A stretch of 54,594 nt of DNA from Candidatus Falkowbacteria bacterium CG10_big_fil_rev_8_21_14_0_10_39_11. Lineage in GTDB: Bacteria > Patescibacteriota > Patescibacteriia > UBA11705. Below the pieces are notes generated by a model. That model made no database searches and was not told the origin of the DNA. It saw nothing but the letters and a program-made list of their open reading frames with translations. The translations under genes were made by a program, and so were the position numbers. Location of the stretch: contig PFAP01000002.1 of NCBI GenBank assembly GCA_002773615.1, positions 1-54,594 of the forward strand. The letters run 5' to 3'. This document shows, one piece after another, positions 1 through 54,594 of this stretch; within the stretch, counting starts at the first letter, position 1; the number at the start of each line of letters is the position of its first letter.

Positions 1-89
1 ATTGTTTTTGCCATAGATATTGCCATATACCAAGATTATACAGTCTTGGGCAAAAACCGCCATATGTGTCGGCACATTACACACAAATA

Positions 90-118
90 TTGACAATGTT
101 TGGTTCGCGTGATATAAT
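90..118 (+). promoter_or_regulatory. sigma70 promoter (TTGACA-17-TATAAT, extended -10)
   Basis: TTGACA 90-95, 17-nt spacer, TG then TATAAT 113-118, upstream of ORF 152. Confidence 0.8.
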
Positions 119-151
119 TTATGGTTCAAAACCCCAAAATTGAGGTGAAAC

Positions 152-562
152 ATGAGTAAGAAAATCAGAAAGTACTGGTTGGTATGGTTCCATCAAGATC
201 ATTATGGTACTTTTCAGCGAGTCTATCCTGCTTGGATTCTCGGAGAAGAAGACTGCAAGAAGAAATATGGCGCTGCGGTCAAAGCTACTAGCATGGATGA
301 AGCAAAGGCTCTCTTGTGTGCGGCATATGATAACAAGCCAGCACCGTCTGTTCACAGTTGGAAGTGTTGCTTTGAGAAATCAGATGATTGGTCTCCCTTT
401 GATTGGGATTGGTTGAAAAGAGCAGATTGGATGGAGTGGACTAGCAATGAGGACGAGATGCCCAGAAGACAAATTCGATTGAGTAAGTTTCATTCCTTGG
501 TATTTGATGATAAACCGGTTTCTGTCAGGGCGGTTGAAAAACGGATGCATTTTTATGTCTGA
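152..562 (+). CDS. hypothetical protein (Trp-rich orphan)
   Basis: 136-aa ORF with GAGGTG SD and its own promoter. Confidence 0.65.
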   Translation: MSKKIRKYWLVWFHQDHYGTFQRVYPAWILGEEDCKKKYGAAVKATSMDEAKALLCAAYDNKPAPSVHSWKCCFEKSDDWSPFDWDWLKRADWMEWTSNEDEMPRRQIRLSKFHSLVFDDKPVSVRAVEKRMHFYV

Positions 563-762
563 TTGCTGGCTTGTTTTCCGGATGGAATTTTTGATCTGAC
601 TACAAACAAACTTCGACAATTTCCAATCATTATTGACAATCAGAATTTGGTTTTGATCGAACTGATCATGAACCTGTGTTTTGACATCTGATGATAAGAT
701 TCTTGATATGGTGATGGATCTGCTTTATCGTACACTGGGCCGCTAAGCCACAGAAGGAACGT

Positions 763-1032
763 ATGTCGAATCTGGCAGTTACACATGGTGGGATGGGCGA
801 GGTGTTTGTCGTTGACAAGCGTGGCAACCGAATTCGGATCGAGGAAAATGAAGACGAGATTGTTGTCGTCAATCAGACCACTGATAGGTGTGCTTACAAG
901 GACAATAAAGATCGACGGAAGTATCTTTTCAAGGGTGCGCGACCGCTGATGCAGTGGCAGCGTTGGGATCAGGTTCTACATGGATCGGTAGCTTTAATCA
1001 GAGCTACTTTTTGTTTGACGGAAATAGTGTAA
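763..1032 (+). CDS. hypothetical protein
   Basis: 89-aa ORF, AAGGA SD. Confidence 0.55.
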   Translation: MSNLAVTHGGMGEVFVVDKRGNRIRIEENEDEIVVVNQTTDRCAYKDNKDRRKYLFKGARPLMQWQRWDQVLHGSVALIRATFCLTEIV

Positions 1033-1072
1033 TTTGGTAAGTTAATTTCACTACAACTGGGAGGAGGACAGT

Positions 1073-1315
1073 ATGGGTAATTTTGATTCATATTCTTCCA
1101 AATTTTTAGTCCAAGCAAGATATCGATTACAGGTGTTATATCGAAGATGGTGTAGTGCTGATGATATTGAACGAGCACTTGATTGGTCAGATGATGACAG
1201 AGAACAAGCTAAAAATGCTTTGCTCGATATAAAGAAAATTGAAGCAGTCTTGGCACACCGAAGAAGACTGGAAGAACAGGAGCCAATTCATGAATGTATC
1301 TCGGCTCAAGGTTAA
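1073..1315 (+). CDS. hypothetical protein
   Basis: 80-aa ORF, GGGAGGAGG SD. Confidence 0.6.
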   Translation: MGNFDSYSSKFLVQARYRLQVLYRRWCSADDIERALDWSDDDREQAKNALLDIKKIEAVLAHRRRLEEQEPIHECISAQG

Positions 1316-1360
1316 GGCGTTTGGGATGAAGTTTGCCATTCAGGATAAGGAAGTCGTGAC

Positions 1361-1690
1361 ATGAAGATGGTCCAAACAGAATTCACTTGTCAGGCATTCA
1401 AACTGACGGTAGAAGTCGATGGTCGTGTCGTTGGGAGAGCTACTCTGGTTGTCATGCCAAATGAGCTTCATGATCGTCCGGCGGGTTTTTTGGAGGACGT
1501 TGAAGTTGACGATGCTTTTAAGGGACAGGGGATTGGCACAAAGTTAGTTCAGGAGATAATTGGTTTGGCTCGGGGGAAGTGCTATAAATTGGTAGATACC
1601 AGTCGTTTTTCTAGACCCAAGGTCCATGCTTGGTATGAAAGGCTGGGATTTAAGCGACATGGTTATGAGTTTAGATTGGATTTTGATTGA
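1361..1690 (+). CDS. GNAT family N-acetyltransferase
   Basis: LEDVEVD..FKGQGIGTKL acetyl-CoA motif A and WYERLGF motif B. Confidence 0.9.
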   Translation: MKMVQTEFTCQAFKLTVEVDGRVVGRATLVVMPNELHDRPAGFLEDVEVDDAFKGQGIGTKLVQEIIGLARGKCYKLVDTSRFSRPKVHAWYERLGFKRHGYEFRLDFD

Positions 1691-1798
1691 GAACGAATTA
1701 GCGAATATACGAATTATTGGCAGCTGGTAATACTGGCTGTTTTTTTGTTTTTATGTTTTAATGTGTTAGGATATAATCATTGAATTAATTTTAAGTCT

Positions 1799-2644
1799 AT
1801 GGAATTTTATGGATTGATTGAACATGATCGTTTTGCCAGTAATCGTGCAACTATTGATGCAATAAAAGATGCCTGTAAAAAAGGAAAAATTGCTTTTAAT
1901 GAAGTTAATGTTGAAAAGTTTGATTTTCTTTCATTCCCAGAATTATCAGAAGAGGATATTGTTTTTCGGATTACATCAGGTGTGAAGTCACGAAAGTTGG
2001 AAAAGTTGTTAATAAATGAAAAATGTAAAACTATTTATCATGATAATCAATTAGCTTATTTTAATCGAGGATCGTGTTATTATCACAATCTAAAAGTTGG
2101 GTTGCCTGTGATCCCGACAATAGTACAGATGCCACAAAGGTTTGAAGATTTGAAAAAGGCTGTGGAACTACTAGATGGTTATCCGGTAATTTTCAAGAAA
2201 GAGGGATTGAGTCACGGTCGAGGTGTGTCAAAGATTGAAAATGAAAAAGAGCTAGAATCCAGATTTGAAGCGGAAGATGGTAGTACAAATCTGATGATTC
2301 GTAAATTTATCAAACATGAAAAACAATATCGATTGGCGGTGTTGGGTGATGAAGTATTGGCTTGTCATCAAAATTGGCTGGCACCAAATGACTTTCGTTC
2401 AAATTCCGGTGATTCTCGCCTAAGAAAGTCAGAAGCTTGTGATTGTGAACCTGACTTGAAAGCAATAGCGATTGAAGCGGTGGCCTCAATGGGGATTGAT
2501 TTTGGTGGTGTTGATATTTTGATTGATGATCAAGGTGATGCTTATATTGCCGAAGTAAATGCTCCATTTTACTTTGCCAGTACAGCCAAGTTGTGCCAGG
2601 TTGACATTGCTGGGGCCTTGGTTGATCATTTGATGAAAAAATAG
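1799..2644 (+). CDS. RimK-like ATP-grasp ligase
   Basis: YPVIFK..GLSHGRGV, DFRSN, FGGVDI, EVN motifs. Confidence 0.85.
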   Translation: MEFYGLIEHDRFASNRATIDAIKDACKKGKIAFNEVNVEKFDFLSFPELSEEDIVFRITSGVKSRKLEKLLINEKCKTIYHDNQLAYFNRGSCYYHNLKVGLPVIPTIVQMPQRFEDLKKAVELLDGYPVIFKKEGLSHGRGVSKIENEKELESRFEAEDGSTNLMIRKFIKHEKQYRLAVLGDEVLACHQNWLAPNDFRSNSGDSRLRKSEACDCEPDLKAIAIEAVASMGIDFGGVDILIDDQGDAYIAEVNAPFYFASTAKLCQVDIAGALVDHLMKK

Positions 2645-2645
2645 G

Positions 2646-2674
2646 TTGACAAAAACTGAATTTATTGATATGAT
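2646..2674 (+). promoter_or_regulatory. sigma70 promoter
   Basis: TTGACA 2646-2651, 17 nt, TATGAT 2669-2674. Confidence 0.65.
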
Positions 2675-2707
2675 TGTTGGTTATCATATCACACCTGACT
2701 GGAGGCA

Positions 2708-2956
2708 TTGATGACTACACGCAAAGATAAGATGTTTTCTGTTTTTATGAGTCTTTTGTTGTTGGCATTGTGGACCAATTTTGTAGCTTTGGTGATTTTT
2801 ATGATTCAAGCTGGATGGCTATCGCATTTTATCCCTTGGATCATTTTGTTAGTAATGACTGCGCTTGTGTGGTTTGTCTCAGTGTTGTCTTTGCCGATCA
2901 TTGCAAATGTTTGGAAAATTAAATGGTTAATAAAATTGGTTGGTGATGGCTCGTAA
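2708..2956 (+). CDS. small membrane protein
   Basis: two hydrophobic helices, GGAGG SD, hairpin plus T-run overlapping the stop. Confidence 0.65.
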   Translation: MMTTRKDKMFSVFMSLLLLALWTNFVALVIFMIQAGWLSHFIPWIILLVMTALVWFVSVLSLPIIANVWKIKWLIKLVGDGS

Positions 2957-2985
2957 ATACGAGTCATTTTTGTATTACGAATCTA

Positions 2986-3026
2986 CCCTTCGACGCGTTG
3001 TAATTCTGCGACTTGCTCAGGGCAGG
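2986..3026. repeat. REP-like intergenic palindromic element (CCCTTCGAC...GCTCAGGGCAGG type)
   Basis: GC-rich imperfect palindrome in an AT-rich intergenic region. Confidence 0.5.
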
Positions 3027-3101
3027 TTTAATGGTTATTTATACTACGAATAAAAAAGGCGGTTTTATCATTATACAAAAAAACCTACGTGTTAGTAGGT
3101 T

Positions 3102-3557
3102 TTACTTTTGGGAAATGAGTTTCCAGGTGGGATTGATGACAATCCTCGGAGTATAATCCGGCGGAATCGCTGGTTGTACGGCCAATCGTTCGGCACCACA
3201 ATTGATCAATTCAATGCGAGTTCGTGGCCACTGGACTTCAGTTCTACCATGAAGAACTTTGCAGGTCGCAAAGACGTCTGGGTAGAACTTTAGGCGAATG
3301 ATGTTACCGCAGTTTGAAGTCGAGCCATATTCCATAATGTATTCCTGGAACAGGAATGTGAGCTTGAGATCAAAATCTGGGGCCGAGTACCAGATACATT
3401 TTTCTGATTCTGACTGACCTGATTGCATGAACGGAATGTCCGAATAGGCCTGGACTGTTTCTGGGCCATACTTGTGGTCTTGAACTTGTGTCTTAACCGA
3501 TGAGCAACTTAAAAACACAAAGCTTAGAATGGCGATAGTAAGAAACTTGAGTCGCAT
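3102..3557 (-). CDS. orphan lipoprotein
   Basis: likely start MRLKFLTIA at 3557 after GGAGGAGG SD; FLSC lipobox; TTGACT-17-TATAAT promoter on the minus strand at 3632-3604. Confidence 0.7.
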   Translation of the reverse strand: MRLKFLTIAILSFVFLSCSSVKTQVQDHKYGPETVQAYSDIPFMQSGQSESEKCIWYSAPDFDLKLTFLFQEYIMEYGSTSNCGNIIRLKFYPDVFATCKVLHGRTEVQWPRTRIELINCGAERLAVQPAIPPDYTPRIVINPTWKLISQK

Positions 3558-3707
3558 CTTTTCCTCCTCCAGTGGTGGTCTGCGTCGACAGTCGACAATC
3601 ACAATTATATCAAATCTAAAAATTAAAGTCAATGGTGAGTTTGTGGATACTTGACAACATATTAGTTATATGATAAAATATGTAGTTAATCACCTAGGGA
3701 GGGCAAT

Positions 3708-4679
3708 ATGAAAACGTTCCGGCAGTGTTTCTTGCTGATTTGCGTGGCTTTGGTTGCTGCTTGTAATTTTGATGTACCGCCGATTGATGTGCCTAAAATT
3801 GAGATTGATCAGCCTGAATATCCGGATTTTAATCAGTTGATTGATTTTTGGACCAGTAGTCAGGGATCTGACAGCGATGGTGAGATTGACCATAATCAAT
3901 GTGATGATGGTGATCCGTGTACTGATGATTTCTTTGTCCCGGGATTTGGTTGTCACTGTGATGACAACGGGACATGTGTCGATGATCACGTTCTCAGTTC
4001 CGAGGCAGATGCTGTCGAGCCTTGTCAAAATGGAGTCTGTACATTTGGGTTGGAGTTGAATGCTCATACCGGCATTAGTTTTTTTAAACCGTATAAAGCC
4101 AATGCTTGGGCTTATGACGCCAATGGTATGTTGGTATTTGTTATGACTGATGATCATGTTGGTGTTCTGGGGGATACTGAAGTTCTCCCGAGTGTTATTA
4201 CTATGCTCAAAAAGTTTCGCTATCCCGCTGAAACATTTAACGTGTATTTGACTGGCGGAGCTGCTTGTAGTCCAGCACATAATGTTTTGAGATTTGAACA
4301 AATTCCGGAAAATGTTTTTCTGGGCTTTGACCGAACTTTTCGGCCAACATATCTTGGTTATTTTACTCAAGACTATACCTATGTTGATTATATGCTCGAT
4401 AATTATGATTTGATGGTGGTTTGTTGGTATGGTGATCAAGATTGGCTTAGTGATGAGGCCCGAGCAATTCATGATGATAGTATCCGTGAATTGATTAACG
4501 CTGGAATGGATGTGCTCTTTGTCACTGATGCTCTTCGCACGATTTCGACGACAGAGAGTAATGCTCCAACGCTGCTCCATATTCATCGTTTGAATGAATG
4601 GCTGGAGAGATATGGCGTGGATGTTATTCCTGGATATCTCGAAAGTGGAAACACCCAGGGAGAAATTATTGTAAATTAA
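3708..4679 (+). CDS. lipoprotein with Cys-rich CDDGDPCTDD motif
   Basis: VAAC lipobox, Cys-rich segment, GGGAGG SD, promoter TTGACA 3651 / TAAAAT 3674. Confidence 0.75.
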   Translation: MKTFRQCFLLICVALVAACNFDVPPIDVPKIEIDQPEYPDFNQLIDFWTSSQGSDSDGEIDHNQCDDGDPCTDDFFVPGFGCHCDDNGTCVDDHVLSSEADAVEPCQNGVCTFGLELNAHTGISFFKPYKANAWAYDANGMLVFVMTDDHVGVLGDTEVLPSVITMLKKFRYPAETFNVYLTGGAACSPAHNVLRFEQIPENVFLGFDRTFRPTYLGYFTQDYTYVDYMLDNYDLMVVCWYGDQDWLSDEARAIHDDSIRELINAGMDVLFVTDALRTISTTESNAPTLLHIHRLNEWLERYGVDVIPGYLESGNTQGEIIVN

Positions 4680-4783
4680 GCAACACAAAGTGTTGTTTTT
4701 TTGCATCTTGTTTACATATGATACTATTTATGATATACTGTTATGTAGTATTGACAACAATCAAAATCAAGGATGGATGACCG

Positions 4784-5065
4784 GTGATGAGAAATTTCTG
4801 GGGATACCTGTATGCCATGTTGGCGCAGCTGGTTGTAAATTCAGATCTTCATTCGCCGTTTCCGATTTTTTGGAATGGTGAGTTTGAATTCGTTGAAAAG
4901 GCGTTGAAGATCAATTGGACCAAGACTTCCTGGTGCCGGTGGAAGATAAGTCTATCTTATACCTGTGATGGGGAAATTTACGGCGGAGAGGCGATTCTCA
5001 TGGCTCCGGAAGGATATTATTGTGAAACACACAGCCTTGGCAGTTCAGTCGAGGTGGCAGTCTAA
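4784..5065 (+). CDS. hypothetical protein
   Basis: 93-aa ORF followed by hairpin GCAGTC-TAATAA-GACTGT and a T-run. Confidence 0.55.
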   Translation: MMRNFWGYLYAMLAQLVVNSDLHSPFPIFWNGEFEFVEKALKINWTKTSWCRWKISLSYTCDGEIYGGEAILMAPEGYYCETHSLGSSVEVAV

Positions 5066-5114
5066 TAAGACTGTTTTTTTGTAACAAAAAACTCGCATGT
5101 TTACGAGTTGAACG

Positions 5115-5327
5115 TTAGGTTGATTTCAATTTATTTCGATTTGAGTAACAAGCAAAGATGACAAATCCTACACTTAGGAATCCGGTCAATACCAGTTTGT
5201 ACTTGTCTTCATCCGTGTTGTTGCTAAAGACTTCTGGATAGGCTTTGATTGCATAAAGGGTATAGACGCTGCTTGCAATATAGAGAACCAAAAATCCAAT
5301 TTGTGCGAGCGAGATTAACCATTCCAT
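5115..5327 (-). CDS. small membrane protein
   Basis: two TM segments, AAAGGA SD. Confidence 0.55.
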   Translation of the reverse strand: MEWLISLAQIGFLVLYIASSVYTLYAIKAYPEVFSNNTDEDKYKLVLTGFLSVGFVIFACYSNRNKLKST

Positions 5328-5504
5328 TTTGTTTCCTTTGAGTTTGGGGGCTCTTGTTTTTTAGCCCGCGTTTGTTTATAATGGACATAACTGTAATTAT
5401 AGGTTAATTTATGCAATTGTCAAATCGTAAAATCTCCCCTTTGGGGGTATATAATAGAGATTCAGTTAATTAGATAATTAGTGAATTAGTTTTTATATAA
5501 AAAT

Positions 5505-6776
5505 ATGTTAGATATAAAATTTATTAGAGAGAATTTAAATGATGTAATCACGGCGGCTGAAAATAAAAATATCAAAATTGATTTTGACAAACTTTTACAA
5601 TTGGATGATAAGCGGCGTGACCTCACTCAAAAATCAGAAGAATTTCGAATGAAAAAAAATGAGGCTTCAAAACAAATTCCCAAGTTGGAAGGCATTGACA
5701 AAGAATATCTTTTGGCTGAAATGAAGACTTTGACTGAGGATCAGAATAAGATTGAGGACCAATTGATTAAAATCAAGGCGGAGTTTGATAGTTTAATGTT
5801 GTTGGTGCCAATGGTTCCAAGCAAAGAGACTCCCGTTGGTAAGGATGAAGACTCAAATGAAGAAATTAAGCGCTGGGGTGAACTGAGGACATTTGAGTTC
5901 GACCTTAAAGATCATATGACTCTGGGACGTGATTTGGATATTATTGATAATGAACGAGCAGCAAAAATTGCCGGCAGTCGATCATATATTCTGAAAGGTG
6001 ATGGTGCCAGGCTTGAGTATGCGGTGTTAAAGTATGCAATGGATTTTATTGCACGCAAAAATTATATATTGATGAGCGTGCCGGTAATGGTCAACCGTTT
6101 TGCCCTTGAAGGGACCGGTTTTTTTCCTGGCAATGAAGACGATATCTATGAATTGGAGAAAGACAACAAGTTTTTAGTTGGAACTTCAGAAGTACCACTT
6201 GGAGCTTATTATTTTGATGAAGTGGTTGATATGAGTCAATTACCAATAAAATTTTCTGGGGTGTCAACTTGTTATCGTCGAGAATCTGGAACCTACGGCA
6301 AAGATACTCATGGACTATATAGAGTCCATCAGTTTAATAAGATTGAACAGTTTGTCATTTGTAAAGGAGAGGCGGAGGAAAGTCAGAAGGCATTTGACGA
6401 GCTGAAAGCTAATACTGAAGAGTTTTTGCAAAGTTTAAATCTGCCATATAGAGTATTGAATGTTTGTACCGGTGATATGGGTAAGGGAAAGTATTATATG
6501 AATGATCTGGAATGTTGGATGCCCAGTCGTGATGGCTATGGTGAGACTCACTCATGTTCAAACCTTCATGATTTTCAAGCACGGCGATTGAATTTGCGAT
6601 ACAAAGATGAGTCGGGTAAAATGCAATTTTGTCATACGTTGAACAACACAATGGTAGCAACTCCGAGAATATTGATACCGATTATTGAGAACAATCAAAA
6701 TGAAGATGGTTCTATAACCATTCCTGAAGTTTTGAGACCATATATGGCTAACCAAGAAAAAATCGAGAAAAAATAG
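5505..6776 (+). CDS. serS: serine--tRNA ligase
   Basis: MLDIKFIRE start, GTSEVPL, YRRESG..GLYRVHQF, SCSN..DFQARRL, HTLNNT. Confidence 0.98.
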   Translation: MLDIKFIRENLNDVITAAENKNIKIDFDKLLQLDDKRRDLTQKSEEFRMKKNEASKQIPKLEGIDKEYLLAEMKTLTEDQNKIEDQLIKIKAEFDSLMLLVPMVPSKETPVGKDEDSNEEIKRWGELRTFEFDLKDHMTLGRDLDIIDNERAAKIAGSRSYILKGDGARLEYAVLKYAMDFIARKNYILMSVPVMVNRFALEGTGFFPGNEDDIYELEKDNKFLVGTSEVPLGAYYFDEVVDMSQLPIKFSGVSTCYRRESGTYGKDTHGLYRVHQFNKIEQFVICKGEAEESQKAFDELKANTEEFLQSLNLPYRVLNVCTGDMGKGKYYMNDLECWMPSRDGYGETHSCSNLHDFQARRLNLRYKDESGKMQFCHTLNNTMVATPRILIPIIENNQNEDGSITIPEVLRPYMANQEKIEKK

Positions 6777-6903
6777 CCACGAATTTACAAATATTATTAA
6801 GATTGTGAATGATAAACGATTGGTTATTAAATTAAGTATTTGTTATAATAGATAGAGTCGAAAGGCTCTATTTTGTATTATAATTTAAGAATATAAGTTT
6901 TTG

Positions 6904-6987
6904 TGTCATGCTGAAGTTTTCGATTGAATATAACCCTTTCCGCCTACGTAAACACTTTGGCGGACAGGTGAGGGCTTCAGGGTGACA
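6904..6987. repeat. REP-like element TGTCATGCTGAAG...CTTCAGGGTGACA with a nested CCTTTCCGCC...GGCGGACAGG element
   Basis: terminal inverted arms; inner element 6935-6968 recurs at 26424-26457. Confidence 0.65.
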
Positions 6988-7000
6988 ACACACAAAAAAT

Positions 7001-8074
7001 ATGAAAAAATTAAAAGCAAATTTTCAGGATCGATCATATGATATTTTTTATCAATTAGGCTTGATTGATAAAACTGGTACTTTAATTAAACCGCTCAAAA
7101 CTGATAAGAAAGTGGTGATTGTTTCTGAGGCAAATATTAAAAAATTGTTTGGATCCAAGTTGGAAAAGAGTTTGAAACAAAGCGGGTTTAAGTTTTCTTG
7201 GGTTTTGCTCAGGGGTGGCCAAGAAAAAACATTGGCTGAGATTGAGCGTCTTTATCATTTGTTTGCTAAACAAAACTTATCACGGCATTCAGTCGTAATT
7301 TCTTTGGGTGGGGGATCGGTGCAGGATTTGGCCTGTTTTGCCGCGGCTACTTTCAAGCGAGGACTGAAGTTGGTACAAATCCCAACCACGTTACTAATTT
7401 CATCAGATGTCAGTATTGGTGGTTGTGCAGTTGACTTGCCAGAAGGCAAGAGCTTGGTCGGGACTTTTTATCAGCCAGTTTTGGTGATTCAAGATGTGGC
7501 TTTGCTCAAAGGATTACCTGATATTATTTATAGAGATGGTTTGGCTGAAATTATTAAATACTCAATCAATGCTGGATTTTTTGATCAATTAGAAAAAGAT
7601 TTTGTCAAATTAATAAAGCGTGATTTAAAAGTGGTTGAAAAGTATGTTTATTTGTCAAACAAGATAAAGAAGGAATTGACTGAACAGGATGAAAGAGATT
7701 GTCATGACATCCGGATCCAGGTTGACTTGGGGCACACGATTTCTCATGCGCTTGAAGCGATTATGAATTATAAAATTTCTCATGGTCAGGCTTTGGGGAT
7801 TGGGCTAAGGGGAGCGGTTTTGTTGTCAGAGATGAGTGGTGGTTTGAGTAAAACAAAACGCGAGAGAGTGGAAAAATTAATTGTGGATTCAGGCTTGCCA
7901 TATACATTACCCAAGGGAGTGACGTATGCAGAGTTAATCAAGCATATAAAGAAAGATAAGAAGTGTTATGGCAATAAGTTGGTGTTTATTTTAATTAAGG
8001 ATTTTGGCCAACTGACAATTACGCATAAAGTGCATGAAAATATGGTAAAAAAAGTAATTGATTTGATAAAATAG
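7001..8074 (+). CDS. aroB: 3-dehydroquinate synthase-family sugar-phosphate cyclase (divergent)
   Basis: LGGGSVQDL, QIPTTLL, GLAEIIK, LGHTISHALE, ISHGQA, DKK motifs. Confidence 0.75.
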   Translation: MKKLKANFQDRSYDIFYQLGLIDKTGTLIKPLKTDKKVVIVSEANIKKLFGSKLEKSLKQSGFKFSWVLLRGGQEKTLAEIERLYHLFAKQNLSRHSVVISLGGGSVQDLACFAAATFKRGLKLVQIPTTLLISSDVSIGGCAVDLPEGKSLVGTFYQPVLVIQDVALLKGLPDIIYRDGLAEIIKYSINAGFFDQLEKDFVKLIKRDLKVVEKYVYLSNKIKKELTEQDERDCHDIRIQVDLGHTISHALEAIMNYKISHGQALGIGLRGAVLLSEMSGGLSKTKRERVEKLIVDSGLPYTLPKGVTYAELIKHIKKDKKCYGNKLVFILIKDFGQLTITHKVHENMVKKVIDLIK

Positions 8075-8377
8075 TGTATAGTTAATCATAAGGGGTAACA
8101 CTTTGATAAAATAAGGTAACAAAGGTTAACTCATAATATCAAAGTAAAATATGGCTGGTTCACCTCTTACAAATGGTACAATAGAGATCATGGACTGATA
8201 AAATCAAGTAAATACAGACCAAGAAAAATCCACCCGCATACGAAGCTAACATTTAAAATCAAAACGATTATTCAAGAAGTCAAACGCATGAAGGCAAGGG
8301 AATGAACGGTTTAACTCCACACGAAAAATACCTTATTTTAGCCTCTAAAGGTGTAACCCTTGAAGGTTAACTGTACA
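8075..8377 (+). mobile_element. IS481-family miniature/deleted insertion sequence
   Basis: TGT...ACA ends, 27-bp imperfect terminal IRs (21/27), AATAG direct repeat at 8070-8074 and 8378-8382, transposase-like N- and C-terminal fragments. Confidence 0.8.
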
Positions 8378-8441
8378 AATAGTTGACAAATACAGATAAA
8401 TTTTGTAAAGTGTATTTTGGCCCAATTAACGGGAGGGAGCC

Positions 8442-8786
8442 ATGAATAAGTTCTGTTATCGTTGGGGATTTGTATCTTTACAGACTTCAAAGCCGTTGAC
8501 GAATCGGTTGGTGAAAGTTTTGGTCCATTTTGGTCAAAAGATTCTTTTTGATCCCGATCGACATTCTGGTGAGCCTGGTTATGTTGAGATTTCTCTGTCT
8601 AAAAATGATCCGTGGAATGATGTTGCTGGTGTGATCACAACCGAAGGTCGGCATGTAAATCTCGGTGGTTTGTCTGGATTACATTTGCTGGCAGAGTTGG
8701 AGTCTGACGAGGGTGATTTTAAGGTAAGTTTTATGCTTAGCGGACGAGAGGAAATGATCAATCCCCGTTCTAGCATGTCACATTAA
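8442..8786 (+). CDS. hypothetical protein
   Basis: 114-aa ORF, GGGAGGGAG SD, TTGACA at 8383. Confidence 0.65.
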   Translation: MNKFCYRWGFVSLQTSKPLTNRLVKVLVHFGQKILFDPDRHSGEPGYVEISLSKNDPWNDVAGVITTEGRHVNLGGLSGLHLLAELESDEGDFKVSFMLSGREEMINPRSSMSH

Positions 8787-8809
8787 TTGATCATAAAATG
8801 GAGGGGAAA

Positions 8810-9073
8810 ATGGAAGGCCTTCGCATCAGATTTCTAGAAATACAGAAGTTTTACGGCAGTTTCCCGGTCGATTCCGACCTGGGGAAAAGTTTGCAGTCTT
8901 CTGGTAAAGTGGCTGAGAGAGTTATTTCCACCGATGATGTAATGACGATTGTGTCAGTCTCTAATGTTGCTGGCGGCAAGACAATTTTTGTGGCCGTGCC
9001 TGAGCGTAGTAAACGACAGCGTAGAATCGTTTTTCGCAACATCGATAATATGGCTATTGAATTAGTAGCATAG
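8810..9073 (+). CDS. hypothetical protein
   Basis: GGAGG SD before ATG 8810; terminator GGGTCAA..TTGACTC plus T-run follows. Confidence 0.6.
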   Translation: MEGLRIRFLEIQKFYGSFPVDSDLGKSLQSSGKVAERVISTDDVMTIVSVSNVAGGKTIFVAVPERSKRQRRIVFRNIDNMAIELVA

Positions 9074-9134
9074 GGGTCAATAAGCTTGACTCTTTTTTTA
9101 TTGTCAAAAAAGAGAATTATGGTAAAATAGATCT

Positions 9135-10277
9135 ATGGAAAATATAAAGCCAAAAACTTGGATTGAATTAAGTCAAGAAAATATTAATTTTAATTTGGAT
9201 AAATTTCGAAACAGAGTAGGGGAGCAGGTTAAAATTATGGGAGTGGTCAAGTCAAATGCTTATGGGCATGGGGCGATTCAGGTTGCCCGGATGATTGAGA
9301 AAAAGGTAGATTACTTTGCGGTTGATTCGATTGACGAGGCGTTAGAAATCAAAAATGAAGTAGGGGGGAAGCCGATCCTCATTTTGGGATATACTTTGCA
9401 TGACAATTTGAAAATAGTGATTGAAAATGAGTTTGAACAGGTATTAGCAAACATTGAGACTCTTGAAAGATTGAAAAAAGAATCTGAAATATTAAAAAAG
9501 GCGGCCAAGGTTCATTTGAAGATTGAAACTGGTACCTCACGTCAAGGAATTTTTCAAGCAGATATTGATCAGTATTTGGATTTAATCAAAGCATCTAATT
9601 TTTTGCAGTTAGCTGGAATCTCAACTCATTTTGCCAATATTGAGGATACTACAGATTTTTCTTTTGCGATGAAACAATTGGATGTATATAAAAAAGCGGT
9701 TGAATATATTGAGCAAAAAGGTTTCTTTGGATTTTTGAAACATACGGCCAGTAGTGCCGCAGCGATTATTTATCCTGAAACTCATTTTGATGCGGTCAGA
9801 GTTGGAATAAGTCTTTACGGTTTGTGGTCAGCGCCTCAAACTTTTGTTACTTCCGGGCAAATAAATAATGGTTTTGCTTTGAAGCCGGTATTAACGTGGA
9901 AGACCATTGTGGCTCATATAAAAACATTACCCGCGGGGACATATGTTAGTTATGGCTGTACGGAAAAAGTGGAAAAGGAAACACAAGTGGCTGTATTGCC
10001 AATTGGCTATCGTGATGGTTTTGATCGTAAACTGTCTTCAATTGGCGAAGTTTTGATTCATGGCAAGCGATGTCGAGTTTTGGGTCGCGTGTGTATGAAT
10101 ATGGTTGTGGTAGACATAGATCATCTTGATGATGTCCAATTGGAAGATGATGTGGTTTTGATTGGACCGCAATATGATGAAGTGGTCACAGCTGAAGAGA
10201 TTGCAGCCAAGATCAACACCATTAACTATGAGGTAGTAACAAGAATTAATTGGGAGATTGAGAGACGTAAAATATAA
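9135..10277 (+). CDS. alr: alanine racemase
   Basis: VVKSNAYGHG PLP-lysine motif, HLKIETG, VSYG, GRVCMN, TINYE. Confidence 0.97.
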   Translation: MENIKPKTWIELSQENINFNLDKFRNRVGEQVKIMGVVKSNAYGHGAIQVARMIEKKVDYFAVDSIDEALEIKNEVGGKPILILGYTLHDNLKIVIENEFEQVLANIETLERLKKESEILKKAAKVHLKIETGTSRQGIFQADIDQYLDLIKASNFLQLAGISTHFANIEDTTDFSFAMKQLDVYKKAVEYIEQKGFFGFLKHTASSAAAIIYPETHFDAVRVGISLYGLWSAPQTFVTSGQINNGFALKPVLTWKTIVAHIKTLPAGTYVSYGCTEKVEKETQVAVLPIGYRDGFDRKLSSIGEVLIHGKRCRVLGRVCMNMVVVDIDHLDDVQLEDDVVLIGPQYDEVVTAEEIAAKINTINYEVVTRINWEIERRKI

Positions 10278-10399
10278 TTTACCTAATTATACTAATTGCT
10301 CTAATTAACCCAAATAAATGCCAGGATCCAATTACTCTAAATTACTATTTTGGGATTTAGTAATTGGGCATTACTTATAATAATTAGATCAATTAGAGC

Positions 10400-10440
10400 T
10401 TATTCGCCATAAGACGAATCCGTCCTTCGGCGGAGAATAA
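10400..10440. repeat. intergenic palindromic element (CCGCCGAAGG..GGATTCG type)
   Basis: TTATTC...GAATAA arms enclosing a GC-rich core just before ftsQ. Confidence 0.45.
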
Positions 10441-10445
10441 TTTTC

Positions 10446-11264
10446 ATGGTGTCATATCTAAAAAAAGATTACAAAGATTTGGAGTTAGCCAACCCACGGA
10501 AGCTAAAAGAAGCCGGCCAAAAGAAACGGAAAATGTTTCGATTTTTATTGATTGCCATTTCTGTCGGGATGGTATTCTTTATTTATTGGTTATTTTTTTC
10601 GCCACAATTTCAGATTAGGGAAATCAATATTGGCGGCATTAATAAAATCAGTCAGGAAAAATTTGATAATATTGTCAATGAATACCGTTATAGTCGAAAG
10701 TATTATATCTTTCCCAGAAATAACTTGTTGATCTTTTCCGGTGATGGTTTGAGGGGCAGAATCGGTGAAAGTTATCTGCTTCAAAAGATTGATATCTACA
10801 AAGATTATCCCGGCTATCTGGAAATATGGGTGGAAGAAAAAGATTCCAATATTGTCTGGTTGACTGATGATTACTGTTTTCATTTGGATCAAGAAGGAGT
10901 CGCAATTGAAACCTGCGACAGTGCATCGCGATCCAATATTATAAAAATTAAGGATGTTAGTAATAATGCCGTATTGATCAGTCGGGGAGTAGTGCAGGCG
11001 GAAACTTTGGACAAAATGATTCGAGCCAAGGAGGCTTTGAGTGAATTTGTCACTCCGGATGTTTTTCATTATCAAGATGATGGACCATTTTCTTTGCGAG
11101 TTACTACCGATCAAACGTTTGATATTTATTTGAATCTTGAAGAGGGGATTGAGGCTCAAGTTCAGAGATTAAAATTACTTTTAACTCAAGATAAAATACA
11201 GCAAGATTTACCGCAAATTAAGTATTTTGATTTGAGATTTGGAAAAAAAATATACTATCAGTAA
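10446..11264 (+). CDS. ftsQ: cell division protein FtsQ/DivIB
   Basis: basic N-terminus, single TM, POTRA-like region, C-terminal YFDLRF motif. Confidence 0.85.
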   Translation: MVSYLKKDYKDLELANPRKLKEAGQKKRKMFRFLLIAISVGMVFFIYWLFFSPQFQIREINIGGINKISQEKFDNIVNEYRYSRKYYIFPRNNLLIFSGDGLRGRIGESYLLQKIDIYKDYPGYLEIWVEEKDSNIVWLTDDYCFHLDQEGVAIETCDSASRSNIIKIKDVSNNAVLISRGVVQAETLDKMIRAKEALSEFVTPDVFHYQDDGPFSLRVTTDQTFDIYLNLEEGIEAQVQRLKLLLTQDKIQQDLPQIKYFDLRFGKKIYYQ

Positions 11265-11898
11265 TGTTGGTAAAGGATAAGACGAGATAAGTAAGTACAG
11301 CGAGACAAATTGAGTTTGAGAAACTGACTAACAAGGTCAGTTTTTGTTATATTATTCTCTAACCCCCCCCTCCATTCGTGTTTTACGACACTCGGTTTTT
11401 TTTGACACATTTTTGGAGAAAAGGGTGTTCTGTTTTGATTGATTTATCACAATAAGTAGGAAAAGTGGAAATAGAGGCGTAATTTTTTTTATTTTTGCGA
11501 TTGTAAATTTAAAATTTAAAAAATGTTAAAAAACATATAGTTACATATATAACAAATTTTTCTGTTGATTGTGGCCCATTTGTTGTATATTTTAGGTCAA
11601 AAAACAAGGCTCAAAATGGCGTTTTAAGGCCTTTATTCTCTCTTTTAGGGCTAATATACCTATGAATGAATTTAATTAGCTAGTTTTAGTTAATAAAGAC
11701 TTGCTATTCGTTAATGTTTTTAACTGAATTGAGGTTGTTATAGGGGCAGAACGCCACTTTATTTTTCGCTAAAATAAGCTAAAAAACGAGACTTAAAATT
11801 GCGCTATATGCGACGTTTTTTGTTTATGTGACTGCTAGTATTCAGGATGTCGGCTAAAATAAGCGAATATATGGTTGTCGTGCAATGATAGTAGTTAT

Positions 11899-11926
11899 GT
11901 GTCGTAAAAGGTATATTTGGCGACAC
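11899..11926. other. dif-like 11-6-11 palindromic site (candidate tyrosine-recombinase site or operator)
   Basis: GTGTCGTAAAA-GGTATA-TTTGGCGACAC; arms 9/11 complementary. Confidence 0.4.
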
Positions 11927-12103
11927 TAACAATTGTCATCCAGTTTGATATTTCTTCTTCTCCGATTGGGTTCTCGTAATTATATCTAAATTAATGTTTT
12001 ACTATTTTATCATTTGTGTATCCCCCTTTGTGTTATGTAAATTGTCTTGTATCATTTAGTAAAAAATAGTATAATATAAACAAACAAAATTATAGACTCC
12101 CCT

Positions 12104-14218
12104 ATGAAAAGTAATTTATTTGTTTTTTTAAGAAACAAGAGTGTTTTAACAATTTTTTTTGGTGTTCTTTTGATATTGGCCTTGGTCAATGTTTTTTTAC
12201 CCCAAGCAATGGCTACGGCAACTGATATGCTTTTAAGTGAAGTAAGAATATCCCCTGCTGTTACAAGTCCAAATTTACAGGATAACCCATCTTTTGAGAC
12301 TTGGACCTCAAGCACCCTTGATGAGCCTTGGTTTGATGCAAATGATGATAGTATAGTCGATGTTGGAGAATATTGTGACTATGACAGTAGTGGTACTCGA
12401 ACGACTTATTCTCAAGCACTTTTTTCTACCGGAAGTTTATCTATTCTCCCCCTGGGTTCAACTTGCGGTACTTTTACGGAAGAAACAACTGATCCATACG
12501 TTGATACGTCTGCAATCAAGATGGCAACTGGAGCCTCTGAGTTACAAACGATTACAAATGTGGTTGGAAGTCAAATGTCCGTTTCAACCAGTACGGAATA
12601 TACAGTTTCATTTTACGCGAAAGGTGAAAGTGGATCAGAAAAGATTTATTTAACCATATATCTAAAGGATGGTTCAGCTGTTGAGTATAATTGGAACTTT
12701 ACATCTGGTGCATTTGACGCATATTCTGAGATACCAAGCATTGATCAATCAAATCTATTCACATTAACTACATCTTGGGCTCGATATACGTATACCTTTA
12801 CTTCAGATAAGACAGGTTCAATGGCGTTGAGTTTCTCATCTGGAACTGATGGTGCTTTACTCGGACGTGCAGACACAACCAATATGACAATTTATCTAGA
12901 TGCGGCTCAGGTAGAAGCAGCAAGCGCAGCAACCACATTTATGTCAGCTGATACAGCGAGTGCGACTTTTCTTGAATTATATAATCCAACTGATAGTGCG
13001 ATTGATATAGATAATTATATGGTCCAGTATCGTAAAGCGTCTGATGCTTGGGCTGAGTTTGGTGCTGTTACAACTACAACAAATGTTCCCTCCGGTGGTT
13101 TTTACTTGATTAAAGCTTCTGGTGGTGATCAGACCCTTACTGATGAGACTGCCTTTGATGTTGCTTATAATGCTTCTTCCGGAAATATGGCTTTTAGGGT
13201 GTGTACGAATTCGGCGGATTGTGCCAGTACAGTAATTGATACTCTGGGTCTTGCGTCTTCGCCCAGTTATGAAGGAGTTGCTTTTGATTTGAGTTCTTGG
13301 GATACATCCATGAGTTTTGAACGTAAAGCATATTCGGCATCGACGGTTGTCACGATGAGTAGTGGTGGTGGAGATGTTATTGCGGGTAATGGATATGATT
13401 CTGATGTTAATACAGATGATTTTGTTTTGCGCACAACACCAGATCCTCAATCATTAGCCAGCTCAGTAGAGGTTTATGTTGCTCCTGTGAGCACCACAAC
13501 TAGCAGTGCGGGCAACCAAAAAGCTGCCCAAGATTATTATGATGAATTGATACGCCAGCAAGAAGAATTGTTACAGGAACCAGATTTACCGGAGGTTAAT
13601 GAAGTGCCAGCGATTGATGAAACACCAGGTGAAACTGAAATAGATCAAACGGTGCCGGAAACTGACATTGAGAAAATAGTGCCGGTGGTTGAGTCTACAG
13701 TTCCTATTTTGCCGACCGAGAAAAATATTATTTCTGAAGCCTTGTCATTAAAAAATGTTGTTTTATTGATTTCAAGACTTCCCTTTGGCTCTGATTGGGA
13801 TTCGGTCCATTTTTTGAGTTATGGACTCAATGGGTTGCAAGACGGTTATACTCAAAGAGATCGTGTTGGTTTGTTGAACGATTATTATAATACAAATCAT
13901 GATTTACCCAGAAATGAATCTGATTGGGTAAATATTGTTCGTATGGCTGATGGTTTGATACCGAATGAAAAGGTTGTTGAATCTGAGCGGCGAGCCATAG
14001 AACAATTTGTTAGAATCTATAAACGATCAGTTGATTTTTCTAATAAGTCAGATGAAAAATTTGTTCATATGTTGGCTTATGGGCTTCGGGTGCAAGATCG
14101 AGATTTGCAACAAGAACAAAAAACTTTAACGTTATACGTGTCTGTGTTTGAAAGATTGCCTGATTCATCGTATCATTGGTCTGTTTTGAGAGCGATGGCT
14201 TATTCTGATGTACAATAA
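12104..14218 (+). CDS. secreted surface protein: lamin-tail-like and carbohydrate-binding-like domains, CPR-type C-terminal domain
   Basis: signal peptide, LLSEV...FLELYNPT, NPSFE motif, C-terminal WSVLRAMAYS. Confidence 0.85.
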   Translation: MKSNLFVFLRNKSVLTIFFGVLLILALVNVFLPQAMATATDMLLSEVRISPAVTSPNLQDNPSFETWTSSTLDEPWFDANDDSIVDVGEYCDYDSSGTRTTYSQALFSTGSLSILPLGSTCGTFTEETTDPYVDTSAIKMATGASELQTITNVVGSQMSVSTSTEYTVSFYAKGESGSEKIYLTIYLKDGSAVEYNWNFTSGAFDAYSEIPSIDQSNLFTLTTSWARYTYTFTSDKTGSMALSFSSGTDGALLGRADTTNMTIYLDAAQVEAASAATTFMSADTASATFLELYNPTDSAIDIDNYMVQYRKASDAWAEFGAVTTTTNVPSGGFYLIKASGGDQTLTDETAFDVAYNASSGNMAFRVCTNSADCASTVIDTLGLASSPSYEGVAFDLSSWDTSMSFERKAYSASTVVTMSSGGGDVIAGNGYDSDVNTDDFVLRTTPDPQSLASSVEVYVAPVSTTTSSAGNQKAAQDYYDELIRQQEELLQEPDLPEVNEVPAIDETPGETEIDQTVPETDIEKIVPVVESTVPILPTEKNIISEALSLKNVVLLISRLPFGSDWDSVHFLSYGLNGLQDGYTQRDRVGLLNDYYNTNHDLPRNESDWVNIVRMADGLIPNEKVVESERRAIEQFVRIYKRSVDFSNKSDEKFVHMLAYGLRVQDRDLQQEQKTLTLYVSVFERLPDSSYHWSVLRAMAYSDVQ

Positions 14219-14419
14219 AATATTTAAAAAATAGCGGGATTGTTTATCCCCTATTTTTTTATTTTATTATCCACAATAAAGATTAAAAATTGTTCAAAAA
14301 ATGGTATAATAATATTGATGAACATATTTGATGGTGAAGGAAATTTTAAATAAATTATTATATAATGGGAAGTGATTCTTCCCCCTATCTTTTAAGTAAA
14401 AAAAATTAAAAAAATAAAT

Positions 14420-17400
14420 ATGGTAAAGCAAAGCAAAAACCAGTTTAGGATTTTTACAACAGTTTTGATGCTGGCTACATTAATTTGGACGGCTGGTGTT
14501 GGTGGCTATTTATTGTTAAATCCATATAATGTCTCAGCTGGAGACTCCCCGATTGTTTTTAGTGAGGTTGAAGTCTCTCCAGGAATTTCTGGTACCAATT
14601 TGTTCACCTCTGATTCATCTTTTGAGTCTTGGGCCGATTCAACCATCCCTGAGCCGTTTGTTGATATGAATGGAAATTCAATACGTGACGAGGATGAGCC
14701 GTATTGTGATTTGGATTCCGGTGGTACACATACAACTTACTCGCAGGCATTACCTAATTCTGCTGATATTTTAGGCTTCTCTTTTGCCTGTGGCGGAAGT
14801 GTTACTCAAGAGACTACAGATGTTTATGATGGAAGTTCAGCTATCCGAATCAATACGGGTGATGGTGAAATGTGGACTGTTTATCCTAATGAAACAACGT
14901 CAATATCAAATTTAACTCAATATACGGTCTCATTTTATGCCAAGGGTTTGGTTGGCGGTGAAAAAATTTATTTGATGTTTGAGCCAACCGGTTTGGATGC
15001 TTCTGAGTACAGCTGGAATTTTGTCACTGAGTCTTCGGCCGTATATGAGGGGTTTATCACTGAAGAGACATCGAAAGTTTATGTGTTGACTGATAGTTGG
15101 GCTCGGTATACATACACCTTTACATCTGATCTTGATGGGACCGCATCGATTGGGTTTGTCGCTGGTGGTACGGGTGATGAGCCGGCTGTATTTATGGGCA
15201 GTGGTGCAAATCAAGTTATGTTGATAGATGCTGTTCAGTTTGAGGCAGATTCTACAGCCTCTTCTTATAACACCGGCGGGTCGGCTGGGTCAAATTTTGT
15301 TGAATTGTACAATCGGGGTGGTGGGGATATTGATGTTGATGGTTACACTGTTGAATATAAATTTGGGGCTGGTGACTGGGCTACTTTTGGAGCTGTTTCT
15401 GGTTCAAATACCTACTCAGGCGGTTACTTTTTCAATTTCAAAGCGTCCGGCGGAGATGCTGGGATCACTGATGAGTCAACATTTGACTCTGCTTTTTTAA
15501 CAAATTCAAATTCAATTGATGGATTGTCTTTACGATTATGCTCAAATGGTGCAGATTGCGCTAATACGATATTGGATACAGTTGGTTTTGGTTCTACTGC
15601 AACTGCATATGAGGGTGTGACGAAGGATGTGACCGGTTGGTCTCAGTCAAAGAGTTTTGAACGTAAGGCTTTATTTGATTCAACGGCTGCAACTATGGCT
15701 TCTGGTGGTAGTGATGAGCCGGCTGGAAACAGTTTTGATTCAGATAATAATAATTGGGATTTTGTGTTAAGAACCACACCTGAGCCTCAAGTCAAAAGCA
15801 GTACCCGTGAAGTTTTTGCAGACAATGTGGTTTTTGAGGATGTTAATCCGTATATTTATCATGAGCCGGTAGTCCAGGCTGATGACAATGGAGATTTGTA
15901 TTTATTCGCCGGTATTTTTGATGATAGTGATATTGCTACTACTGGTGTAAAAATATATTATCGAGTTGGAGACTCAGGATCTTTCACCGCAGCTAATTCA
16001 ACCAAAACAGTTACAGCTACTCCAGATATTACCAGTAGTGATTATTACGCCTTTATTATTCCTCAGGCTGATTTACAGGCAGCGGTTGCTGATGAGGGTG
16101 AGATTCAATATTATCTGGAGGCGAATGACGGCGTTTATACCACCACTATGCCTGATTATAATCCAACTTCATATCCTTTAAGTATTAATGTAACTGGTAC
16201 ATATACTGGAGCAAATGGTTTCTCCGGTACGGTCACGGATACGGCTAGTGCTGCTATTAATGGAGCTCTGGTTTTTATTAATGGGACTGGTTTTTTTACC
16301 TCGACCGATGCTAGTGGAAATTATAGCTTTGCATCACTCCCCTCTTCATATCAAGCCAGTGGATCATATCGAGTAACAGCGGTAATCTCTAATAGAATGG
16401 ATAGTGAATATATCGCTTATGATGGAGATACTACCGTTAATATCACTTTACCTACAGATTTTGGAAATTTTTCAGGTGGTGACAAAGAGGCTCCATTTGT
16501 TTCGTATACATCCCCTTTTGATGGTATGTACGGTATGCCGATTAATATTTGTGATCCAAATGATTCACTTCCTCCGGGAGTCGAGTTTTGTTCTCCGATT
16601 ATGGTTGGATTTTCAGAATCAATGAATTCCAGTACTGTAAATAACACTAATGTTACGGTTTATAATTGGGCAACTTCATCAAATCTCGATAATTTGACAA
16701 TTGAGGCAAATGGTAGTGACAGTGAATTTATTATTTATAGCACGACTCCCCTAGCTCCGAATACAACATATACAGTTTCTCTGGGTACGGGTGTTAAAGA
16801 TCATGCCAGCAATGCGTTGGGAGGAAATATGTCAGATGGAACGCATGAATTTACTTTTACAACAGAAGGGACTGAGTTTACCGGTGAGGGAGACCAGGAA
16901 TTTGGCAGCGGTGCTTTTCAGCCGCCATTTGTTCGAACAGTATCTCCAAATTTAGGTGGAAGTAATATTGCATTAAATGCGAAGTTGGTTGTTGATTTTG
17001 TTACTTCGGTAGACGTCTCGGAAACTAATTTAGCAAGAATTAAATTGTATGATGGCGACGATGAGATAAGTGTAACGCATACATATAGCACTGATAATCA
17101 ACGAGTATTTTTACAGCCATCGACTACATTAACGGCAAACACCGAATATGAAATTCAAGTTGCGGGTTCTTTTACTAGCAGTATGGGAGTTAGTCTTGGT
17201 GACCCTGGTCAATCTCAAAATTCCGATAATTATGTTTTCTTTGCATCGGAGTTTAAAACTGGAGCTACTTCTGATACCGTTGGACCTAAGGTGATGGGAC
17301 ATATTCCGGCATCTGGTGAAACAAGTGTAGCTGTTGGACTTTCTGCTGTTGAGATTGCGGTTAATGAATCATTGGATTCTTCTACAGTTAATACCACGAA

Positions 17401-20400
17401 TGTAAAATTAAAGAGAGGTAGTACTGTGGTGGGGGCTGAGGTGGTTTATAAGGAAACGGCAAAGGCAATCAGAATTTTGCCAAGTTCAGCTCTTCAAGCA
17501 AATACATCCTACACCGTTACTGTTGGTGTGGGTGTGACGGATATAGTCGGTAATGCATTTAATCAAGATGAAGACGCTTCAAATGGTGAGGCGTTGGAAG
17601 ATGTGTACGTATTTCAGTTTACGACAATGTCCACGATTGAATCTACCGCTCCTACAGTTATGGATGCCAGATGTGATGATTATCAATGTGTAATTACGTA
17701 CAGTGAATCCATGAATCATGTAAAGCAGATAAATACTGAAGATTGGACTGATGCTGTGGGTAAATGGGAAACAAGTGTGTTAAATAAAACTAATTATAAT
17801 ATTTCTGTCGATACCGGGGGCGGGCTGGCTTCGGCTGATCTTTCATCGGTTTTGTTATCTTATGACGGATATACAAACACTGTATCAATTAAAAATTTGA
17901 ATTTGTTAAGTGGTGTGGCCAATCCTGTCGGACAGCAAATGCCATATACCGTTACGGTTTATAGTTCGGTTGAGGCTGGGAAAGATGGTGTTCGGGATGT
18001 AGTTGGAAATGCTTTGGCTGCAAATGCTGTTTATGGTGGAAGTGTGGAGCTGAGTTCGGCAACTGGTGGTTTCTTTGGCCCTGATGCTGATGGTTTTGGG
18101 TCAGATGGTCCAGGAGATTTTGGTATGCATGATGCTGCAACCATGGGTGAAAAACCAATCGGTGTTTGGCCAATGAACGGTTTGGTCGGTTCAACGACTC
18201 ATTATTTTGTTGACCTTCCAGTTACTTCCGTTGTCCCAAATGGGGGGATTATCACGATGCTGTTTCCAAGTGGTTTCAACGTTGCCAATGCAGCAATAGA
18301 TTCAAATAGTCCAATGAATAAAGATGTTTCAGCCGGCTCGGGAAATGTTACCTTGAATTGTAGTGGTGATGCGGCTACTCGTTTGATAACGTGTACAGTT
18401 ACTGGAGCAACCAACACCAATGATTATTTGAGCTTTGAATTGAAAGGAATTGTAAATTCAAATATACCTAAAGATTTTAATACATCTGGTTATACGGTTG
18501 AGGTAAAAACAAAAAATGGTTCAACTTTACTGGAATCATTTACCACTATGCCATTTTTTATCACAGCTGGTGGAAATAATAGTATAACGTTGAATGTTTA
18601 TGCCGGAGCCAAGGTTGATGCGACAACCGGAAGTGTTGATGTTGATGGGACAACAATGAATTTGTTTGTTGGATCACCTATGACCGGTCCTTTGGATCAG
18701 ACTGTGACCTTTACGAACGGATATGCCACCGCAACTATCAATAATCTGCCTTCAGGTGAATATTTTGCATTTACCGAGCCGTCAGTTACATTGGGAGCCA
18801 GTGATTATTCCGGGATAATGCCAGAGCCTATTCACTTGAACTCATCAGTTAGCAAAGATTTGATTTTAAGTCGGATGGATGAATCATCGGCGGCAGCTTT
18901 GACGGTTTTGCTTACCGGAGATTTTGGAGCTGATGAAGATGTGGATATTTTTGCCGGTCATCCAAAGGGTTTTGTTGTCAAGACGATTGAAAATGTTGGT
19001 TCGGTTGTAAATCAACCTTATACAGTATATTTACCTTACAATGGTGACTGGTTCGTTGGAATGGGACCGTCTATGTCAAAGGGTGCAGTGGCGACGACTA
19101 TCGCTATGCCTGACTGGATGCCTCCAAAAGATAAAATGCTCAAAGTCACTGGGGTTGGAGAGTCGGTGCAAATAAAAAATATTGAAACACAAGGTGATGT
19201 AACCAGCAGTGGAGTTTCATTTGCCATATCTCAAGCGAATTATCAAATTAATGGAACTGTTGTTGATGGTTCAAATAATGTTATTGCCAATGCAGAGGTT
19301 TGGGCTTATCAACCGATGGGGTTTGGTGGAAGCGGTAATTTTACTCGGACTGGGTCAGATGGAACATTTACTCTAAAGATTGCCGAGTATGGAGTCTACA
19401 AAGTAGGTGCTTTTTTGCCAGGAATGCCAGAGTCACCTGAACTTTCAATCAATGTAAAGGCCAATTCAGCAGAAGTTGATGGAAATGCAACCTCAGATAT
19501 TTATCGTGGAGGTACTTTGGTCACTGCTGGTAATCCGTTTAAATTAAAATTATTAAAAGCTGATTATACGATTTCGGGTAAGGTTAAGGATGCAAATGCA
19601 AATGCTATTCAATATGCACCAGTTTGGGCTGAAGAAACAACGACTAAACAGCTAGTTCATGCTGGTACCGATTCCGGTGGTAGTTACGTGTTATATGTGG
19701 GGGCTGGAACTTGGTTGGTAAAATCAGAAGCACCATTTGGATCTGATGCCTGTGGTGGTATAAGTAAGACGGTGACGGTTGTAGATGGCTCGAAAACGGG
19801 ACAAAATTTGGAGCCAACAGCTGGGACGTGTTATACCCTGAGCGGTACGATTTCAATTGGTGGAACTCTTCAAACAAATGCGCCTGTATTTGTTGATGGT
19901 TGGACTGGTGATTTGAATACCGGCTATCCAAATGGAATCTTTAAGGATGCAAAGACAAATAGTGCCGGTCAGTTTTCAGTCAAGGTAGGAAATGGTACAT
20001 ATCGAGTCGGAACATGGACTTCTGATTTTGGTGAACGTGCGATTCTTGTCTCGATAAGTGGTGCAGATTCATCAGGAAATGACATTACGGTGACTAGTGA
20101 TAATTTGAAAACTTTAACGATTGATTTTACTGGGGGGCTATCTTCGATGACCGGTTTTCTGGAAGCAAAAAAAATAAACACTTCTGATCGACGCGGGAAA
20201 CCGGTAAGTAATTTGGCAGCCTCAGAAACAATGCAGTTAGAATCGGGTATGTATAAAGTTTTTTTACATGTTGATGGTGTTGGAGATTTCAATAATGCGA
20301 GTGTCGATTTGTCTTCTGATGCTTCAGTGGTTTTTGACATTTCATCTGTTTCATTAAATACTCTTACTGGAACGGTTGAGGATACCGATGGTACGGCGGT

Positions 20401-22063
20401 GCCAAATGCTTGGGTTTGGGTACATGATCCAAACACTGATTATCATAATGGTGTGGCAACGGGTTCGGATGGTACTTATTCAATGTCGGTTAAATCTGGT
20501 ACTGGGTTTAAGATTGGTGTTGATAAACCGAATTATGTATCCCCGGCCCCCCATAATATCAATATTTCCGGAACTGCAAGTTACGATTTTACGAATAATA
20601 TGGGATTGAGTGCGACTCAATATATAATTTCAGGTACGGCTACGGGAACAAATTTGGCTGATGGATTTATTTGGGCTGAAAGTGCGACTGAAGGCTGGTC
20701 TGGTAGCCCAATTGATATTGATGGTACTTTTTCGTTGCCGGTTTCAGATGGTACCTGGACATTGAAAGGTGTGGCGGCTTTGCATGCAGAGACCACCTAT
20801 GGCAGTCCAATTGTCATTGACGGTGCAAGTCAAACCGGAATTTCATTTGCATTGACTTCGGATGTAACCAAATCGGTAAAATCAGCAGTAAATTCAATTA
20901 CGCCATCTGTTGGTGGGGTGATTCAAGACAATGATGTCGGGGCCAAAGTGGTGGTTCCACCAAACGCTTTGGGTAGTGGTTCAAGTGCCGGTAATATGAC
21001 AATGGCAAAATCCTATACGGCTCCATCCACCAACGCATATGCTCCATTGGAAGGGCAATCAATTAATATAAGTGTTACAGACAATAATGGACAACCAATT
21101 ACAAATTTGAACGATCAAGTTGAGCTAACTTTGGATTATTCGGTTGACAATTTGCCTGCTGGGGTAGTAGAAGATGATTTGGTCCCAGCGTATTGGGATG
21201 GTACGACAAATCAATGGATTCCAATTACTGGAGTTCAAGATTCAGATGATAATTCTTTTACCGCACAAACAGATCACTTTACTATTTTTGGTGTGGTTTA
21301 TTCCCCATTGGTATCATCATCAAGTGCAGCTACAAACAGTAGTCGTTCGAGTCAGTTGGCTGAGGAAGGCCGGGTTGAATCAGATGTAACAGGAACAACA
21401 GATTCGATCGAAATTATTGATGAAGCTACTGATTCTGCTGATGAAGAAACCGTAAATGAGGCTACTGATGAAATTACTGATTCTGTTGATGAATTAGAAA
21501 CTGTGACGGAAGTTGTTGAAGAAGTAGTCGAGGATACAACTCGGTATGTCCCTATTTTGCCAACGACTAGAGATTTGGATGGTGAAAAGGATGCGATCTC
21601 AAAATATGTTGGTTTGGAAAACAGGTTGCCAGCTGGTGATGACTGGAAGGTGGTGCAATTTATTACTTATGGCGGTGCCAGTGAGACTCAAAATCTCACC
21701 GATCGTGAAAGAGTTGGGTTGTTGGTAGATTTTAAAGATATGTATGGTCGAGTACCAAGCTCTGATATAGATTGGAAAGATCTTAATCTAATTGCACAGG
21801 GTGAGCAACCAACTCGGATTATACCGCGAGAAGCAGACGCTATTAGAGATTTTATGGATGTTTACGGTCGTTTAGTTAATTTTAAGAGTCAAGTTGAAGA
21901 AAAATTTGTTCACATGGTTGCCTATCGATACCGAGTTGAGTCTAGAGATTTGAACAAGGAAAATACAGCTTTGGGTATATTCTCAAATGCATATGGTTAC
22001 TTGCCAAATAGTGCACATCTTTGGTCAGTGCTTCGTGCAATTGCCTATTCGGGGGTGAAATAA
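14420..22063 (+). CDS. giant surface protein (2547 aa): lamin-tail-like, repeated Ig-like (Big_5-type) and carboxypeptidase-regulatory-like domains
   Basis: signal peptide; FSESMNSSTV/LAPNTTYTV Ig repeats; ISGTV.D...AW repeats; TDHFTIF; C-terminal WSVLRAIAYSG. Confidence 0.9.
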   Translation: MVKQSKNQFRIFTTVLMLATLIWTAGVGGYLLLNPYNVSAGDSPIVFSEVEVSPGISGTNLFTSDSSFESWADSTIPEPFVDMNGNSIRDEDEPYCDLDSGGTHTTYSQALPNSADILGFSFACGGSVTQETTDVYDGSSAIRINTGDGEMWTVYPNETTSISNLTQYTVSFYAKGLVGGEKIYLMFEPTGLDASEYSWNFVTESSAVYEGFITEETSKVYVLTDSWARYTYTFTSDLDGTASIGFVAGGTGDEPAVFMGSGANQVMLIDAVQFEADSTASSYNTGGSAGSNFVELYNRGGGDIDVDGYTVEYKFGAGDWATFGAVSGSNTYSGGYFFNFKASGGDAGITDESTFDSAFLTNSNSIDGLSLRLCSNGADCANTILDTVGFGSTATAYEGVTKDVTGWSQSKSFERKALFDSTAATMASGGSDEPAGNSFDSDNNNWDFVLRTTPEPQVKSSTREVFADNVVFEDVNPYIYHEPVVQADDNGDLYLFAGIFDDSDIATTGVKIYYRVGDSGSFTAANSTKTVTATPDITSSDYYAFIIPQADLQAAVADEGEIQYYLEANDGVYTTTMPDYNPTSYPLSINVTGTYTGANGFSGTVTDTASAAINGALVFINGTGFFTSTDASGNYSFASLPSSYQASGSYRVTAVISNRMDSEYIAYDGDTTVNITLPTDFGNFSGGDKEAPFVSYTSPFDGMYGMPINICDPNDSLPPGVEFCSPIMVGFSESMNSSTVNNTNVTVYNWATSSNLDNLTIEANGSDSEFIIYSTTPLAPNTTYTVSLGTGVKDHASNALGGNMSDGTHEFTFTTEGTEFTGEGDQEFGSGAFQPPFVRTVSPNLGGSNIALNAKLVVDFVTSVDVSETNLARIKLYDGDDEISVTHTYSTDNQRVFLQPSTTLTANTEYEIQVAGSFTSSMGVSLGDPGQSQNSDNYVFFASEFKTGATSDTVGPKVMGHIPASGETSVAVGLSAVEIAVNESLDSSTVNTTNVKLKRGSTVVGAEVVYKETAKAIRILPSSALQANTSYTVTVGVGVTDIVGNAFNQDEDASNGEALEDVYVFQFTTMSTIESTAPTVMDARCDDYQCVITYSESMNHVKQINTEDWTDAVGKWETSVLNKTNYNISVDTGGGLASADLSSVLLSYDGYTNTVSIKNLNLLSGVANPVGQQMPYTVTVYSSVEAGKDGVRDVVGNALAANAVYGGSVELSSATGGFFGPDADGFGSDGPGDFGMHDAATMGEKPIGVWPMNGLVGSTTHYFVDLPVTSVVPNGGIITMLFPSGFNVANAAIDSNSPMNKDVSAGSGNVTLNCSGDAATRLITCTVTGATNTNDYLSFELKGIVNSNIPKDFNTSGYTVEVKTKNGSTLLESFTTMPFFITAGGNNSITLNVYAGAKVDATTGSVDVDGTTMNLFVGSPMTGPLDQTVTFTNGYATATINNLPSGEYFAFTEPSVTLGASDYSGIMPEPIHLNSSVSKDLILSRMDESSAAALTVLLTGDFGADEDVDIFAGHPKGFVVKTIENVGSVVNQPYTVYLPYNGDWFVGMGPSMSKGAVATTIAMPDWMPPKDKMLKVTGVGESVQIKNIETQGDVTSSGVSFAISQANYQINGTVVDGSNNVIANAEVWAYQPMGFGGSGNFTRTGSDGTFTLKIAEYGVYKVGAFLPGMPESPELSINVKANSAEVDGNATSDIYRGGTLVTAGNPFKLKLLKADYTISGKVKDANANAIQYAPVWAEETTTKQLVHAGTDSGGSYVLYVGAGTWLVKSEAPFGSDACGGISKTVTVVDGSKTGQNLEPTAGTCYTLSGTISIGGTLQTNAPVFVDGWTGDLNTGYPNGIFKDAKTNSAGQFSVKVGNGTYRVGTWTSDFGERAILVSISGADSSGNDITVTSDNLKTLTIDFTGGLSSMTGFLEAKKINTSDRRGKPVSNLAASETMQLESGMYKVFLHVDGVGDFNNASVDLSSDASVVFDISSVSLNTLTGTVEDTDGTAVPNAWVWVHDPNTDYHNGVATGSDGTYSMSVKSGTGFKIGVDKPNYVSPAPHNINISGTASYDFTNNMGLSATQYIISGTATGTNLADGFIWAESATEGWSGSPIDIDGTFSLPVSDGTWTLKGVAALHAETTYGSPIVIDGASQTGISFALTSDVTKSVKSAVNSITPSVGGVIQDNDVGAKVVVPPNALGSGSSAGNMTMAKSYTAPSTNAYAPLEGQSINISVTDNNGQPITNLNDQVELTLDYSVDNLPAGVVEDDLVPAYWDGTTNQWIPITGVQDSDDNSFTAQTDHFTIFGVVYSPLVSSSSAATNSSRSSQLAEEGRVESDVTGTTDSIEIIDEATDSADEETVNEATDEITDSVDELETVTEVVEEVVEDTTRYVPILPTTRDLDGEKDAISKYVGLENRLPAGDDWKVVQFITYGGASETQNLTDRERVGLLVDFKDMYGRVPSSDIDWKDLNLIAQGEQPTRIIPREADAIRDFMDVYGRLVNFKSQVEEKFVHMVAYRYRVESRDLNKENTALGIFSNAYGYLPNSAHLWSVLRAIAYSGVK

Positions 22064-22068
22064 GATAT

Positions 22069-22098
22069 AAAAAAAGAGGGCTATTTGCCCTCTTTTTT
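22069..22098 (+). terminator. intrinsic terminator
   Basis: AAAAAAGAGGGC-TATTT-GCCCTCTTTTTT after the giant gene. Confidence 0.8.
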
Positions 22099-22142
22099 GT
22101 TTGTGTTATACTTTCTATATAAAATTAACTTACTCCTCTTAT

Positions 22143-22376
22143 ATGTCCATTTTTGAACGAATTTTCAATAGTAAAAAGCTGTTTCGGAATTTTATTATTG
22201 TGGTGGTTGTCTTGTTTGTGTTAAATTTGATTCTGACTATTATATTGGTGGTCAAAGTGGTTACCGTACAAAAGTCCATTGATACTTATCAGGCCAAGGA
22301 GGCTCAAATTCTGAATCAGATTTATGGTAGAACCTGGACTATTCAAGGATCGCTCGAAGGAAAAAATACGCAATAA
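22143..22376 (+). CDS. small single-pass membrane protein
   Basis: ATG 22143, one TM helix and a coiled segment. Confidence 0.65.
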   Translation: MSIFERIFNSKKLFRNFIIVVVVLFVLNLILTIILVVKVVTVQKSIDTYQAKEAQILNQIYGRTWTIQGSLEGKNTQ

Positions 22377-22390
22377 ATTTATTTGACCCA

Positions 22391-22789
22391 TTACTGACGA
22401 AAATATTGTTTGAAGTATGGGTCTTTTTTGATTTTGACGATATTTTTATCCACTTGATTATAGAAGGCTGGAAAGTGTTGTCTGACAATGTTGCGGCCTT
22501 TGTATCTTTGGTAATACGGTGGTTTTTGAATATGGGCAATCTCGTGTGCCAAAGTTCGCAGTAGTGAATTGATACTTTTGGGTTTATGGGTCTTGGGGGT
22601 GAAAATATCAAGGGCGATAATTTTTTTCTTAAAATTAATATAACCCAAAGTCAGACTATCTGGATTGGCCGGTTTGCGGCGGTTAATAATGTGGAGTTTG
22701 TAATTTTTGTACCTGAATAATTTGTTAACAATTTGATGGAAAACCAGTTCAACAAATTCATGGTAGCGCTCGTTTTTATATAAGGTCAT
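22391..22789 (-). CDS. HExxH zinc metallopeptidase-like protein (WLM/SprT-like)
   Basis: TLAHEIAH with downstream HFPAFY. Confidence 0.7.
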   Translation of the reverse strand: MTLYKNERYHEFVELVFHQIVNKLFRYKNYKLHIINRRKPANPDSLTLGYINFKKKIIALDIFTPKTHKPKSINSLLRTLAHEIAHIQKPPYYQRYKGRNIVRQHFPAFYNQVDKNIVKIKKDPYFKQYFRQ

Positions 22790-22794
22790 AATAA

Positions 22795-23289
22795 TTATTC
22801 TCTGACAATTTTCCCTTTGACTATGTTCTTAATATTTGGTGGGAGTTGAATTGGACAATTCCTAATATATAGGTTCCTTTTTATATATTGAAAGTTTGGA
22901 GGCCATTTTTTTACTTTCGTGTTATCGAGAGTCAGGGCACCGCCGATGTATTGCAAGCTGCTGGGAAGAGTTTCGATGTCTTGTCCGTTAAGGTCAAGAA
23001 CTCCATTTATTCGAGTTAGCCCTTCCGGGAGTTCAGATATTTTGTTTGGCCAAAAATCAAGACTAAATTTTGTTTCGATTTTTCCGTTTGGGAAAACAAG
23101 GCTATTGTCGGCGTATGTCCAGGGTTCATAAATCCCGGCTTTGCTGGCCCACTCATTACATTGTTTTTTTGTCCATGGCTTTGATTTTTGTTCTTCGACT
23201 AAGTCTGATATGGCGTCGATCATTTCTTGAATTGATTGGATTAAGTTTATATCCTCCCAAATTTTATCTACTGAGTTTTGTTTAATCAA
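22795..23289 (-). CDS. short leucine-rich-repeat-like protein (start uncertain)
   Basis: LPEGLTRINGVLDL / LPSSLQYIGGALTL repeats; TTG start. Confidence 0.6.
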   Translation of the reverse strand: MIKQNSVDKIWEDINLIQSIQEMIDAISDLVEEQKSKPWTKKQCNEWASKAGIYEPWTYADNSLVFPNGKIETKFSLDFWPNKISELPEGLTRINGVLDLNGQDIETLPSSLQYIGGALTLDNTKVKKWPPNFQYIKRNLYIRNCPIQLPPNIKNIVKGKIVRE

Positions 23290-23466
23290 AGAATCAATTT
23301 GACCAGTAGTCGTTTGTGCTGGTTTTGGCGGTCAGGGTTTTTTGAATTTAAAATTATAAACTGACGTGATTAGTTCATTTAATTTGTTTTCTTTTAGTGA
23401 TATATTAAGACGGTTAATCCCCGCTCAAGAGTTGCTTGGCGGGGATCTGTCTAGAACTGAAAAGGT

Positions 23467-24690
23467 TTATGGTAAATAAAGTAACGGATCAACCGGAATG
23501 CCATTGAGACGAACTTCAAAGTGAAGATGAGGTCCGGTGGTGAGGTTTCCCGCGCCCCTGGTTCCTGGTGTTCCACCGCTAAGACCAATAACCTCGCCCT
23601 TGGAGATATATTCGTCTGGTGAAACATATATGGCACTAACATGGCCATAGACGGTCGATAAGCCGTTGGCGTGAATCAGGGCAATGTAACTATACCCCAT
23701 TCCGGCGTCGCGAGCTTTGAGTACATAGCCGTCAGCCGCAGCTCGGATTGAGGTCCCCTGTCCGGCTCGGATATCTACGGCTGGGTGCTCGAAGATATTC
23801 CGGAATGGGTATGATTTGTCGTGAAAGTATGCGGTGATCTTGGTCTTTGGTACCGGCCAGATTAGTGTGCTGTCGGTTAGGGCCGGTTGTTCGTTGTTGG
23901 TGCCGGCGTCGATTTGGGCGCGTTTTTGTTTCTCCAAGTTGTAGATATCTGAGTTGGCAGCTTCTTGTTCTTGTTTGGCTTGCCAGAATAGATCGTAGAA
24001 TTTTTGTTCAGATTCTTTGGTGTCGAGTAACAAGTCGTCTTTGTAATTAATTTCGCCGGTGTATTCAGCTTGTTGGATTTTTAGTTCTTGACGAAGATTG
24101 GTGAGCTGTTCGTGTTTTTTGTTCAGTTCTGACTTTTGTTTTTCAAGTTCTTCTTTCAAGCGTTTGATTGAGTCAAGGGATTTTTGTAGGTTGTTTGATA
24201 ATATTTTGGTGTTTTCTAGGTGGATGAAAAAGTCTGATAGAGAATTGTTGAGAACGAATATTTCCAAAGCGTTGATGTTGTCTTGTTCATGAAGATGTTT
24301 TAACGTTCCGCCTAATTCTCGTTTCTTTTTGCTGATGTTGTTTTCATGTTCTAAAATGGTTAGTTCGGTTTGACGAATTTCCAGCTCATTTTTCTTTACT
24401 TCTTGTTCCGTGGTATCGATCTCCAGTTTTGTTTGGGCGATTTTATTGGTTAGAATGTCTATTTGGTTTTTGAGAGTGACGGCTTCTTCCTGTTTTTTTT
24501 GGATGTTTTTTTTGTAGATGTCTTGTTGTTTTTGTAGTTCTTCGATTTTTCCTTTGCTTTCAATGATCTGAGCGTCAATGTCGTCAACTGATGAAGCCAG
24601 TGCGGATAAAATCGGAGTAGCGCAAAATAAGCTTAATATTAATAAGCTGCTAAATAAGAGGTTGAGGAATTTATAATGCATTTTCATCAA
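23467..24690 (-). CDS. M23 family peptidoglycan endopeptidase with coiled coil
   Basis: signal peptide, long coiled coil, HPAVDI, YGH, TGPHLHFEVR. Confidence 0.93.
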   Translation of the reverse strand: MMKMHYKFLNLLFSSLLILSLFCATPILSALASSVDDIDAQIIESKGKIEELQKQQDIYKKNIQKKQEEAVTLKNQIDILTNKIAQTKLEIDTTEQEVKKNELEIRQTELTILEHENNISKKKRELGGTLKHLHEQDNINALEIFVLNNSLSDFFIHLENTKILSNNLQKSLDSIKRLKEELEKQKSELNKKHEQLTNLRQELKIQQAEYTGEINYKDDLLLDTKESEQKFYDLFWQAKQEQEAANSDIYNLEKQKRAQIDAGTNNEQPALTDSTLIWPVPKTKITAYFHDKSYPFRNIFEHPAVDIRAGQGTSIRAAADGYVLKARDAGMGYSYIALIHANGLSTVYGHVSAIYVSPDEYISKGEVIGLSGGTPGTRGAGNLTTGPHLHFEVRLNGIPVDPLLYLP

Positions 24691-24756
24691 TAGGTATTAT
24701 AGCAAATTTATTGTGAATAATAAAATATGATTGTTGAAAAAAATAGTCCGTGTGGA

Positions 24757-26298
24757 CTACTTTTTGCTTAATTCCAGTATGGCCTCTTTTAGGCGTTGCG
24801 TTGTTCTGTCTTTGCCCAGGACGTGGGCGATTTCAAATGGACCCGGTGATTTCTCTTGTCCGGAGAGAGCGACTCGCATCGGCCATAAAACATCACCGTT
24901 TTGGAGGTTGTTATCTTCAATGATTTTTTTTATCTCTTTTTCAATGTTTTCAGCCGAGAAATCTTCATTTGGTACGCTGTGTATTGTTTCCAATATGTAT
25001 TGAAGGGCTTGGAGCGTAGTTTTGTGGTCTGATTTTTTGAATATGAGCGTTTGGGAGTCAAAATTTAATTTTGATGGAAAAACAAATTGGATTGCGTCAG
25101 AAATTTCATTGGTTTTTTTGATTCGGTTCTTTTCCAGTGAACAATAGTTTTTTATATCGTTGAATGAAATCTCTTTATTTGTCAGGTTGTTGATGTATTG
25201 ATTTTCACTCTTTGGTGAGATTAATTTTGCTTCAATTAGGAATGGCAAGCATTCGGTAGCGAAGTTTTCGTCAGATAGTTCTCTCAGATACATACCGTTG
25301 ATCCAATCTAATTTTTCTAAATCAAATATGGCGCCTTTTTTGTGGACATTATCGAGTGAAAATTGTTTGATCATTTCATCTACAGTGTATATCTCTTGTT
25401 CTGTACCGGCGTTCCATCCCAGTAAGGCAATAAAGTTGATCAAAGCATTTTTAATATATCCAGATTTGATAAAATCTTTGACTGAGACGTCGCCATCTCG
25501 TTTACTCATTTTCTTTTTACTTTGGTTTAGAATTTGCGGTAGATGGGCAAACCTCGGTGGCTGCCAATCAAAAGCATCATATAACATTACATGCTTGGGG
25601 GTGCTGGAGATCCATTCGTCACCACGCATGACATGAGTGATTTTCATCAAATGGTCGTCAACGATGTTGGCAAAGTGATAGGTCGGAAATTGATCAGCCT
25701 TGATCAGAACAAAGTCATCCAAATCTTTGGTATTGACCTTGATGGTGCCTCGAATCTCATCGTCAAAAACAACCTCTTTGTCTTCTGGCATTTTGAAGCG
25801 GATAACTCTGGATTCGTTATAAGTTAATTTTTTGTGTATTTCTTCTTTTGATAAGTGGCGGCATAAACCATCATACTTTGGTGGCAGTTTGTCTTTTTTT
25901 TGTTGTTCGCGAAGTTCGTTAATTCTTTCTTTGGAGCAAAAACAGTAATAGGCTTTATTTTTATCTAACAGAGTCTGAATATGTTTGGTGTATATGTCTA
26001 ATCTTTCAGATTGGATATAGGGACCGTAGTCCCCTTTTTGGATGATTTTCCCGTCAACGATAAATGGTCCTTCGTCATAGCTGAAATCGGCCCATTCAAG
26101 AGTCTTGAGTAAGTCTTCCAGTGCGCCGTCGACATATCTGGTGCGATCTGTGTCTTCAATGCGGACAATAAAAGTACCATCATTATGACGAGCAAAGAGA
26201 TAGTTGTATAAAATTGTTCTTAGGTTACCGACATGGACAAAACCGGTTGGACTGGGGGCGATACGGACGCGGACGTTAGTTGGGGTCTTTGAGGACAT
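24757..26298 (-). CDS. gltX: glutamate--tRNA ligase
   Basis: RIAPSPTGFVHVGN (HIGH), RIEDTD, KMSKR. Confidence 0.97.
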   Translation of the reverse strand: MSSKTPTNVRVRIAPSPTGFVHVGNLRTILYNYLFARHNDGTFIVRIEDTDRTRYVDGALEDLLKTLEWADFSYDEGPFIVDGKIIQKGDYGPYIQSERLDIYTKHIQTLLDKNKAYYCFCSKERINELREQQKKDKLPPKYDGLCRHLSKEEIHKKLTYNESRVIRFKMPEDKEVVFDDEIRGTIKVNTKDLDDFVLIKADQFPTYHFANIVDDHLMKITHVMRGDEWISSTPKHVMLYDAFDWQPPRFAHLPQILNQSKKKMSKRDGDVSVKDFIKSGYIKNALINFIALLGWNAGTEQEIYTVDEMIKQFSLDNVHKKGAIFDLEKLDWINGMYLRELSDENFATECLPFLIEAKLISPKSENQYINNLTNKEISFNDIKNYCSLEKNRIKKTNEISDAIQFVFPSKLNFDSQTLIFKKSDHKTTLQALQYILETIHSVPNEDFSAENIEKEIKKIIEDNNLQNGDVLWPMRVALSGQEKSPGPFEIAHVLGKDRTTQRLKEAILELSKK

Positions 26299-26423
26299 AT
26301 TTTTAAATTATAAATTGTAGGAAGGTTACTTAATAATAAAAACTATAATGTTTTGTTTCAATAATACGTTTTTTGAAGACAAAGTCAATGTTTCTTGTAT
26401 GAGAGTATACTCGTGACAGTTAC

Positions 26424-26485
26424 CCTTCCCGCCTTCACAATAGTTTCGGCGGACAGGCGAGTGCCCTGCCTGCCGGTAGGTAAGG
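26424..26485. repeat. two adjacent palindromic elements (CCTTCCCGCC...GGCGGACAGG and CCTGCCTGCCGGTAGG)
   Basis: same families occur at 6935, 47852 and 50589. Confidence 0.65.
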
Positions 26486-26624
26486 CTCTCGAAGTATAGT
26501 TACTTAGCACTTATTCATATACATATTTATATCACAACTATCAAGTTTAGTGAAGTATTTCTAAAATGGTGACGTCTTTAAGTGCCTTAAATTAGCTATT
26601 TTTGTAAAATTGTGTTAACTGGTA

Positions 26625-26653
26625 TTGACACTATTGAAAAACTATGCTATAAT
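26625..26653 (+). promoter_or_regulatory. perfect sigma70 promoter P1
   Basis: TTGACA 26625-30, 17 nt, TG-C-TATAAT 26648-53. Confidence 0.85.
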
Positions 26654-26769
26654 GGTTTATTAAGCTGAGAAATTTGTGAGTTCATTATAAGACATCTGGA
26701 TCATTTTGTTGAGGCAACGCCTCTCTATAGTATATAGCTTGTCGTTATATTATATAGATATTTTTAGCC

Positions 26770-26798
26770 TTGACAAAATAATTTAAGTGTGTTATAAT
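26770..26798 (+). promoter_or_regulatory. perfect sigma70 promoter P2
   Basis: TTGACA 26770-75, 17 nt, TG-T-TATAAT 26793-98. Confidence 0.85.
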
Positions 26799-26804
26799 AT
26801 TCAC

Positions 26805-27085
26805 ATGATCATTAAAATGTGAGGTAATTTAAAGCAACAACTCTTATTGAATTTGCACATTGTCATTCACGGGTTTAACCCGGGAATTTACAAGGTCAAA
26901 TTCAATGAGGGTTGTGAGATAGTGTCTCCTACCCTGTAGCGTCGCGAAAGGTTCGGCTCGGATTCGTTGATTCACTCTGGTCCTAACATAAACAGGACCT
27001 TTGGGCTATTGCAGCCGACAAACGTGAAATCAACTTTTCCATGGCCGGACCGATCACCTTTCGAATGGGGTTAAATCCCCTTTAT
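26805..27085 (+). ncRNA. structured 5' leader or ncRNA of unknown family
   Basis: rod-like hairpin 26837-26915 with G-U pairs; multibranch domain 26945-27063; hairpin 27067-27080. Confidence 0.6.
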
Positions 27086-27097
27086 TGGAGGATCTAC

Positions 27098-28219
27098 ATG
27101 TCCAACGTGAAGCAGGCCACCGAGATTCAGTTCTCCTACCCGACGTCGATTCAGGCTCTCGTGGCCGAAAACGGAAGCGCGTTCAATCCGAACGCGCTCG
27201 TCCAGTCGGAACTGTTCGTGACCGCGGGCCAGACGCAGGCGCCGCGACCGTTCCAAGCGCGCTATGCGCGCGTGCTGGTCGACAGCGGGCGTCTGTTCAA
27301 CGCGAACGACTCCGGAGTGGTGCTCCGGAGCGTTGGCGCGGTCAACATGAAACTGAGAGCGGCCGGGAAGCCCCTGGTCGACGGCAGTTTCATTCCGCTC
27401 GCCGAGGCGCTCGGCATTCGCCGGGCCCGTGACCAGTACGGTGACGACCTCGAGTCGCTGCTCATCAGCGACGACGAGAAGGTCATCCTGACCGGAGAGG
27501 AGGTCCGTGACCTGGACCTCGATCCCATCACGCTCCAGGAGCGTATGGGTTCCGGTGCCGGAGTGATGGATTTGGAGCGTGTCGCCCGCTGGGAACAGCG
27601 GATGCGCCTCTACGAGGCCGCGATCGAGGCGAACTCGGCGATCTTCGCCGAGCTCAAGGGCAACATCGAACAGGACACGCGGAACGGATGGAGTGAGGCG
27701 ATCTGCCAGACCACCGAGGCGTGGCTCAAGTTCGTGGAAGCCATGAACGCCTTCGCGGAGGAGATGGGCTTCAAGTGGGACGGTACGCCGGCCCCGCCGA
27801 CCCCCCCCGCCTTCCCGCTCGCCGTCCTTCGCATCTACGCGAGGGGCAAGGGCCTCCGGTTCGTCCTTCTCGTCCCGGACAATCGCCACAAGGCGGCGGC
27901 GATGATGAAGTGGAGCGAGCAGATGGAGCACGCTCGCGAGCCGGAGAACTATCGGGACTTCACCGACAAGGTTCTGGCTCCCCTGAACATCATGCAGGCT
28001 CGCCTGCGTGAGAACGGGGTTCCGCAGGACGCTCCCACCTTCCAGGACAAGGCGGAAGTGCTCACCACGAACTTCCTCAGCGTCGCTGGGGTGTCGCTGG
28101 AAGAGCTGGCCGATCAGTCCCGGGCGCCGCGCGAGGACCGGCCCCGTGGCAAGGGTAAGCGCGGTGACCGTCACTCGCGCAGGTCCCAGGGTCACCAGTG
28201 GGTGCCCAACGCCGACTGA
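27098..28219 (+). CDS. GC-rich orphan protein with Arg/Lys-rich C-terminal tail
   Basis: GGAGG SD at 27087-91 before ATG 27098; strong C/G third-position bias; terminator downstream. Confidence 0.85.
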   Translation: MSNVKQATEIQFSYPTSIQALVAENGSAFNPNALVQSELFVTAGQTQAPRPFQARYARVLVDSGRLFNANDSGVVLRSVGAVNMKLRAAGKPLVDGSFIPLAEALGIRRARDQYGDDLESLLISDDEKVILTGEEVRDLDLDPITLQERMGSGAGVMDLERVARWEQRMRLYEAAIEANSAIFAELKGNIEQDTRNGWSEAICQTTEAWLKFVEAMNAFAEEMGFKWDGTPAPPTPPAFPLAVLRIYARGKGLRFVLLVPDNRHKAAAMMKWSEQMEHAREPENYRDFTDKVLAPLNIMQARLRENGVPQDAPTFQDKAEVLTTNFLSVAGVSLEELADQSRAPREDRPRGKGKRGDRHSRRSQGHQWVPNAD

Positions 28220-28289
28220 GACCGCTGAGTTTGAGACGACCTCACATTCCCCGTGATCCTTCCGCCTCTTCCGAGGCAAGAACGAAAAT

Positions 28290-28324
28290 AAGATCCAAGC
28301 AACCGCTTGGATCTTTTCCCTTTT
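28290..28324 (+). terminator. intrinsic terminator
   Basis: AAGATCCAAGC-AACC-GCTTGGATCTT followed by a pyrimidine run. Confidence 0.8.
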
Positions 28325-28552
28325 AAATAATTCTAAGAAGTAAGGCATTATACTTAATGAATTGTCATTGAAGCTTTGCTGGGCTTATCTTATTGCTGAA
28401 TAATTTATCCTTTTATTTTTTTATGATGTTTATTGACTTTAGGCTATCTTGATTGTATGATAAAAATAGAGCTATTTCACTAACAGAGCAATCATCTGCT
28501 GGGAGGCGCAGATTGAGACTCTATCAATGCACGTACTTTCTCGGAGGTGACC

Positions 28553-29146
28553 ATGTCTAAAGAAAAATGTGAGCCTGGTCGTTTTTTTAGAGTCACCGAT
28601 GACTTCTGGCGGGATCTACTATCGAGACAAATGAAGTTCCACCAAGGTGTTGATGGCTTTGATATCGCCGAAATTTTTTCGGCTCGAGACAGACGCCTGG
28701 TGTTCATGGTTCCTAGATTGTCGAGCGACATTGGCGCCATTGATATGAAGCTGGTGCAAAGTATTGTGTCAAGTCCAAGTCAGTGTCAGGACTTTGATCG
28801 TATTCCTTTCTCTGTGCAAATTTTGAAAACGGTTGGGTTGGTTTATTTCGTGCAGATGACGGTTGATGATTTGAAGGTTGCGGTATTAATTGCAGTGCCC
28901 TATTCCAAATATAGCCAGGAATATGATGGATATATTGGTTTTATTAAATTGGATAAGGTCAAGTGGTCGGATGTAGGGAAAATTGAATTTGATTCTGATG
29001 ACCATTCTATGGTTTATCGAGATTATGTGTCTGGTGATATGGAAATATGTCTGATGGTCAAGAAAGAACACAAGGACACTAGAATCTCCTTGTCACCATC
29101 CATTAGCATGAGTACAGATGGCCGGAGATTTATTCGAGTATCATAA
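28553..29146 (+). CDS. hypothetical protein
   Basis: GGAGGTG SD before ATG 28553; terminator CAGACT..AGTCTG follows. Confidence 0.7.
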   Translation: MSKEKCEPGRFFRVTDDFWRDLLSRQMKFHQGVDGFDIAEIFSARDRRLVFMVPRLSSDIGAIDMKLVQSIVSSPSQCQDFDRIPFSVQILKTVGLVYFVQMTVDDLKVAVLIAVPYSKYSQEYDGYIGFIKLDKVKWSDVGKIEFDSDDHSMVYRDYVSGDMEICLMVKKEHKDTRISLSPSISMSTDGRRFIRVS

Positions 29147-29271
29147 AACAGACTTTAATTAGAGTCTGTCTTTTTATTCTTAAAAAGGTATAAGTTTTAT
29201 TTACAAAGTTATAGTTGAAACGGTTGAGAAATTTTTGTAAATGATAATCAGTGTTGAGTTGTTTTGTAAGG

Positions 29272-29718
29272 TTAGATGTGTTTTAAAATAATATCTAGAG
29301 AACCATGGCGACGTGGGTGAATGACTTTTTTCAGTTCATCTTTGTTTACCCATTTTATCTGGTCGGCTTCGTGACTTTTTTCTAAATGAAAGTCAGAGTC
29401 TGTGCCGTTAAAGTTTAAGATGAATATGGTTTGCTCTTGGCCAATATAGCCTTCTTTTTTATAATAATCTTTTTTTAAGGTGTGGTCCGGCCAGTCATAG
29501 CGGTGAGTTTGTTCCAGTTGGTGTTTGATTGACAAAAATTTTGCATCAACACCCAGTTCTTCTGAAGCTTCGCGAATGACTGCTTGTTCGGCGGTTTCAC
29601 CGGCATCAATCCCCCCTTGAGGGAGTTGCCAATGATCGAATCGAGGATTGTGTTGAATTAAAATTTTGTCATCTTTGGTGACCACGGCGAGAACATTTGG
29701 GCGATATTTTTTTATCAT
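29272..29718 (-). CDS. NUDIX hydrolase (RppH-like)
   Basis: YRPNV start, WQLPQGGID.GE....A..RE..EELG Nudix box, GQEQ. Confidence 0.9.
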   Translation of the reverse strand: MIKKYRPNVLAVVTKDDKILIQHNPRFDHWQLPQGGIDAGETAEQAVIREASEELGVDAKFLSIKHQLEQTHRYDWPDHTLKKDYYKKEGYIGQEQTIFILNFNGTDSDFHLEKSHEADQIKWVNKDELKKVIHPRRHGSLDIILKHI

Positions 29719-29765
29719 ACTATTATTTATATAATATTGTATGTTTATTGTTACAACAAATTGAC

Positions 29766-30509
29766 CTATGATGAGATGGTTCTGTCTTTTGAGTGTTTTA
29801 AACACGTTAATGGGAAGATGATTACCGCGTTGACAATGCGGTTGATTCGTTTGGGTTGTTTGATTAAGCGAAAGAGCCACTCCAGGCCAAGCGAGCGAAG
29901 TGCTTGCGGCGCTCGAGTTTGTTTGCCGGTCAAAAAATCAAAGCTGCCACCGACTCCGATACCGATTTTGGCTGGAATTTTTTGTATTCGTAGTTCATCA
30001 AGTAATTTTTCTTGAGTTGGAGCTCCGTGAGTGGTGAAGATTATGTCAGGTTTGGTGGTCTGTAGATGTTCAATTAACCCCTCTGTTATCTCCCCTATTT
30101 TGTATCCATGAAGTTTAAGGTTTGGGTATGTGCTTGACACTGAGTCTTTGATCTCTTTTAGTGTGGACAGTGAATTGGGGTGGTTGATCACAAAAATGGT
30201 CAATTTTTTATCATTGGCAACTTGCAACAAATGTTTGGTTATATCTGAACCGGTGTGTCGATGATTAATTTTTTCTCCTGATAGAAATGCGCCAATTTTG
30301 AGACCAAAGCCATCGGGCAAGTTCAAGTTTGATCGGTTTAAAATGTTTTGGTATTCATTATTTCTATGAGCTTGTAGGCAGATTTCCGGATTGGGGGTAA
30401 AGATTAATTTTAGTTCTTCTTGATGTAAGAAACCAGCAAGTGTTTCTAATAGTTCGATTCGAGACAGGTTGTGAATTTTGCTGCCCAGAATTGTGATTGC
30501 TTTTGTCAT
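29766..30509 (-). CDS. WecB/TagA/CpsF family glycosyltransferase
   Basis: TPNPE, PDGFG, GAPTQE, GVGGSFD, RAP, GLEWLFRL. Confidence 0.93.
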   Translation of the reverse strand: MTKAITILGSKIHNLSRIELLETLAGFLHQEELKLIFTPNPEICLQAHRNNEYQNILNRSNLNLPDGFGLKIGAFLSGEKINHRHTGSDITKHLLQVANDKKLTIFVINHPNSLSTLKEIKDSVSSTYPNLKLHGYKIGEITEGLIEHLQTTKPDIIFTTHGAPTQEKLLDELRIQKIPAKIGIGVGGSFDFLTGKQTRAPQALRSLGLEWLFRLIKQPKRINRIVNAVIIFPLTCLKHSKDRTISS

Positions 30510-30653
30510 AGGTAATATTGTTGGTTATAGTATATATTAATTATTTGATAACTTCAACATTTATTGATTGTGATTTGAGGTGGACTTTAGTATAATGTAT
30601 ATATAAACAGGTGTCCATACTGTTTGCTAACCTGAGCCGGAAAGGAGTCTGTT

Positions 30654-30869
30654 ATGCTCAGGGGAGAATATTTGCCGTGTCTGAATTGCGTCCATTATGC
30701 TAGGTGCACATGGTCGCGAAATCAGAAACTCTGTCCTGGCTTCCGGAAGGTATTGTCTTCGGAACGCCTTGAGGAGAATCGTTGTGCCGCAGCAAAAAGG
30801 TTGCAACGTGATCCCAGGTCAGCATTGTCTCTGGCCAAATGGCTTCATTTGGCACAGGACATGCACTGA
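30654..30869 (+). CDS. small Cys-rich protein (possible metal-binding)
   Basis: CxxC-x5-C-x8-C pattern, AAAGGAG SD. Confidence 0.55.
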   Translation: MLRGEYLPCLNCVHYARCTWSRNQKLCPGFRKVLSSERLEENRCAAAKRLQRDPRSALSLAKWLHLAQDMH

Positions 30870-31007
30870 CAACAACAAAAGAGCTGGCTTAATACGCGAG
30901 CTCTTTGACTTGGATGTAATTTCAGCGTTTAATTGAAACACTTGACAAAAAATAAAATAAATGATATATTTGTTAAAAATTAGGAACAACAACAATAGGA
31001 GGATGAT

Positions 31008-31394
31008 ATGTCGTGGGTTCATCCGAAGATTGAAAGAATTGGTCGGCCAGCTTTGATATTATTGCCAAAGTTCAAGGTTGATGATAATAACTTCGGGTGT
31101 AATGGTAAAACACCAGATCAAATGGTTCGGAAGTTTTTATCGAAAAATCATGGTGCGTTTACACTTATGGGCACGACCTTTCATGGTGAATGGAAGGATC
31201 ACGATGGTAAGCTTCATTCAGATGTTCATATCGGATATAGAGTGTCATTTATTTGTCCGGTGAAAAATGATGGCGGGCGTGATTTTTCTAATTTAGATTT
31301 GTTGATTGATTTTCTGTCGAAGTTGTGTGCAAATATGATGGAGCTTTGTTTGTATGCTGAGTTTGGCGAAGAAGCGGTTTTAATTTATCCCTGA
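31008..31394 (+). CDS. hypothetical protein
   Basis: AGGAGG SD; promoter TTGACA 30942 / TATATT 30965; terminator ACTAGTG..CACTAGT plus T-run. Confidence 0.7.
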   Translation: MSWVHPKIERIGRPALILLPKFKVDDNNFGCNGKTPDQMVRKFLSKNHGAFTLMGTTFHGEWKDHDGKLHSDVHIGYRVSFICPVKNDGGRDFSNLDLLIDFLSKLCANMMELCLYAEFGEEAVLIYP

Positions 31395-31455
31395 AGAAAT
31401 GATGGTTACTTCATCTTTAGTACTACTAGTGTAATTCACTAGTTTTTTGTTTGAC

Positions 31456-31514
31456 TTGACATGGTCTGGTATTGGGTTATAATTGATTTAGCACTCACGT
31501 TGATTGACTGCTAA
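31456..31514 (+). promoter_or_regulatory. clpB promoter and CIRCE (HrcA) operator
   Basis: TTGACA 31456, TATAAT 31478; TTAGCACTC-N9-GACTGCTAA at 31488-31514, one mismatch to consensus. Confidence 0.88.
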
Positions 31515-31535
31515 TAATATATAAATTTATACAAT

Positions 31536-34166
31536 ATGGATATCAATAAGTTTACCACCAAGTCACAAGAAGCGTTACAAGCTGCTCAAGCTTTGACTTT
31601 TGAATTGAAACACGCTCAAGTAGACGTGTCTCATTTACTTTATGCCCTACTTGATCAGGATCAAAGTATTGTAACTGTACTTTTAAAAAATCTTGAAATT
31701 GACATTCTCGGTTTAATGAATGAGGTTGATTTATTTTTGAAACAAATTCCAAAATCGGTGGTAGAAAATGTCACTAATGGACAAGTGATGGTAACCGCTG
31801 AAATGAATTTTGTTTTGGTTACTTCAGAAAAAATGGCTAAAAAGATGGGTGACGATTATGTCAGCACAGAGCATTTATTTTTGGCGTTACTCAGCATTGA
31901 ATCATCAATGAAAAAGATAATGGAATATTATGCGATTGATGAAAAGGTGGTACTGGATGAACTCAAAAAACTGCGGGGAGCTCAGAAGGTAGATTCGCGA
32001 GAACCTGAAGCGAAGTATCAGGCGCTTGAAAAGTATGCGGTTAATTTGACCGATATGGCCAGACAAGAAAAATTGGACCCGATCATTGGTCGAGATGAAG
32101 AGATTCGAAGGATTTTGCAGGTTTTGTCACGACGAACCAAAAATAATCCGGTATTGATTGGGGAACCAGGAACAGGTAAAACAGCGGTCGTAGAAGGTTT
32201 GGCACAACGAATTGTTTCTGGTGACGTGCCTGAAAATTTGAAAAATAAAGAAGTGTTGTCTATTGATATTGGATCTTTGATTGCAGGGGCAAAATTTCGA
32301 GGTGAATTCGAAGATCGATTAAAGTCGGTTCTGAAAGAAATTAAAGCCTCTGGTGATAAGTACATTATTTTTATTGATGAGCTGCATACAATTGTTGGAG
32401 CTGGTGCGACCGAAGGAGCGATTGATGCTTCAAATATGCTGAAACCGGCTTTGGCGCGAGGTGAACTTCGTTGTGTGGGTGCGACGACAATCAAAGAATA
32501 CCAAAAATATATTGAAAAAGATTCGGCTCTTGAACGTCGGTTTCAACCAGTTAAAATTGAAGAACCCAATGTTGAAGATACGATTGCAATTTTGAGAGGG
32601 ATTAAAGAAAAATATGAAATTCATCACGGTGTTAGAATTACAGATGATGCGATTGTTATGGCGGCCAAGTTGTCTGATCGGTATATTACCGAAAGATTTT
32701 TACCGGATAAAGCAATTGACCTCATTGACGAAGCCACATCCGCTCTTCGAATTGAATTGAATAGTATGCCAACAGAATTGGATCAAGCCAAGAGGTCTTT
32801 AATGAAACTTGAAATTGAAAAAAGTGCTTTGGAGAAGGAAAAAACAACCAAAGCAAAAAATAGATTACTTGATATTAAAAAAGAAATCGCTGAGATAAAA
32901 GAAAAAACTAAAGAGCTTGAATTGCATTGGAACAAAGAGAAGGAAATTATCACCTCAATGCAAGAAGGACAAAAAGAAGTTGATAAATTGAAACAAGAGG
33001 CAGAAATTCTTGAACGACAATCTGAATTTGATAAGGTGGCTGAGATTCGTTACGGTAAGATACCAGCTTTGGAGAAAAAAATAATTTCGAGCCGAGAAAA
33101 ATTACGTAAATTGCAAACCGGTCCGCGAGGAAAGCAAATTTTGAAGGAAGAAGTGGATGAGGAAGATATTGCTGACGTGTTGTCAAAATGGACTGGAATT
33201 CCAGTTGTCAAAATGCTTCAAACTGAATCTGAACGATTGGCTAAGGCAGAAGACGTGTTGGCTGGTAGAGTTATCGGTCAAAAACCGGCGATTGGTTCAG
33301 TCTCGAACGCTTTGAGACGATCTCGAGCCGGTTTGTCAGAAGAAAATAAGCCCATCGGATCATTTTTATTTATGGGGCCAACCGGTGTGGGTAAGACGGA
33401 ATTGGCTAAAGCCTTGGCTGAATTTATGTTTGATGACGAAGAAGCGATTATACGGGTTGACATGAGTGAATATATGGAAAAGCACGCTGTTTCGAAATTT
33501 ATTGGATCCCCTCCTGGATATGTTGGTTATGAAGAGGGTGGACAACTGACTGAACAAGTGAGGCGAAAGCCATATTCAGTGATTTTATTTGATGAAATCG
33601 AAAAGGCTCACCCAGAAGTGTTTAATTCATTGCTTCAAATGCTAGATGATGGCCAGTTGACCGACGCTAAAGGAAGAAAAGTTAATTTTAAAAATACCAT
33701 CATTATCATGACCAGTAATATTGGTAGTGATTTAATTCTCAGTTCATCAACCAAGTCTTCACTCGGATTCGGTGAAGAAAAAACAGAAATTCAGAAAGCG
33801 GATGATGTTCGTGAACGAATTATGAAATTGCTTCAAGAACAGTTGAAACCGGAGTTTTTGAATCGAATAGATGAGATTATTATGTTTGATGCCCTTAGTC
33901 GCGATGATATTCGTAAAATTGTTGATTTGCAACTGGCAAAAGTCGCTAAACGGTTAAAAGAAAAGGAATTGAATATTGAATTTACAGATCAACTCAAGGA
34001 TATGTTGGCGGTCGAAGGATATGACCCGGCCTATGGGGCTCGGCCATTGAAGCGATTGATTCAAAATAAAATACTTGATCCCCTAGCCCTTCAGATTATC
34101 GAGGGCAAGATTAAAAAGAAAGTAAAAGTTGATTTTACTGACAAGAAAGTGAAATTTGGGAAATAA
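31536..34166 (+). CDS. clpB: ATP-dependent chaperone ClpB
   Basis: two AAA+ modules ([16 protein letters not shown]), coiled-coil M domain, GARPLKR. Confidence 0.97.
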
Positions 34167-34270
34167 ATTTAATAATAAAAAATGTCATGATTTATGGCAT
34201 TTTTTATATTGACAAAAAATGTATTGTTGTTATACTTCATCGTTCTCCAGTCAACCACCCAGGAGGTAAT

Positions 34271-34894
34271 ATGAGATTGACACCATTGACCGAATGGCCA
34301 CAGACGTGGACTACGGTTGAAAAGTCAAAAAATGCTAAATTGGTGCAGTTTAATCCAGAGACAACGGTCACTTGGTTGGAGGTCTTTTTGATTGGCTTGC
34401 TGTTGCTGGGCTTATTATTTGGTGGTTTTGTGTTTCTTTTTGGTGAGCACAATAACTCACTGGTACCTGCATGGGAATATGTTACACTCGGTGTTTTAGT
34501 CATTTGTGGAGTTCTTGTTGGTGGGATTATGATGTTTCGAGCTATTTATGCTGATAAAAGAATGAAACGGCTTTATACCCAGTATGATGTGGATGAAGCT
34601 AAGTTTATTCAGCAGTTCATGAGATTTTCATATAGGATTAAGATTTTTAATCGGGTCTTTACTGAAACAGATTTAGATGAAGCAAAACTGTCAGTGATGA
34701 CGAATGTTTTTATGAATTTGACCCTTATGTTTTCAGAAACAGAAGACTTTTTGAGTGCGTTGACTATGTTACAACTTCGAAGATTAGAACCAGAATATGT
34801 GGTTGATTGGATTGGGTTGCTTCGGGGCACAATGCTGCAAGACATGAGACTTGTAAATGTAAAATTGGGTGAATTATTGGCGACGCAAGCTTAA
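34271..34894 (+). CDS. membrane protein (2 TM plus helical domain)
   Basis: AGGAGG SD, promoter TTGACA 34209 / TATACT 34231, terminator after the stop. Confidence 0.7.
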   Translation: MRLTPLTEWPQTWTTVEKSKNAKLVQFNPETTVTWLEVFLIGLLLLGLLFGGFVFLFGEHNNSLVPAWEYVTLGVLVICGVLVGGIMMFRAIYADKRMKRLYTQYDVDEAKFIQQFMRFSYRIKIFNRVFTETDLDEAKLSVMTNVFMNLTLMFSETEDFLSALTMLQLRRLEPEYVVDWIGLLRGTMLQDMRLVNVKLGELLATQA

Positions 34895-35001
34895 CTATCG
34901 ATAATATCGATGGTTTTTTTATTGATAGTAAAAGATTTTTTGTGTAGATTTAATTATTGAGGCTACCATTGTATTATCACTACACGGTAGGCGGAAGTTG
35001 A

Positions 35002-35277
35002 ATGAAATTTTCGACTTTAAAGCTGTTGGATTTTTCGATTTCTGATGTCGACAAGGAAAACTTGAAACTGATTCGATTGCGGCAAAATCAGAGTAATCAA
35101 CCATATATCTTGACGGTGATTTTTATGGTGCTGGTTGTGGCCGGTGCGGTTGGTTTTATTTCGGCGATAGTTGGTGGTGAATTTGTCATCGATCCGGAAC
35201 GTATTGTTGTGGTGATCATGATCAAGGATTATAAAAAACCATCTCTGTACGCCGCAATTCTTCTCTGCAAAAGGTGA
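35002..35277 (+). CDS. membrane protein (possibly the 5' half of a split gene)
   Basis: TM helix; overlaps the next ORF by 4 nt. Confidence 0.5.
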   Translation: MKFSTLKLLDFSISDVDKENLKLIRLRQNQSNQPYILTVIFMVLVVAGAVGFISAIVGGEFVIDPERIVVVIMIKDYKKPSLYAAILLCKR

Positions 35278-35705
35278 ATACAGCTATTCTTAGTCATCGA
35301 GTTGATCTTTTGAATGGCATGATCGGTGAATATAATGATCTGGTTGTTAGTTTGAATTTGCAAAGTGGAGATTACGACTTGTTCCGTGAATTGTCGGCTG
35401 CGATTTTGCAGGTAATTGCTCAGGTGGAAGTGGTAAAAAATATGATTACAGGTACAGTCTTTGATAATTTGGAAATAGGTGCAGTCAAGACTGCTGTTTC
35501 TTTGCTTATGGTTAATTCAGTCGAGATCTTTGACAAAATGTATAAGACTTTGAAGGGATTAAATGATGATAATGGTACAAATGATCAGAGTGGTGTAGAT
35601 GATCTGGCTGGTACAAATGATCAGACAGATAAATATTATCAGAATGATAGAAAAGAAAGGAAGGTTAAGAGGGTAAAGAAGGGTAAGCGGGTGAGAGGAA
35701 AATGA
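35274..35705 (+). CDS. helical protein with basic tail (possibly the 3' half of a split gene)
   Basis: GTG start, no SD; duplicated GTNDQ; K/R-rich end; terminator follows. Confidence 0.5.
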   Translation: MNTAILSHRVDLLNGMIGEYNDLVVSLNLQSGDYDLFRELSAAILQVIAQVEVVKNMITGTVFDNLEIGAVKTAVSLLMVNSVEIFDKMYKTLKGLNDDNGTNDQSGVDDLAGTNDQTDKYYQNDRKERKVKRVKKGKRVRGK

Positions 35706-35825
35706 ACTATCAGTAAAACTGGTAGTTTTTTGTAATAGTAACTCTGGAAACGATGCCAAAATGTAATGATTTTTACGAAAATTCAGTAGTGTTACGCATT
35801 ACGAATGACATGTGGTATAATTTAA

Positions 35826-37220
35826 ATGAAATCAAATACATTTATGAGAAAAAGAATAGTAGCTGTGATTACTGGTATTTTTGTTGTAATGGGGTCGTTT
35901 ATCCCCTATTATACTACCAAAGCTGTTGAATTTAATCGTCATCTGATAATTTCTGATCAACAGATGTATGATTCATCGGCCATGACGCTAGCGGAGATCC
36001 AAAAATTTTTAGAATTAAAAAATTCATATTTGGCTACATTAAATTTGCCGGATGTTGATGGTGTGATTAAGTCATCAGCGGCGATTATCGAAGCGACGGC
36101 CAAGCGTCAGGGAGTGAATCCAAAAGTAATTTTGGTCATGTTGCAAAAAGAACAGAGTTTAGTCGAAGATCCCAACCCAACGCCAAAGCAAATCGATTGG
36201 GCCATGGGGTATGCTGTTTGTGACAGTTGTAGCATGAACGATCCGCTGTTATTGATTTATAAAGGTTTTGCAACTCAGGTTGACAAGTCCATGGCAAGAC
36301 TTAGGTGGTATAGTGAAAATCCTACTGCTTATAAAACGGTGGGGCAAAATTATCTAATTGATGGTCAAGACGTCACACCACTGTCACAGGCTACAGCCAA
36401 TTTGTACAGTTATACACCCCACATTCACGGTAATTATTTGTTCTGGAAAATTTGGCAGCGATGGTTTAAACAATATTATCCAGACGGTTCATTGTTAAAG
36501 TCATATGATTCATCAACCGTTTGGCTTATTCAGTTTGGTGAAAAGCGGGCTTTTGTCAGTATGTCGTCGTTGATTTCGAGATATGATCCAAAAAGAATTT
36601 TGACAGTGACTAATGAAGAATTGGAAAAGTATGAGGTTGGAGCGCCAATCAAATATCCCAATTATTCTTTGTTAAAAGAATCTAATGGAGCTATCTATTT
36701 GTTAGTAAACGATACGATCAAGCATATTGATTCAATGGAAACGTTTAGATCTTTGGGCTTTAATCCGTTAGAATTGATTGATGTTCAGAGTGGAGATCTT
36801 GATAGTTATGAGCTCGGGACAGAAATTACGATGAAAAGTGCTTATCCAATGGGGGCATTATTGCAAAATAATGAGTCAGGAGCGGTGTATTTCGTGCAAA
36901 ATGGAGAGAAACATCCATTGATTGCAATAGAAATTATGCGTATAAATTACGCGAATTATCGAGTTATTCCAGTGGATCCGATTGAGCTTGAAAAATTTGA
37001 TGATGGTGCTATGATAAAATATCAGGAAGGAACGTTACTAAAGAGTTTAGACGCGCCAATTGTGTATGTGGTATCGGCTGGAACCAAGAGACCGATTGTT
37101 TCCGGTGACGTTTTTGAGAAGTTGGGTTATGCCTGGGCTGATATCCATGAAGTATCTGCTGGGTCTCTCGACGTGTTGCCAATTGGTCAAAGTGTGGACT
37201 TATCATTTAAAGAGGATTAA
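35826..37220 (+). CDS. secreted/cell-surface protein with CPR-type repeats
   Basis: signal peptide; NPKVILVMLQKEQSL and LYSYTPH in the N-domain; four G.LLK....VY.I...K..I repeats. Confidence 0.85.
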   Translation: MKSNTFMRKRIVAVITGIFVVMGSFIPYYTTKAVEFNRHLIISDQQMYDSSAMTLAEIQKFLELKNSYLATLNLPDVDGVIKSSAAIIEATAKRQGVNPKVILVMLQKEQSLVEDPNPTPKQIDWAMGYAVCDSCSMNDPLLLIYKGFATQVDKSMARLRWYSENPTAYKTVGQNYLIDGQDVTPLSQATANLYSYTPHIHGNYLFWKIWQRWFKQYYPDGSLLKSYDSSTVWLIQFGEKRAFVSMSSLISRYDPKRILTVTNEELEKYEVGAPIKYPNYSLLKESNGAIYLLVNDTIKHIDSMETFRSLGFNPLELIDVQSGDLDSYELGTEITMKSAYPMGALLQNNESGAVYFVQNGEKHPLIAIEIMRINYANYRVIPVDPIELEKFDDGAMIKYQEGTLLKSLDAPIVYVVSAGTKRPIVSGDVFEKLGYAWADIHEVSAGSLDVLPIGQSVDLSFKED

Positions 37221-37280
37221 GGTTGTAAGTTAAACGATTAGCCGTTTGATTACGTAATTCATGATTCATTAATGTTATAT

Positions 37281-38069
37281 ATGGTTGTATTTGCTGCGGT
37301 TGTACCGCATCCCCCACTAATTATACCCAGTGTGGGAAAAGACAATGTAGAAAAATTACAAAAGACGCAAAAGGCTTTGGATATTTTGATGAGAGAATTT
37401 GAAGCACAAAAGCCGGATACGGTGATTGTCTTTTCACCTCACGGTGATGTGTATCCTGATGCTTTTACCATCAATACGTTGCCAGAGTATGATTTGAATT
37501 TTGAAGATTTTGGTGATTTTGAAACCAGAATGAAATTTTCTGGTGATATTGGTTTGATTAATAAATTTCGTGAACGAGTCGAAACCACACTTCCTTTGAT
37601 CTTAAAATCTGAACCGGTTTTGGATTATGGTATCGGCATCCCATTGTTTTTACTTGGACAAAATTATAAAGACTTCAAGATTATTCCGGTCAATTCATCA
37701 CTGTTAGATTTTGAACAACACATAGCTTTTGGCGAAGCGTTGAAAGAAGCGATTTTTTCTGACAATAAAAGAGTGGCAATAATTGCATCCGCTGACCTTA
37801 GTCACAAGTTGACAAAAAAAGCCCCGGCCGGTTTTTCTCCCAAGGCTCGCGAATTTGATAAAAAAGTGATTCAATATTTGAAACAACAAAAAGTTGATCA
37901 GATGCTACAGTTTGATAATGAAACCTTGAATGATGCGCAGGAGTGTGGATTGAGACCGATTTTGATGCTACTGGGAGTAATTAAAAATATGAATTATGAT
38001 TTTCAAGTGCTAAGTTACGAATCACCTTTTGGGGTTGGCTATTTGGTTGGTGAATGTAAGTTTAAATAA
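37281..38069 (+). CDS. AmmeMemoRadiSam system protein B / LigB-MEMO1 family protein
   Basis: VPHPP, SPH, ASADLSH, ECG, YESPFGVGY. Confidence 0.9.
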   Translation: MVVFAAVVPHPPLIIPSVGKDNVEKLQKTQKALDILMREFEAQKPDTVIVFSPHGDVYPDAFTINTLPEYDLNFEDFGDFETRMKFSGDIGLINKFRERVETTLPLILKSEPVLDYGIGIPLFLLGQNYKDFKIIPVNSSLLDFEQHIAFGEALKEAIFSDNKRVAIIASADLSHKLTKKAPAGFSPKAREFDKKVIQYLKQQKVDQMLQFDNETLNDAQECGLRPILMLLGVIKNMNYDFQVLSYESPFGVGYLVGECKFK

Positions 38070-38225
38070 TGAAAAATTTACAAAATATATTTTAGTTTTT
38101 TAACAAAGTTTAATGGTAGTATCTTTACAATTTTAAAATTAGATATCAAACCATGAAGTACATGCCTTCCAGTTGAATTTCTGGGATCCCGCATGACTTC
38201 GGGGCAAATAAGGCAGGAGGCTGTT

Positions 38226-39023
38226 ATGGATGATCTTGCAGGTGCACTATGTGGCTTGCTGGTTGTGGTGGCAATTGTCGGAGCAATTGTACAAGCCATT
38301 TTAAATATTATGAAGATGGTTTTGTTAATTGTGGCATTTGGAGCGGCGGCTGCAGTGGTTATTGGGTTGGTGTATCTGTTGGTCGTTTGGGTTATTAATG
38401 TCAGTCGTGAACGAAAATTGCATGAGGCTGAGAAAAAAGAAGCTGATCGTGAGCGAGCTGTCAGGCTGCAGGCCAGGCGTTTGGCTAATGAGCGGGCAGA
38501 AGCCAGATACCAAGCGGCGTCTATTCCCGTTGATACCAATCCGGTGGCATTGAACCCGACCAAGAAGACCGCTTTCCGTATTACAGCCAATGAGTACAAG
38601 CGGATTTTGAAGCAAGCCAAAGATAGAATGATAGATATCAAGAAGCAGGCTCAGAGATTGCCGGCGGCTTTCAATGATTTTCTTCTTAAAGGTGAGGAAA
38701 TGGTTGAAGGTTCTTTACCGAACCTGTACCGAATGAATGGAGAGTTTGCAGACCAATTGGACCAGATTACGCCGAATGATAGAGCCTTTCTGGATCGTAA
38801 TGCTGACAAGAAAGTGGCTGAGGATGAAATTGAGGGGTTGGCTCAGAAGTCTCAACAAGCAATCAGAGATGTGCCGGCTATTTTACAAGCTTGGTTGATG
38901 CATATGAGTACCTTTACTCCGGGGTGTGCCTGTGCAGACATTATTGATAGAATGCGTAATGATGATGAGATCGCCATCAAAGTTTCCAGATTGAAGGAAA
39001 TTTATGCTGGGATTCAGATGTAA
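38226..39023 (+). CDS. membrane-anchored helical protein, paralog 1 (XpaC-like)
   Basis: N-terminal TM hairpin, coiled coil, WLMHMSTFTPG; AGGAGG SD. Confidence 0.75.
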   Translation: MDDLAGALCGLLVVVAIVGAIVQAILNIMKMVLLIVAFGAAAAVVIGLVYLLVVWVINVSRERKLHEAEKKEADRERAVRLQARRLANERAEARYQAASIPVDTNPVALNPTKKTAFRITANEYKRILKQAKDRMIDIKKQAQRLPAAFNDFLLKGEEMVEGSLPNLYRMNGEFADQLDQITPNDRAFLDRNADKKVAEDEIEGLAQKSQQAIRDVPAILQAWLMHMSTFTPGCACADIIDRMRNDDEIAIKVSRLKEIYAGIQM

Positions 39024-39106
39024 GCGAATAACATTCGCTTTTTTTGATACTTGAAAAATTTTTGTTTTTGTGGTAAAAGAAAGATAGCAAACAAAAGGAG
39101 GACAAA

Positions 39107-40192
39107 ATGATATATTCGGCTGATGGTGAAGACATTGGCGGAGCCATTTTGGGTTCTTTGGTTGTTGGCTGGATTATAATGGCGATTGTAAATGCGGTTG
39201 TGGAAGCAGTCTCAGCTGTTTTGTCAGCCGTTGGTACGGTTTTGATGTATATCGGGATTGGTATTGGTGGCGTGTTTGCCTTTGCGGCGGCTGTCGGATT
39301 ACTATATAGTATTGGCTGTTTCGCTTGGTGGTTGTTGGGCAGTTGGCGTGACAAGTGGCAAGATGCATTTTGGGATGGCCATGATTGGGATGATTTTGAC
39401 GACGTGGGTGATGTGATTAAATTGGTTTTTGTTGGTCTTCTTTCGCCAGTGATTCTGGTGATTACCTTGATTACATTGTTGATTGTAGCAATTGCTAAAG
39501 TGTTTGAAAGTTTTAACGAGTCTGATCAAAAGAGCACGAAAAGAAGTGTTGGAAGTTATAAGCCCAGTCCCGTTACCGCTTCGGTAAAAGCCACTACGAC
39601 TCAGATTCGAAGTGCTCCAGTCAAAACTGTTTATCAAGTATCTGGTCGTAAGTCAGTTGTAACGCCAGCAGTAAAAAAATCTGTTGTGGCTCAGCCGGTA
39701 GTCGTGGCAACGGTTTTGCCAGATGTTCAGTTGGATTTGGTTCAATTTGAACCGCAACAAATGCCAATGAAGTATCGTTTGATGAAAGTTGAGATTGATA
39801 AGATTGCTCAATTGGCAAAAAAAAGAGCCAATGAAATTCAGAAGATTGTTGACAGGTATCCTGAGGCTTTTTCTGAGGTGGGAAACGATGCGTTTTTGTT
39901 GGTCAACTGCACTTTGGCGAAAACGTTGTATGGTATTACTCCAAGGGATCAGGAGTATATCAAGCAAACGCCAGAACATTTGGCTGTGTATGAACGATTG
40001 GAAGATATGATGCGACAGTCAAAACAGGCTGCCGCTGATATCCCATCGGTTTTGAAAGCTTGGATTTTGCATATGAAAACATTTGTGCCCGGTTGTCGTC
40101 TGCAAGAAATACTTGATAAGTTGCGATCAGAGAATAAAGTTTTTGACACAGTGTGCAGATTGCGCAAAGCCTATGAGTCACTTAGTTGGTAA
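39107..40192 (+). CDS. membrane-anchored helical protein, paralog 2
   Basis: TM region, S/T/V/K linker, WILHMKTFVPG; AGGAGG SD. Confidence 0.75.
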   Translation: MIYSADGEDIGGAILGSLVVGWIIMAIVNAVVEAVSAVLSAVGTVLMYIGIGIGGVFAFAAAVGLLYSIGCFAWWLLGSWRDKWQDAFWDGHDWDDFDDVGDVIKLVFVGLLSPVILVITLITLLIVAIAKVFESFNESDQKSTKRSVGSYKPSPVTASVKATTTQIRSAPVKTVYQVSGRKSVVTPAVKKSVVAQPVVVATVLPDVQLDLVQFEPQQMPMKYRLMKVEIDKIAQLAKKRANEIQKIVDRYPEAFSEVGNDAFLLVNCTLAKTLYGITPRDQEYIKQTPEHLAVYERLEDMMRQSKQAAADIPSVLKAWILHMKTFVPGCRLQEILDKLRSENKVFDTVCRLRKAYESLSW

Positions 40193-40280
40193 AAAGCGAA
40201 TAATATTCGCTTTTTTTGATACTTGTAAATTATTGTTGTTTGTGTTATAAAGAAACGTAACAAACACAAAGGGGGTGGGC

Positions 40281-40913
40281 ATGTATCACGCCAAAAGCGC
40301 CGATGATGGAGTCGAGGGTATTGTTGCGGTGCTCATTGGTTTGGCTGTGGCTGGGTTTATTATGCGACATTTGTTGGCCTTGTTGATTATTATTGCTGTT
40401 GCAGCTATTATTTGGGGTGGATATGTGGTTTGGGCTAATAGATATAATCGTCAGTGTCATCGGTTTCATTTGACTAGATACAAGGCATATTTTTTGAAAC
40501 GTCAAGTTAATAAAAAGTTGAAGCATCTCAAGGTTCACCTTAATCTCCATCATAATATTTTGGCTGAGTTTCATGCTAGAGGTGAAATCTTGGTTATTTT
40601 TACTTTACCAGAACTAATTAAAGTTAATCATGAATTGGCAGCGGTGTGGAAAAGTCTTAGTGAGGATGATAGAAGACGGTTAAGATACACCGAGCAGAGT
40701 AAAAAAGCGCTGGTTGAGTTTGATGGAATTTTTGAATTGTCTTATCGTGGAGCTTTAGAAGTCAAGGATATATTGGTAACATGGTTGATTCAGATGAAAG
40801 CATTTACTCCGGGTGAAAGAACCAATGATTTGGTTCAAGGATTGAAAGCGGCTGACGATTTGGCTGATAGGGTTGAGGAATTGAAGAAGATTTATCGCAA
40901 CCTTCCTTTCTAA
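40281..40913 (+). CDS. membrane-anchored helical protein, paralog 3
   Basis: TM hairpin, WLIQMKAFTPG; GGGGGTG SD. Confidence 0.75.
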   Translation: MYHAKSADDGVEGIVAVLIGLAVAGFIMRHLLALLIIIAVAAIIWGGYVVWANRYNRQCHRFHLTRYKAYFLKRQVNKKLKHLKVHLNLHHNILAEFHARGEILVIFTLPELIKVNHELAAVWKSLSEDDRRRLRYTEQSKKALVEFDGIFELSYRGALEVKDILVTWLIQMKAFTPGERTNDLVQGLKAADDLADRVEELKKIYRNLPF

Positions 40914-40965
40914 GCGAATAATATTCGCTTTTTTTATTTTTTTAAGGTAAAATAAGGGTGAAAAT

Positions 40966-42858
40966 ATGAATAAAATTGCCCAAATTACTCCTTTACGAAA
41001 ATTGCCGCGAGACATTGATTTTTTTGATTATGAAATTCCTGAAATTTTAGCGGCAGCGGTCAAAGTCGGTTCTTTGGTTGAGGTACCATTTAAAAGTAGT
41101 GTGGTTCAGGGAGTGGTTATGGCGATCGTAAATACCAGCAAATTCAAAAAGTTGAGAGCTGTTACCGGAGTGATCGATTCTCAAGTGACAGTATCAGATT
41201 GGCAGGTAAAATTGATCAAATGGTTTGCTGAATACTATATGTATTCACTTTCCTCGGCTGTTAGAATGTTTGTACCTGAAAAACCGACACGGAAATATAC
41301 AGAGAAACCAAGCGTTGATAATTTCGCTAAAGTAGACACGGATTTGATGGTTGGTGCGGATGTACTTAGATTAAGAAAACTCTTGGTTACCAAGGGAAAA
41401 GAGCAAAATTTGATTATCAATCATGATCCGAACAAGAATGATCAGTTAATTTTATCTTTGATTGAACAAGTAATTGATTCAGACAAGCAGATTATCATAA
41501 TGGTGCCTCACGTGGAAAAAATCAAAGATATTCTCCAATTGATTCCGGCGAGATATAATCGCAAATTAGTGGTGATAAAAAGCTCATTATTCCGAAAAAA
41601 AAATGCTTGGCATAAAACTTGGCGTGATATTTATACTAACAAAAAGAATATCATTGTAGGCACTAGATCGGCGATATTAGTTCCGACCAATAAATTGACT
41701 TACATTTATATCAATGAAGCTGAGTCAGTCGATTATAAAAATTGGGATCAAAATCCACGGTATGATGCGATCAATGTGGCTGCCAAGTTGGCGTCTTTGA
41801 CTAAAGCCAAGTTGATTATCAGCTCGGCAGCGCCCAATATTGAGACTTATCAGCCGATTGCGGTGAATAAACAACCGATAATTACTTTGGGGAAAAATTT
41901 GACACCACAAGAATTGCAAATTATTGATTTTAAAAGTGTCAGACGCAACGAATTTACCTATTACAGCCCGCAACTGATTGAGAATATAAAAAAAAGCTTG
42001 GCTGAAGACAAAAGAGTCATCTTGTTTTTGAATAAAAGGGGCTATTCCAGTCAAACTAGATGCAATAAGTGTGATTTTACTTTAAAATGTCCTAGTTGCT
42101 CATTGCCATTGGTTGGAATCCATCAACAGATGGTCTGTTATCATTGTAAACACAAGCAACCAATGACAAGCAAATGTCCAAAATGTAACAAGGGTGAATT
42201 GAAAGATTTGGGTATTGGGATTGATCAGGTGGCTGACAATTTGAAGCAAATTTTCCCAGATGTCAGTTTGGATGATCCAACAGCCAAGATTTATCTCGCT
42301 ACGACCCTGCCTGCCAAAAAAAGTGTCTTCAAACAAGTTGGATTTATTGGTGTGATCACGTGGGACAGTATGCTTTATATAGCGGATTTTCGGCTCGCCA
42401 CTCGGTTTTACCAGCAGTTGTGGACACTTTGTTATCTCAAACGAAAGTGGGCTCCCACAGCCAAAATATTGCTTCAGACAGCTCTACCGGAATCCCAAAC
42501 ATTTCATAATATTTATCAGGATTATTCTCGGTATTATTCTGAAGAATTAGGGAAACGAAAGCTGTTCTCTTATCCGCCATATTCAAAGTTAATGCTAATA
42601 TTTATTCAAAATAAGGTAAAAAATATCTGCCAACAAGAAGCAAATGAAATTTACCAGCAATTGATGTCACAATTTGGTTCAGTTCAAGCAATCAAGGCTT
42701 CAGCGCCATATTTTGCTCATCGACAGATGGTGAGAGGACAATATCGGTGCAATATTTTGCTAAAAATACAGGGTGATGATCAGATTATTCGTGCTTGGCT
42801 CAAGGATAAGTTGCCAGATTATTGGACCATTGACATTGACCCGATAAATGTAGTATAA
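40966..42858 (+). CDS. priA: primosomal protein N' (degenerate helicase motifs)
   Basis: FDY..P N-domain, VGTRSA, Q.PRYDA, LFLNKRGYS, four CxxC pairs, YPPY, IDIDP. Confidence 0.9.
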   Translation: MNKIAQITPLRKLPRDIDFFDYEIPEILAAAVKVGSLVEVPFKSSVVQGVVMAIVNTSKFKKLRAVTGVIDSQVTVSDWQVKLIKWFAEYYMYSLSSAVRMFVPEKPTRKYTEKPSVDNFAKVDTDLMVGADVLRLRKLLVTKGKEQNLIINHDPNKNDQLILSLIEQVIDSDKQIIIMVPHVEKIKDILQLIPARYNRKLVVIKSSLFRKKNAWHKTWRDIYTNKKNIIVGTRSAILVPTNKLTYIYINEAESVDYKNWDQNPRYDAINVAAKLASLTKAKLIISSAAPNIETYQPIAVNKQPIITLGKNLTPQELQIIDFKSVRRNEFTYYSPQLIENIKKSLAEDKRVILFLNKRGYSSQTRCNKCDFTLKCPSCSLPLVGIHQQMVCYHCKHKQPMTSKCPKCNKGELKDLGIGIDQVADNLKQIFPDVSLDDPTAKIYLATTLPAKKSVFKQVGFIGVITWDSMLYIADFRLATRFYQQLWTLCYLKRKWAPTAKILLQTALPESQTFHNIYQDYSRYYSEELGKRKLFSYPPYSKLMLIFIQNKVKNICQQEANEIYQQLMSQFGSVQAIKASAPYFAHRQMVRGQYRCNILLKIQGDDQIIRAWLKDKLPDYWTIDIDPINVV

Positions 42859-42917
42859 TAAGAGCGAAAAGCGCAAAGATTGTAACTTTTTTAATTTCGA
42901 AAAAACGATCCAAATAT

Positions 42918-43409
42918 ATGATATTACCGGTAATTACATATCCAAATAAAAATCTCAGAAAAAAGTCTGAAGAGCTTTCAGTTGAGAAAATTGCTTCACC
43001 GGAAGTCCAGTCTTTCATTACTGATTTGATTGAAACGATGCTGAAAGAAGACGGTTTAGGTTTGGCGGCGGTTCAAGTTGACAAGCATTGGCGTATATTT
43101 GCGGTCGCGACCGAAGATGGACCGATGGTCTTTATTAACCCCAAAATTTCTTTCAAGTCTTGGTTCAAGGAAATGGATGAAGAAGGTTGTCTATCAATTC
43201 CTGGTGTTTTTGGTACAGTCAAAAGACCCAAAGCAGTTATTATCAAATCGCTGGATCGAAATGGAGAAAAAGTTTCCATGAAAGCGACCGGTTTATTTGC
43301 TCGAGTTATTCAACATGAATTTGATCACGTCAATGGAGATTTGTTTATTGATAAAATTCAGACCGTAACTCGAGGGCAAGAAATCTTGGATGAAATGAAA
43401 GCGAAGTAA
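42918..43409 (+). CDS. def: peptide deformylase
   Basis: GLGLAAVQ, EGCLSIPG, QHEFDH. Confidence 0.97.
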   Translation: MILPVITYPNKNLRKKSEELSVEKIASPEVQSFITDLIETMLKEDGLGLAAVQVDKHWRIFAVATEDGPMVFINPKISFKSWFKEMDEEGCLSIPGVFGTVKRPKAVIIKSLDRNGEKVSMKATGLFARVIQHEFDHVNGDLFIDKIQTVTRGQEILDEMKAK

Positions 43410-43444
43410 TTCATTACCGATAAACATAAGTTTATATTACATTT

Positions 43445-44422
43445 ATGCCAGAAACGAATAAAAGAAAAATAGTTTTTATGGGCACATCAGAATTTGCTGT
43501 ACCTATTTTGAAATCTTTGAATGATTGTTATGACGTAGTTTTGGTCGTCGTTTCACCAGATAAGCCGACCGGACGAAAACAAGCAATTACTCCCCCGCCG
43601 GTCAAGATCCTCGCGAACGAATTGGGCTTGAAAGTTGAACAACCAACTAAATTACGAGGCAATGAAGAGTTTTTTAATACATTGAAAAAAGTTAACCCGG
43701 AAGTAATTGTCGTGGTTGCTTATGGGAAGATTTTACCGGCGGAGATTATCAATTTACCTGAACATGGATGTATCAATGTTCATGGATCTATTTTGCCAAA
43801 ATATCGTGGACCCTCACCGATTCAGACAGCTCTTATCAATGGCGAGAAAGAAACCGGTATTTCATTTATTTTAATGGATTTGGGTATGGATACTGGTGAT
43901 GTTATTCGTAAGTATTCAATCAATATAGAATCGGAAGATGATTTTAACTCTTTGAGCGGAAAATTGTCAGCATTATCAGCGGAAAAGGTTTGTAAGGTTG
44001 TCGAGCAATATGTTAACGGTGATACAAATTTGGAGATGCAAGAAGATGATGAGGCGACATATTGCTACAAGATCACTGAAACAATGGGGCGGATTCAATG
44101 GTCGCTATCAGCTCGAGCGATTGCCAACAGAATCCGAGCGATTGGCGGGAAAGTCGGCGTTTATACATTTTTTGATGAAAAAAGATTGAGAATTATTGAA
44201 GCCGAAGGTGTTGATAGTCATTGTGTAAAAGATAATGCCAGTATTTCGGTCGGAACGGTGTTTCAAGGCGTTGATCCTGAGACAAATATAAAAATGGTCT
44301 GTGTCAAATGCGGGAAAGGCCGGTTGATATTGAAAAAAGTCCAGCTTGAAGGCAGGCAGCCGATGGCTATCAAAGATTTTGTCAATGGACAACAGAAATT
44401 TGTTGGTAGTGTGTTGTCATAA
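43445..44422 (+). CDS. fmt: methionyl-tRNA formyltransferase
   Basis: VFMGTSEFA, VVAYGKIL, NVHGSILPKYRGPSPI, MDTGD. Confidence 0.97.
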   Translation: MPETNKRKIVFMGTSEFAVPILKSLNDCYDVVLVVVSPDKPTGRKQAITPPPVKILANELGLKVEQPTKLRGNEEFFNTLKKVNPEVIVVVAYGKILPAEIINLPEHGCINVHGSILPKYRGPSPIQTALINGEKETGISFILMDLGMDTGDVIRKYSINIESEDDFNSLSGKLSALSAEKVCKVVEQYVNGDTNLEMQEDDEATYCYKITETMGRIQWSLSARAIANRIRAIGGKVGVYTFFDEKRLRIIEAEGVDSHCVKDNASISVGTVFQGVDPETNIKMVCVKCGKGRLILKKVQLEGRQPMAIKDFVNGQQKFVGSVLS

Positions 44423-44654
44423 AATATTAAACAAATTATGAGAATTCAACTTTCAGGTTGTGCGATTGTTAATGAAAAAGGAGATTGGAACCCTATTCAA
44501 TACAGCAAGATGCAATGACAAAAGACCAAGGATCACTTATTGTAAGAATCCCACCCAAAGGACAAGCAACTTATAGAACTTGGTTTAGTCAAGGTAAGTT
44601 AGGACTGAACAGTAAATAATTTATAATTGTGAAACCTCAAATATTAATTATTTT

Positions 44655-45038
44655 ATGTCAAAAACAATATTAGTTGATGCGTGGCAGACTTTTGTGCTTG
44701 AAACGGGTGTTTTTACCGAAATGAAAGCTATTTTGGATGCTTTTGATAGTCGTAAAATTATTGTCACCAATGCCAATAAAGAGGAAAAGGCAAAGCTTGG
44801 TATTGTAAATATGCCGTATGAGGTATATTCCTTGAATCATGAGCCAGACAAGATTGATCCAGACTATTTTAAACAGTTGTTGGTACACTATTCCCTATCA
44901 CCAAACGAGGTGATTTATTTTGAGCGAAGTGAGGAATCAGTCAAGGCAGCTGAATCACTGGGAATCAAATCTTTTTGGTATAATGAAGATGAAAAAGATT
45001 TGAAAGCATTGAAGCAGTTTTTGACAGAGAACGTTTGA
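44655..45038 (+). CDS. HAD-like hydrolase
   Basis: ILVDA, VTNA, K.DPDYF, AAESLGI. Confidence 0.7.
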   Translation: MSKTILVDAWQTFVLETGVFTEMKAILDAFDSRKIIVTNANKEEKAKLGIVNMPYEVYSLNHEPDKIDPDYFKQLLVHYSLSPNEVIYFERSEESVKAAESLGIKSFWYNEDEKDLKALKQFLTENV

Positions 45039-45058
45039 GTGCGTTGGCAGGCGAATGG

Positions 45059-45086
45059 AGATTCCTGATCAAGTCCGGAATGACAA
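45059..45086. repeat. REP-like hairpin GATTCCTGATCAAGTCCGGAATGACA
   Basis: palindrome ending in TGACA, as in the other elements of this type. Confidence 0.55.
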
Positions 45087-45113
45087 AGTGTGTTTTTATA
45101 TTAATTTGAAAAT

Positions 45114-45548
45114 ATGAACTACAAACATACACAGATTGGCTACTTGATGATTTACGTCATGGTGGCGTTGGTTTCTTATTTTGCATTTATTTTGATACAA
45201 ATTGGTTTTGATGGATCGATTTTTTTTGCCTTGGCAATTATCTTGGCGCTGATTGCTTCTTTTGTGTCTTTGACGGTGACTATTGATTCTGATTCTCTCC
45301 GAATAAAGTTTGGTTATGGTCTTTATAAAAAGAGTTTTAAGCTCAAAAAAATAGCCTCGGTCAAAATCGTAAAAAATCATTGGTACTTTGGTTGGGGCAT
45401 TCGAGTGTGGTTCTGGCCATACATGAGAATTTTTAATATTTCTGGTTTTGATGCGGTGGAAATAATTATGAGCGACGGTAAAATTTTTAGAATTGGCACA
45501 GATGAACCAAAACAGCTGGAACAAGCTTTGATTCAGGTGATTAAATAA
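45114..45548 (+). CDS. membrane protein with bacterial PH-like domain
   Basis: 2 TM, GWGIR and IGTDEP motifs. Confidence 0.7.
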   Translation: MNYKHTQIGYLMIYVMVALVSYFAFILIQIGFDGSIFFALAIILALIASFVSLTVTIDSDSLRIKFGYGLYKKSFKLKKIASVKIVKNHWYFGWGIRVWFWPYMRIFNISGFDAVEIIMSDGKIFRIGTDEPKQLEQALIQVIK

Positions 45549-45571
45549 TTTGATTGAAAATATTAACCATT

Positions 45572-45886
45572 ATGAAAATCAAAAATGTCAAGGAATTGAC
45601 CCGAGCTCAGATGGTTTCAGAATTAAAACATGGAGGCAAACTGGTGATGTTTCAATATTGTGTGTCCGGGTTGGTTGTAACTTTTAAAAGAGGCAGCGCG
45701 GTTTATTTTATCAGACAGGGTGAATCTACAACTCGACATAGTTTGATTTATATTTTGATATCTTTTTTGTTTGGTTGGTGGGGCGTGCCATGGGGGCCGA
45801 TTCATACAGTGGCGGCTATTTTTACCAACTTACGAGGCGGTAAAGACGTTACGGCTAAATTACTTGAAGTTTTAGATGTAAACTAA
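45572..45886 (+). CDS. conserved hypothetical membrane protein
   Basis: FGWWGVPWGP and NLRGGKDVT motifs. Confidence 0.7.
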   Translation: MKIKNVKELTRAQMVSELKHGGKLVMFQYCVSGLVVTFKRGSAVYFIRQGESTTRHSLIYILISFLFGWWGVPWGPIHTVAAIFTNLRGGKDVTAKLLEVLDVN

Positions 45887-45894
45887 ATTTTTAT

Positions 45895-46149
45895 ATGAAA
45901 AAAACTAAACGAAAATGGGATGTTCTGTCTAAAGACAGAAGACGAACCTGCATCAATGAAATTATTACTTTTTTTTATAAAAGTCGTGATGAAGAGATTG
46001 GCATGATTGCGGCAGAAGAGATTTTAGATTATTTCCTGGAACATATTAGTGGTCATGTTTACAATCGGGCTATTAGAGATTGTCAGGAATTATTAAAAAA
46101 ACGATTTGATGACTTTGAATTGGATTTAGATTTATTAATTAATAAGTAA
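45895..46149 (+). CDS. DUF2164-like small protein
   Basis: EEIGMIAAEEILDYF...YNRAI.D pattern. Confidence 0.7.
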   Translation: MKKTKRKWDVLSKDRRRTCINEIITFFYKSRDEEIGMIAAEEILDYFLEHISGHVYNRAIRDCQELLKKRFDDFELDLDLLINK

Positions 46150-46161
46150 TAAAAAGAATAT

Positions 46162-46670
46162 ATGAAAATGAGGTTTTTTTCTTGATTGTTTTTGTGTTGC
46201 TAATTGGTTTGACCGGTTGTGTTGTTTTGGATAATCAATCACAAGATAATAAAACCGGGATTGAAGTGAATGAAGTCGCAAATGGTAAAAAACTTGATTT
46301 AAGTGGATAGAATATTGAGAATATTCTAAAAGATACTTTTTCTCAAACAAGTTTAACAGAATTGAATGTTTCTAATAGTCGGCTGACCGGTTCGATACCG
46401 GCGGAAATTCGTCACTTGAACAATTTAATCATACTAAGAGCTAATAACAATCAAATGACCGGAGTGCCGGCCGAGATTGGTCAATTGAAAAACTTACAGG
46501 TATTGGATTTATCAAACAATCAATTGACGGGGTTGCCGCTTGAATTGGGAAATTTGAGTGATTTGAAAGCATTACATTTGAGTGGGAATAATTATTCCAC
46601 CTATGATTTAGACTTGATTAAAAAGCAATTGCCCAGTGATGTCCAACAATTTTGTAATAATCTGTTATGA
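46162..46670 (+). pseudogene. leucine-rich-repeat lipoprotein pseudogene
   Basis: ATG 46162 is out of frame with the signal peptide/LTGC lipobox; in-frame TAG at 46308-10; then LRRs (LTGVPAEIGQLKNLQVLDLSNN). Confidence 0.7.
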
Positions 46671-47023
46671 AACAAATATTTAAAATTCCTACTTGGTTTT
46701 ATGGTGGTTTGGTGAGTCTGTTAATCATTGGGCTACTGTATTATTTTAATTCCATTGTTCAAGATCGTGGGTTAGTCGGTTCTGTAGAACAAACATTGGC
46801 GGCGATTGTTCAGGGTATATTTTTGATCGTTACCATCCCGTTGTATATTGTTTTTTCTTATATTGGGTTTGCGCTTGATGCCATACTTCACACCGGCGTT
46901 GGGTATGAATCTTTGGGAGTATTTGCTTCTGGTATTCTTTTTATAAAAATCGTAAGTGTAATTTATTATTTTGCTTTTGGGGCGCTGAGTGTGGTAATTT
47001 ATAAAAAGATAAAGAATAGTTAA
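46667..47023 (+). CDS. membrane protein
   Basis: three hydrophobic segments. Confidence 0.65.
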   Translation: MKQIFKIPTWFYGGLVSLLIIGLLYYFNSIVQDRGLVGSVEQTLAAIVQGIFLIVTIPLYIVFSYIGFALDAILHTGVGYESLGVFASGILFIKIVSVIYYFAFGALSVVIYKKIKNS

Positions 47024-47098
47024 TCAACGGGTTGACGATAATGTGGTTATTTGTTAAGCTCAATTATCAATAATGTTCCTTTCAAACAAGGAGGTCGT

Positions 47099-47389
47099 AT
47101 GAGAACCAGATGGTCGGCAATGACTATTCTAATTGCTGTGCTTGTTGTAATAATGATGATGTTCGTCGGTTGTACTCCGGGCGGATGTATTGGTGCTTTC
47201 CTTGGAGTATTGATTATGTCTTTGATCTTTGCGGCTATAGCTGGCGTGATACCTTTTGTTGGACCGACCATTGCTATCGTTGTTTTCTTTGGCTTTATGT
47301 GGCATGCATTTAGTGCCGGTGATTCGCCGGTCAAGAAATATTGCGGTTGTAGCAGCGTTTGTTCAGAAGTTTCTGACCCAGGGAGGTAA
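47099..47389 (+). CDS. small Cys-containing membrane (lipo)protein, paralog A
   Basis: AAGGAGG SD; FVGC lipobox-like; IPFVGPTI; CGCS. Confidence 0.7.
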   Translation: MRTRWSAMTILIAVLVVIMMMFVGCTPGGCIGAFLGVLIMSLIFAAIAGVIPFVGPTIAIVVFFGFMWHAFSAGDSPVKKYCGCSSVCSEVSDPGR

Positions 47390-47392
47390 ATA

Positions 47393-47740
47393 ATGAAGTT
47401 AAAAACGTGGGGTAAATCTTCCTTGATGATAGCTATCTTATTGATGATGCTCAGCATGACTTCGTGTCAGATGGAACATTGTGCTGCTCATCTAATCGGA
47501 ATGATTATTGGAAGCCTCCTATTCTTTTGGCTTTGTTGTATTATTCCAATTGTGGGGCCGACAATTGGGATCGTGTTAATCATTGGTGTTTGGTCTGATG
47601 ATTGTAATAACGATCGATCTTTGACGCAAACTCAGTGTGGCTGTAGTGCGGCTTGTGATGAATATGATTATCCTCAAGAACAAAAGCTCTTGTACGAAGA
47701 TGAAGAAGGTCCGGATCCAGTTGATGGTACGGCCTTTTGA
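47393..47740 (+). CDS. small Cys-containing membrane (lipo)protein, paralog B
   Basis: GGGAGG SD; MTSC lipobox-like; IPIVGPTI; CGCS; acidic tail. Confidence 0.7.
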   Translation: MKLKTWGKSSLMIAILLMMLSMTSCQMEHCAAHLIGMIIGSLLFFWLCCIIPIVGPTIGIVLIIGVWSDDCNNDRSLTQTQCGCSAACDEYDYPQEQKLLYEDEEGPDPVDGTAF

Positions 47741-47837
47741 AAAGAATAAAAATACAATCGAAACATCGATTGTTTTATTTTAGGTAAAAATTTAGTATAA
47801 TGGTATTGAAACAGTGAACAGTTATCAGTTGATTGGT

Positions 47838-47917
47838 GATGTTAAAATTAACCTGCCTGCCTACTCGCCTCGTATAGCTTCAGCGAAGCGGGCCGGCAGG
47901 CAGGCTCAGCATGATAA
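47838..47917. repeat. nested palindromic intergenic elements
   Basis: CCTGCCTGCC...CCGGCAGGCAGG split by another GC-rich hairpin, inside a GATG.....CTCAGCATGATA element. Confidence 0.6.
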
Positions 47918-47936
47918 ATATAAATATTACGAAACT

Positions 47937-48410
47937 ATGAATAAACAAATTAAAGCAATTCTGACTGACTTTTCTTGGGTGTTATTATTCCCAAAGGATG
48001 AAAAATTCACTGGCAAACTCAATGCTTTTTATGAAAAATTGAAAGAAGACAGCGAATTTGATTTTTGGGATTACTTTAAATTGAATGATGAACTTTTGAA
48101 TTTTTATAAAAATAGTCCTTTGGATGTTTATGTGTTTACTTCTGCTTATATTCAAGAACACCCCCCATTGGCTGCCAAGTTGGACGGATTTTTTAAGGAA
48201 ACTTTTAGCGCAGCGCGTTTGAATCTAAAAAAAACCGAGTCAGATAGTTATAAAACCCTGGCCGTTGAAATAAATTTGAAACCGGAAGAAATTTTATTCA
48301 TTGATGACCGACCAGAGCATAATGTGGCCGCCAAAGAAGCTGGAATGGTGGCGATTCAATATCAATCAAACGAACAGGTTATGCGAGAGGTTGATAAGAT
48401 TATTAATTGA
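47937..48410 (+). CDS. HAD family hydrolase
   Basis: IKAILTDFSWVL, FTS, ILFIDD...NV.AA...GM. Confidence 0.85.
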   Translation: MNKQIKAILTDFSWVLLFPKDEKFTGKLNAFYEKLKEDSEFDFWDYFKLNDELLNFYKNSPLDVYVFTSAYIQEHPPLAAKLDGFFKETFSAARLNLKKTESDSYKTLAVEINLKPEEILFIDDRPEHNVAAKEAGMVAIQYQSNEQVMREVDKIIN

Positions 48411-48418
48411 CATTAAAT

Positions 48419-48820
48419 ATGAAAAAAGCAATCCAAATTTTATTAATAACAATTCTGGTGATAATTGTTGCGATAATTGTGGTTTTTGCCTTTGATATTT
48501 TTGATTATAGAACCAAGTTTATCAGTAAGACGGTAAATACGTTTTTAAGTAAAAATATCGAGGATTATACTCCGCTAGATCAGCTTGAAAAATCAGACGG
48601 AACCATTCCCGAGTCTAATGATTTGCACCCATTGTTAAATTCAGAACAAGAAAAAACATTAACCGAACTGGGTGTGAATGTTAGCCAGCTGCCGACTGAA
48701 TTAACCGCAGATGATCAAGAATGTTTGGTTGAAGTTTTGGGACAAACTCGATTTCAAGAATTGTACAACGGTGCGACTCCCGGAGCAGTGGATCTGATTA
48801 AGGCAAAAAAATGTTTTTAA
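48419..48820 (+). CDS. membrane-anchored hypothetical protein
   Basis: N-terminal TM; C-terminal Cys pair. Confidence 0.7.
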   Translation: MKKAIQILLITILVIIVAIIVVFAFDIFDYRTKFISKTVNTFLSKNIEDYTPLDQLEKSDGTIPESNDLHPLLNSEQEKTLTELGVNVSQLPTELTADDQECLVEVLGQTRFQELYNGATPGAVDLIKAKKCF

Positions 48821-48862
48821 AAAAATAATTTGTGCCTTCACAGGTTAAATTTAATATTAAAT

Positions 48863-49333
48863 ATGAATAAAATAGTTTTGGCGATAATAATTATCTTTGT
48901 AATCATGTTAGTTGCTGCTGCCGGCTGGAAATTATATGATATTGCCGTTGATGATGTTGTAGTCCGGATCGAGCAACAAGTTTATGAGATTCCTGAAAAT
49001 GAAAAAGCCGCTACGGTTGGAATTGAAATTGTAAATAGAACTCAGAAGATAATTTATTTTCGCTCTCCTTTTTGTGACGATCCGTTTGATGTTTATCAAT
49101 TGTCAGCGGATGGTACTTGGGAAGTGAGATCTGATTTAATCAATATGTGTTTTGGCGTAGATGGTGGGGCACCGGCGATTGAGCCCTTGGATCCCGGTGA
49201 AACCAAAAAAGTGACAAAAGCAATAACGGGTTTGGGGAAATATAAGATTGGATTTTTGTATTATTTATCACCGGAAGATCTGACACAATCGGAAGAAATG
49301 ATTTTTACCCCAGAGTTTGAGGTTATTAATTGA
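48863..49333 (+). CDS. exported hypothetical protein (Ig-like fold possible)
   Basis: N-terminal TM; LDPGE, GKYKI, PEFEV pattern. Confidence 0.65.
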   Translation: MNKIVLAIIIIFVIMLVAAAGWKLYDIAVDDVVVRIEQQVYEIPENEKAATVGIEIVNRTQKIIYFRSPFCDDPFDVYQLSADGTWEVRSDLINMCFGVDGGAPAIEPLDPGETKKVTKAITGLGKYKIGFLYYLSPEDLTQSEEMIFTPEFEVIN

Positions 49334-49445
49334 AAATAAATTAAAGGGGCCAGTCCCCTTTTTTGTTTGGCCAGTGGACAAAATTTTAATCATGTGGTAA
49401 CTTGATGAATCGGTTTTTTGACAAAATAAACATGGAGGCGAAAGG

Positions 49446-50453
49446 ATGCAACCAAACCAACGATATTATTATTATGATGAGATAGTTGCAATATTAAGAA
49501 ATTTAAAAATTAGAACACGAAGGGTTTATCACCAACTTTGTAAAAAAGATACACTGGTTCCATATTCACCGGATGTTGAGTATCATGATTGTTGGGAAGA
49601 GTATGGAGGTTGGCCAGGATTTTTTGGTGTGAAATCTTATAGAAGAAGCGGTGATGTTTATGAAACTTGGGAAGAAGCTTCGGCAGCAACAATAAAACTT
49701 GATATAAAGGGACAGGAAGACTACCAGGTTGATTATGAAGATGACCCGAGGTTGCCGTCAAATCCAGATGTGACCTATAATGATGTTTGGAAGAAAAATG
49801 GCGGTTGGGGTGGTTTTTGTGGTACAAATAGACGGCATAGAAGTCCGAAAGATATTTATCAGACTTATGCTGAAGCAAAAGCGGCAGTTCAGAAAATTGG
49901 TTTTAGATCAGCTCGCGATTATAACAAGCATCATCAACTGCAAGATCCCAGACTGCCTCCGAAACCACATGAAAAATACCCAAAAGAGTGGAAGAAAAAT
50001 GGTCGCTGGTCCGGTTATCTAGATTTGAAAATAAAGCCAAGACTGGCTAATGGTCGGTATTTTCTCTGGGAAGATGCTTCCAAGGCAGTACAAAGGTTAG
50101 GGATTAAAAGTGGGCCAGAGTATCGACGGCGCTACAAAGAAGATCCCAAGCTGCCAAGTTCGGTGATGAAAACTTATTTGAAAGATTGGAAACCCAAGGG
50201 TAAATGGTATGGCTTTTTGGGTAAAGTTCCCAAGTATAAATTTTGGGCAGAGGCAGCCCCTGCAGCTAGAAAGCTTGGGATTACCAGTCCAGGTGAGTAT
50301 AGTCGGTTGCGTCACAAAGATCCTCGTTTGCCCGTTGATCCCAGAAAAGCTTATAAGGGTGACTGGTATCTTCATGATACCTGGACGGGCTTTTTGGGCT
50401 TGATGGAAATTGAAAAGCCAGATGACGAGTGGGAAATTTGGGAGGAGGAATAA
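49446..50453 (+). CDS. integrase-repeat-unit-type protein without catalytic integrase domain
   Basis: about five repeats of W.EA..A..KLGI....Y...Y..DPRLP..P...Y...W..FLG; GGAGG SD. Confidence 0.8.
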   Translation: MQPNQRYYYYDEIVAILRNLKIRTRRVYHQLCKKDTLVPYSPDVEYHDCWEEYGGWPGFFGVKSYRRSGDVYETWEEASAATIKLDIKGQEDYQVDYEDDPRLPSNPDVTYNDVWKKNGGWGGFCGTNRRHRSPKDIYQTYAEAKAAVQKIGFRSARDYNKHHQLQDPRLPPKPHEKYPKEWKKNGRWSGYLDLKIKPRLANGRYFLWEDASKAVQRLGIKSGPEYRRRYKEDPKLPSSVMKTYLKDWKPKGKWYGFLGKVPKYKFWAEAAPAARKLGITSPGEYSRLRHKDPRLPVDPRKAYKGDWYLHDTWTGFLGLMEIEKPDDEWEIWEEE

Positions 50454-50506
50454 GCAACTCGCAAATAAAATTTGTGAGTTTTTTTGTACAAAAAAGTACT
50501 ATTATA

Positions 50507-50561
50507 AAACACCTAACTCCATCATCCTGAATTTAGTTCAGGATGATGGAGTTAGGTGTTT
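50507..50561. repeat. perfect 25-bp inverted repeat with 5-nt loop
   Basis: AAACACCTAACTCCATCATCCTGAA-TTTAG-TTCAGGATGATGGAGTTAGGTGTTT. Confidence 0.9.
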
Positions 50562-50570
50562 AGCCAGTTT

Positions 50571-50625
50571 GATTCTTATACCCCGAAACCTGCCGGCCGG
50601 CAGGCAGGTGAATTCAGAGTGACAA
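50571..50625. repeat. REP-like element with nested CCTGCCGGCCGGCAGGCAGG palindrome
   Basis: ends TTCAGAGTGACA; 20-bp palindrome at 50589-50608. Confidence 0.6.
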
Positions 50626-50635
50626 TAAGGGTAGA

Positions 50636-51133
50636 TTAACGAGCGATCAGGAATTTGCGTTTATTCTCACTAAGATTGAGAAAGTCATCAGCGGCTTCGA
50701 TCAGTTTGGCGCTGGTTGATTCTTTGAAAGCAACGACTTCAACTCGACAACCGGTAGTGTTTTGTAAATATTCAATCAATGGAATATAGTCACCGTCGCC
50801 TGAAACCAGAACGATGACATCTAGGCTTTTGGCCATTTTGATGGCGTCAACAGCAATACCCACATCCCAATCGGCTTTTTTGGTGCCATCAGGGAAAATT
50901 TGTAGGTCTTTGGTTTTTACTTCATAGCCTGACTTGCCTAGAGCGTCAAAGAATTTGCCTTCAGCTCCTTCTAAAGTAGAAATACCATAGCCGATGGCCC
51001 GAATTAGTTTTCTATCCCCGACTGATTCTGTGAGGATGTTGCCAAAGTGAACTTTTTTTTGATATAGAGCTTTGGCGCTGTAATATAAGTTTTGAATGTC
51101 GACTAGGACGCCGACGCGTTGATCTTGGTACAT
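50636..51133 (-). CDS. NYN domain protein (LabA/DUF88)
   Basis: VDIQNLY, KKADWDVGIAVD, SGDGDYIPL, L...AD.F. Confidence 0.92.
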   Translation of the reverse strand: MYQDQRVGVLVDIQNLYYSAKALYQKKVHFGNILTESVGDRKLIRAIGYGISTLEGAEGKFFDALGKSGYEVKTKDLQIFPDGTKKADWDVGIAVDAIKMAKSLDVIVLVSGDGDYIPLIEYLQNTTGCRVEVVAFKESTSAKLIEAADDFLNLSENKRKFLIAR

Positions 51134-51215
51134 AGTATAAGTAATTAGTAAATGATAATTAATAAATAGTGAGTGGTGCAAGGAAGCAAGAAAGACAATG
51201 GACAAGGAATATGTT

Positions 51216-52715
51216 TTACTGATCACCGTCTCTTGAATGTGGATGTCGATATAATTGTAGCATAGCAGTACAAAATAGCACATAGCCAATGCCGAGCGGA
51301 TGGTTGAGATATGGACTGAATATGTGAACGAAAACGATGGAAATTAGACCCAATAATAGCCCATAAGCTAAGATTTGAGTTTGGCTGTCTGATGCTTTGG
51401 TTAGGTGCCATAAATTTTTTCCAATTGAAAGCAATAAACCAAGATAAATTATTAATCCAAATAATCCGATTTTTAATATCATGTCAAAATAACCCCATTC
51501 AAAGGCATAGGTGGTGTATTCCCCACTGGGATTGTGTTCCAAAATTCGTGGGTCGAGACTGTTGTATGTGACTGTGGTGCCAAAACCTGAGCCAATAATA
51601 GGATGATTGACCATTTTTTGTGACAAGTTGGGCAACTGACTCCAACGACTGGAAACGGCTGATTCATCAAGATTTATGCGATCTTTGAGCATTTGACTGG
51701 GATCGATGGCTGGTAAGTTTGGAAATGGAAAGTAAATGGTGCCAAGCAATAGTGTGATGCTGGCGATAAGAATTACAAATAAATTGGCAAATAGAGCCAG
51801 TAGTTTTTTCCATTTTAAGTTATGATATTTAAAAAATATTATCACAAATACCAATCCAGTCAAGAGAATTCCGACCCAATTGCTGCGTGACAAGTTTAGA
51901 ATAGAGACGGCTGAAAAACCAACGGCCAGAATGTAAAACCAATAATTTGATTTTGTCGGTGATAATTTGTCATTGGTTAAAAATAAAAGCGATAAAACCA
52001 GAAATAATCCAACAGCAATATAGATGTGGCTTTGAAAGAATATTCGATAAAAATCTCCAGATAAAAGAGTTATCTCCCCTATTCCGGTATCACGAACCCA
52101 ACGATAAATTGGTTTGATAGCGGAAAAATGATGAGAAAAATAATACAACAATGCCAAACTTTTGATCACGGTCCAGGAAATACCGGCTAGAAATACCGAC
52201 GTTGCTTGTTTGAAAATGGTCTTGGTTGTTAGGCTGTCAATGAACGGAGCTAGGTAAAGAAAAAATAACCAAGCGTTGCCATCGGAAAAGATATTTACCG
52301 GAATGTTTTGTTTTATAATACCAAAAGTGATTCCCCAGATAATAACAACGGCCAAAATTGCATACCATTTGGAATTGAAAAGTTGAAATAATTTAGTTTG
52401 GCGGTTGATTACTGTTTTAATTATCCACGCGAGCATGACAGCACTGAAAATTGCGAGTCGGATACCAATTTCTTGGGTGCCAATAGTAAAGTTGAATAAA
52501 TGTCCATGAGAACCGATGGCTAATTCAGTCAAAGCAATCATGACTCCGAGTGATAATTGATGTAATGACAAAATCAGGACTGCCAACGTAATGATAATAA
52601 AGATGATGTTGCCGATAAATGCAGATTGAGTGCCAAAGAAAGAAAATATTTCAATCATGAAAAATAACGGGAGTAACCATGACATTAGTTTTGAGGCAAA
52701 AAGGTCTTTGATCAT
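51216..52715 (-). CDS. O-antigen ligase/polymerase family membrane protein
   Basis: multi-TM; LSRS.W, SSR...., PIIGSGFG motifs. Confidence 0.85.
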   Translation of the reverse strand: MIKDLFASKLMSWLLPLFFMIEIFSFFGTQSAFIGNIIFIIITLAVLILSLHQLSLGVMIALTELAIGSHGHLFNFTIGTQEIGIRLAIFSAVMLAWIIKTVINRQTKLFQLFNSKWYAILAVVIIWGITFGIIKQNIPVNIFSDGNAWLFFLYLAPFIDSLTTKTIFKQATSVFLAGISWTVIKSLALLYYFSHHFSAIKPIYRWVRDTGIGEITLLSGDFYRIFFQSHIYIAVGLFLVLSLLFLTNDKLSPTKSNYWFYILAVGFSAVSILNLSRSNWVGILLTGLVFVIIFFKYHNLKWKKLLALFANLFVILIASITLLLGTIYFPFPNLPAIDPSQMLKDRINLDESAVSSRWSQLPNLSQKMVNHPIIGSGFGTTVTYNSLDPRILEHNPSGEYTTYAFEWGYFDMILKIGLFGLIIYLGLLLSIGKNLWHLTKASDSQTQILAYGLLLGLISIVFVHIFSPYLNHPLGIGYVLFCTAMLQLYRHPHSRDGDQ

Positions 52716-53143
52716 ACATTCTCAACAATATAAAATTGATACCAATGATGCTGTGGATCGTCAGAAATGAAGTATGAATAAGGTGAAATAGTGTTTCTTA
52801 AATTTTCTTCAAGTTCGGGGTGTGTTTTTACCCGTTCGAGACTGATATCAACGATTAATTGTTGATCTTGCAGCCAAGCATGATCAATATCGTGGTGAGA
52901 AAAGAATCCGGGAGTCACTTGGAATTTGTGTTCTGAATGGCGGTTGAGGTAGCTTTTTAATACTGGCAGTATTTGGTGTATGTGAGTGGAGATGTCCAAG
53001 GCATGAACAATGTCGCCTTGATAAAAATTGGGGGTGGCTGATTCATGAATATATTCTTCGATGAGCTGGCGTAAAAGCATAAAGTCAGTGGTTGGGGTGT
53101 TGACTTTAATAAATGGATTTAGTTTTTTATTTAATAAAATCAT
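52712..53143 (-). CDS. hypothetical protein
   Basis: 143-aa ORF in operon; HAWL....IVDIS segment. Confidence 0.6.
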   Translation of the reverse strand: MILLNKKLNPFIKVNTPTTDFMLLRQLIEEYIHESATPNFYQGDIVHALDISTHIHQILPVLKSYLNRHSEHKFQVTPGFFSHHDIDHAWLQDQQLIVDISLERVKTHPELEENLRNTISPYSYFISDDPQHHWYQFYIVENV

Positions 53144-53152
53144 ATTTTTTCG

Positions 53153-53632
53153 TTAATTCAAAATTTTGATATTTTGAGGTAGGTCTATAAAGTTAACTTT
53201 GATAATTTTTTCCGGTTTAACTTGAGAGTGAGCGCGACATTCTGTACCCTCGAAATCACTAAAGTCATTCTTGTTAAAAACATAGATATATCCGGTTTTG
53301 TTTTTGGCCGCTTCCAGTAGATTGGTGGTCGCTTGGAGGTATACGTTATCGTTTTCGCTCATGCCAAAGCCACTGGTTGAGTCACCTGAGACTCCTTCGC
53401 CGTTGATTAATGAACGGAAAATTGCAATGTCTGCGTATGGAGTGGCGAAGACTGCAGGATCTCTATCAGGCTCCATTTTGCCGGTTTCTTCATTTTGATT
53501 AACGGCTTGGCGTGGTTCCAGGAATTCAAGTTCAGGTGTAAATGAACCATGAAAAACATAATGTCCGCTTTTTTCCATCTCTATAAGCTGCTCACGTGGT
53601 GATTTGATTGTTTCAAAATGTGGGGTCTCCAT
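53153..53632 (-). CDS. hypothetical protein, possible ADP-ribosyltransferase fold
   Basis: VFHGS, LEPRQA, VFAT, GYIYV. Confidence 0.6.
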   Translation of the reverse strand: METPHFETIKSPREQLIEMEKSGHYVFHGSFTPELEFLEPRQAVNQNEETGKMEPDRDPAVFATPYADIAIFRSLINGEGVSGDSTSGFGMSENDNVYLQATTNLLEAAKNKTGYIYVFNKNDFSDFEGTECRAHSQVKPEKIIKVNFIDLPQNIKILN

Positions 53633-53636
53633 AAAC

Positions 53637-54519
53637 TTATATTTTTGATTGAGTTCGTGGTTTTATTTTGAAAATTTGAGTTAGGTAAGCTAGAAATAGA
53701 CTTAGTGGTGACAATGCCAGTAAAACAAGATATTGCCACTTTGGTTTATATTTCAGAAAAAATGTCAGCATGCCTTTGATAAAACGTTTTTGTTTTGGCA
53801 ACGAAGATTTTTGTTCAAAGCTTTTTCCTTCAAAATGTAGGACTTCTGAAATTGGAGTAAAAAATATTTTTTGGCCCTTTTTGTTAAGATTGAAACACAA
53901 ATCAACATCTTCCCACCAAATCGGATATTCTTCATTCCAGCCGCCAAGCAATCTGATCGTTTCGGCTCGCATAAATATGAAGGCTCCCATAATTTGTTCC
54001 ACTTGATTTTCGGTTGTGTAGTCAAAGTCTTTTTGCAGATATATCTTTAGGCATTTGGTGCGGAAAAAATGATGCAATTTTAATAAAATAAGCAGTTGAT
54101 CGCAGATCGTGGGATTTTTTTTGACGTTGGGTTGAATACTTTTGTCGCCGTAAAGCAATCTGGTGGTACAGGCGGCGGCGTCTTTATTGGTCTCCATATA
54201 CTGTTTCATTTTGAGGGGCGTATTGTCGAGCAATTCCATATCTGGATTCATAAAGAGAATATATTCCCCCTTTGCTTCTTTCAATCCTTGGTTGTTGGCT
54301 TTGGCAAATCCCAGATTGTGGCGATTTTCTATGATTAACAGTTTGCCTGATTGGATTTGAGGCTGAAATTGTCGTCTCATGTGTTCGATTGACCCATCAT
54401 TCGAAGCATTGTCGACAACAATTACCTCATAAGAAATATTTTTGGTATATTTAAAAATAGTCTCTAAGCATTTGAGTAGAAATTCTCTGACGTTCCAATT
54501 GACGATAATAATTGAGATA
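53637..54519 (-). CDS. GT2 family glycosyltransferase (native start codon apparently missing)
   Basis: ISIIIVNWN, VVDNASNDGS, NLGFAKANN, MNPD, EDVDLC. Confidence 0.9.
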
Positions 54520-54594
54520 TGTTTTAGGCACACACATTTGGCGGTTTTATTAATTGATAATCTGAAAGGAATTCATTGGGTGTTTTGCCATCTA
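54520..54594 (-). mobile_element. probable end of an IS481/IS3-like element (truncated by the window)
   Basis: minus frame DGKTPNEFL...VCA* ending in ...AAAACA directly at the GT2 N-terminus. Confidence 0.45.

Follow-up and report, generated by a model that had tools for sequence, protein, structure and literature searches.

Integron cassettes are promoterless, carry attC sites and lie beside an integrase. Phage morons, by comparison, are genes transcribed independently that have been inserted among the genes of a phage (PMC3594210). In the portions of the sources cited here, initiation independent of a Shine-Dalgarno (SD) site is described in the Bacteroidia, in Flavobacterium johnsoniae (PMC6847099, PMC7797042, PMC9976891), where essentially one gene has a strong SD, bS21 is needed to hide the anti-SD, and starts are marked by A at -3, -6, -12 and -13. 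For E. coli, a quadruplet pairing in which U(-1) meets A37 of the initiator tRNA is described as a single statistical effect in a set of tens of thousands of reporter sequences (PMC10018350). The anti-SD motif has been lost in part of the Parcubacteria, and the cited passages on this subject concern loss of the rRNA motif, with nothing on a split among the genes of one genome (PMC9297842).

We analyzed a window of 54,594 nucleotides (the whole stretch under study, contig PFAP01000002.1) from the very small groundwater organism Candidatus Falkowbacteria bacterium CG10_big_fil_rev_8_21_14_0_10_39_11 (G000), of the candidate phyla radiation (CPR), together with the remainder of its genome and that of a same-genus relative, or congener (G001). 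An earlier note had proposed that housekeeping genes here start without an SD, and that orphan genes led by strong SDs sit singly among them with their own promoters and terminators. Like phage morons, these units consist of one gene with its own promoter and intrinsic terminator, inserted where a relative's genes adjoin, and have atypical base composition. Unlike morons, they lie in the chromosome of a cell rather than in a prophage, with housekeeping genes for neighbors. About one gene in five belongs to such a unit, and most of those shared with the congener have kept their place (42/50 syntenic); the units are also defined by a translation-initiation signal absent from the rest of the genome. 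The core resembles that of Flavobacterium in its lack of SDs, conserved anti-SD and A-rich, weakly folded starts, but a large minority of genes here is SD-led, U at -1 is dominant, and searches of G000, G001 and G002 found no bS21. As in U(-1):A37 pairing, U precedes AUG and the initiator tRNA carries A37; here, however, 80-83% of SD-less starts have this U and SD-led starts are depleted of it, the pairing itself being putative. The reduced reliance on SDs in CPR bacteria is shared with the Parcubacteria, and within the order studied here families f2 and f4 have altered 16S tails, but the tail is canonical in this organism's family and is used by a subset of genes. Integron cassettes are likewise single-gene units gathered in arrays or at intergenic sites, whereas the units here bring promoters and terminators of their own and the window showed no integrase. 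The features of the window are as follows.

90..562, + strand: unit 1, TTGACA (90)-N17-TATAAT, SD GAGGTG, ATG 152, 136-aa orphan; no terminator, Pfam match, PHROG match or homolog on the syntenic G001 contig was found
1015..1315, + strand: unit 2, TTGACG-N17-TAAGTT, SD GGGAGGAGG, ATG 1073, 80-aa orphan without match in Pfam, PHROGs or G001
2646..2976, + strand: unit 3, TTGACA-N17-TATGAT, SD TGGAGG, start 2708 (TTG) or 2711 (ATG), 82-aa membrane-like orphan, terminator overlapping the stop
3072..3632, - strand: unit 4, TTGACT-N17-TATAAT, SD GGAGGAGG, ATG 3557, 151 aa, lipobox-like N-terminus, terminator at stop
3651..4706, + strand: unit 5, TTGACA-N17-TAAAAT, SD GGGAGGG, ATG 3708, 323-aa lipobox-like ORFan, terminator at stop; only itself found among 5.8 billion clusters, no match in 20 relatives
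5505..11264, + strand: serS (5505), aroB (7001), alr (9135) and ftsQ (10446), SD-less with A/T-rich upstream sequence, three of them with T at -1; G001 orthologs 62-79% identical and also SD-less
8383..9102, + strand: units 6 and 7, TTGACA-N17-TAAAGT, SD GGGAGGGAG, ATG 8442 (114 aa; 64% homolog in G001), then SD GGAGGGG, ATG 8810 (87 aa), terminator at stop
12104..22063, + strand: two giant surface-protein genes (704 and 2547 aa), SD-less
23467..26298, - strand: M23 peptidase gene and gltX, SD-less
27080..28219, + strand: SD-led gene, ATG 27098, 373 aa, GC 65.5% (GC3 85%); neither promoter nor terminator found; G001 ortholog keeps the SD, GC3 94%
28535..29180, + strand: SD-led gene, SD CGGAGGTGA, ATG 28553, 197 aa, terminator at stop; G001 homolog with 51.5% identity
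30568..31451, + strand: two SD-led units, ATG 30654 (71 aa) and ATG 31008 (128 aa; TTGACA-N17-TATATT; one library homolog, 59%), each with a terminator
31456..34166, + strand: clpB, perfect TTGACA-N16-TATAAT promoter, SD-less leader of ~45 nt
34209..34923, + strand: SD-led unit, TTGACA-N16-TATACT, SD AGGAGGT, ATG 34271, 207 aa, terminator at stop
38205..40938, + strand: tandem array of SD-led paralogs, ATG 38226, 39107 and 40281 (265, 361 and 210 aa), all three membrane-anchored at the N-terminus
40966..44422, + strand: priA with weak AAGGGTG; def and fmt, SD-less
47032..47781, + strand: two-gene SD-led unit, TTGACG promoter-like site, ATG 47099 (96 aa) and ATG 47393 (115 aa), lipobox-like N-terminus in each product, followed by a terminator
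49375..50488, + strand: SD-led unit, SD TGGAGG, ATG 49446, 335 aa with INT_rpt repeats, terminator after the gene; SD conserved in the G001 ortholog as ACGGAGGAA

The 16S gene of this genome was not found in the assembly; the anti-SD was therefore read from two relatives of the same family, which have the canonical tail CACCUCCUUUCU. All 18 window starts that the earlier note had listed as SD-led carry a strong SD (duplexes of -8.9 to -15.7 kcal/mol, scored over positions -20..-3). The genes it had named as SD-less (serS, aroB, alr, ftsQ, gltX, clpB, def, fmt and both surface-protein genes) scored +2.0 to -6.6, and priA, its partial exception, scored -6.9 (AAAGGTG in the congener). Most of the listed units were also said to have their own promoter and a hairpin terminator; promoter-like TTGACA-N16-18-TAnnnT sites with a score of at least 9 were found for 12/18, and a hairpin plus T-run for 13/18, nine of which begin no more than 2 nt from the stop.

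For the genome-wide counts, genes were called with a simple home-made finder, which left starts ambiguous in 265/1013 genes, and a strong SD was defined as an SD/anti-SD duplex of -9 kcal/mol or lower. At the longest start, 132/1009 genes have a strong SD, compared with 16/1009 for a control at -60..-42 and 19/1009 inside genes; the class comprises ~13% of genes by this strict call and ~22% with alternative starts allowed. The SD spacer is 4-6 nt in 225/300 cases and the leader is C/A-rich. The composite TTGACA-N38-58-GGAGG-N4-6-ATG occurs 68 times in the genome and its reversed pattern 0 times, and the promoter-plus-SD module is present in 21/21 genomes of the order (5-83 copies each; controls 0-1). 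As the note had described, SD-led genes are placed singly, 75/98 runs consisting of a single gene; they cluster mildly (33 adjacent pairs; 16.3 +- 3.5 expected) and are frequent on two contigs (C42, 6/10; C31, 6/12). The two start-signal classes are thus confirmed genome-wide and recur in G001, and the split between them is statistical, not absolute.

The classes also differ around the start codon. T occupies -1 at 388/486 SD-less ATG starts in G000 and 446/539 in G001, versus 25/118 and 18/158 SD-led starts (11-21%) and 26% of internal ATG codons. Predicted folding of -30..+30 is -4.9 kcal/mol at SD-less starts versus -8.8 inside the genes, and -8.9 versus -10.0 for SD-led genes. The T at -1 and the unstructured RNA at SD-less starts are new here. 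Relatives with changed 16S tails display no clear shift in SD sequence.

Sigma70-type promoter-like sites precede 52/95 SD-led genes in G000 and 88/133 in G001 (shuffles, 5.5 and 5.9), versus 76/316 and 91/397 SD-less genes (shuffles, 27 and 31). The -10 element ends 25-39 nt before the ATG in 41/52 and 64/88 of the SD-led sites, respectively. Terminators were found for 66/131 and 99/170 SD-led versus 122/604 and 140/679 SD-less genes, and in G000 they begin at the stop in 57/66 versus 43/122 cases. Perfect TTGACA/TATAAT promoters also occur at the core genes clpB and def. A scan of 30001-50000 gave 28 terminator-like sites (12.9 +- 3.5 in shuffles) and, at a loose 9/12 threshold, a weak excess of promoter-like sites (78; 63.4 +- 8.8 in shuffles).

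These differences could be a by-product of operon position or gene calling, in which single genes need signals and spurious ORFs swell the orphan class. SD-led genes do have longer upstream gaps (medians 117 vs 79 nt) and more upstream neighbors on the opposite strand (48/131 vs 129/604), and the home-made finder picked the wrong strand at 27098, where the + product matches G001 at E=2e-55 and the - strand ORF at 2e-12 only. However, 316 SD-less genes with a gap of at least 80 nt or a divergent neighbor still lack an SD, as do the operon-internal def and fmt. The T(-1) and folding differences are independent of operon position, spurious ORFs would land in the SD-less class and so weaken the link to orphans rather than create it, and G001 gives the same result. 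We consider a by-product very improbable.

The earlier note had treated SD-led genes as orphans. Genome-wide, SD strength and conservation are linked: Pfam matches were obtained for 39/131 SD-led versus 99/150 SD-less genes (Fisher p=1.5e-9; length-stratified p=1.5e-9, odds ratio 0.15), the SD-less scan covering 150/604 genes, taken as the leading half of 300 random genes ordered by contig name. Reciprocal best hits in G001 exist for 53/131 versus 402/604 genes (p=5.5e-8) and, from the G001 side, for 50/170 versus 390/679 (p=6.8e-11). SD-led and orphan are not the same thing, however: 39/131 SD-led genes have Pfam families, including purA, purC, NAPRTase and PBP2, while 51/150 sampled SD-less genes have none. 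Nor are the orphans ordinary phage genes; PHROGs matched 4/103 of those tested, and three orphans searched in libraries of 1.8-5.8 billion proteins matched only themselves, a paralog or one 59% relative.

An import hypothesis would hold that SD-led genes arrived recently from SD-using bacteria, phages or plasmids and kept the donor's signals and base composition. Their GC is higher (0.4225 vs 0.388 in G000, 3.4 points; 0.471 vs 0.437 in G001), their native coding score and their Pfam and ortholog counts are lower, units are inserted between syntenic core genes, the clustering and the two rich contigs fit, and one IS110 transposase belongs to the set. Yet the GC of SD-led genes follows each genome (0.42 and 0.47), with unique genes similar to shared ones in either. 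Median ortholog identity between the two genomes is 45% for SD-led and 74% for SD-less genes, and SD status is kept between orthologs diverged to ~45% identity (SD-SD 21, SD-none 4, none-SD 7, none-none 330; p=2e-24, odds ratio 247). Of the genes common to both genomes, 42/50 SD-led and 374/397 SD-less are syntenic. The few PHROGs matches (4/103), the near-absence of library relatives for the three orphans searched and the recurrence of the module in all 21 genomes of the order also argue against recent import, which we regard as unlikely. Based on the synteny of most units shared with the congener, SDs kept at ~45% protein identity and GC that tracks each genome, SD-led units are probably residents, not fresh imports.

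Insertion between core genes is illustrated at LigB and priA, where a 2.9 kb gap holds the three array paralogs; both array junctions are bridged by contigs from other runs. The corresponding gap in G001 is 409 nt, contains no homolog of the three, and keeps a terminator-like remnant. No relatives of the paralogs were found among 1.84 billion representatives, and all three share the terminator GCGAATAAyATTCGC-T7. Single-gene units between core genes, the repeated terminator-promoter joints of the array and the remnant at the empty site could be products of a dedicated, integron-like capture system inserting at intergenic sites; the earlier note had offered gene-cassette capture. Capture is nevertheless not indicated: promoters belong to the units themselves, the window yielded no recombinase catalytic domain, shared units are syntenic, and terminators are identical only inside the array. 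We judge it the most improbable of the explanations.

SD-led genes may instead be a co-regulated class whose translation would require a free anti-SD tail or a particular subset of ribosomes, e.g. at one life stage such as host attachment. The two start signals of this one genome are nearly exclusive, the class is conserved between orthologs, the anti-SD is retained though most genes leave it unused, and lipoprotein-like N-termini are enriched by a crude predictor (8/131 vs 7/604). Control of this kind, through bS21, is described in Flavobacteriia in the cited parts of PMC9976891 and PMC13000453. Against it, bS21 was not detected in the three genomes searched, no motif common to SD-led leaders was seen besides promoter, C/A-rich leader and SD, and the Pfam-bearing members are functionally mixed (nucleotide salvage, transporters and kinases among them). 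Such co-regulation seems quite unlikely. The note's suggestion of mRNAs tuned to host ribosomes is unsupported and need not be invoked, because same-family relatives have the canonical 16S tail; its life-stage idea is likewise unsupported. Its separate expression class is real and heritable, and differs in SD, promoter, terminator, -1 base, start structure, GC, evolution rate and conservation.

We hypothesize that the organism probably has two translation-initiation regimes, which would map onto two evolutionary compartments: a conserved core, and flexible, resident, moron-like stand-alone units. Among the sampled genes the core regime takes in all genes for ribosomal proteins, tRNA synthetases and Sec components, and many SD-less core genes are located in operons. 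The analysis shows sequence anatomy, class statistics and the persistence of class between orthologs; from these we infer ribosome behavior, translation, where transcripts start and end, and why selection would favor such a split. Core starts would be marked by a G-poor, A/U-rich, unstructured stretch spanning the start codon, with U directly before AUG. A stand-alone unit, mostly of one gene, would run from a sigma70-type promoter, its -10 box ending 25-39 nt before the ATG, through a short C/A-rich leader, GGAGG and a 4-6 nt spacer to the ATG and ORF, and end in an intrinsic terminator beginning at or in the stop codon. Because SD-led 5' ends have no AU-rich or unfolded stretch and no U(-1), these genes would depend on SD/anti-SD pairing for 30S recruitment. 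Their own promoters and terminators may insulate the units, so that gain, duplication or loss of a unit between core genes could leave the operons undisturbed, much as with phage morons.

The start signals of this genome fit two translation initiation regimes that would map onto the core and the flexible genome, with the flexible genes apparently packaged as insulated, moron-like units. The assembly (G000; 1.10 Mb in 53 contigs, 85% complete, with the window as contig C30) was annotated using a home-made finder, which gave 1023 genes; it consisted of a 3-periodic Markov model, for which ORFs of 300 aa or more served as the training set, with overlaps removed greedily and each gene given its longest start. 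Shine-Dalgarno (SD) strength was calculated as the duplex energy of positions -20 to -3 with CACCUCCUUUC. Genes at or below -9 kcal/mol at the longest start were classed as SD-led (133 genes), genes above -5 kcal/mol and lacking any alternative start at or below -7 kcal/mol within 120 nt as SD-less (615 genes), and 265 genes as ambiguous; exclusion of 15 genes that could not be mapped to the fetched loci left 131, 604 and 263. The class thresholds were arbitrary but set ahead of the comparisons, and the motif scorers were also home-made. Strong SDs occurred at 132 of 1009 starts, versus 16 and 19 in control windows placed at -60 to -42 and inside genes, respectively. When alternative starts were permitted, a further 136 of 867 genes became SD-led against a control rate of 26/525, and therefore approximately 22% of genes are SD-led. 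A contamination or binning artefact was ruled out, as SD-led genes occur on 39 of the 47 contigs bearing called genes and are embedded in a syntenic core setting; 75 of their 98 runs consist of single genes. Contigs C42 and C31, where 6/10 and 6/12 genes are SD-led, have a higher GC content (0.42 and 0.415) and may be accessory-gene islands or mis-binned DNA.

The link between SD strength and conservation class that the earlier note had expected is present genome-wide. Pfam families (E ≤ 1e-5) were matched by 39/131 SD-led genes (38/123 plus 1/8 window genes) versus 99/150 SD-less genes (92/138 plus 7/12 window genes; the sample being the first 150 by contig name out of a random 300), a difference that was significant both overall (Fisher p = 1.5e-9) and after stratification by length (p = 1.5e-9, odds ratio 0.15). 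All sampled ribosomal proteins and tRNA synthetases, together with SecY, SecA, DnaB, RF1 and EF-Ts, are SD-less. The family-bearing SD-led genes include purA, purC, a purF-like amidotransferase, NAPRTase, nucleoside deoxyribosyltransferase, NUDIX and HIT proteins, kinases, transporters and one IS110 transposase. That the orphans are ordinary phage genes is contradicted by PHROGs, which matched just 4 of 103 Pfam-less SD-led proteins.

The same treatment was applied to the whole 1.31-Mb genome of a same-genus relative (G001), a kin genome and the only congener compared gene by gene, yielding 170 SD-led, 679 SD-less and 336 ambiguous genes. Reciprocal best hits were found for 53/131 SD-led versus 402/604 SD-less genes of G000 (p = 5.5e-8) and for 50/170 versus 390/679 genes of G001 (p = 6.8e-11), with a median identity between ortholog pairs of 45% for SD-led and 74% for SD-less genes. 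Synteny was retained by 42/50 SD-led and 374/397 SD-less pairs (p = 0.015). Ortholog pairs cleanly classed on both sides (p = 2e-24) comprised 21 SD-SD, 4 SD-none, 7 none-SD and 330 none-none pairs.

Contig C6 of the congener is syntenic with the window, and the core genes common to both are SD-less in both. No counterpart on C6 exists for the units at 152, 1073, 3708, 31008, 38226/39107/40281 and 47393, and other parts of C6 bear SD-led genes unshared with the window. On this one syntenic contig examined in detail, the LigB-priA spacing is 409 nt versus 2.9 kb in the window, where the gap holds three paralogs with one common terminator sequence, and the gap 3' of clpB is 184 nt versus 1.66 kb. 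The empty LigB-priA site (G001 C6:47232-47639) contains GC-rich palindromic repeats and, at its end, a terminator-like remnant resembling the terminator of the window paralog array. No homolog of the 3708 and 39107 products was found in 20 relatives; the 3708 product matched only itself in a library of 5.8 billion proteins, and the 39107 product only itself and its own paralog in a library of 1.84 billion. The 31008 product matched one relative at 59% identity in a large protein library.

Pfam named serS, aroB, alr, ftsQ, an M23 peptidase, gltX, clpB, priA, def, fmt and two giant surface proteins in the window. The division of window genes described in the earlier note was borne out: the 20 nt upstream of the core genes are A/T-rich with duplex energies of +2.0 to -6.6 kcal/mol, priA is the weak exception described (AAGGGTG, -6.9 kcal/mol), and all 18 starts said to have a strong SD lie at -8.9 to -15.7 kcal/mol. 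Most of these units were also said to have their own promoter, and a TTGACA-like/TAnnnT pair was indeed found in 12/18. A hairpin with a T-run follows 13/18 units, 9 of these hairpins starting within 2 nt of the stop. An independent tool scan of 30001-50000 agreed on the terminators, detecting 28 terminator-like sites versus 12.9 ± 3.5 in shuffles, and its top promoter matches, at 30942 and 34209, both lie in SD-led units. The same scan found perfect promoter matches preceding clpB and def, and such promoters are therefore not exclusive to SD-led units. Features of some individual units are as follows:

27098-28219, + strand: 373-aa gene of 65.5% GC and 85% GC3 in a 39%-GC genome, with no Pfam family
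49446-50453: five INT_rpt repeats (PF14882) and a weak RNase H1 N-terminal-like match
3557 (- strand), 3708, 47099 and 47393: four SD-led orphans with lipoprotein-like signal peptides, lipobox Cys at about residue 18-25

The + strand gene claimed at 27098 is the conserved one (tblastn to G001, E = 2e-55 versus 2e-12 for the opposite strand), and is present at the syntenic G001 site with 40.7% identity and a GC3 of 94%. Our finder had picked the wrong strand here, calling the overlapping antisense ORF 27071-28348. The G001 ortholog of the 49446 protein is 697 aa, twice as long. By a crude pattern, lipoprotein-like N-termini occur in 8/131 SD-led versus 7/604 SD-less proteins of G000; N-terminal hydrophobicity in general did not differ between the classes (33/131 versus 143/604). 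Pfam and PHROGs gave no match for the 17 of 18 window units without a named family, and Atlas look-ups of the orphans returned no match at or above 0.9 and low-confidence models only. The window gave no matches in Rfam or tRNA scans, and a look-up of RNA runs for 31001-41000 listed none containing this DNA. DNA contigs from four other groundwater runs matched 28001-48000 only in short pieces that are identical to the window and uninformative on strain-level presence or absence; some span core-unit junctions (37895-38572 and 40821-41639), and the assembly is therefore sound.

A set of 300 SD-led genes from both genomes was aligned on the SD. A GGAGG core with a spacer of 4-6 nt to the ATG was present in 225/300. 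The aligned genes have, at -13 to -1 relative to the GGAGG, a stretch that is C/A-rich and G/T-poor; a 'TTTACAAC/TGAAC' motif spotted by eye had no fixed position in this alignment and was discarded. Among genes with room for one, a promoter-like pair was found upstream of 52/95 and 88/133 SD-led genes (G000, then G001, as in all paired counts below; shuffles 5.5 and 5.9) and of 76/316 and 91/397 SD-less genes (shuffles 27 and 31), and the -10 box of the SD-led genes ends 25-39 nt upstream of the ATG in 41/52 and 64/88. A terminator within -12 to +70 of the stop follows 66/131 and 99/170 SD-led versus 122/604 and 140/679 SD-less genes (p = 1e-11 and 2e-20), its stem starting at the stop in 57/66 SD-led versus 43/122 SD-less genes of G000.

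The SD-less start region is composed differently, with an upstream A content of 0.40-0.50 and a G content of 0.07-0.12. In G000, the folding energy of -30 to +30 is -4.9 kcal/mol for SD-less genes (-8.8 inside genes) versus -8.9 for SD-led genes (-10.0 inside genes), and the GC content of the first 45 coding nt is 0.336 (gene mean 0.388) versus 0.406 (gene mean 0.422). T precedes the ATG in 388/486 and 446/539 SD-less starts versus 25/118 and 18/158 SD-led starts, and 26% of internal in-frame ATG codons; the base at -1 played no part in class definition and is therefore an independent discriminator. Putative initiator tRNA genes (G000 C53:63753-63827 and G001 C5:15786-15860) have a C1-A72 mismatch atop the acceptor stem, only two G-C pairs beside the anticodon loop, and C at position 33, which is usually U. 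The anticodon loop is CCCAUAA, with A at position 37. One report on E. coli describes U(-1) pairing with A37 of the initiator tRNA and raising initiation (PMC10018350), and the U(-1) context of the SD-less genes is compatible with such a predicted pairing. Start determinants described for Flavobacterium include A at -3, -6, -12 and -13 (PMC6847099). A small peak of SD-less genes (17/316 and 16/397 of those where a promoter would fit, e.g. alr) has a -10 box ending 4-9 nt before the ATG and looks leaderless, although these counts speak against leaderless mRNA as the main SD-less mode. At alr (9080-9137) and a 464-aa gene at 35826 (35790-35828), the -10-like boxes TAAAAT and TATAAT end 5-6 nt before the ATG, which suggests leaderless transcripts.

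Base composition bears on the origin of the SD-led genes. Their GC content is 0.4225 versus 0.388 for SD-less genes in G000 (p = 2e-17) and 0.471 versus 0.437 in G001, an offset of +3.4 points in both, and unique and shared members have similar values (0.420 and 0.424 in G000; 0.474 and 0.466 in G001). A shared foreign pool would give equal GC in both hosts, yet the offset follows the host. Together with synteny and the conserved class, this points to the SD-led genes being resident, fast-diverging genes of high turnover rather than recent imports.

The promoter-plus-SD arrangement was searched for as a composite module (TTGACA-N38-58-GGAGG-N4-6-ATG), using the same pattern backwards as control. 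There were 68 copies in G000 (control 0) and 84 by script or 83 by tool in G001 (control 1). All 21 genomes sampled from the order contain the module, with 5-83 copies each (control 0-1); among 100 further genomes from the phylum, 69 had at least one copy and 8 at least ten, with a maximum of no more than 26. AAGGAGG-N3-7-ATG exceeded its control in 5/5 relatives tested. The 16S gene of G000 is absent from the assembly; the 16S tail of two same-family relatives (G002 and G004) is CACCTCCTTTCT, ending GGACCACCTCCTTTCT. Elsewhere in the order, the tail is canonical in family f3, TATCTCC in two f4 genomes (G007 and G010) and CAACTCC in one f2 genome (G014). The resulting anti-SD cores, UCUCC and ACUCC, coexist with many GGAGG-led starts, and the two f4 genomes rank lowest in the order for composite copies (9 and 5). 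AAGGAGG remains dominant in G007 and G010, where UCUCC can wobble-pair, and shifts only slightly in G014. These altered tails agree with the patchy anti-SD loss described in Parcubacteria (PMC9297842). Ribosomal protein bS21 (PF01165) was not found in G000 (85% complete), G001 (97%) or G002 (100%), and G004 has a 28-bit match. Relatives encode a four-domain S1 protein, which is absent from the incomplete G000 assembly.

Several known systems share some of these features. Like phage morons, SD-led units have their own promoter (52/95 and 88/133) and factor-independent terminator (66/131 and 99/170), are inserted between genes adjacent in the relative (the LigB-priA and clpB gaps of one contig), and differ in base composition from the surrounding genome. 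Unlike morons, they sit among serS, alr, clpB and priA rather than in a phage or prophage, with PHROGs matches in only 4/103 and 42/50 shared members syntenic; because they lie outside phage, they are not strict morons. An integron cassette is a promoterless ORF with attC, located beside an integrase and a Pc promoter, whereas SD-led units carry their own promoters and are therefore not integron cassettes; no integrase or recombinase catalytic domain was found in the window by Pfam. GGAGG with a 4-6 nt spacer matches the motif of canonical SD initiation, which is purine-rich, complements the 16S 3' tail (anti-SD CCUCC) and lies 4-9 nt before the start. The SD-less genes, with their A-rich, weakly folded start region, resemble those of SD-blind Bacteroidia. 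However, SDs are essentially absent there, whereas here 132/1009 starts are strong (~22% of genes with alternative starts), and the bS21 that sequesters the 16S tail there was not found here in G000, G001 or G002. Given its abundant SDs and the lack of a bS21 match in these three genomes, the system is not SD-blindness of the Bacteroidia type.

CPR bacteria are mostly uncultured, and start-codon choice in them is hardly known. What is new is that one small genome has two nearly exclusive start signals, that the choice between them tracks the border separating the conserved core from lineage-specific genes of fast turnover and is inherited with the gene, and that all genomes sampled from the order contain the promoter-plus-SD module; we found no paper on such a within-genome split in a search of literature outside subscription journals. 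U(-1) appears here as a dominant natural start mark rather than a subtle modifier. In a two-channel scheme, core genes would be started through U-AUG in open A-rich RNA, and the flexible genome through its promoter, CA leader and GGAGG. The split may simply be how this clade's dispensable genes survive, or it may serve to regulate them as a block. We consider it rather unlikely that the two channels are separately controllable, with the lineage-specific set switched as a block (e.g. between free and host-attached states) by making the 16S tail or protein S1 more or less available, as an evolved feature of the order rather than a by-product of gene turnover. Where a gene caller fits a single RBS model to a genome, one of the classes will be missed or given wrong starts; our own finder missed a gene with 85% GC3. 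Taken as a list, the SD-led units are candidates for accessory, surface or host-interaction roles. A question that follows is whether a cell translates its flexible genome by a route of its own.

What the first reader, a model, noticed from the sequence alone, without database searches (positions are those of the whole stretch)
26625..28324. Self-closing, strongly promoted transcription unit carrying a GC-rich orphan gene
Seen: two tandem perfect sigma70 promoters, then a ~290-nt structured leader, an SD-led 373-aa ORF, a trailer and a terminator. The first nucleotides after P2 are complementary to the trailer just after the stop codon. AATGTGAGGT (26816-25) pairs with ACCTCACATT (28239-48), and GATCAT (26807-12) pairs with GTGATC (28253-58). 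This gives a 16-bp stem with one internal loop enclosing ~1.4 kb. Established: tandem strong promoters and leader-trailer stems are hallmarks of rRNA/stable-RNA precursors, not of orphan mRNAs. Inference: an abundant mRNA that is processed, stabilised or circularised like a stable RNA, possibly packaged or delivered to the host of this symbiont. It is the best candidate here for an undescribed system.
Basis: partly seen in the sequence, partly recalled or inferred. Interest (0 to 1): 0.9.

Follow-up and report, generated by a model that had tools for sequence, protein, structure and literature searches.

The report
Hyper-structured GC-rich mRNA beside gltX
This is a real protein-coding gene, not a lone orphan: related ultra-small groundwater bacteria all carry a fast-evolving, GC-rich, unusually self-paired version of it beside gltX, while the end-to-end closing stem is peculiar to this one genome.

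Summary
The 5'-3' complementarity is also real; in a full-transcript fold it pairs with probability ~1.

It is not a family feature. The only sequence-detectable ortholog (same genus, a Candidatus Falkowbacteria MAG) lacks it. Across 13 positional orthologs the 5'/3' duplex energies equal shuffles (mean z -0.16). No RNA data exist, so circularisation and rRNA-like processing are unsupported.

The gene is not an isolated orphan. In 20 of 22 assessable genomes of the order, the gene divergent from gltX is a GC-rich ORF (GC3 0.62-0.95, against ~0.3 for ribosomal genes). It has an orthologous consensus promoter, a hairpin-rich leader and usually a basic C-terminal tail. The protein evolves very fast and matches no known family or fold.

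The coding sequences carry excess local RNA structure against synonymous-codon permutations in 17 of 18 orthologs. Controls rarely do.

Best reading: an mRNA built for stability that encodes a probable nucleic-acid-binding protein. The closing stem is a lineage-specific way of tucking in the 5' end, comparable to B. subtilis hbs mRNA.

The parts
26625..26653 (+). Promoter P1, TTGACA-17-TATAAT with TG extended -10; specific to this genus
   Evidence: 12 of 12. Conserved as a perfect promoter in G001. Not seen as a second strict promoter in the other 11 orthologs with a strict promoter.
26654..26769 (.). P1-P2 spacer, well conserved with G001; holds minus-strand promoter-like sites that could serve gltX
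   Evidence: Alignment A1. Minus-strand sites 26776-26749 (11 of 12) and 26712-26684 (10 of 12). Function inferred only.
26770..26798 (+). Promoter P2, the ancestral promoter of the gene family
   Evidence: 12 of 12, TG. A near-identical -35/spacer/-10 (TTGACAAAAT..AAGTGTG.TATAAT) stands before the positional orthologs in G001, G002, G014, G019, G024 and G025.
26806..26818 (+). 5'-end motif TGATCATTAAAAT, just after the presumed start site
   Evidence: The identical 13-mer follows the -10 in G002. Looser forms occur in G005, G014, G015 and G020. It overlaps the 5' arm of the closing stem. The start site itself is assumed, not mapped.
26807..26835 (+). 5' arm of the long-range closing stem
   Evidence: I12; 23 pairs, probability mostly 0.9-1.0. 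Not conserved in G001.
26837..26915 (+). Leader hairpin H1, about 30 bp and nearly perfect
   Evidence: (I1), and (pairs at columns 26-104, 4 with compensatory changes against G001).
26958..27064 (+). Leader domain 2, a multi-stem junction with conserved single-stranded ACAAA and TCACTCTGGTCC segments
   Evidence: compensatory pairs. Covariance model R1 matches only G000 and G001 among 26 genomes of the order. No Rfam family.
27066..27092 (+). Small GGGG..CCCC hairpin and Shine-Dalgarno GGAGGA (27087-27092)
   Evidence: Both are conserved in G001.
27098..28219 (+). ORF of 373 aa (P0001); GC by codon position 0.67/0.44/0.85; basic Arg/Gly/Lys C-terminal tail
   Evidence: Ortholog P0002 at 39-42% identity. 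Excess local RNA structure: z -6.0, and -4.85 with block permutation.
28229..28258 (+). 3' arm of the closing stem, in the trailer 10-39 nt after the stop codon
   Evidence: The trailer is the second-best partner locus for the 5' segment in the whole window.
28264..28277 (+). Small local trailer hairpin GCCTC-TTCC-GAGGC
   Evidence: Read. G001 keeps it as GTCTC..GAGGC. Inference from two sequences only.
28290..28325 (+). Intrinsic terminator (11-bp stem, 4-nt loop, T run)
   Evidence: An equivalent hairpin plus T run is in G001.

Best explanation
Window 26625-28325 is one monocistronic unit for a real protein-coding gene. It is the local member of a positional gene family that sits divergent from gltX throughout this order of Patescibacteria, relatives of Candidatus Falkowbacteria.

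Shown:
- The family shares a consensus sigma70 promoter with an extended -10; P2 is orthologous across the order.
- It has a 60-420-nt leader dominated by long hairpins.
- Its ORF is GC-rich, with codon usage opposite to that of the ribosomal-protein genes.
- The protein sequence diverges very fast.
- Most members end in a basic tail.
- A conserved unknown gene of about 200 aa follows downstream. A strong SD and an intrinsic terminator were seen in the three members read in full (G000, G001, G002).
- The coding sequences hold more local base pairing than their own amino-acid sequence and codon usage would give.

Inferred:
- The RNA is built for a long life and high output.
- 5'-proximal helices keep the 5' end from RNase J.
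- A GC-rich, paired coding region offers few single-stranded AU-rich sites for endonucleases.
- The terminator hairpin guards the 3' end.
- RNase III may process the long hairpins.

In G000 the first ~30 nt have no local partner and pair with the trailer. In G001 a ~50-nt insertion gives a local 5' hairpin instead. The closing stem is therefore a lineage-specific solution, comparable to the hbs mRNA 5'/3'-UTR clamp, or a coincidence. It is not an rRNA-like processing stem or a circularisation signal.

The protein is probably a cytoplasmic nucleic-acid binder, judged from the Arg/Gly/Lys tail. Helix-hairpin-helix and Ala/Lys-rich segments occur in some orthologs.
For: Synteny and composition
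- gltX was found in 25 of 26 genomes of the order.
- Of 22 genomes with >=1.1 kb upstream of gltX, 15 have >=5 bins of >=55% GC and 20 have >=5 bins of >=50% GC. G001 is one of the two that fall out, but only because an extra gene shifts its island.
- The ORFs have GC3 0.62-0.95 and period-3 GC.
- EF-Tu, EF-G and 19 ribosomal-cluster ORFs of G000 have GC3 0.23-0.45.

Homology
- Twelve proteins of family f2 link by iterative HMM.
- G000/G001 against that profile gives only a weak colinear C-terminal match: E 0.0038, probability 8.8%.
- Basic tails with an NGW-like motif recur.

Divergence
- G000-G001 dN is 0.59, against 0.17 for gltX.

Leaders
- z <= -3 in 10 of 13 orthologs.
- G000 and G001 share 64 predicted pairs, 16 of them with compensatory changes.

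Coding-region structure against synonymous permutation
- 17 of 18 orthologs have z <= -2 and 12 of 18 have z <= -4.7.
- Controls with z <= -2: 0 of 5 AT-rich G000 genes, 1 of 4 other GC-rich G000 genes, and 2 of 19 GC-rich Rhodococcus plasmid ORFs.
- The sense strand exceeds the antisense strand in 7 of 7 orthologs tested.

RNases and independent assemblies
- RNase III and RNase J are encoded.
- Contigs of four other groundwater or aquifer runs carry identical pieces that bridge the promoter-leader and ORF-terminator junctions.
Against: - There is no RNA or protein evidence at all. Abundance, transcript ends and half-life are all inferred.
- Specific coding-region pairs are not conserved between G000 and G001. 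Among pairs with a change, 16-24% stay canonical, against 30-42% in slid controls, and compensatory counts equal the controls. The excess structure is therefore generic. It could come from a mutational process that makes local inverted repeats rather than from selection.
- Most of the excess is strand-symmetric.
- Two of 19 ordinary GC-rich control ORFs also reach z about -4.
- Homology between the f1, f2 and f3 proteins rests on position, composition and weak motifs, not on significant alignment.
- The high GC3 is unexplained. GC-biased gene conversion at a recombination hotspot would also give fast evolution plus GC enrichment.
- The G000 closing stem is fairly unusual: only 3 of 3636 windows are as good. 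It may therefore matter more than I allow.
Confidence: 0.55

Rival explanations
1. The G000 closing stem is a selected, functional 5'/3'-UTR clamp. It hides the 5' end and modulates RNase cleavage, as in B. subtilis hbs mRNA. It arose recently in this species.
For: The full-transcript fold gives the 23-pair stem with probability ~1. The trailer is the second-best partner locus in 54.6 kb, with only 3 of 3636 windows as good. The shuffle test gives p 0.006 with one choice of segments. G001 has a local 5' hairpin in the same place, which suggests that 5'-end sequestration is what is needed. A precedent exists in PMC5737220 (abstract).
Against: Not conserved in G001 or across 13 orthologs, mean z -0.16. 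With other segment limits p is 0.083. Part of the 5' arm is a motif kept in G002, where the trailer is not complementary. The transcription start is assumed. The pairing was chosen after reading the sequence.
Confidence: 0.3
2. The GC richness and rapid divergence are by-products of a local DNA-level process, such as GC-biased gene conversion or hairpin-templated mutation at a recombination hotspot. The RNA structure is then incidental, and the mRNA is ordinary.
For: Fast protein divergence accompanies high GC3. The excess self-complementarity is mostly strand-symmetric and its pairs are not conserved. Other GC-rich, genus-restricted genes exist in the same genome.
Against: The sense strand is more structured than the antisense in 7 of 7 orthologs. 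Three of 4 other GC-rich genes of G000 lack the excess. The feature has stayed at one locus across an order.
Confidence: 0.2
3. The island is horizontally acquired DNA from a GC-rich donor, for example the host of this symbiont or a phage.
For: The island is 63% GC in a 39% GC genome, the highest window of 10,833. The G004 island also holds a LexA-like S24 ORF.
Against: A GC-rich gene occupies the same site in 20 of 22 assessable genomes of the order. There is no homolog outside the genus among 1.84 billion representatives. Nothing was found in the viral or metagenome contig scans. There is no PHROG match. No mobility genes were noticed among the ORFs of window 24000-31000 that were scanned against Pfam.
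Confidence: 0.05
4. The transcript acts mainly as a large structured RNA, or as a dual-function RNA, and the ORF is secondary or not translated.
For: Family-wide excess structure. GC-rich islands in AT-rich genomes often mark structural RNAs (recalled general knowledge). A long antisense ORF is also open.
Against: The GC pattern has period 3: 0.67/0.44/0.85. GGAGGA plus ATG is conserved. The protein aligns over its full length at 39-42% identity with G001, and a 12-member protein family was recovered in f2. No helices are conserved in the coding region. There is no Rfam match.
Confidence: 0.08

Closest known systems
Bacillus subtilis hbs mRNA (structured 5' UTR with a 14-bp 5'/3'-UTR interaction; PMC5737220, abstract read)
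   Same: It is the mRNA of a basic nucleic-acid-binding protein. It has a highly structured leader, a strong SD and long-range pairing between the two UTRs that affects RNase access. RNase J is encoded here too.
   Different: The RNase Y N-domain was not found in this 85%-complete genome. The pairing here is only predicted and is not conserved in orthologs. The protein is unrelated to HU; it has no Pfam match. hbs is not reported to have a GC-shifted, hyper-structured coding region (my recollection, not checked).
rRNA operon leader-trailer processing stems with tandem promoters
   Same: Two strong tandem promoters. A long-range stem encloses about 1.4 kb. RNase III is encoded.
   Different: The stem encloses a translated ORF, not a stable RNA. 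It is not conserved in orthologs, and the tandem promoter is limited to one genus. No rRNA or other Rfam family matches.
5' stabiliser hairpins of long-lived bacterial mRNAs
   Same: Stable hairpins near the 5' end of a strongly expressed monocistronic mRNA with a strong SD.
   Different: Here the leader is much longer (about 293 nt, three domains). The structure also extends through the whole coding region, together with a shift of synonymous sites to G/C.
Genomic islands of foreign GC content
   Same: A sharp GC step at both ends, and an unannotated fast-evolving gene.
   Different: The island is syntenic and vertically kept across an order. There is no donor homolog.

Membership tests
rRNA/stable-RNA precursor with leader-trailer processing stem | The stem encloses a non-coding stable RNA | tested here: not met
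   It encloses a 373-aa ORF with an SD, period-3 GC and a protein-level ortholog. There is no Rfam family in 26000-29000.
rRNA/stable-RNA precursor with leader-trailer processing stem | Leader-trailer complementarity is conserved in homologous loci | tested here: not met
   G001: -12.8 kcal/mol, with 68-70% of shuffles as good. Across 13 orthologs the mean z is -0.16, and 1 of 13 has p<0.05.
rRNA/stable-RNA precursor with leader-trailer processing stem | Tandem strong promoters | tested here: inconclusive
   Present in G000 and G001 only, 2 of 13 orthologs with a strict promoter. The genome has 34 perfect consensus promoters against 0.56 expected, so a perfect promoter is not special here.
hbs-type mRNA with a 5'/3'-UTR clamp | Long-range pairing between the 5' and 3' UTR of one mRNA | tested here: met
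   Met in silico only: 23 pairs with probability up to 1.0 in the full-transcript fold of G000.
hbs-type mRNA with a 5'/3'-UTR clamp | The pairing modulates RNase Y / RNase J action on the leader | not testable with these tools
   RNase J is found. The RNase Y N-domain is not found in an 85%-complete genome. There are no RNA data.
Known cis-regulatory leader or riboswitch (Rfam) | Match to a curated covariance model | tested here: not met
   0 matches at E <= 1 on both strands of 26000-29000.
Horizontally acquired island | Absent from the syntenic site of relatives and with homologs in a donor lineage | tested here: not met
   A GC-rich ORF sits at the site in 20 of 22 assessable genomes. Only the same-genus ortholog is found among 1.84 billion representatives.
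Positional gltX-adjacent GC-rich gene family of this order (defined here) | Divergent from gltX, consensus promoter, GC3-rich ORF, basic C-terminal tail, followed by the ~200-aa ORF family | tested here: met
   Significant sequence homology holds only to G001. The link to the f2 profile is weak, E 0.0038.

The most novel reading that the evidence does not exclude
In AT-rich, ultra-small Patescibacteria one locus has been kept for the whole history of an order as a GC-shifted, hyper-paired mRNA, with codon usage opposite to the cell's own translation-optimised genes. On this reading the RNA itself is under selection. It might be an unusually nuclease-resistant message. It might form a particle with its own basic protein. 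At the boldest, it might be a message suited to the GC-rich codon usage reported for hosts of such bacteria (bioRxiv 10.64898/2026.06.21.733656, passages read) and so act outside the producing cell.
Probability: 0.12. Interest if true: 0.85.

Novelty: new variant of a known kind. Interest (0 to 1): 0.58.

Why it matters
Structured, stabilised bacterial mRNAs are known. I found no description of a gene whose synonymous sites are held at 62-95% G/C, and whose coding region is over-paired, across a whole order of 39%-GC genomes.

If selection on the RNA is the cause, this is a natural case of stability-optimised mRNA design in cells thought to have very few ribosomes (recalled, not checked here). 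It would also give a handle on RNA turnover in uncultured Patescibacteria. If a DNA-level bias is the cause, it marks a long-lived recombination or mutation hotspot.

Either way, the protein is a conserved, probably abundant component of these organisms. It has no known family, and a model of one relative matched no solved or viral structure. That makes it a sensible target for proteomics and structure work.

For the scan itself there are two lessons. The 'orphan' was resolved by synteny rather than by sequence search. The eye-catching closing stem was not the conserved feature.

Tried and rejected
Searches that gave nothing
- Rfam at E <= 1 on 26000-29000: nothing.
- Pfam, PHROGs and NCBIfam on the ORF, its antisense ORF and orthologs: nothing credible. 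There was one HHH_5 hit in 1 of 10 f2 proteins at E 0.0065 and one sub-threshold FAD hit.
- PDB by sequence profile: 0 hits for A3 and A7.
- The word-indexed homolog search found only the query itself. With the f2 profile it found only 2 proteins.
- Scans of viral contigs and metagenome contigs with the protein profile found none.

Structure prediction
- AlphaFold2 of the G000 protein with a 2-row alignment gave pLDDT 39.5, unusable.
- The ESM Atlas model has pLDDT 0.34 and no usable neighbour.

False lead
- A class-wide search with the G002 protein gave one extra hit, G162 at E 8.5e-6. On reading the locus it is an AT-rich ORF that looked like an HD-domain protein. I dropped it as a false positive.

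RNA and read data
- No RNA holder was listed for the stretch.
- Contigs of four DNA runs were identical to the window, so they gave no variants for a covariation test.

Further tests
- Conservation of specific coding-region helices between G000 and G001: none.
- The leader covariance model R1 found nothing beyond G000 and G001 in 26 genomes. Model R2 was built but not searched.

Rows dropped from the ortholog tests
- G003: no gltX match.
- G004 and G018: stretches withheld as N.
- G007 and G012: no ORF passed my GC3 filter.
- G010, G016 and G023: contig ends.

Caveats and unused tools
- The Rhodococcus control ORFs were picked by my own length and GC3 rule from an unannotated record, and were cut to 1125-1200 nt.
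- The z-scores rest on 25-40 permutations each.
- Supplementary files of the papers were not opened. Those of the 2026 preprint may hold codon-usage tables that bear on the host-codon idea.
Full report
**1. What is at the coordinates**

The window is contig C30 of a 1.10-Mb, 53-contig genome with 39.2% GC and 85% estimated completeness.

- Promoters: P1 (26625-26653) and P2 (26770-26798) are both TTGACA-17-TATAAT with a TG extended -10.
- Leader: assuming a start near 26805, it is about 293 nt. It folds at -107.5 kcal/mol, z -6.35.
- Coding unit: GGAGGA at 27087-27092 precedes ATG 27098, and the ORF ends at 28219 (373 aa).
- Terminator: an 11-bp hairpin and T run lie at 28290-28325.
- Composition: the ORF is 63-67% GC. 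GC by codon position is 0.67/0.44/0.85. That is the signature of a translated frame under strong G/C pressure at synonymous sites.
- An antisense ORF of 425 aa is also open. Its third positions fall on the sense first positions, and it has no SD-led start that I could see.

**2. The closing stem**

In a fold of the full 1518-nt transcript, 23 pairs join 26807-26835 to 28229-28258, most with probability 0.9-1.0.

Tests against chance:
- Shuffles give p 0.006 or 0.083, depending on the segment limits.
- Against all 3636 60-nt windows of the contig, the trailer is the second-best partner locus.

Conservation fails, however.
- In the only sequence-detectable ortholog the aligned arms are not complementary.
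- The best 5'/3' duplex there is -12.8 kcal/mol, no better than shuffles.
- Its full fold shows only a 7-bp AU-rich contact of probability 0.3, at a non-homologous place.
- Across 13 positional orthologs with a strict promoter the mean z is -0.16. One of the 13 has p<0.05 (G009, 0.017), and G000 has 0.083.
- Part of the 5' arm is a 13-nt motif kept right after the -10 in G002, whose trailer is not complementary.

**3. Not an isolated orphan**

A phmmer search over 1.84 billion representatives finds only P0002 (E 2e-70, 42% identity). P0002 is the syntenic gene in the same-genus genome G001. The public record of G001 is a Candidatus Falkowbacteria MAG.

G001 keeps P1, P2, a longer leader, the SD, a 65-72% GC ORF (GC3 0.97), the trailer and the terminator.

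Synteny reaches much further.
- gltX was located in 25 of 26 genomes of the order.
- In 15 of the 22 with enough flanking sequence, the region upstream and divergent has >=5 bins of >=55% GC. In 20 of 22 it has >=5 bins of >=50% GC.
- These islands hold ORFs of about 250-570 aa with GC3 0.62-0.95.
- Most have a consensus promoter whose -35, spacer and -10 resemble P2, and most end in an Arg/Lys/Gly tail, often with an NGW-like motif.
- The downstream 199-aa ORF (window 28547-29146) has homologs at the same relative place in 3 of 4 genomes of the family. Similar N-termini were seen in G011 and G017.

Protein similarity decays quickly.
- G000-G001 identity is 39-42%, against 75% for gltX. dN is 0.59 against 0.17.
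- Twelve f2 proteins link by iterative HMM.
- The G000/G001 profile matches the f2 profile only weakly and colinearly: E 0.0038, probability 8.8%.
- G002, G006 and G009 are not linked by sequence.

I therefore call this a positional family. Common descent is likely but not proven.

**4. The leader**

G000 and G001 share a consensus structure of 64 pairs, 16 of which have changes on both sides. It consists of:
- a ~30-bp hairpin (26837-26915);
- a multi-stem domain (26958-27064);
- a small hairpin before the SD.

No Rfam family matches. A covariance model of the 3' part finds only these two loci in 26 genomes.

Other orthologs have unrelated leader sequences. Even so, 10 of 13 fold with z <= -3, usually as one long near-perfect hairpin. 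Structure near the 5' end is thus a family trait, while this particular leader is specific to the genus.

**5. The coding region as RNA**

I permuted synonymous codons among positions of the same amino acid, which keeps the protein and the codon usage. I then compared mean MFE in 150-nt windows.

| Set | Result |
|---|---|
| 18 positional orthologs | z from -1.7 to -10.7; 17 of 18 <= -2; 12 of 18 <= -4.7 |
| G000 | z -6.0; -4.85 when permuted only within 50-codon blocks |
| 5 AT-rich G000 genes | z -0.4 to -1.75 |
| 4 other GC-rich G000 genes | z -0.7, -0.9, -1.3, -3.5 |
| 19 GC-rich ORFs of a Rhodococcus plasmid | 17 above -2; two near -4 |

The sense strand exceeds the antisense in 7 of 7 orthologs tested.

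Individual pairs are not conserved between G000 and G001. What is maintained is a high level of pairing, not a fixed architecture.

**6. Context in the genome**

- G000 has 34 perfect consensus promoters against 0.56 expected.
- It has 16 merged regions of >=55% GC among 10,833 windows. This island has the highest window.
- Several other islands encode secreted, Cys-rich or lipoprotein-like proteins behind consensus promoters.
- Of three such proteins searched in the four family genomes, two have homologs only in G001, again GC-rich, and one has none.
- Ribosomal-cluster genes and EF-Tu have GC3 0.23-0.45. The G/C-ending codons are therefore not this organism's translation-optimal set.
- RNase III and RNase J are encoded. 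The RNase Y N-domain was not found.

**7. Mechanism**

Shown:
- a conserved strong promoter;
- structured leaders;
- an SD;
- a GC-shifted, over-paired coding region;
- a terminator;
- a fast-evolving protein with a basic tail.

Inferred: the transcript is designed for persistence. 5' helices act against RNase J, paired G/C-rich coding RNA resists endonucleases, and the terminator hairpin resists 3' exonucleases. The G000 5'-3' stem would be one lineage's way of burying the 5' end, since G001 has a local hairpin there instead.

The hbs mRNA of B. subtilis is the nearest described case (PMC5737220, abstract).

The protein has no family or fold match. Its tail, and the HhH or Ala/Lys-rich segments of some orthologs, suggest nucleic-acid binding.

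The origin of the high GC3 is open. The candidates are selection on the RNA and GC-biased conversion at a hotspot.

A 2026 preprint reports that Patescibacteria have codon usage complementary to their GC-rich hosts and take up host RNA (10.64898/2026.06.21.733656, passages read). That makes a host-like codon set in a conserved Patescibacterial gene worth noting, but nothing here shows export.

**8. Verdict**

A stabilised, structured mRNA is supported; rRNA-like closure, circularisation and delivery are not.
- The locus remains unusual for a different reason than the one proposed.
- I found no prior description in four literature searches.
- There are no expression data.

Noticed in passing
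G000 contigs C5:17301-18200, C15:4201-5300, C22:9301-10300, C23:2401-3100, C27:8301-9600, C28:7401-8000, C45:6901-7500: Other GC-rich islands (57-64% GC in a 39% GC genome). Most sit behind consensus promoters and encode unannotated proteins. Several have signal-peptide or lipoprotein-like starts, and one is Cys-rich. Of three searched in the four family genomes, two have homologs only in the same-genus genome, again GC-rich, and one has none.
   Followed up: partly
whole genome G000: 34 perfect TTGACA-17-TATAAT promoters on both strands against 0.56 expected from composition. Many precede small unannotated ORFs with raised GC.
   Followed up: partly
window 28547-29146 (+): A 199-aa ORF with its own promoter-like site (28433-28461). 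It is conserved downstream of the GC-rich gene in G001, G002 and G004 and apparently in f2 genomes. It has no Pfam, PHROG or NCBIfam match.
   Followed up: partly
window 26300-26620: The spacer between gltX and P1 holds a short GC-rich patch (about 26420-26490, 55% GC in one 100-nt bin). It has no Rfam match and could be part of a long gltX leader.
   Followed up: no
window 26684-26776 (-): Two minus-strand promoter-like sites (11 of 12 and 10 of 12). One shares its -35 with P2. They lie in the spacer conserved with G001 and are possible divergent promoters for gltX.
   Followed up: no
L016 (G004:C6) about 6200-6700, minus strand: In G004 the GC-rich island is longer. It begins with an ORF that reads like a LexA/CI-type repressor with an S24 peptidase part. 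Parts of the island are withheld as N and were not probed.
   Followed up: no
L009 2630-3022 (-): G001 has an extra PD-(D/E)XK (PDDEXK_3) gene between gltX and the unit, which is absent from G000.
   Followed up: no
window about 46006-46080 (+): This is the only other place in the window that pairs with the 5' 36 nt as well as the trailer does (-24.7 kcal/mol). I take it as a chance match.
   Followed up: no

Follow-up and report, generated by a model that had tools for sequence, protein, structure and literature searches.

In organisms with RNase J, roadblocks at the 5' end of a transcript, for instance a stable structure or a ribosome retained at a strong Shine-Dalgarno (SD) sequence, stabilize long stretches of downstream mRNA (PMC3997798, excerpt). 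For example, the hbs mRNA of Bacillus subtilis carries a highly structured 5' untranslated region (UTR) that, together with a strong SD sequence, blocks RNase J1 (PMC5737220, excerpt). The aprE leader stem-loop, ermC, and STAB-SD belong to the same group of stabilizers, which is marked by a structured 5' UTR and a strong GGAGG-type site (via PMC3997798, excerpt). The locus described here shares with these B. subtilis-type stabilizers a monocistronic gene, a terminator hairpin, and an RNase J-encoding host, and with hbs also the highly structured 5' UTR; the product of hbs is a basic nucleic-acid-binding protein. The hbs gene has tandem promoters. Purine and TPP riboswitch aptamers are three-way-junction classes, and RNase III sites occur in mRNA leaders such as those of Escherichia coli pnp and rnc and in the early region of phage T7.

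Structured mRNA leaders are a known kind of element, and the leader at 26837-27080 is a new family among them. Compared with the B. subtilis stabilizers, it is much longer, consists of several domains, has its hairpins off the predicted extreme 5' end, and includes a three-way junction whose unpaired strands are conserved; the leader is unrelated to them both in sequence and by Rfam. RNase Y opens the hbs leader, whereas neither RNase E/G nor the N-domain of RNase Y was found in the 85%-complete host genome. With the three-way-junction riboswitches, the leader has in common covarying helices around conserved junction strands and a position in the 5' UTR just before the SD sequence, but it lacks an Rfam match, a consistent expression platform, and a metabolic link, and it is known from two genomes only. 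With the pnp, rnc, and T7 sites, it shares a long near-perfect hairpin of about 20 bp or more and a host that encodes the enzyme, but its candidate hairpins are embedded in a larger conserved multidomain fold.

The leader lies in a 54.6-kb window, which is the whole stretch of DNA that was analyzed. The host genome is that of an ultra-small groundwater bacterium of Candidatus Falkowbacteria (CPR) and comprises 1.10 Mb in 53 contigs at 39% GC; it is labeled G000 here. A sister species of the same genus is labeled G001, and genomes of two further genera of the family are labeled G002 and G004. From 5' to 3', the unit consists of promoter P1, a hairpin designated domain 0 with promoter P2 inside it, a rod, a linker, a junction domain, a GC hairpin, the SD sequence, a 373-codon open reading frame (ORF), and a terminator. 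The features are as follows, with equivalents in G001 given by position in its locus L015.

26625..26653, + strand: promoter P1, TTGACA-17-TATAAT with a TG extension, 12/12 matches (G001, L015 891-919)
26675..26805, + strand: domain 0, long irregular hairpin of the promoter-P1 transcript, -50.5 kcal/mol, z -5.95
26770..26798, + strand: promoter P2, TTGACA-17-TATAAT with a TG extension (kept in G001, L015 1081-1109)
26837..26915, + strand: domain 1, 79-nt rod hairpin with a 19-bp base helix and 15 apical pairs, z -9.44
26916..26944, + strand: linker with blocks GAGAU, GUCUCC, and ACC conserved in the G000/G001 alignments; UCUCC is complementary to the SD sequence
26945..27063, + strand: domain 2 (junction domain), long bulged stem closing a three-way junction, z -4.84
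27067..27080, + strand: domain 3, GGGG/CCCC hairpin (GGGG 27067-70, CCCC 27077-80), 6 nt before the SD sequence
27087..27092, + strand: SD sequence GGAGGA, 6 nt before the ATG at 27098
27098..28219, + strand: GC-rich orphan ORF of 373 aa (P0001) with a basic C-terminal tail; GC by codon position 0.67/0.44/0.85
28290..28325, + strand: intrinsic terminator hairpin with U-rich tail at the unit end, 11 pairs (G001, L015 2626-2651)

A native, monocistronic gene unit has the flagged region as its structured 5' untranslated leader. This assignment, which agrees with the multidomain leader proposed in the sequence-only reading, follows because promoters were found only upstream of the leader and none between it and the ORF, no terminator conserved in both G000 and G001 lies between leader and ORF, and GGAGGA stands 6 nt ahead of the ORF start. 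The pre-SD hairpin of domain 3 is followed by a short U-rich run in G000 only; since G001 has no U run after this hairpin, it is not a conserved terminator. The strong 3' terminator hairpin (28290-28315) begins 71 nt past the stop codon, and the distance is about 70 nt in both species. With its own promoter, leader, strong SD sequence, GC-rich ORF, and own terminator all present, the unit is a self-contained cassette. It is single-copy in the host genome, and contigs from four DNA runs gave identical fragments with 0 variants. Both promoters are perfect extended sigma-70 sequences. The TTGACA-17-TATAAT arrangement occurs in 34 copies in the host genome, so the tandem arrangement of the two promoters is more notable than their perfection. 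The leader measures about 290 nt from promoter P2 and about 440 nt from promoter P1.

The stretch 26837-27100 folded at -99.8 kcal/mol, compared with -67.3 ± 4.7 kcal/mol for 200 dinucleotide shuffles, none of which folded as well (z -6.92, 0/200). All stems listed in the sequence-only reading are present at their positions, and the better-than-shuffled folding that it had named as a test was thus observed. In the rod, the base helix (26837-26855/26897-26915) has 19 bp, with 2 G-U pairs as the only non-Watson-Crick pairs, and is topped by the inner stems UUGU/ACAA, AUUC/GAAU, and CGGGU/ACCCG. Domain 2 contains the stems CGAAAGGU (26945-52) with ACCUUUCG (27056-63) and GUUGAUUCAC with GUGAAAUCAAC, followed by helices P1 (26966-75/27024-34), P2 (26979-84/26994-99), and P3 (27004-07/27013-16); its hairpin stems are GGUCCU/AGGACC and GGCU/AGCC. 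The domain 2 stem UCGGCUCGG/CCGGACCGA carries a C-A mismatch, and minimum-energy folds show two registers. The structured region exceeds the stretch originally flagged by virtue of domain 0, whose 3' arm contains promoter P2 and whose G001 equivalent has a z of -4.43.

The leader is a new structured RNA family that belongs to no catalogued family. A search of the whole window against Rfam 15, which covers riboswitches, leaders, 6S, SRP, tmRNA, T-box, and other RNAs, gave 0 gathering-score matches, in line with the earlier statement that the RNA was unrecognized. When 26550-28450 was scanned at E<=10, nothing meaningful appeared; the only matches touching the leader were the S15 leader (12.5 bits vs 39.5, E 9.7) and MIR2670 (13.7 bits vs 117). 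Among the genomes searched, the exact leader is known from G000 and G001 only. A covariance model of the leader matched in 2 of the 26 genomes of the order and recovered the G001 junction core at 29.9 bits. A blastn search with 26600-27100 gave matches in 10 of 61 genomes, 8 of which concerned promoter parts only. A genome contig search for further copies returned the G001 record alone, and pattern scans of viral contigs returned 0. None of 15 metagenome loci from the pattern scan combined an AT-rich flank, the leader, and a GC-rich ORF, and they were set aside as chance matches; three of them (L027-L029) are AT-rich, yet their hairpin is unrelated and lies beside direct repeats.

An orthologous leader with the same three-part architecture (z -7.46) was found in G001, as the proposed homolog and covariation check would require of a real structure. 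Forty pairs could be aligned between the two species, and 98.8% of the cells were paired, compared with 36-49% when the partners were slid by 1-3 columns. Compensatory changes were found in 4 pairs (1 in the rod base, 1 in helix P2, and 2 in helix P3), and 2 further pairs showed one-sided changes to G-U. The rod base helix, with 19 pairs in G000 and 20 in G001, deviates from Watson-Crick pairing only by G-U pairs, which stand at the same positions in both species, and has been kept with a single C-G to A-U swap. In G001, wholly different sequences make up the rod apex and the outer junction-domain stems, and these still pair; the apex z-scores are -2.9 and -3.1 in the two species, and that of the G001 junction domain is -5.05. 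Conserved junction strands are UCU, UUUG, and GACAAAC, and the unpaired blocks identical in both species are GAGAU, GUCUCC, UCU, U-UG, and GACAAA. In a shuffle control with the two sequences, 22 of 500 shuffles reached the observed values, as did 72 of 500 on the model-fitted core, which holds 3 compensatory pairs in helices P2 and P3. The covariation statistics are weak because the exact leader occurs in two genomes only. Intergenic identity was uninformative as a neutral yardstick, as AT-rich spacers align at 0.64-0.78 regardless.

The tolerance of G-U pairs had been taken as a sign of selection at the RNA level. This argument held for the rod, which folds at -37.6 kcal/mol on the + strand and -30.5 kcal/mol on the - strand, but not for the junction domain, whose two strands fold alike (-43.7 vs -44.0 kcal/mol). 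The rods of G001 (-38.5 vs -24.8 kcal/mol), G002 (-30.9 vs -26.4 kcal/mol), and G004 (-37.4 vs -26.1 kcal/mol) behave likewise, so that the transcribed-strand advantage of all four rods ranges from 4.5 to 13.7 kcal/mol. Domain 0, with 7 G-U pairs in its arms, reaches only -34.0 kcal/mol on the - strand. The better folding of the rods as the transcribed strand points to selection on RNA and not on a DNA palindrome.

In G002 and G004, the slot divergent from gltX is filled with a promoter, a long rod hairpin, a GC hairpin, a U-rich spacer, GGAGG, and a GC-rich ORF. This slot architecture is therefore shared by 4 genomes of 3 genera. The leaders of G002 (z -5.48) and G004 (z -4.85) are unrelated in sequence to that of G000 and G001, and the G002 leader has no junction domain. 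The rods vary between genera from 55 to 95 nt and differ in sequence. A GC-rich hairpin stands at the place of domain 3 in G001, G002, and G004, all four units carry GGAGG(A), and the G002 unit is headed by a promoter closely similar to P2.

The ORF behind the leader has 63-72% GC against a background of 37-39%, and the neighboring genes have a GC content at third codon positions (GC3) of 0.29-0.45. This GC-richness, the most unusual feature of the locus, was absent from the sequence-only reading. The distribution of GC over the codon positions is the signature of a real coding frame. An antisense ORF (27071-28348) was dismissed as a by-product of high GC3, with far weaker conservation (E 5e-18, compared with 2e-68 for the sense frame) and a course that runs through the terminator; an alternative start at ATG 27041 was likewise rejected, as it has no SD sequence and lacks conservation in G001. 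Among the 45 tRNAs detected in the host are G34 and C34 species able to decode codons ending in G or C, so no special explanation is required for how the producing cell translates the ORF. The coding body folded with a mean z of -1.76 and -0.98, compared with about -0.3 in two control genes; this shift supports selection on RNA structure weakly at most and could stem from the shuffling itself, which abolishes codon periodicity.

The product, P0001, has a C-terminal tail rich in R, K, and G, and such tails occur in three genera. No relatives were found in Pfam, PHROGs, PADLOC, NCBIfam, or PDB sequences, and a search for homologous proteins returned P0001 alone. An HMMER profile search of 1.84 billion representative proteins gave three at E<=0.001: P0001 itself, its G001 ortholog P0002, and P0003, a 198-aa orphan (E 9e-6) aligned by hhalign with 95.7% probability over the C-terminal half. 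None of the three looks derived from a GC-rich lineage. A search for P0003 across 301 genomes of the class gave nothing convincing, with 1 weak match (E 0.006) that contains an internal stop. The AlphaFold model of P0001 had a pLDDT of 39.5 at full length, and that of the C-terminal half had a pLDDT of 60.2 and a pTM of 0.56; neither model was usable. Foldseek against PDB found no capsid-like or other fold (best E 1.0), and whole-protein comparison in the Atlas gave no usable match. An assignment of part of P0001 to DUF3150 (0.83), from the Atlas search with protein parts, fell below the bar, lacked Pfam support, and was rejected.

G001 carries the equivalent unit in a fully syntenic block whose flanking proteins are 52-86% identical at the amino acid level, namely, the M23 peptidase (79%), gltX (75%), the following 199-aa ORF (52%), a NUDIX protein (69%), WecG (66%), and an 876-aa protein (86%). 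P0001 and its G001 ortholog are about 41% identical, and the GC3 values of the two ORFs are 0.85 (G000) and 0.97 (G001). The two orthologs share the third base at a frequency of 0.42 across 88 fourfold-degenerate sites of conserved residues, compared with 0.41 expected from composition, meaning that these sites are saturated; they are nonetheless 83% and 97% G+C in the two orthologs. Saturated silent sites that are still GC-rich rule out a recent import that has not yet ameliorated. Some force maintains the GC-richness of the ORF in both lineages. An origin as a phage moron or recent horizontal islet was also rejected, as the flanks are gltX, the M23 peptidase, the NUDIX protein, and WecG, and PHROG and PADLOC gave no matches. 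The slot ORF of G002 encodes 371 aa with a GC3 of 0.89 and a basic tail, and that of G004 runs into the contig end after 19 codons, each of which (19/19) ends in G or C. The G002 protein, P0004, resembles P0001 in slot, size, and basic tail and is possibly a very remote ortholog, for which the hhalign comparisons are only suggestive: the probability was 2.6% against the two-sequence profile and 27% (E 6.7e-4, 133 collinear columns) against a three-sequence profile. A search for relatives of P0004 across 61 genomes returned only P0004 itself.

We tentatively read the leader as a cis-acting module that protects its own mRNA and loads ribosomes onto it, and we consider this reading to fall slightly short of an even chance. 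The rod hairpin, joined by domain 0 on promoter-P1 transcripts, would block the 5'-to-3' exonuclease RNase J, and both hairpins might be trimmed by RNase III. The GC hairpin, placed beside GGAGGA and an A/U-rich spacer, would ensure that the ribosome site stays both defined and occupied ahead of the GC-rich coding body, and the leader and the 3' terminator hairpin together would yield a long-lived, well-translated mRNA. The three-way-junction domain occurs in this genus only, and it would most probably bind a trans-acting factor, for which the encoded basic-tailed P0001 is a candidate. We infer stabilization, processing, and factor binding from the observed structure, its conservation, its strand preference, its co-linearity with the ORF, and the presence of genes for RNase J (TIGR00649, 558.9 bits, above the 400-bit cutoff) and RNase III (139 bits). 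Two features expected of a 5' stabilizer are found here, namely, a strong ribosome-binding site (GGAGGA) and a 5'-end-dependent decay enzyme in the host (RNase J).

The protective, ribosome-loading reading is favored since the three genera keep the structure, that is, a large hairpin, a GC hairpin, and GGAGG, and not the sequence. A requirement for structure only across the slot fits a physical barrier better than an aptamer. However, classical 5' stabilizers of the aprE, ermC, hbs, and ompA type lie at the transcript 5' end or a few nucleotides away, whereas the hairpins here would start about 15-30 nt from the predicted transcription starts (about 15-25 nt from the P1 start to domain 0 and about 30 nt from the P2 start to the rod, with the starts placed from the promoters). 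The conserved unpaired blocks GAGAU, GUCUCC, UCU, and GACAAA argue for a role more specific than that of a barrier, and a plain barrier would have no need for a three-way junction with conserved strands, which argues against it. Perfect helices of 19-20 bp could equally well cause RNase III cleavage and destabilize the mRNA.

Alternatively, the leader may be a regulatory sensor in which the junction domain, as an aptamer or protein-binding site, controls ribosome access, for example by pairing of UCUCC with GGAGG; it could be a riboswitch, an autoregulatory operator for the basic-tailed product, or a thermosensor. The two species agree exactly in the junction strands and in the flanking UUCAC/GUGAA, while they differ by the 3 compensatory changes in helices P2 and P3 and by rewritten outer stems. 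Moreover, the conserved UCUCC is complementary to the SD sequence and pairs with it in the G001 fold computed without coding sequence, and in G000 the SD sequence is predicted to be mostly paired. However, the partners of the SD sequence differ between the species, with no conserved SD-sequestering helix predicted, and forcing UCUCC to pair with GGAGG costs 4-8 kcal/mol relative to the free ensemble; a riboswitch-like expression platform is therefore not supported. There is also no conserved terminator, the G002 leader occupies the slot without a junction domain, and the downstream orphan gene gives no clue to a ligand. Riboswitches are marked by a conserved core and covarying helices in many lineages, and here a core with 3 compensatory pairs was found, but in 2 genomes of one genus. 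With two sequences, the conserved blocks could reflect limited divergence, given that exact runs of 7-18 nt occur in other intergenic regions compared with 13 nt here. A sensor thus appears possible but doubtful. Domain 0 and the rod may instead form an RNase III module, where cuts would mature the 5' end of the mRNA or free a separate stable small RNA, and this we regard as unlikely. An RNase III site takes about 20 bp or more of near-uninterrupted double-stranded RNA, and the rod base offers 19 near-perfect pairs in G000 and 20 in G001 with G-U positions kept in both species, while the enzyme is encoded and rod hairpins stand in all four slot leaders. On the other hand, the rods differ in length and sequence between genera, and nothing marks a discrete small RNA, as there is neither a terminator after the rod nor a separate promoter.

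Two further explanations concern the whole cassette. The inverted repeats could act at the DNA level, as a cruciform or as recombination or transposition ends of a mobile cassette. The compact GC-rich cassette does sit in an intergenic slot between housekeeping genes, its junction domain folds equally well on both strands, and dispersed palindromic repeats are frequent in the host genome. Nevertheless, G-U pairs give the four rods and domain 0 a marked folding advantage as the transcribed strand, and the cassette is single-copy, occupies the same syntenic site in four genomes, and has no terminal repeats or transposase; a DNA-level role is accordingly extremely improbable. A packaging, localization, or export signal, by which an armored GC-rich mRNA would bind its own basic-tailed protein or be exported to a partner cell, is very unlikely as well. 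In that case, the GC-rich codons would have a purpose other than ordinary translation in the producing cell. Such a signal would suit a GC3 of 0.85-0.97 at saturated silent sites in an AT-rich genome, an orphan protein with an R/K/G-rich tail in three genera, a long multidomain leader, and the shifted folding of the coding body. However, nothing observed requires it, tRNAs for the GC-ending codons are present, and no capsid-like or other fold was found for P0001. The GC-richness is not tied to the leader either, for the remaining GC-rich genes of the host genome have short plain leaders and signal peptides; hence, the four-domain leader is particular to the unit of ORF 27098-28219. A broader form of this idea holds that the leader and GC-rich body represent a purpose-built class of armored mRNA in CPR, with the leader as a handle that recruits a protein or machinery, and we give it little credence. 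It is similarly improbable that the GC codons were selected for RNA longevity, for ribonucleoprotein assembly with the basic-tailed protein, or for delivery beyond the cell.

Whatever the role of the leader, silent sites of 83-97% G+C in a 39% GC genome, despite complete turnover since the species split, are at odds with expectation, since a persistently GC-rich slot gene in three genera falls outside what the standard model of amelioration predicts for foreign DNA. The persistence speaks for a force specific to this gene, be it selection on its mRNA or a biased process at the locus. No published account of persistently GC-rich genes in CPR genomes was found by full-text literature search, and PMC12455944, in excerpt, mentions amelioration in passing only. 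If the armored-mRNA reading were true, codon composition would be a trait selected at the RNA level and kept for a very long time in an AT-rich genome. With its clear parts, namely, rod, junction, GC hairpin, SD sequence, and terminator, the unit offers a compact test case for unusually stable or specially handled mRNAs.

A second GC-rich family was observed in the host genome. It encodes a Cys-rich secreted protein with a GC3 of 0.76-0.84 in both species, and one paralog has a GC3 of 0.42. Unlike such secreted products, P0001 looks cytoplasmic and carries a basic tail.

When the leader region was compared by blastn with other genomes, eight matches were confined to the promoter. GC-elevated ORFs lay downstream of three of these (GC3 of 0.72, 0.78, and 0.89), and no GC-elevated ORF was found behind the promoter in the remaining five. 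The three matches before such ORFs hint that the leader's promoter type travels with GC-rich units.

L004 (genome G032), L008 (G025), and L010 (G002): promoter-only matches before GC-elevated ORFs

Besides the leader-headed ORF, the Falkowbacteria genome under study (G000) carries six more GC-elevated genes, with GC3 values of 0.65 to 0.78. Their N-termini are signal-peptide or lipoprotein-like, their promoters are native and of consensus or near-consensus type, and none of the six was matched in Pfam. The family of the contig C27 gene is also GC-rich in the sister species G001 (GC3 of 0.76 to 0.84), with one normal paralog (GC3 of 0.42).

C27:8358-9434, C5:17302-18186, C15:4209-4682, C15:4905-5402, C23:2337-3026, and C45:7041-7502: GC-elevated genes on other G000 contigs

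At several consensus promoters of G000, a second TTGACAA(CC) motif was observed in the transcribed leader, 10 to 20 nt past the -10 box.

C27:8272, C5 upstream of 18186, and C52:1623: examples of consensus promoters with the second motif

In the domain-0 hairpin, whose 3' arm contains the leader promoter P2, the 5' arm is itself formed by a promoter-like site. This site may have two roles, as an RNA arm and as a promoter directed divergently, toward gltX.

26712-26684, minus strand: promoter-like site TCAACA-17-TATAAT, a mirror image of P2

Further upstream, window positions 26420-26505 hold one copy of a GC-rich palindromic repeat family dispersed through G000. Its core, CCTGCCTGCCG, is often flanked by the arms GTCACCCTGA...AGGGTGAC and has 31 matches in the genome, 30 of them outside this copy (e.g., C27:8160-8240). 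Many unrelated contigs from DNA runs touched this stretch.

Loci L027 to L029, from the pattern scan for leader copies, are one AT-rich metagenome contig found three times. A perfect hairpin lies about 60 nt past the pattern match, and behind it come three direct repeats, each about 21 nt long (CATCCAGTA.T..ACTTTTT). The arrangement looks iteron-like and has no relation to the leader.

Directly downstream of the GC-rich unit lies an orphan ORF of normal GC content, with its own promoter-like site at 28433-28461. It matched no family and shares 52% identity with a 260-aa ORF in the same position in G001.

28547-29146, plus strand: 199-aa orphan ORF

Elsewhere in the window, two giant surface-type proteins are encoded in tandem, with LTD, Big_5, and CarboxypepD_reg domains.

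12104-14218 and 14420-22063, plus strand: surface-type proteins of 704 and 2547 aa

Follow-up and report, generated by a model that had tools for sequence, protein, structure and literature searches.

How does a single gene come to be far richer in GC than everything around it, and what keeps it so? The window analysed here, that is the whole stretch of 54,594 nt, has a GC content of 0.389, whereas the open reading frame at 27098–28219 on the plus strand has one of 0.654. Atypical composition is routinely read as recent horizontal transfer, and genes acquired in this way are expected to drift toward the composition of their host. A reading made from the letters of the window (the sequence-only reading) had proposed either a very recent capture of one gene from a high-GC donor, or codon usage kept by selection for translation on the tRNAs of a high-GC host. 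The overall reading that we favour, by a little over even chances, is of a native and ancient orphan gene whose GC content is held by selection, with mRNA folding as the best-supported target. That the gene is native, ancient and maintained by selection is, taken by itself, very probable.

The reading frame is a real gene of 373 codons (protein P0001) that stops at TGA. Its GC content at first, second and third codon positions is 0.67, 0.44 and 0.85, and its codons do end largely in C or G (third positions: C 0.44, G 0.42, T 0.10, A 0.04; in the genome as a whole, C 0.17, G 0.19, T 0.37, A 0.27). It ranks second in GC3 among 1077 ORFs of the genome (z = 5.9), and the highest-GC 500-nt window genome-wide falls within it, at 0.666 (n = 10,780; mean 0.393, sd 0.042). 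Only one of the 54 1-kb bins of the window, 27001–28000, exceeds 0.47 GC, at 0.629. A jump at the start codon and a fall soon after the stop had been judged by eye, and both are borne out by the codon positions and by 200-nt windows, which lie at 0.62–0.685 over 27100–28299 as against 0.275–0.475 in the 600 nt before 27000 and 0.30–0.47 beyond 28300. The final 200 nt of the leader already reach 0.43–0.60, and some 55 nt past the stop GC is still 0.53–0.60. The amino acid make-up is shifted relative to the genome, with more alanine (11.8% vs 6.5%) and arginine (8.6% vs 4.2%) and less lysine (3.8% vs 7.5%) and isoleucine (3.5% vs 7.8%). Translation starts at the ATG at 27098, behind GGAGGA, rather than at the ATG at 27041. 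With so much GC, long frames are open on both strands of the island, and a minus-strand ORF of 425 aa (GC by codon position 0.80/0.43/0.65) was set aside as a by-product of composition.

The gene is its own transcription unit, made up of two promoters, a leader hairpin, a Shine-Dalgarno sequence, the 373-codon frame and a terminator. Promoters P1 (26625–26653, plus strand) and P2 (26770–26798, plus strand) both read TTGACA-17-TATAAT and match the consensus at 12/12 positions, each with a TG, which in P1 stands before the -10 box. P1 is kept in G024, a genome of the same genus (alignment A5), and P2 is kept both there and in G022, which belongs to another genus; promoters equivalent to P2 match at 12/12 positions in 8 of 12 loci of families f2 and f3 and at 11/12 in 3 more. 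Counting from the start that P2 predicts, a structured 5′ leader of about 290 nt follows (26807–27097, plus strand); the segment 26807–27110 has a minimum free energy of -107 kcal/mol, where shuffles average -76.2 (sd 5.3), which gives z = -5.85. Its predicted long hairpin of about 35 base pairs (26837–26915, plus strand; z = -8.1) begins some 30 nt downstream of the predicted 5′ end and shows four compensatory pairs in comparison with G024. The leader of G022 has a predicted hairpin of different sequence in the same place (z = -8.1), stem-loops with z of -6.7 to -8.1 are predicted in the leaders of three genera, and most f3 loci also have long leader hairpins. The ribosome-binding site GGAGGA (27084–27089, plus strand) lies 8 nt before the ATG; G024 and G022 keep both it and the start codon. 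Conservation across genera, which takes in promoter, leader start and Shine-Dalgarno sequence, extends right to the start codon. Downstream lies an intrinsic terminator with an 11-bp stem, a 4-nt loop and a T-rich tail (28290–28325, plus strand), and terminator-like hairpins follow the gene in the other loci too. The same layout of consensus promoters, long leader hairpin and terminator is seen across the order.

The surroundings are those of housekeeping and surface proteins (gltX, M23 peptidase, NUDIX, WecG and ClpB, among 13 ORFs scanned). The divergent neighbour gltX (24757–26298, minus strand; Pfam tRNA-synt_1c, E 1.7e-106) anchors the slot; of 26 genomes of the order, 25 have it. On the other side, a gene for a conserved hypothetical protein of 199 aa (28547–29146, plus strand) comes after the GC-rich gene within family f1; the protein has matches in 4 of 5 genomes of this family and no Pfam or PHROGs family.

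Are there orthologues of the GC-rich gene in related CPR genomes, and are they GC-rich too? The sequence-only reading had raised this point, and the answer is affirmative: divergent from gltX and ahead of NUDIX and WecG, a GC-rich gene (GC3 of 0.70–0.97) occupies the slot in 16 genomes from three families of the order, with its orientation unchanged. Across families 'orthologue' is meant by position, orientation, composition and tail. In G024 the orthologue P0002 (42% identity, E 2e-70) has gltX on one side and the same downstream genes on the other, and its GC content is 0.63–0.72 as against 0.25–0.40 in its flanks; slot genes of the other genera represented by G022 and G025 encode 371 and about 490 aa (GC3 0.89). 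Among 19 further regions of the order, 12 have a GC-rich ORF of 316–569 aa in the same orientation (GC3 0.70–0.95), and the downstream order is conserved (NUDIX in 16, WecG in 17). Slot regions of G004, G007 and G001 have a GC content of only about 0.5 and no ORF that passes the filter, that of G013 has two overlapping ORFs near a contig end, those of G010 and G018 are truncated where their contigs end, and those of G011 and G025 contain stretches of N.

Similarity between the proteins drops with host distance, from 42% identity in the genus to profile level in the family and near nothing between families. BLASTP of the protein of the window's genome (G000) against the G022-type protein gave E 2e-8, hhalign of A1 against A2 gave 92.7% (E 4e-7), and iterated HMMs join 7/7 f1 proteins and 10/10 f3 proteins; neither HMMs nor hhalign (E 7e-4 to 4e-3, probability 8–26%) could establish homology of f1 with f2 and f3 slot genes. 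A search of the class with the G022 protein matched 2 of 401 genomes, namely G022 itself and an HD-domain protein of G162, which is encoded in AT-rich DNA and was taken as a chance local match. P0003 was rejected as an independent relative, as its extra 24 residues are window sequence past the stop with the TGA read as Trp. Only the CPR orthologue was found among 1.84e9 representative proteins, and neither a high-GC homologue nor the near-identical gene of a high-GC organism, which would have pointed to ordinary transfer, was among them. The gene is a very fast-evolving orphan of Falkowbacteria-like CPR bacteria, which are tiny cells of groundwater.

How old the composition is can be gauged from sequence divergence. 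The slot gene is the fastest-diverging gene of the block, at 41% amino acid identity as against 67–79% for gltX, M23, NUDIX and WecG, and its nucleotide identity to G024 by codon position is 0.57/0.63/0.51. At identical residues, codon identity is 0.47–0.52 in gltX and the M23 peptidase, where 0.42–0.45 is expected at saturation, and 0.55 in the slot gene, where 0.56 is expected. Judged by these codon identities, synonymous sites of the flanking genes are near saturation. The second proposal of the sequence-only reading stands in its general form, as codon and base composition kept by selection: the slot gene is GC-rich in 16 genomes despite near-saturated synonymous sites.

Misassembly at the junctions, which had been named as a possible source of the island, is excluded. 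An 18-kb contig covers 25800–28429 with 0 differences and with the depth of its neighbour in X1 and X2, and two further runs supply contigs across the 3′ junction (X3, 27537–28429) and the 5′ junction (X4, 27032–27240). These bridges, and the depth equal to that of the neighbouring contig, also argue against one contaminant shared by all these assemblies.

The protein has no match in Pfam, PHROGs, NCBIfam or PADLOC. Searches with the wider family (15 members against Pfam, 16 proteins against PHROGs) gave nothing above the cut-offs, with sub-threshold HHH_5 in G005 and G006; PDB profile searches were empty or at E > 0.3, and the ESM Atlas held nothing usable for P0001 and unnamed clusters only for the G012 protein. 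An AF2 model from the single sequence has a pLDDT of 34.6, and one from a 7-row alignment with the G022 protein first has 52.0, in which only the N-domain (11–100) reaches about 58–84. Searching PDB and BFVD with these poor models gave no match with an E value of 0.001 or below; Foldseek and a wide VIA-align search turned up nothing significant, the traces being a MerB N-domain (E 0.5) and helical hairpins (Z up to 5.5). The PAPPTPP hinge noticed earlier is present, at residues 231–237. The basic C-terminal end is likewise present (about residues 339–373, codons 28112–28216, plus strand), but the string quoted as terminal is followed by ten more residues. Most positional orthologues also end in a basic tail, in many cases with a Trp close to its end, which confirms it as a feature; nucleic-acid binding through the tail is for that reason plausible, and from the sequence we would put it on the doubtful side. 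For the capsid- or nucleoprotein-like role that had been suggested, family libraries and Foldseek on the poor models gave no supporting fold or family match.

What could selection act on? Coding sequences are more stably folded than synonymous-codon shuffles in 15/15 orthologues (z -1.9 to -16.5, mean -6.2), a count that overstates independence as the orthologues are related. Local folding of the coding sequence in G000 has z = -5.2, compared with a mean of -1.03 for nine ordinary genes and of -1.67 (one positive) for six other GC-rich genes of the genome. The excess folding of these other genes is much weaker, so folding cannot explain the whole class. Among the genome's other GC-rich genes, the C45 gene was without match in four family genomes. 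In 15/15 loci the folding excess is larger for the sense than for the antisense strand (-6.05 vs -4.08 kcal per 100 nt). An enrichment of perfect hairpins is seen in 7/15 orthologues and 0/10 controls: the coding sequence of G000 has five perfect stems of at least 7 bp against 0.9 (sd 0.9), a number that none of 100 synonymous shuffles reached. Among them are predicted hairpins of 9 bp (27176–27198) and 8 bp (27310–27330 and 27634–27652), all on the plus strand. Their positions are not conserved, with one in G024 where G000 has five. The average unpaired probability in G000 is 0.339 against 0.373 (sd 0.008) for shuffles, with 0.50 for gltX and 0.41 for EF-Tu, and in G017 it is 0.292. The pairing added by codon arrangement is thus modest in G000. 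GC content by itself accounts for most of the pairing, and cause and effect are therefore not separated. Whether folding is the selected trait is to us an evenly balanced question.

Codon usage offers another possible target. The slot gene's usage is opposite to that of the EF-Tu and ribosomal-protein genes (GC3 of EF-Tu 0.26, EF-G 0.31, ribosomal proteins 0.23–0.44), and this is not translational optimisation. It could instead be a gate on expression, in which the translation or transcription of a message written in the least-used codons depends on scarce minor tRNAs that read C and G, on tRNAs imported from the host, or on G/C nucleotides supplied by a GC-rich host; expression would then be tied to host contact. 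The inverse usage fits such a gate, as do the restriction of GC enrichment to the coding sequence, the tRNAs with CNN and GNN anticodons that the genome keeps and that can read these codons, and the roughly eight genes of the genome that share the same usage. Host-RNA uptake would fit as well: Patescibacteria are reported to import host RNA and to have a codon usage complementary to that of their GC-rich hosts (preprint 10.64898/2026.06.21.733656). However, neither this gate nor its host-tRNA form predicts folding in excess of synonymous shuffles of the same codons, and the raised GC1 and GC2 are left unexplained. We consider it unlikely.

A local neutral force, such as a mutational bias peculiar to the locus or GC-biased gene conversion at a recombination hot spot, would raise GC and divergence together. 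The slot gene does diverge faster than its block, its hairpins turn over fast, and directional mutation would give the same raised GC1 and GC2 and shifted amino acid make-up. However, a regional process would not respect the borders of a coding sequence, and in 15 loci the enrichment ends there: mean GC is 0.30–0.36 from -330 to -61, which puts the leader at the level of intergenic DNA, 0.48 in the first 30 nt of the coding sequence, 0.57–0.72 inside and 0.36–0.41 beginning 60 nt past the stop. Conservation remains strongest at second codon positions, a process at the DNA level does not predict a larger folding excess on the sense strand, and contigs of four runs show no sequence differences at the locus, although contigs hide rare variants. 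Such a force is in our judgement quite unlikely.

Import may also have occurred repeatedly, the slot being a hot spot for related genes from an unsampled high-GC pool such as phages, plasmids or a host. The composition is typical of a high-GC organism, the promoter-gene-terminator anatomy is like that of a cassette, and similarity between families is barely detectable. However, no relative outside the CPR was found among the representative proteins or in a word search of 5.8e9 sequences, and 0 of 519 pattern matches in metagenome contigs and 0 of 102 in viral contigs were confirmed. The decrease in similarity with host distance, and the promoter, leader start and Shine-Dalgarno sequence kept across genera up to the start codon, speak against import as well. 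The locus has no trace of mobility: there is no integrase or transposase among the 13 ORFs scanned (12104–37217), as had been stated, no tRNA gene in the window and no direct repeat bracketing the island. We regard repeated import as very unlikely.

It is a highly improbable reading that the message is written for the host, or gated by it, with protein and mRNA handed over as a ribonucleoprotein and translated there; the same small probability covers a milder form, in which the message would be well read only when host tRNAs or G/C nucleotides enter the symbiont. The host-message reading draws on the host-like GC-rich codon usage, the dispersed mRNA hairpins and the capsid-like arginine-rich tail. 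If it were true, the roughly eight GC-rich genes would be a host-contact regulon defined by composition alone.

It is more improbable again that the island is a large structured non-coding RNA with the open frame as a by-product of high GC. Its predicted structure is dense and long frames lie on both strands, but the three-base periodicity is strong (GC3 0.85 against GC2 0.44), open frame, Shine-Dalgarno sequence and start codon are found in 15 loci, conservation is protein-like, and Rfam, searched across 25800–29000, gives no match even at E up to 1. The very recent capture of a single gene from a high-GC donor retains next to no probability, as sharp compositional borders and an orphan protein are all that speak for it, and it is refuted by a slot fixed in 16 genomes, by syntenic GC-rich orthologues in genus, family and order, by near-saturated synonymous sites and by the lack of any donor among the 1.84e9 representatives.

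The reading of a native, selected and folded message starts from what was computed directly: gene age, synteny, GC confined to the coding sequence, codon usage opposite to that of highly expressed genes, and the excess of folding on the sense strand. GC-richness would then belong to the coding portion of the transcript and have been held there by selection for as long as the order has existed. With G or C at nearly every third position and neighbouring codons pairing, the message would be far more base-paired than ordinary mRNAs of the organism. The folded coding sequence, the 5′ hairpin and the 3′ terminator would jointly make it resistant to nucleases, long-lived and probably slowly translated. 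That message stability is the benefit is a tentative proposal to which we give rather less than even chances. The encoded protein may begin with an alpha/beta N-domain and continue through a helical hairpin, the proline-rich hinge and a small domain of beta-hairpin and helix to a disordered basic tail, by which it may bind nucleic acid.

The literature searched contains no account of GC-rich genes that persist in CPR genomes. GC3 of 0.70–0.97 is kept across the order in genomes of about 39% GC, with borders at start and stop codons; compositional islands can therefore be native and selected. Composition-based detectors of horizontal transfer and binning or contamination filters will misjudge such CPR genes, and gene callers trained on an AT-rich background may choose the wrong strand or start. 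If folding is the selected trait, these genes would be natural counterparts of hand-designed, structure-optimised mRNAs, and would allow a direct test of selection on RNA structure shaping both codon usage and protein sequence.

Several known systems invite comparison. Horizontally acquired compositional islands and ORFan genes are treated in the amelioration model of Lawrence and Ochman. Like them, the slot gene is a single-gene stretch of deviant composition and codon usage whose protein has no relatives; unlike them, it is neither recent nor patchy, has no donor and keeps one slot across the order, and its composition has not drifted toward that of the genome despite near-saturated synonymous sites. 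Phage morons are autonomous promoter-gene-terminator units of deviant composition. The slot gene resembles them in having its own consensus promoter, an intrinsic terminator and a composition unlike its neighbours', but it lies among housekeeping genes (gltX, NUDIX, WecG, ClpB) and not in a prophage, with no PHROGs family and no viral contig match. Viral capsid proteins and nucleoproteins have arginine-rich terminal tails, and the slot protein likewise has a disordered end rich in Arg, Lys and Gly, kept as a feature rather than as a sequence; unlike them, it has no capsid-like fold match (on poor models), viral family or viral context.

Bacterial mRNAs such as ompA, aprE and cry3A (STAB-SD) are stabilised by 5′ stem-loops. 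The slot mRNA also has a 5′ leader hairpin, supported by compensatory changes, and a strong 3′ terminator hairpin, but its entire coding sequence is GC-shifted and over-folded too, which is not known in those mRNAs. Designed 'superfolder' mRNAs have average unpaired probabilities of 0.13–0.28 as against 0.34–0.40 for standard sequences (PMC7457604), and pairing in structure-optimised designs is reported to protect from degradation and to lengthen functional half-life (PMC7457604, PMC6883848). The slot gene differs from the designs reported there in being natural and milder, with 0.34 in G000 and 0.29 in G017, which comes close, against 0.13–0.28, the slot-gene values being computed in 240-nt blocks and so not strictly comparable with the design figures; like them, it has synonymous codon choice that increases the base pairing of its coding sequence.

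The GC-rich gene occupies 27098-28219 on the plus strand (373 aa). Across 27100-28299 the GC content of 200-nt windows is 0.62-0.685, with 0.275-0.475 just upstream and 0.30-0.47 downstream, and bin 27001-28000 (GC 0.629) is the sole outlier of 54 one-kb bins, the remainder of which do not exceed 0.467. Genome-wide (1.10 Mb in 53 contigs, 84.8% complete, GC 0.393), the highest-GC of 10,780 500-nt windows falls in this island, and the gene has the second-highest GC3 (z = 5.9) among 1077 ORFs, with C or G at 86% of third positions. The sharp-edged, single-ORF island described in the sequence-only reading is therefore confirmed. The ORF has a GC of 0.654, and its GC1/GC2/GC3 pattern (0.67/0.44/0.85) shows the codon periodicity of a GC-rich gene that is truly coding. 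Its ATG at 27098 has GGAGGA eight bases upstream, and this start is kept in relatives. A longer minus-strand frame (425 aa) was rejected as a by-product of composition, with GC peaking at codon position 1. Misassembly at the junctions, which had been considered earlier, does not explain the island: a single 18-kb contig (two sequencing runs, possibly the source runs) spans 25800-28429 without difference, at the depth of the next contig, and contigs of two other runs cross the island's edge on the 3′ side (27537-28429) and on the 5′ side (27032-27240).

The gene lies in a conserved slot, divergent from gltX. Word-based and exhaustive protein searches of 1.84 billion representatives returned one relative, P0002 (42% identity, E 2e-70), encoded in a Candidatus Falkowbacteria genome of the same genus (G024, contig L002). 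Gene order there is the same (M23 peptidase, gltX, slot gene, conserved hypothetical, NUDIX, WecG, ClpB), and the slot gene is likewise a GC island (GC 0.63-0.72). An HMM built from this pair finds matches in only these two of the 26 genomes of the order. In two other genera of the same family (f1), the slot holds a 371-aa gene (G022) and a longer one (G025), each with GC3 0.89. Between these protein types, pairwise BLASTP finds weak similarity (E 0.13 and 0.006). The link to the G022 type becomes significant once three more proteins of that type, from assemblies, are added: hhalign gave 92.7% (E 4e-7) over 189 collinear columns extending into the basic tail, and BLASTP against one such protein gave E 2e-8. 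For the G025 type hhalign gave 83.9%, and iterated HMMs joined all seven f1 slot proteins in one family. In G025 a GC of 0.54-0.60 persists past the slot gene to the contig end (L013 9800-10421), where there is a 159-aa membrane-protein-like ORF (GC3 0.70). A 199-aa protein without known family (28547-29146) is always found 3′ of the GC-rich gene within f1; its identity is 52% in G024 but 22-27% in G022 and G025. For this protein, tblastn found no match in the f2, f3 and f4 regions.

Across the order, gltX is present in 25 of 26 genomes. The DNA 5′ of it has a high GC content in the majority of f1, f2 and f3 genomes (three families), but this does not extend to family f4. Nineteen longer gltX-side regions were examined. 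Twelve carry a same-orientation ORF of 316-569 aa (GC 0.57-0.69, GC3 0.70-0.95), and the others are from G004, G007, G001, G013, G010, G011 and G021. The region has a GC of only about 0.5 and no ORF passing the filter in G004, G007 and G001; G013 has two overlapping ORFs close to a contig end, the G010 region is interrupted by a contig start, the G011 region contains withheld letters, and the f4 control G021 has no GC-rich region, with WecG adjoining gltX. Downstream, 16 of the 19 regions have NUDIX and 17 have WecG. The G021 locus (L057) has neither GC-rich gene nor NUDIX between gltX and WecG, and the module was therefore gained after f4 branched off or lost in f4.

All ten f3 slot proteins form one family by iterated HMMs. 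Matches between families are weak (hhalign E 7e-4 to 4e-3), always at the same helix, linker, beta-hairpin motif, and we therefore refer to positional orthologues across families. Most slot proteins terminate in an Arg-, Lys- and Gly-rich tail that often has a Trp near its end. The structural model of the G022 orthologue suggests an alpha/beta N-domain (residues 11-100, block-mean pLDDT 58-84), followed in the description by long helical hairpins and a basic tail that is disordered. No significant fold match was found, and the slot protein remains an orphan. An internal duplication is suggested for the 569-aa protein of G008 (L042 349-2067), whose second half (348-545) aligns with the C-terminal region of the G012 protein (165-354).

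Within its block, the slot gene has diverged most between G024 and the present genome (41% amino-acid identity; gltX, M23, NUDIX and WecG are at 67-79%, the downstream hypothetical at 52%). At unchanged residues, codon identity is 0.55 in the slot gene, with 0.56 expected under full randomisation of synonymous sites, and 0.47-0.52 in gltX and M23, with 0.42-0.45 expected; nearly all silent sites have therefore changed since the two genomes split. The GC3 of the slot gene in four f1 genomes is nevertheless 0.85, 0.97, 0.89 and 0.89, which cannot be reconciled with neutral drift under the genome's own bias (mean GC3 0.38). A very recent capture of this single gene from a high-GC donor, one of two explanations first proposed, is refuted by the conserved slot, the turnover of silent sites and the lack of a donor among the 1.84 billion representatives; repeated import is unlikely on the same grounds. 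The other proposal, in its general form that the composition is maintained by selection, is strongly supported.

The enrichment tracks the coding region. Over 15 loci, mean GC lies at 0.30-0.36 between -330 and -61, climbs to 0.43-0.45 near the ribosome-binding site and to 0.48 over the first 30 bases of the CDS, and is 0.57-0.72 in the remainder of the frame; it then drops to 0.52 and 0.47 in the terminator region and to 0.36-0.41 farther out. The gene uses AAG, CAG, GAG, TTC, ATC, CTC/CTG and GCC/GCG, where the genome favours A- or T-ending synonyms. The low GC3 of EF-Tu (0.26), EF-G (0.31) and the ribosomal-protein cluster (0.23-0.44) shows that the gene is not adapted to the codons that the cell itself translates best.

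About eight genes of the genome have GC3 of at least 0.75, and none falls at 0.70-0.75. They share a common codon usage, and in most of them a near-consensus promoter is paired with a terminator. The seven further genes (C28 7600-7965, C22 9298-9600, C15 4209-4682, C45 7041-7502, C27 8358-9434, C27 37454-37801 and C5 17302-18186; C numbers are contigs) have the same inverted usage, several with lipoprotein-like or signal-peptide-like starts. G024 has an orthologue of the lipoprotein-like gene on C5 (37% identity), and this too is a GC island. Elsewhere in the window, 14420-22063 encodes a 2547-aa protein that carries Big_5 and CarboxypepD_reg domains and matches a lamin tail weakly, below threshold. 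For the 704-aa protein before it, the only matches (lamin-tail and carbohydrate-binding) are likewise weak and sub-threshold. The two are probably giant surface proteins.

Upstream of the slot gene are two plus-strand promoters, P1 (26625-26653) and P2 (26770-26798), both perfect TTGACA-17-TATAAT with an extended -10 TG, and a plus-strand terminator hairpin (11-bp stem, T tail) follows at 28290-28315. The leader downstream of P2 has strong predicted structure (z = -5.85), including a plus-strand hairpin of about 35 bp (26837-26915). The same-genus genome preserves four of its pairs by double changes, and another genus has a hairpin of unlike sequence in its place. Among the 12 f2/f3 loci, the promoter matches the consensus at 12/12 positions in eight and at 11/12 in three more, and most loci carry a terminator and a long hairpin in the leader. 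The P1-P2 spacer (26655-26769, about 115 nt) is conserved in G024 except for an insertion there, and could be a short transcript or a portion of a longer leader. G024 has an additional 130-aa ORF (L002 8905-9297), absent here, between gltX and the leader, and its intergenic region is longer by that length. A GC-rich palindromic element between gltX and P1 (26418-26498) has matches at many other genome sites, one immediately upstream of a C27 GC-rich gene, and contigs of all four runs branch within it (26422-26465). At 28400-28429, just before a promoter-like site (28433-28461), Logan contigs of three runs stop or branch, with an alternative continuation present, which suggests a short repeat or strain variant.

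Folding was assessed as the mean energy of 120-nt CDS windows relative to within-gene synonymous-codon permutations, which preserve protein, codon usage and GC3. Each of the 15 orthologue CDSs folds more stably than its own shuffles (mean z -6.2, range -1.9 to -16.5; -5.2 in the present genome). Mean z is -1.03 (+0.2 to -3.0) for nine ordinary genes of this genome and -1.67 (+1.6 to -4.0) for six of its other GC-rich genes. The excess is due to many short hairpins: perfect stems of at least 7 bp are enriched in 7/15 orthologues and 0/10 control genes (14 vs 1.0 expected in G017, 5 vs 0.9 here). It is greater on the sense than on the complement strand at all 15 loci, which share ancestry and are not 15 independent trials (-6.05 vs -4.08 kcal per 100 nt), as expected if RNA G-U pairs count. 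Hairpin positions within the CDS are not conserved between this genome and G024.

These facts fit selection on the transcript, with the coding sequence kept GC-rich and arranged for pairing; selection for mRNA folding is the mechanism with the best support, though it is not proven. 5′ stem-loops act as mRNA stabilisers. Coding-region structure is reported to prolong functional mRNA half-life (PMC6883848). By analogy with both, a GC-rich, pairing-prone coding sequence with a conserved hairpin on its 5′ side and a terminator hairpin on its 3′ side would give a long-lived, nuclease-resistant message, probably slowly translated. A preprint describes uptake and degradation of host RNA by Patescibacteria and a codon usage complementary to that of GC-rich hosts (10.64898/2026.06.21.733656). 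These findings offer a possible reason for protecting a self message, and lend themselves equally to a rival idea, that the codons of the slot gene gate its expression on host-derived resources. Literature searches found no published account of such GC-rich, hairpin-dense genes. The folding effect is modest: the average unpaired probability of the coding RNA is 0.339 and that of its shuffles 0.373 (EF-Tu 0.41, gltX 0.50), and the pairing derives mostly from GC content itself. The coding RNA is at the level of ordinary GC-rich synthetic mRNAs and falls short of designed 'superfolder' mRNAs, which have values of 0.13-0.28 (PMC7457604).
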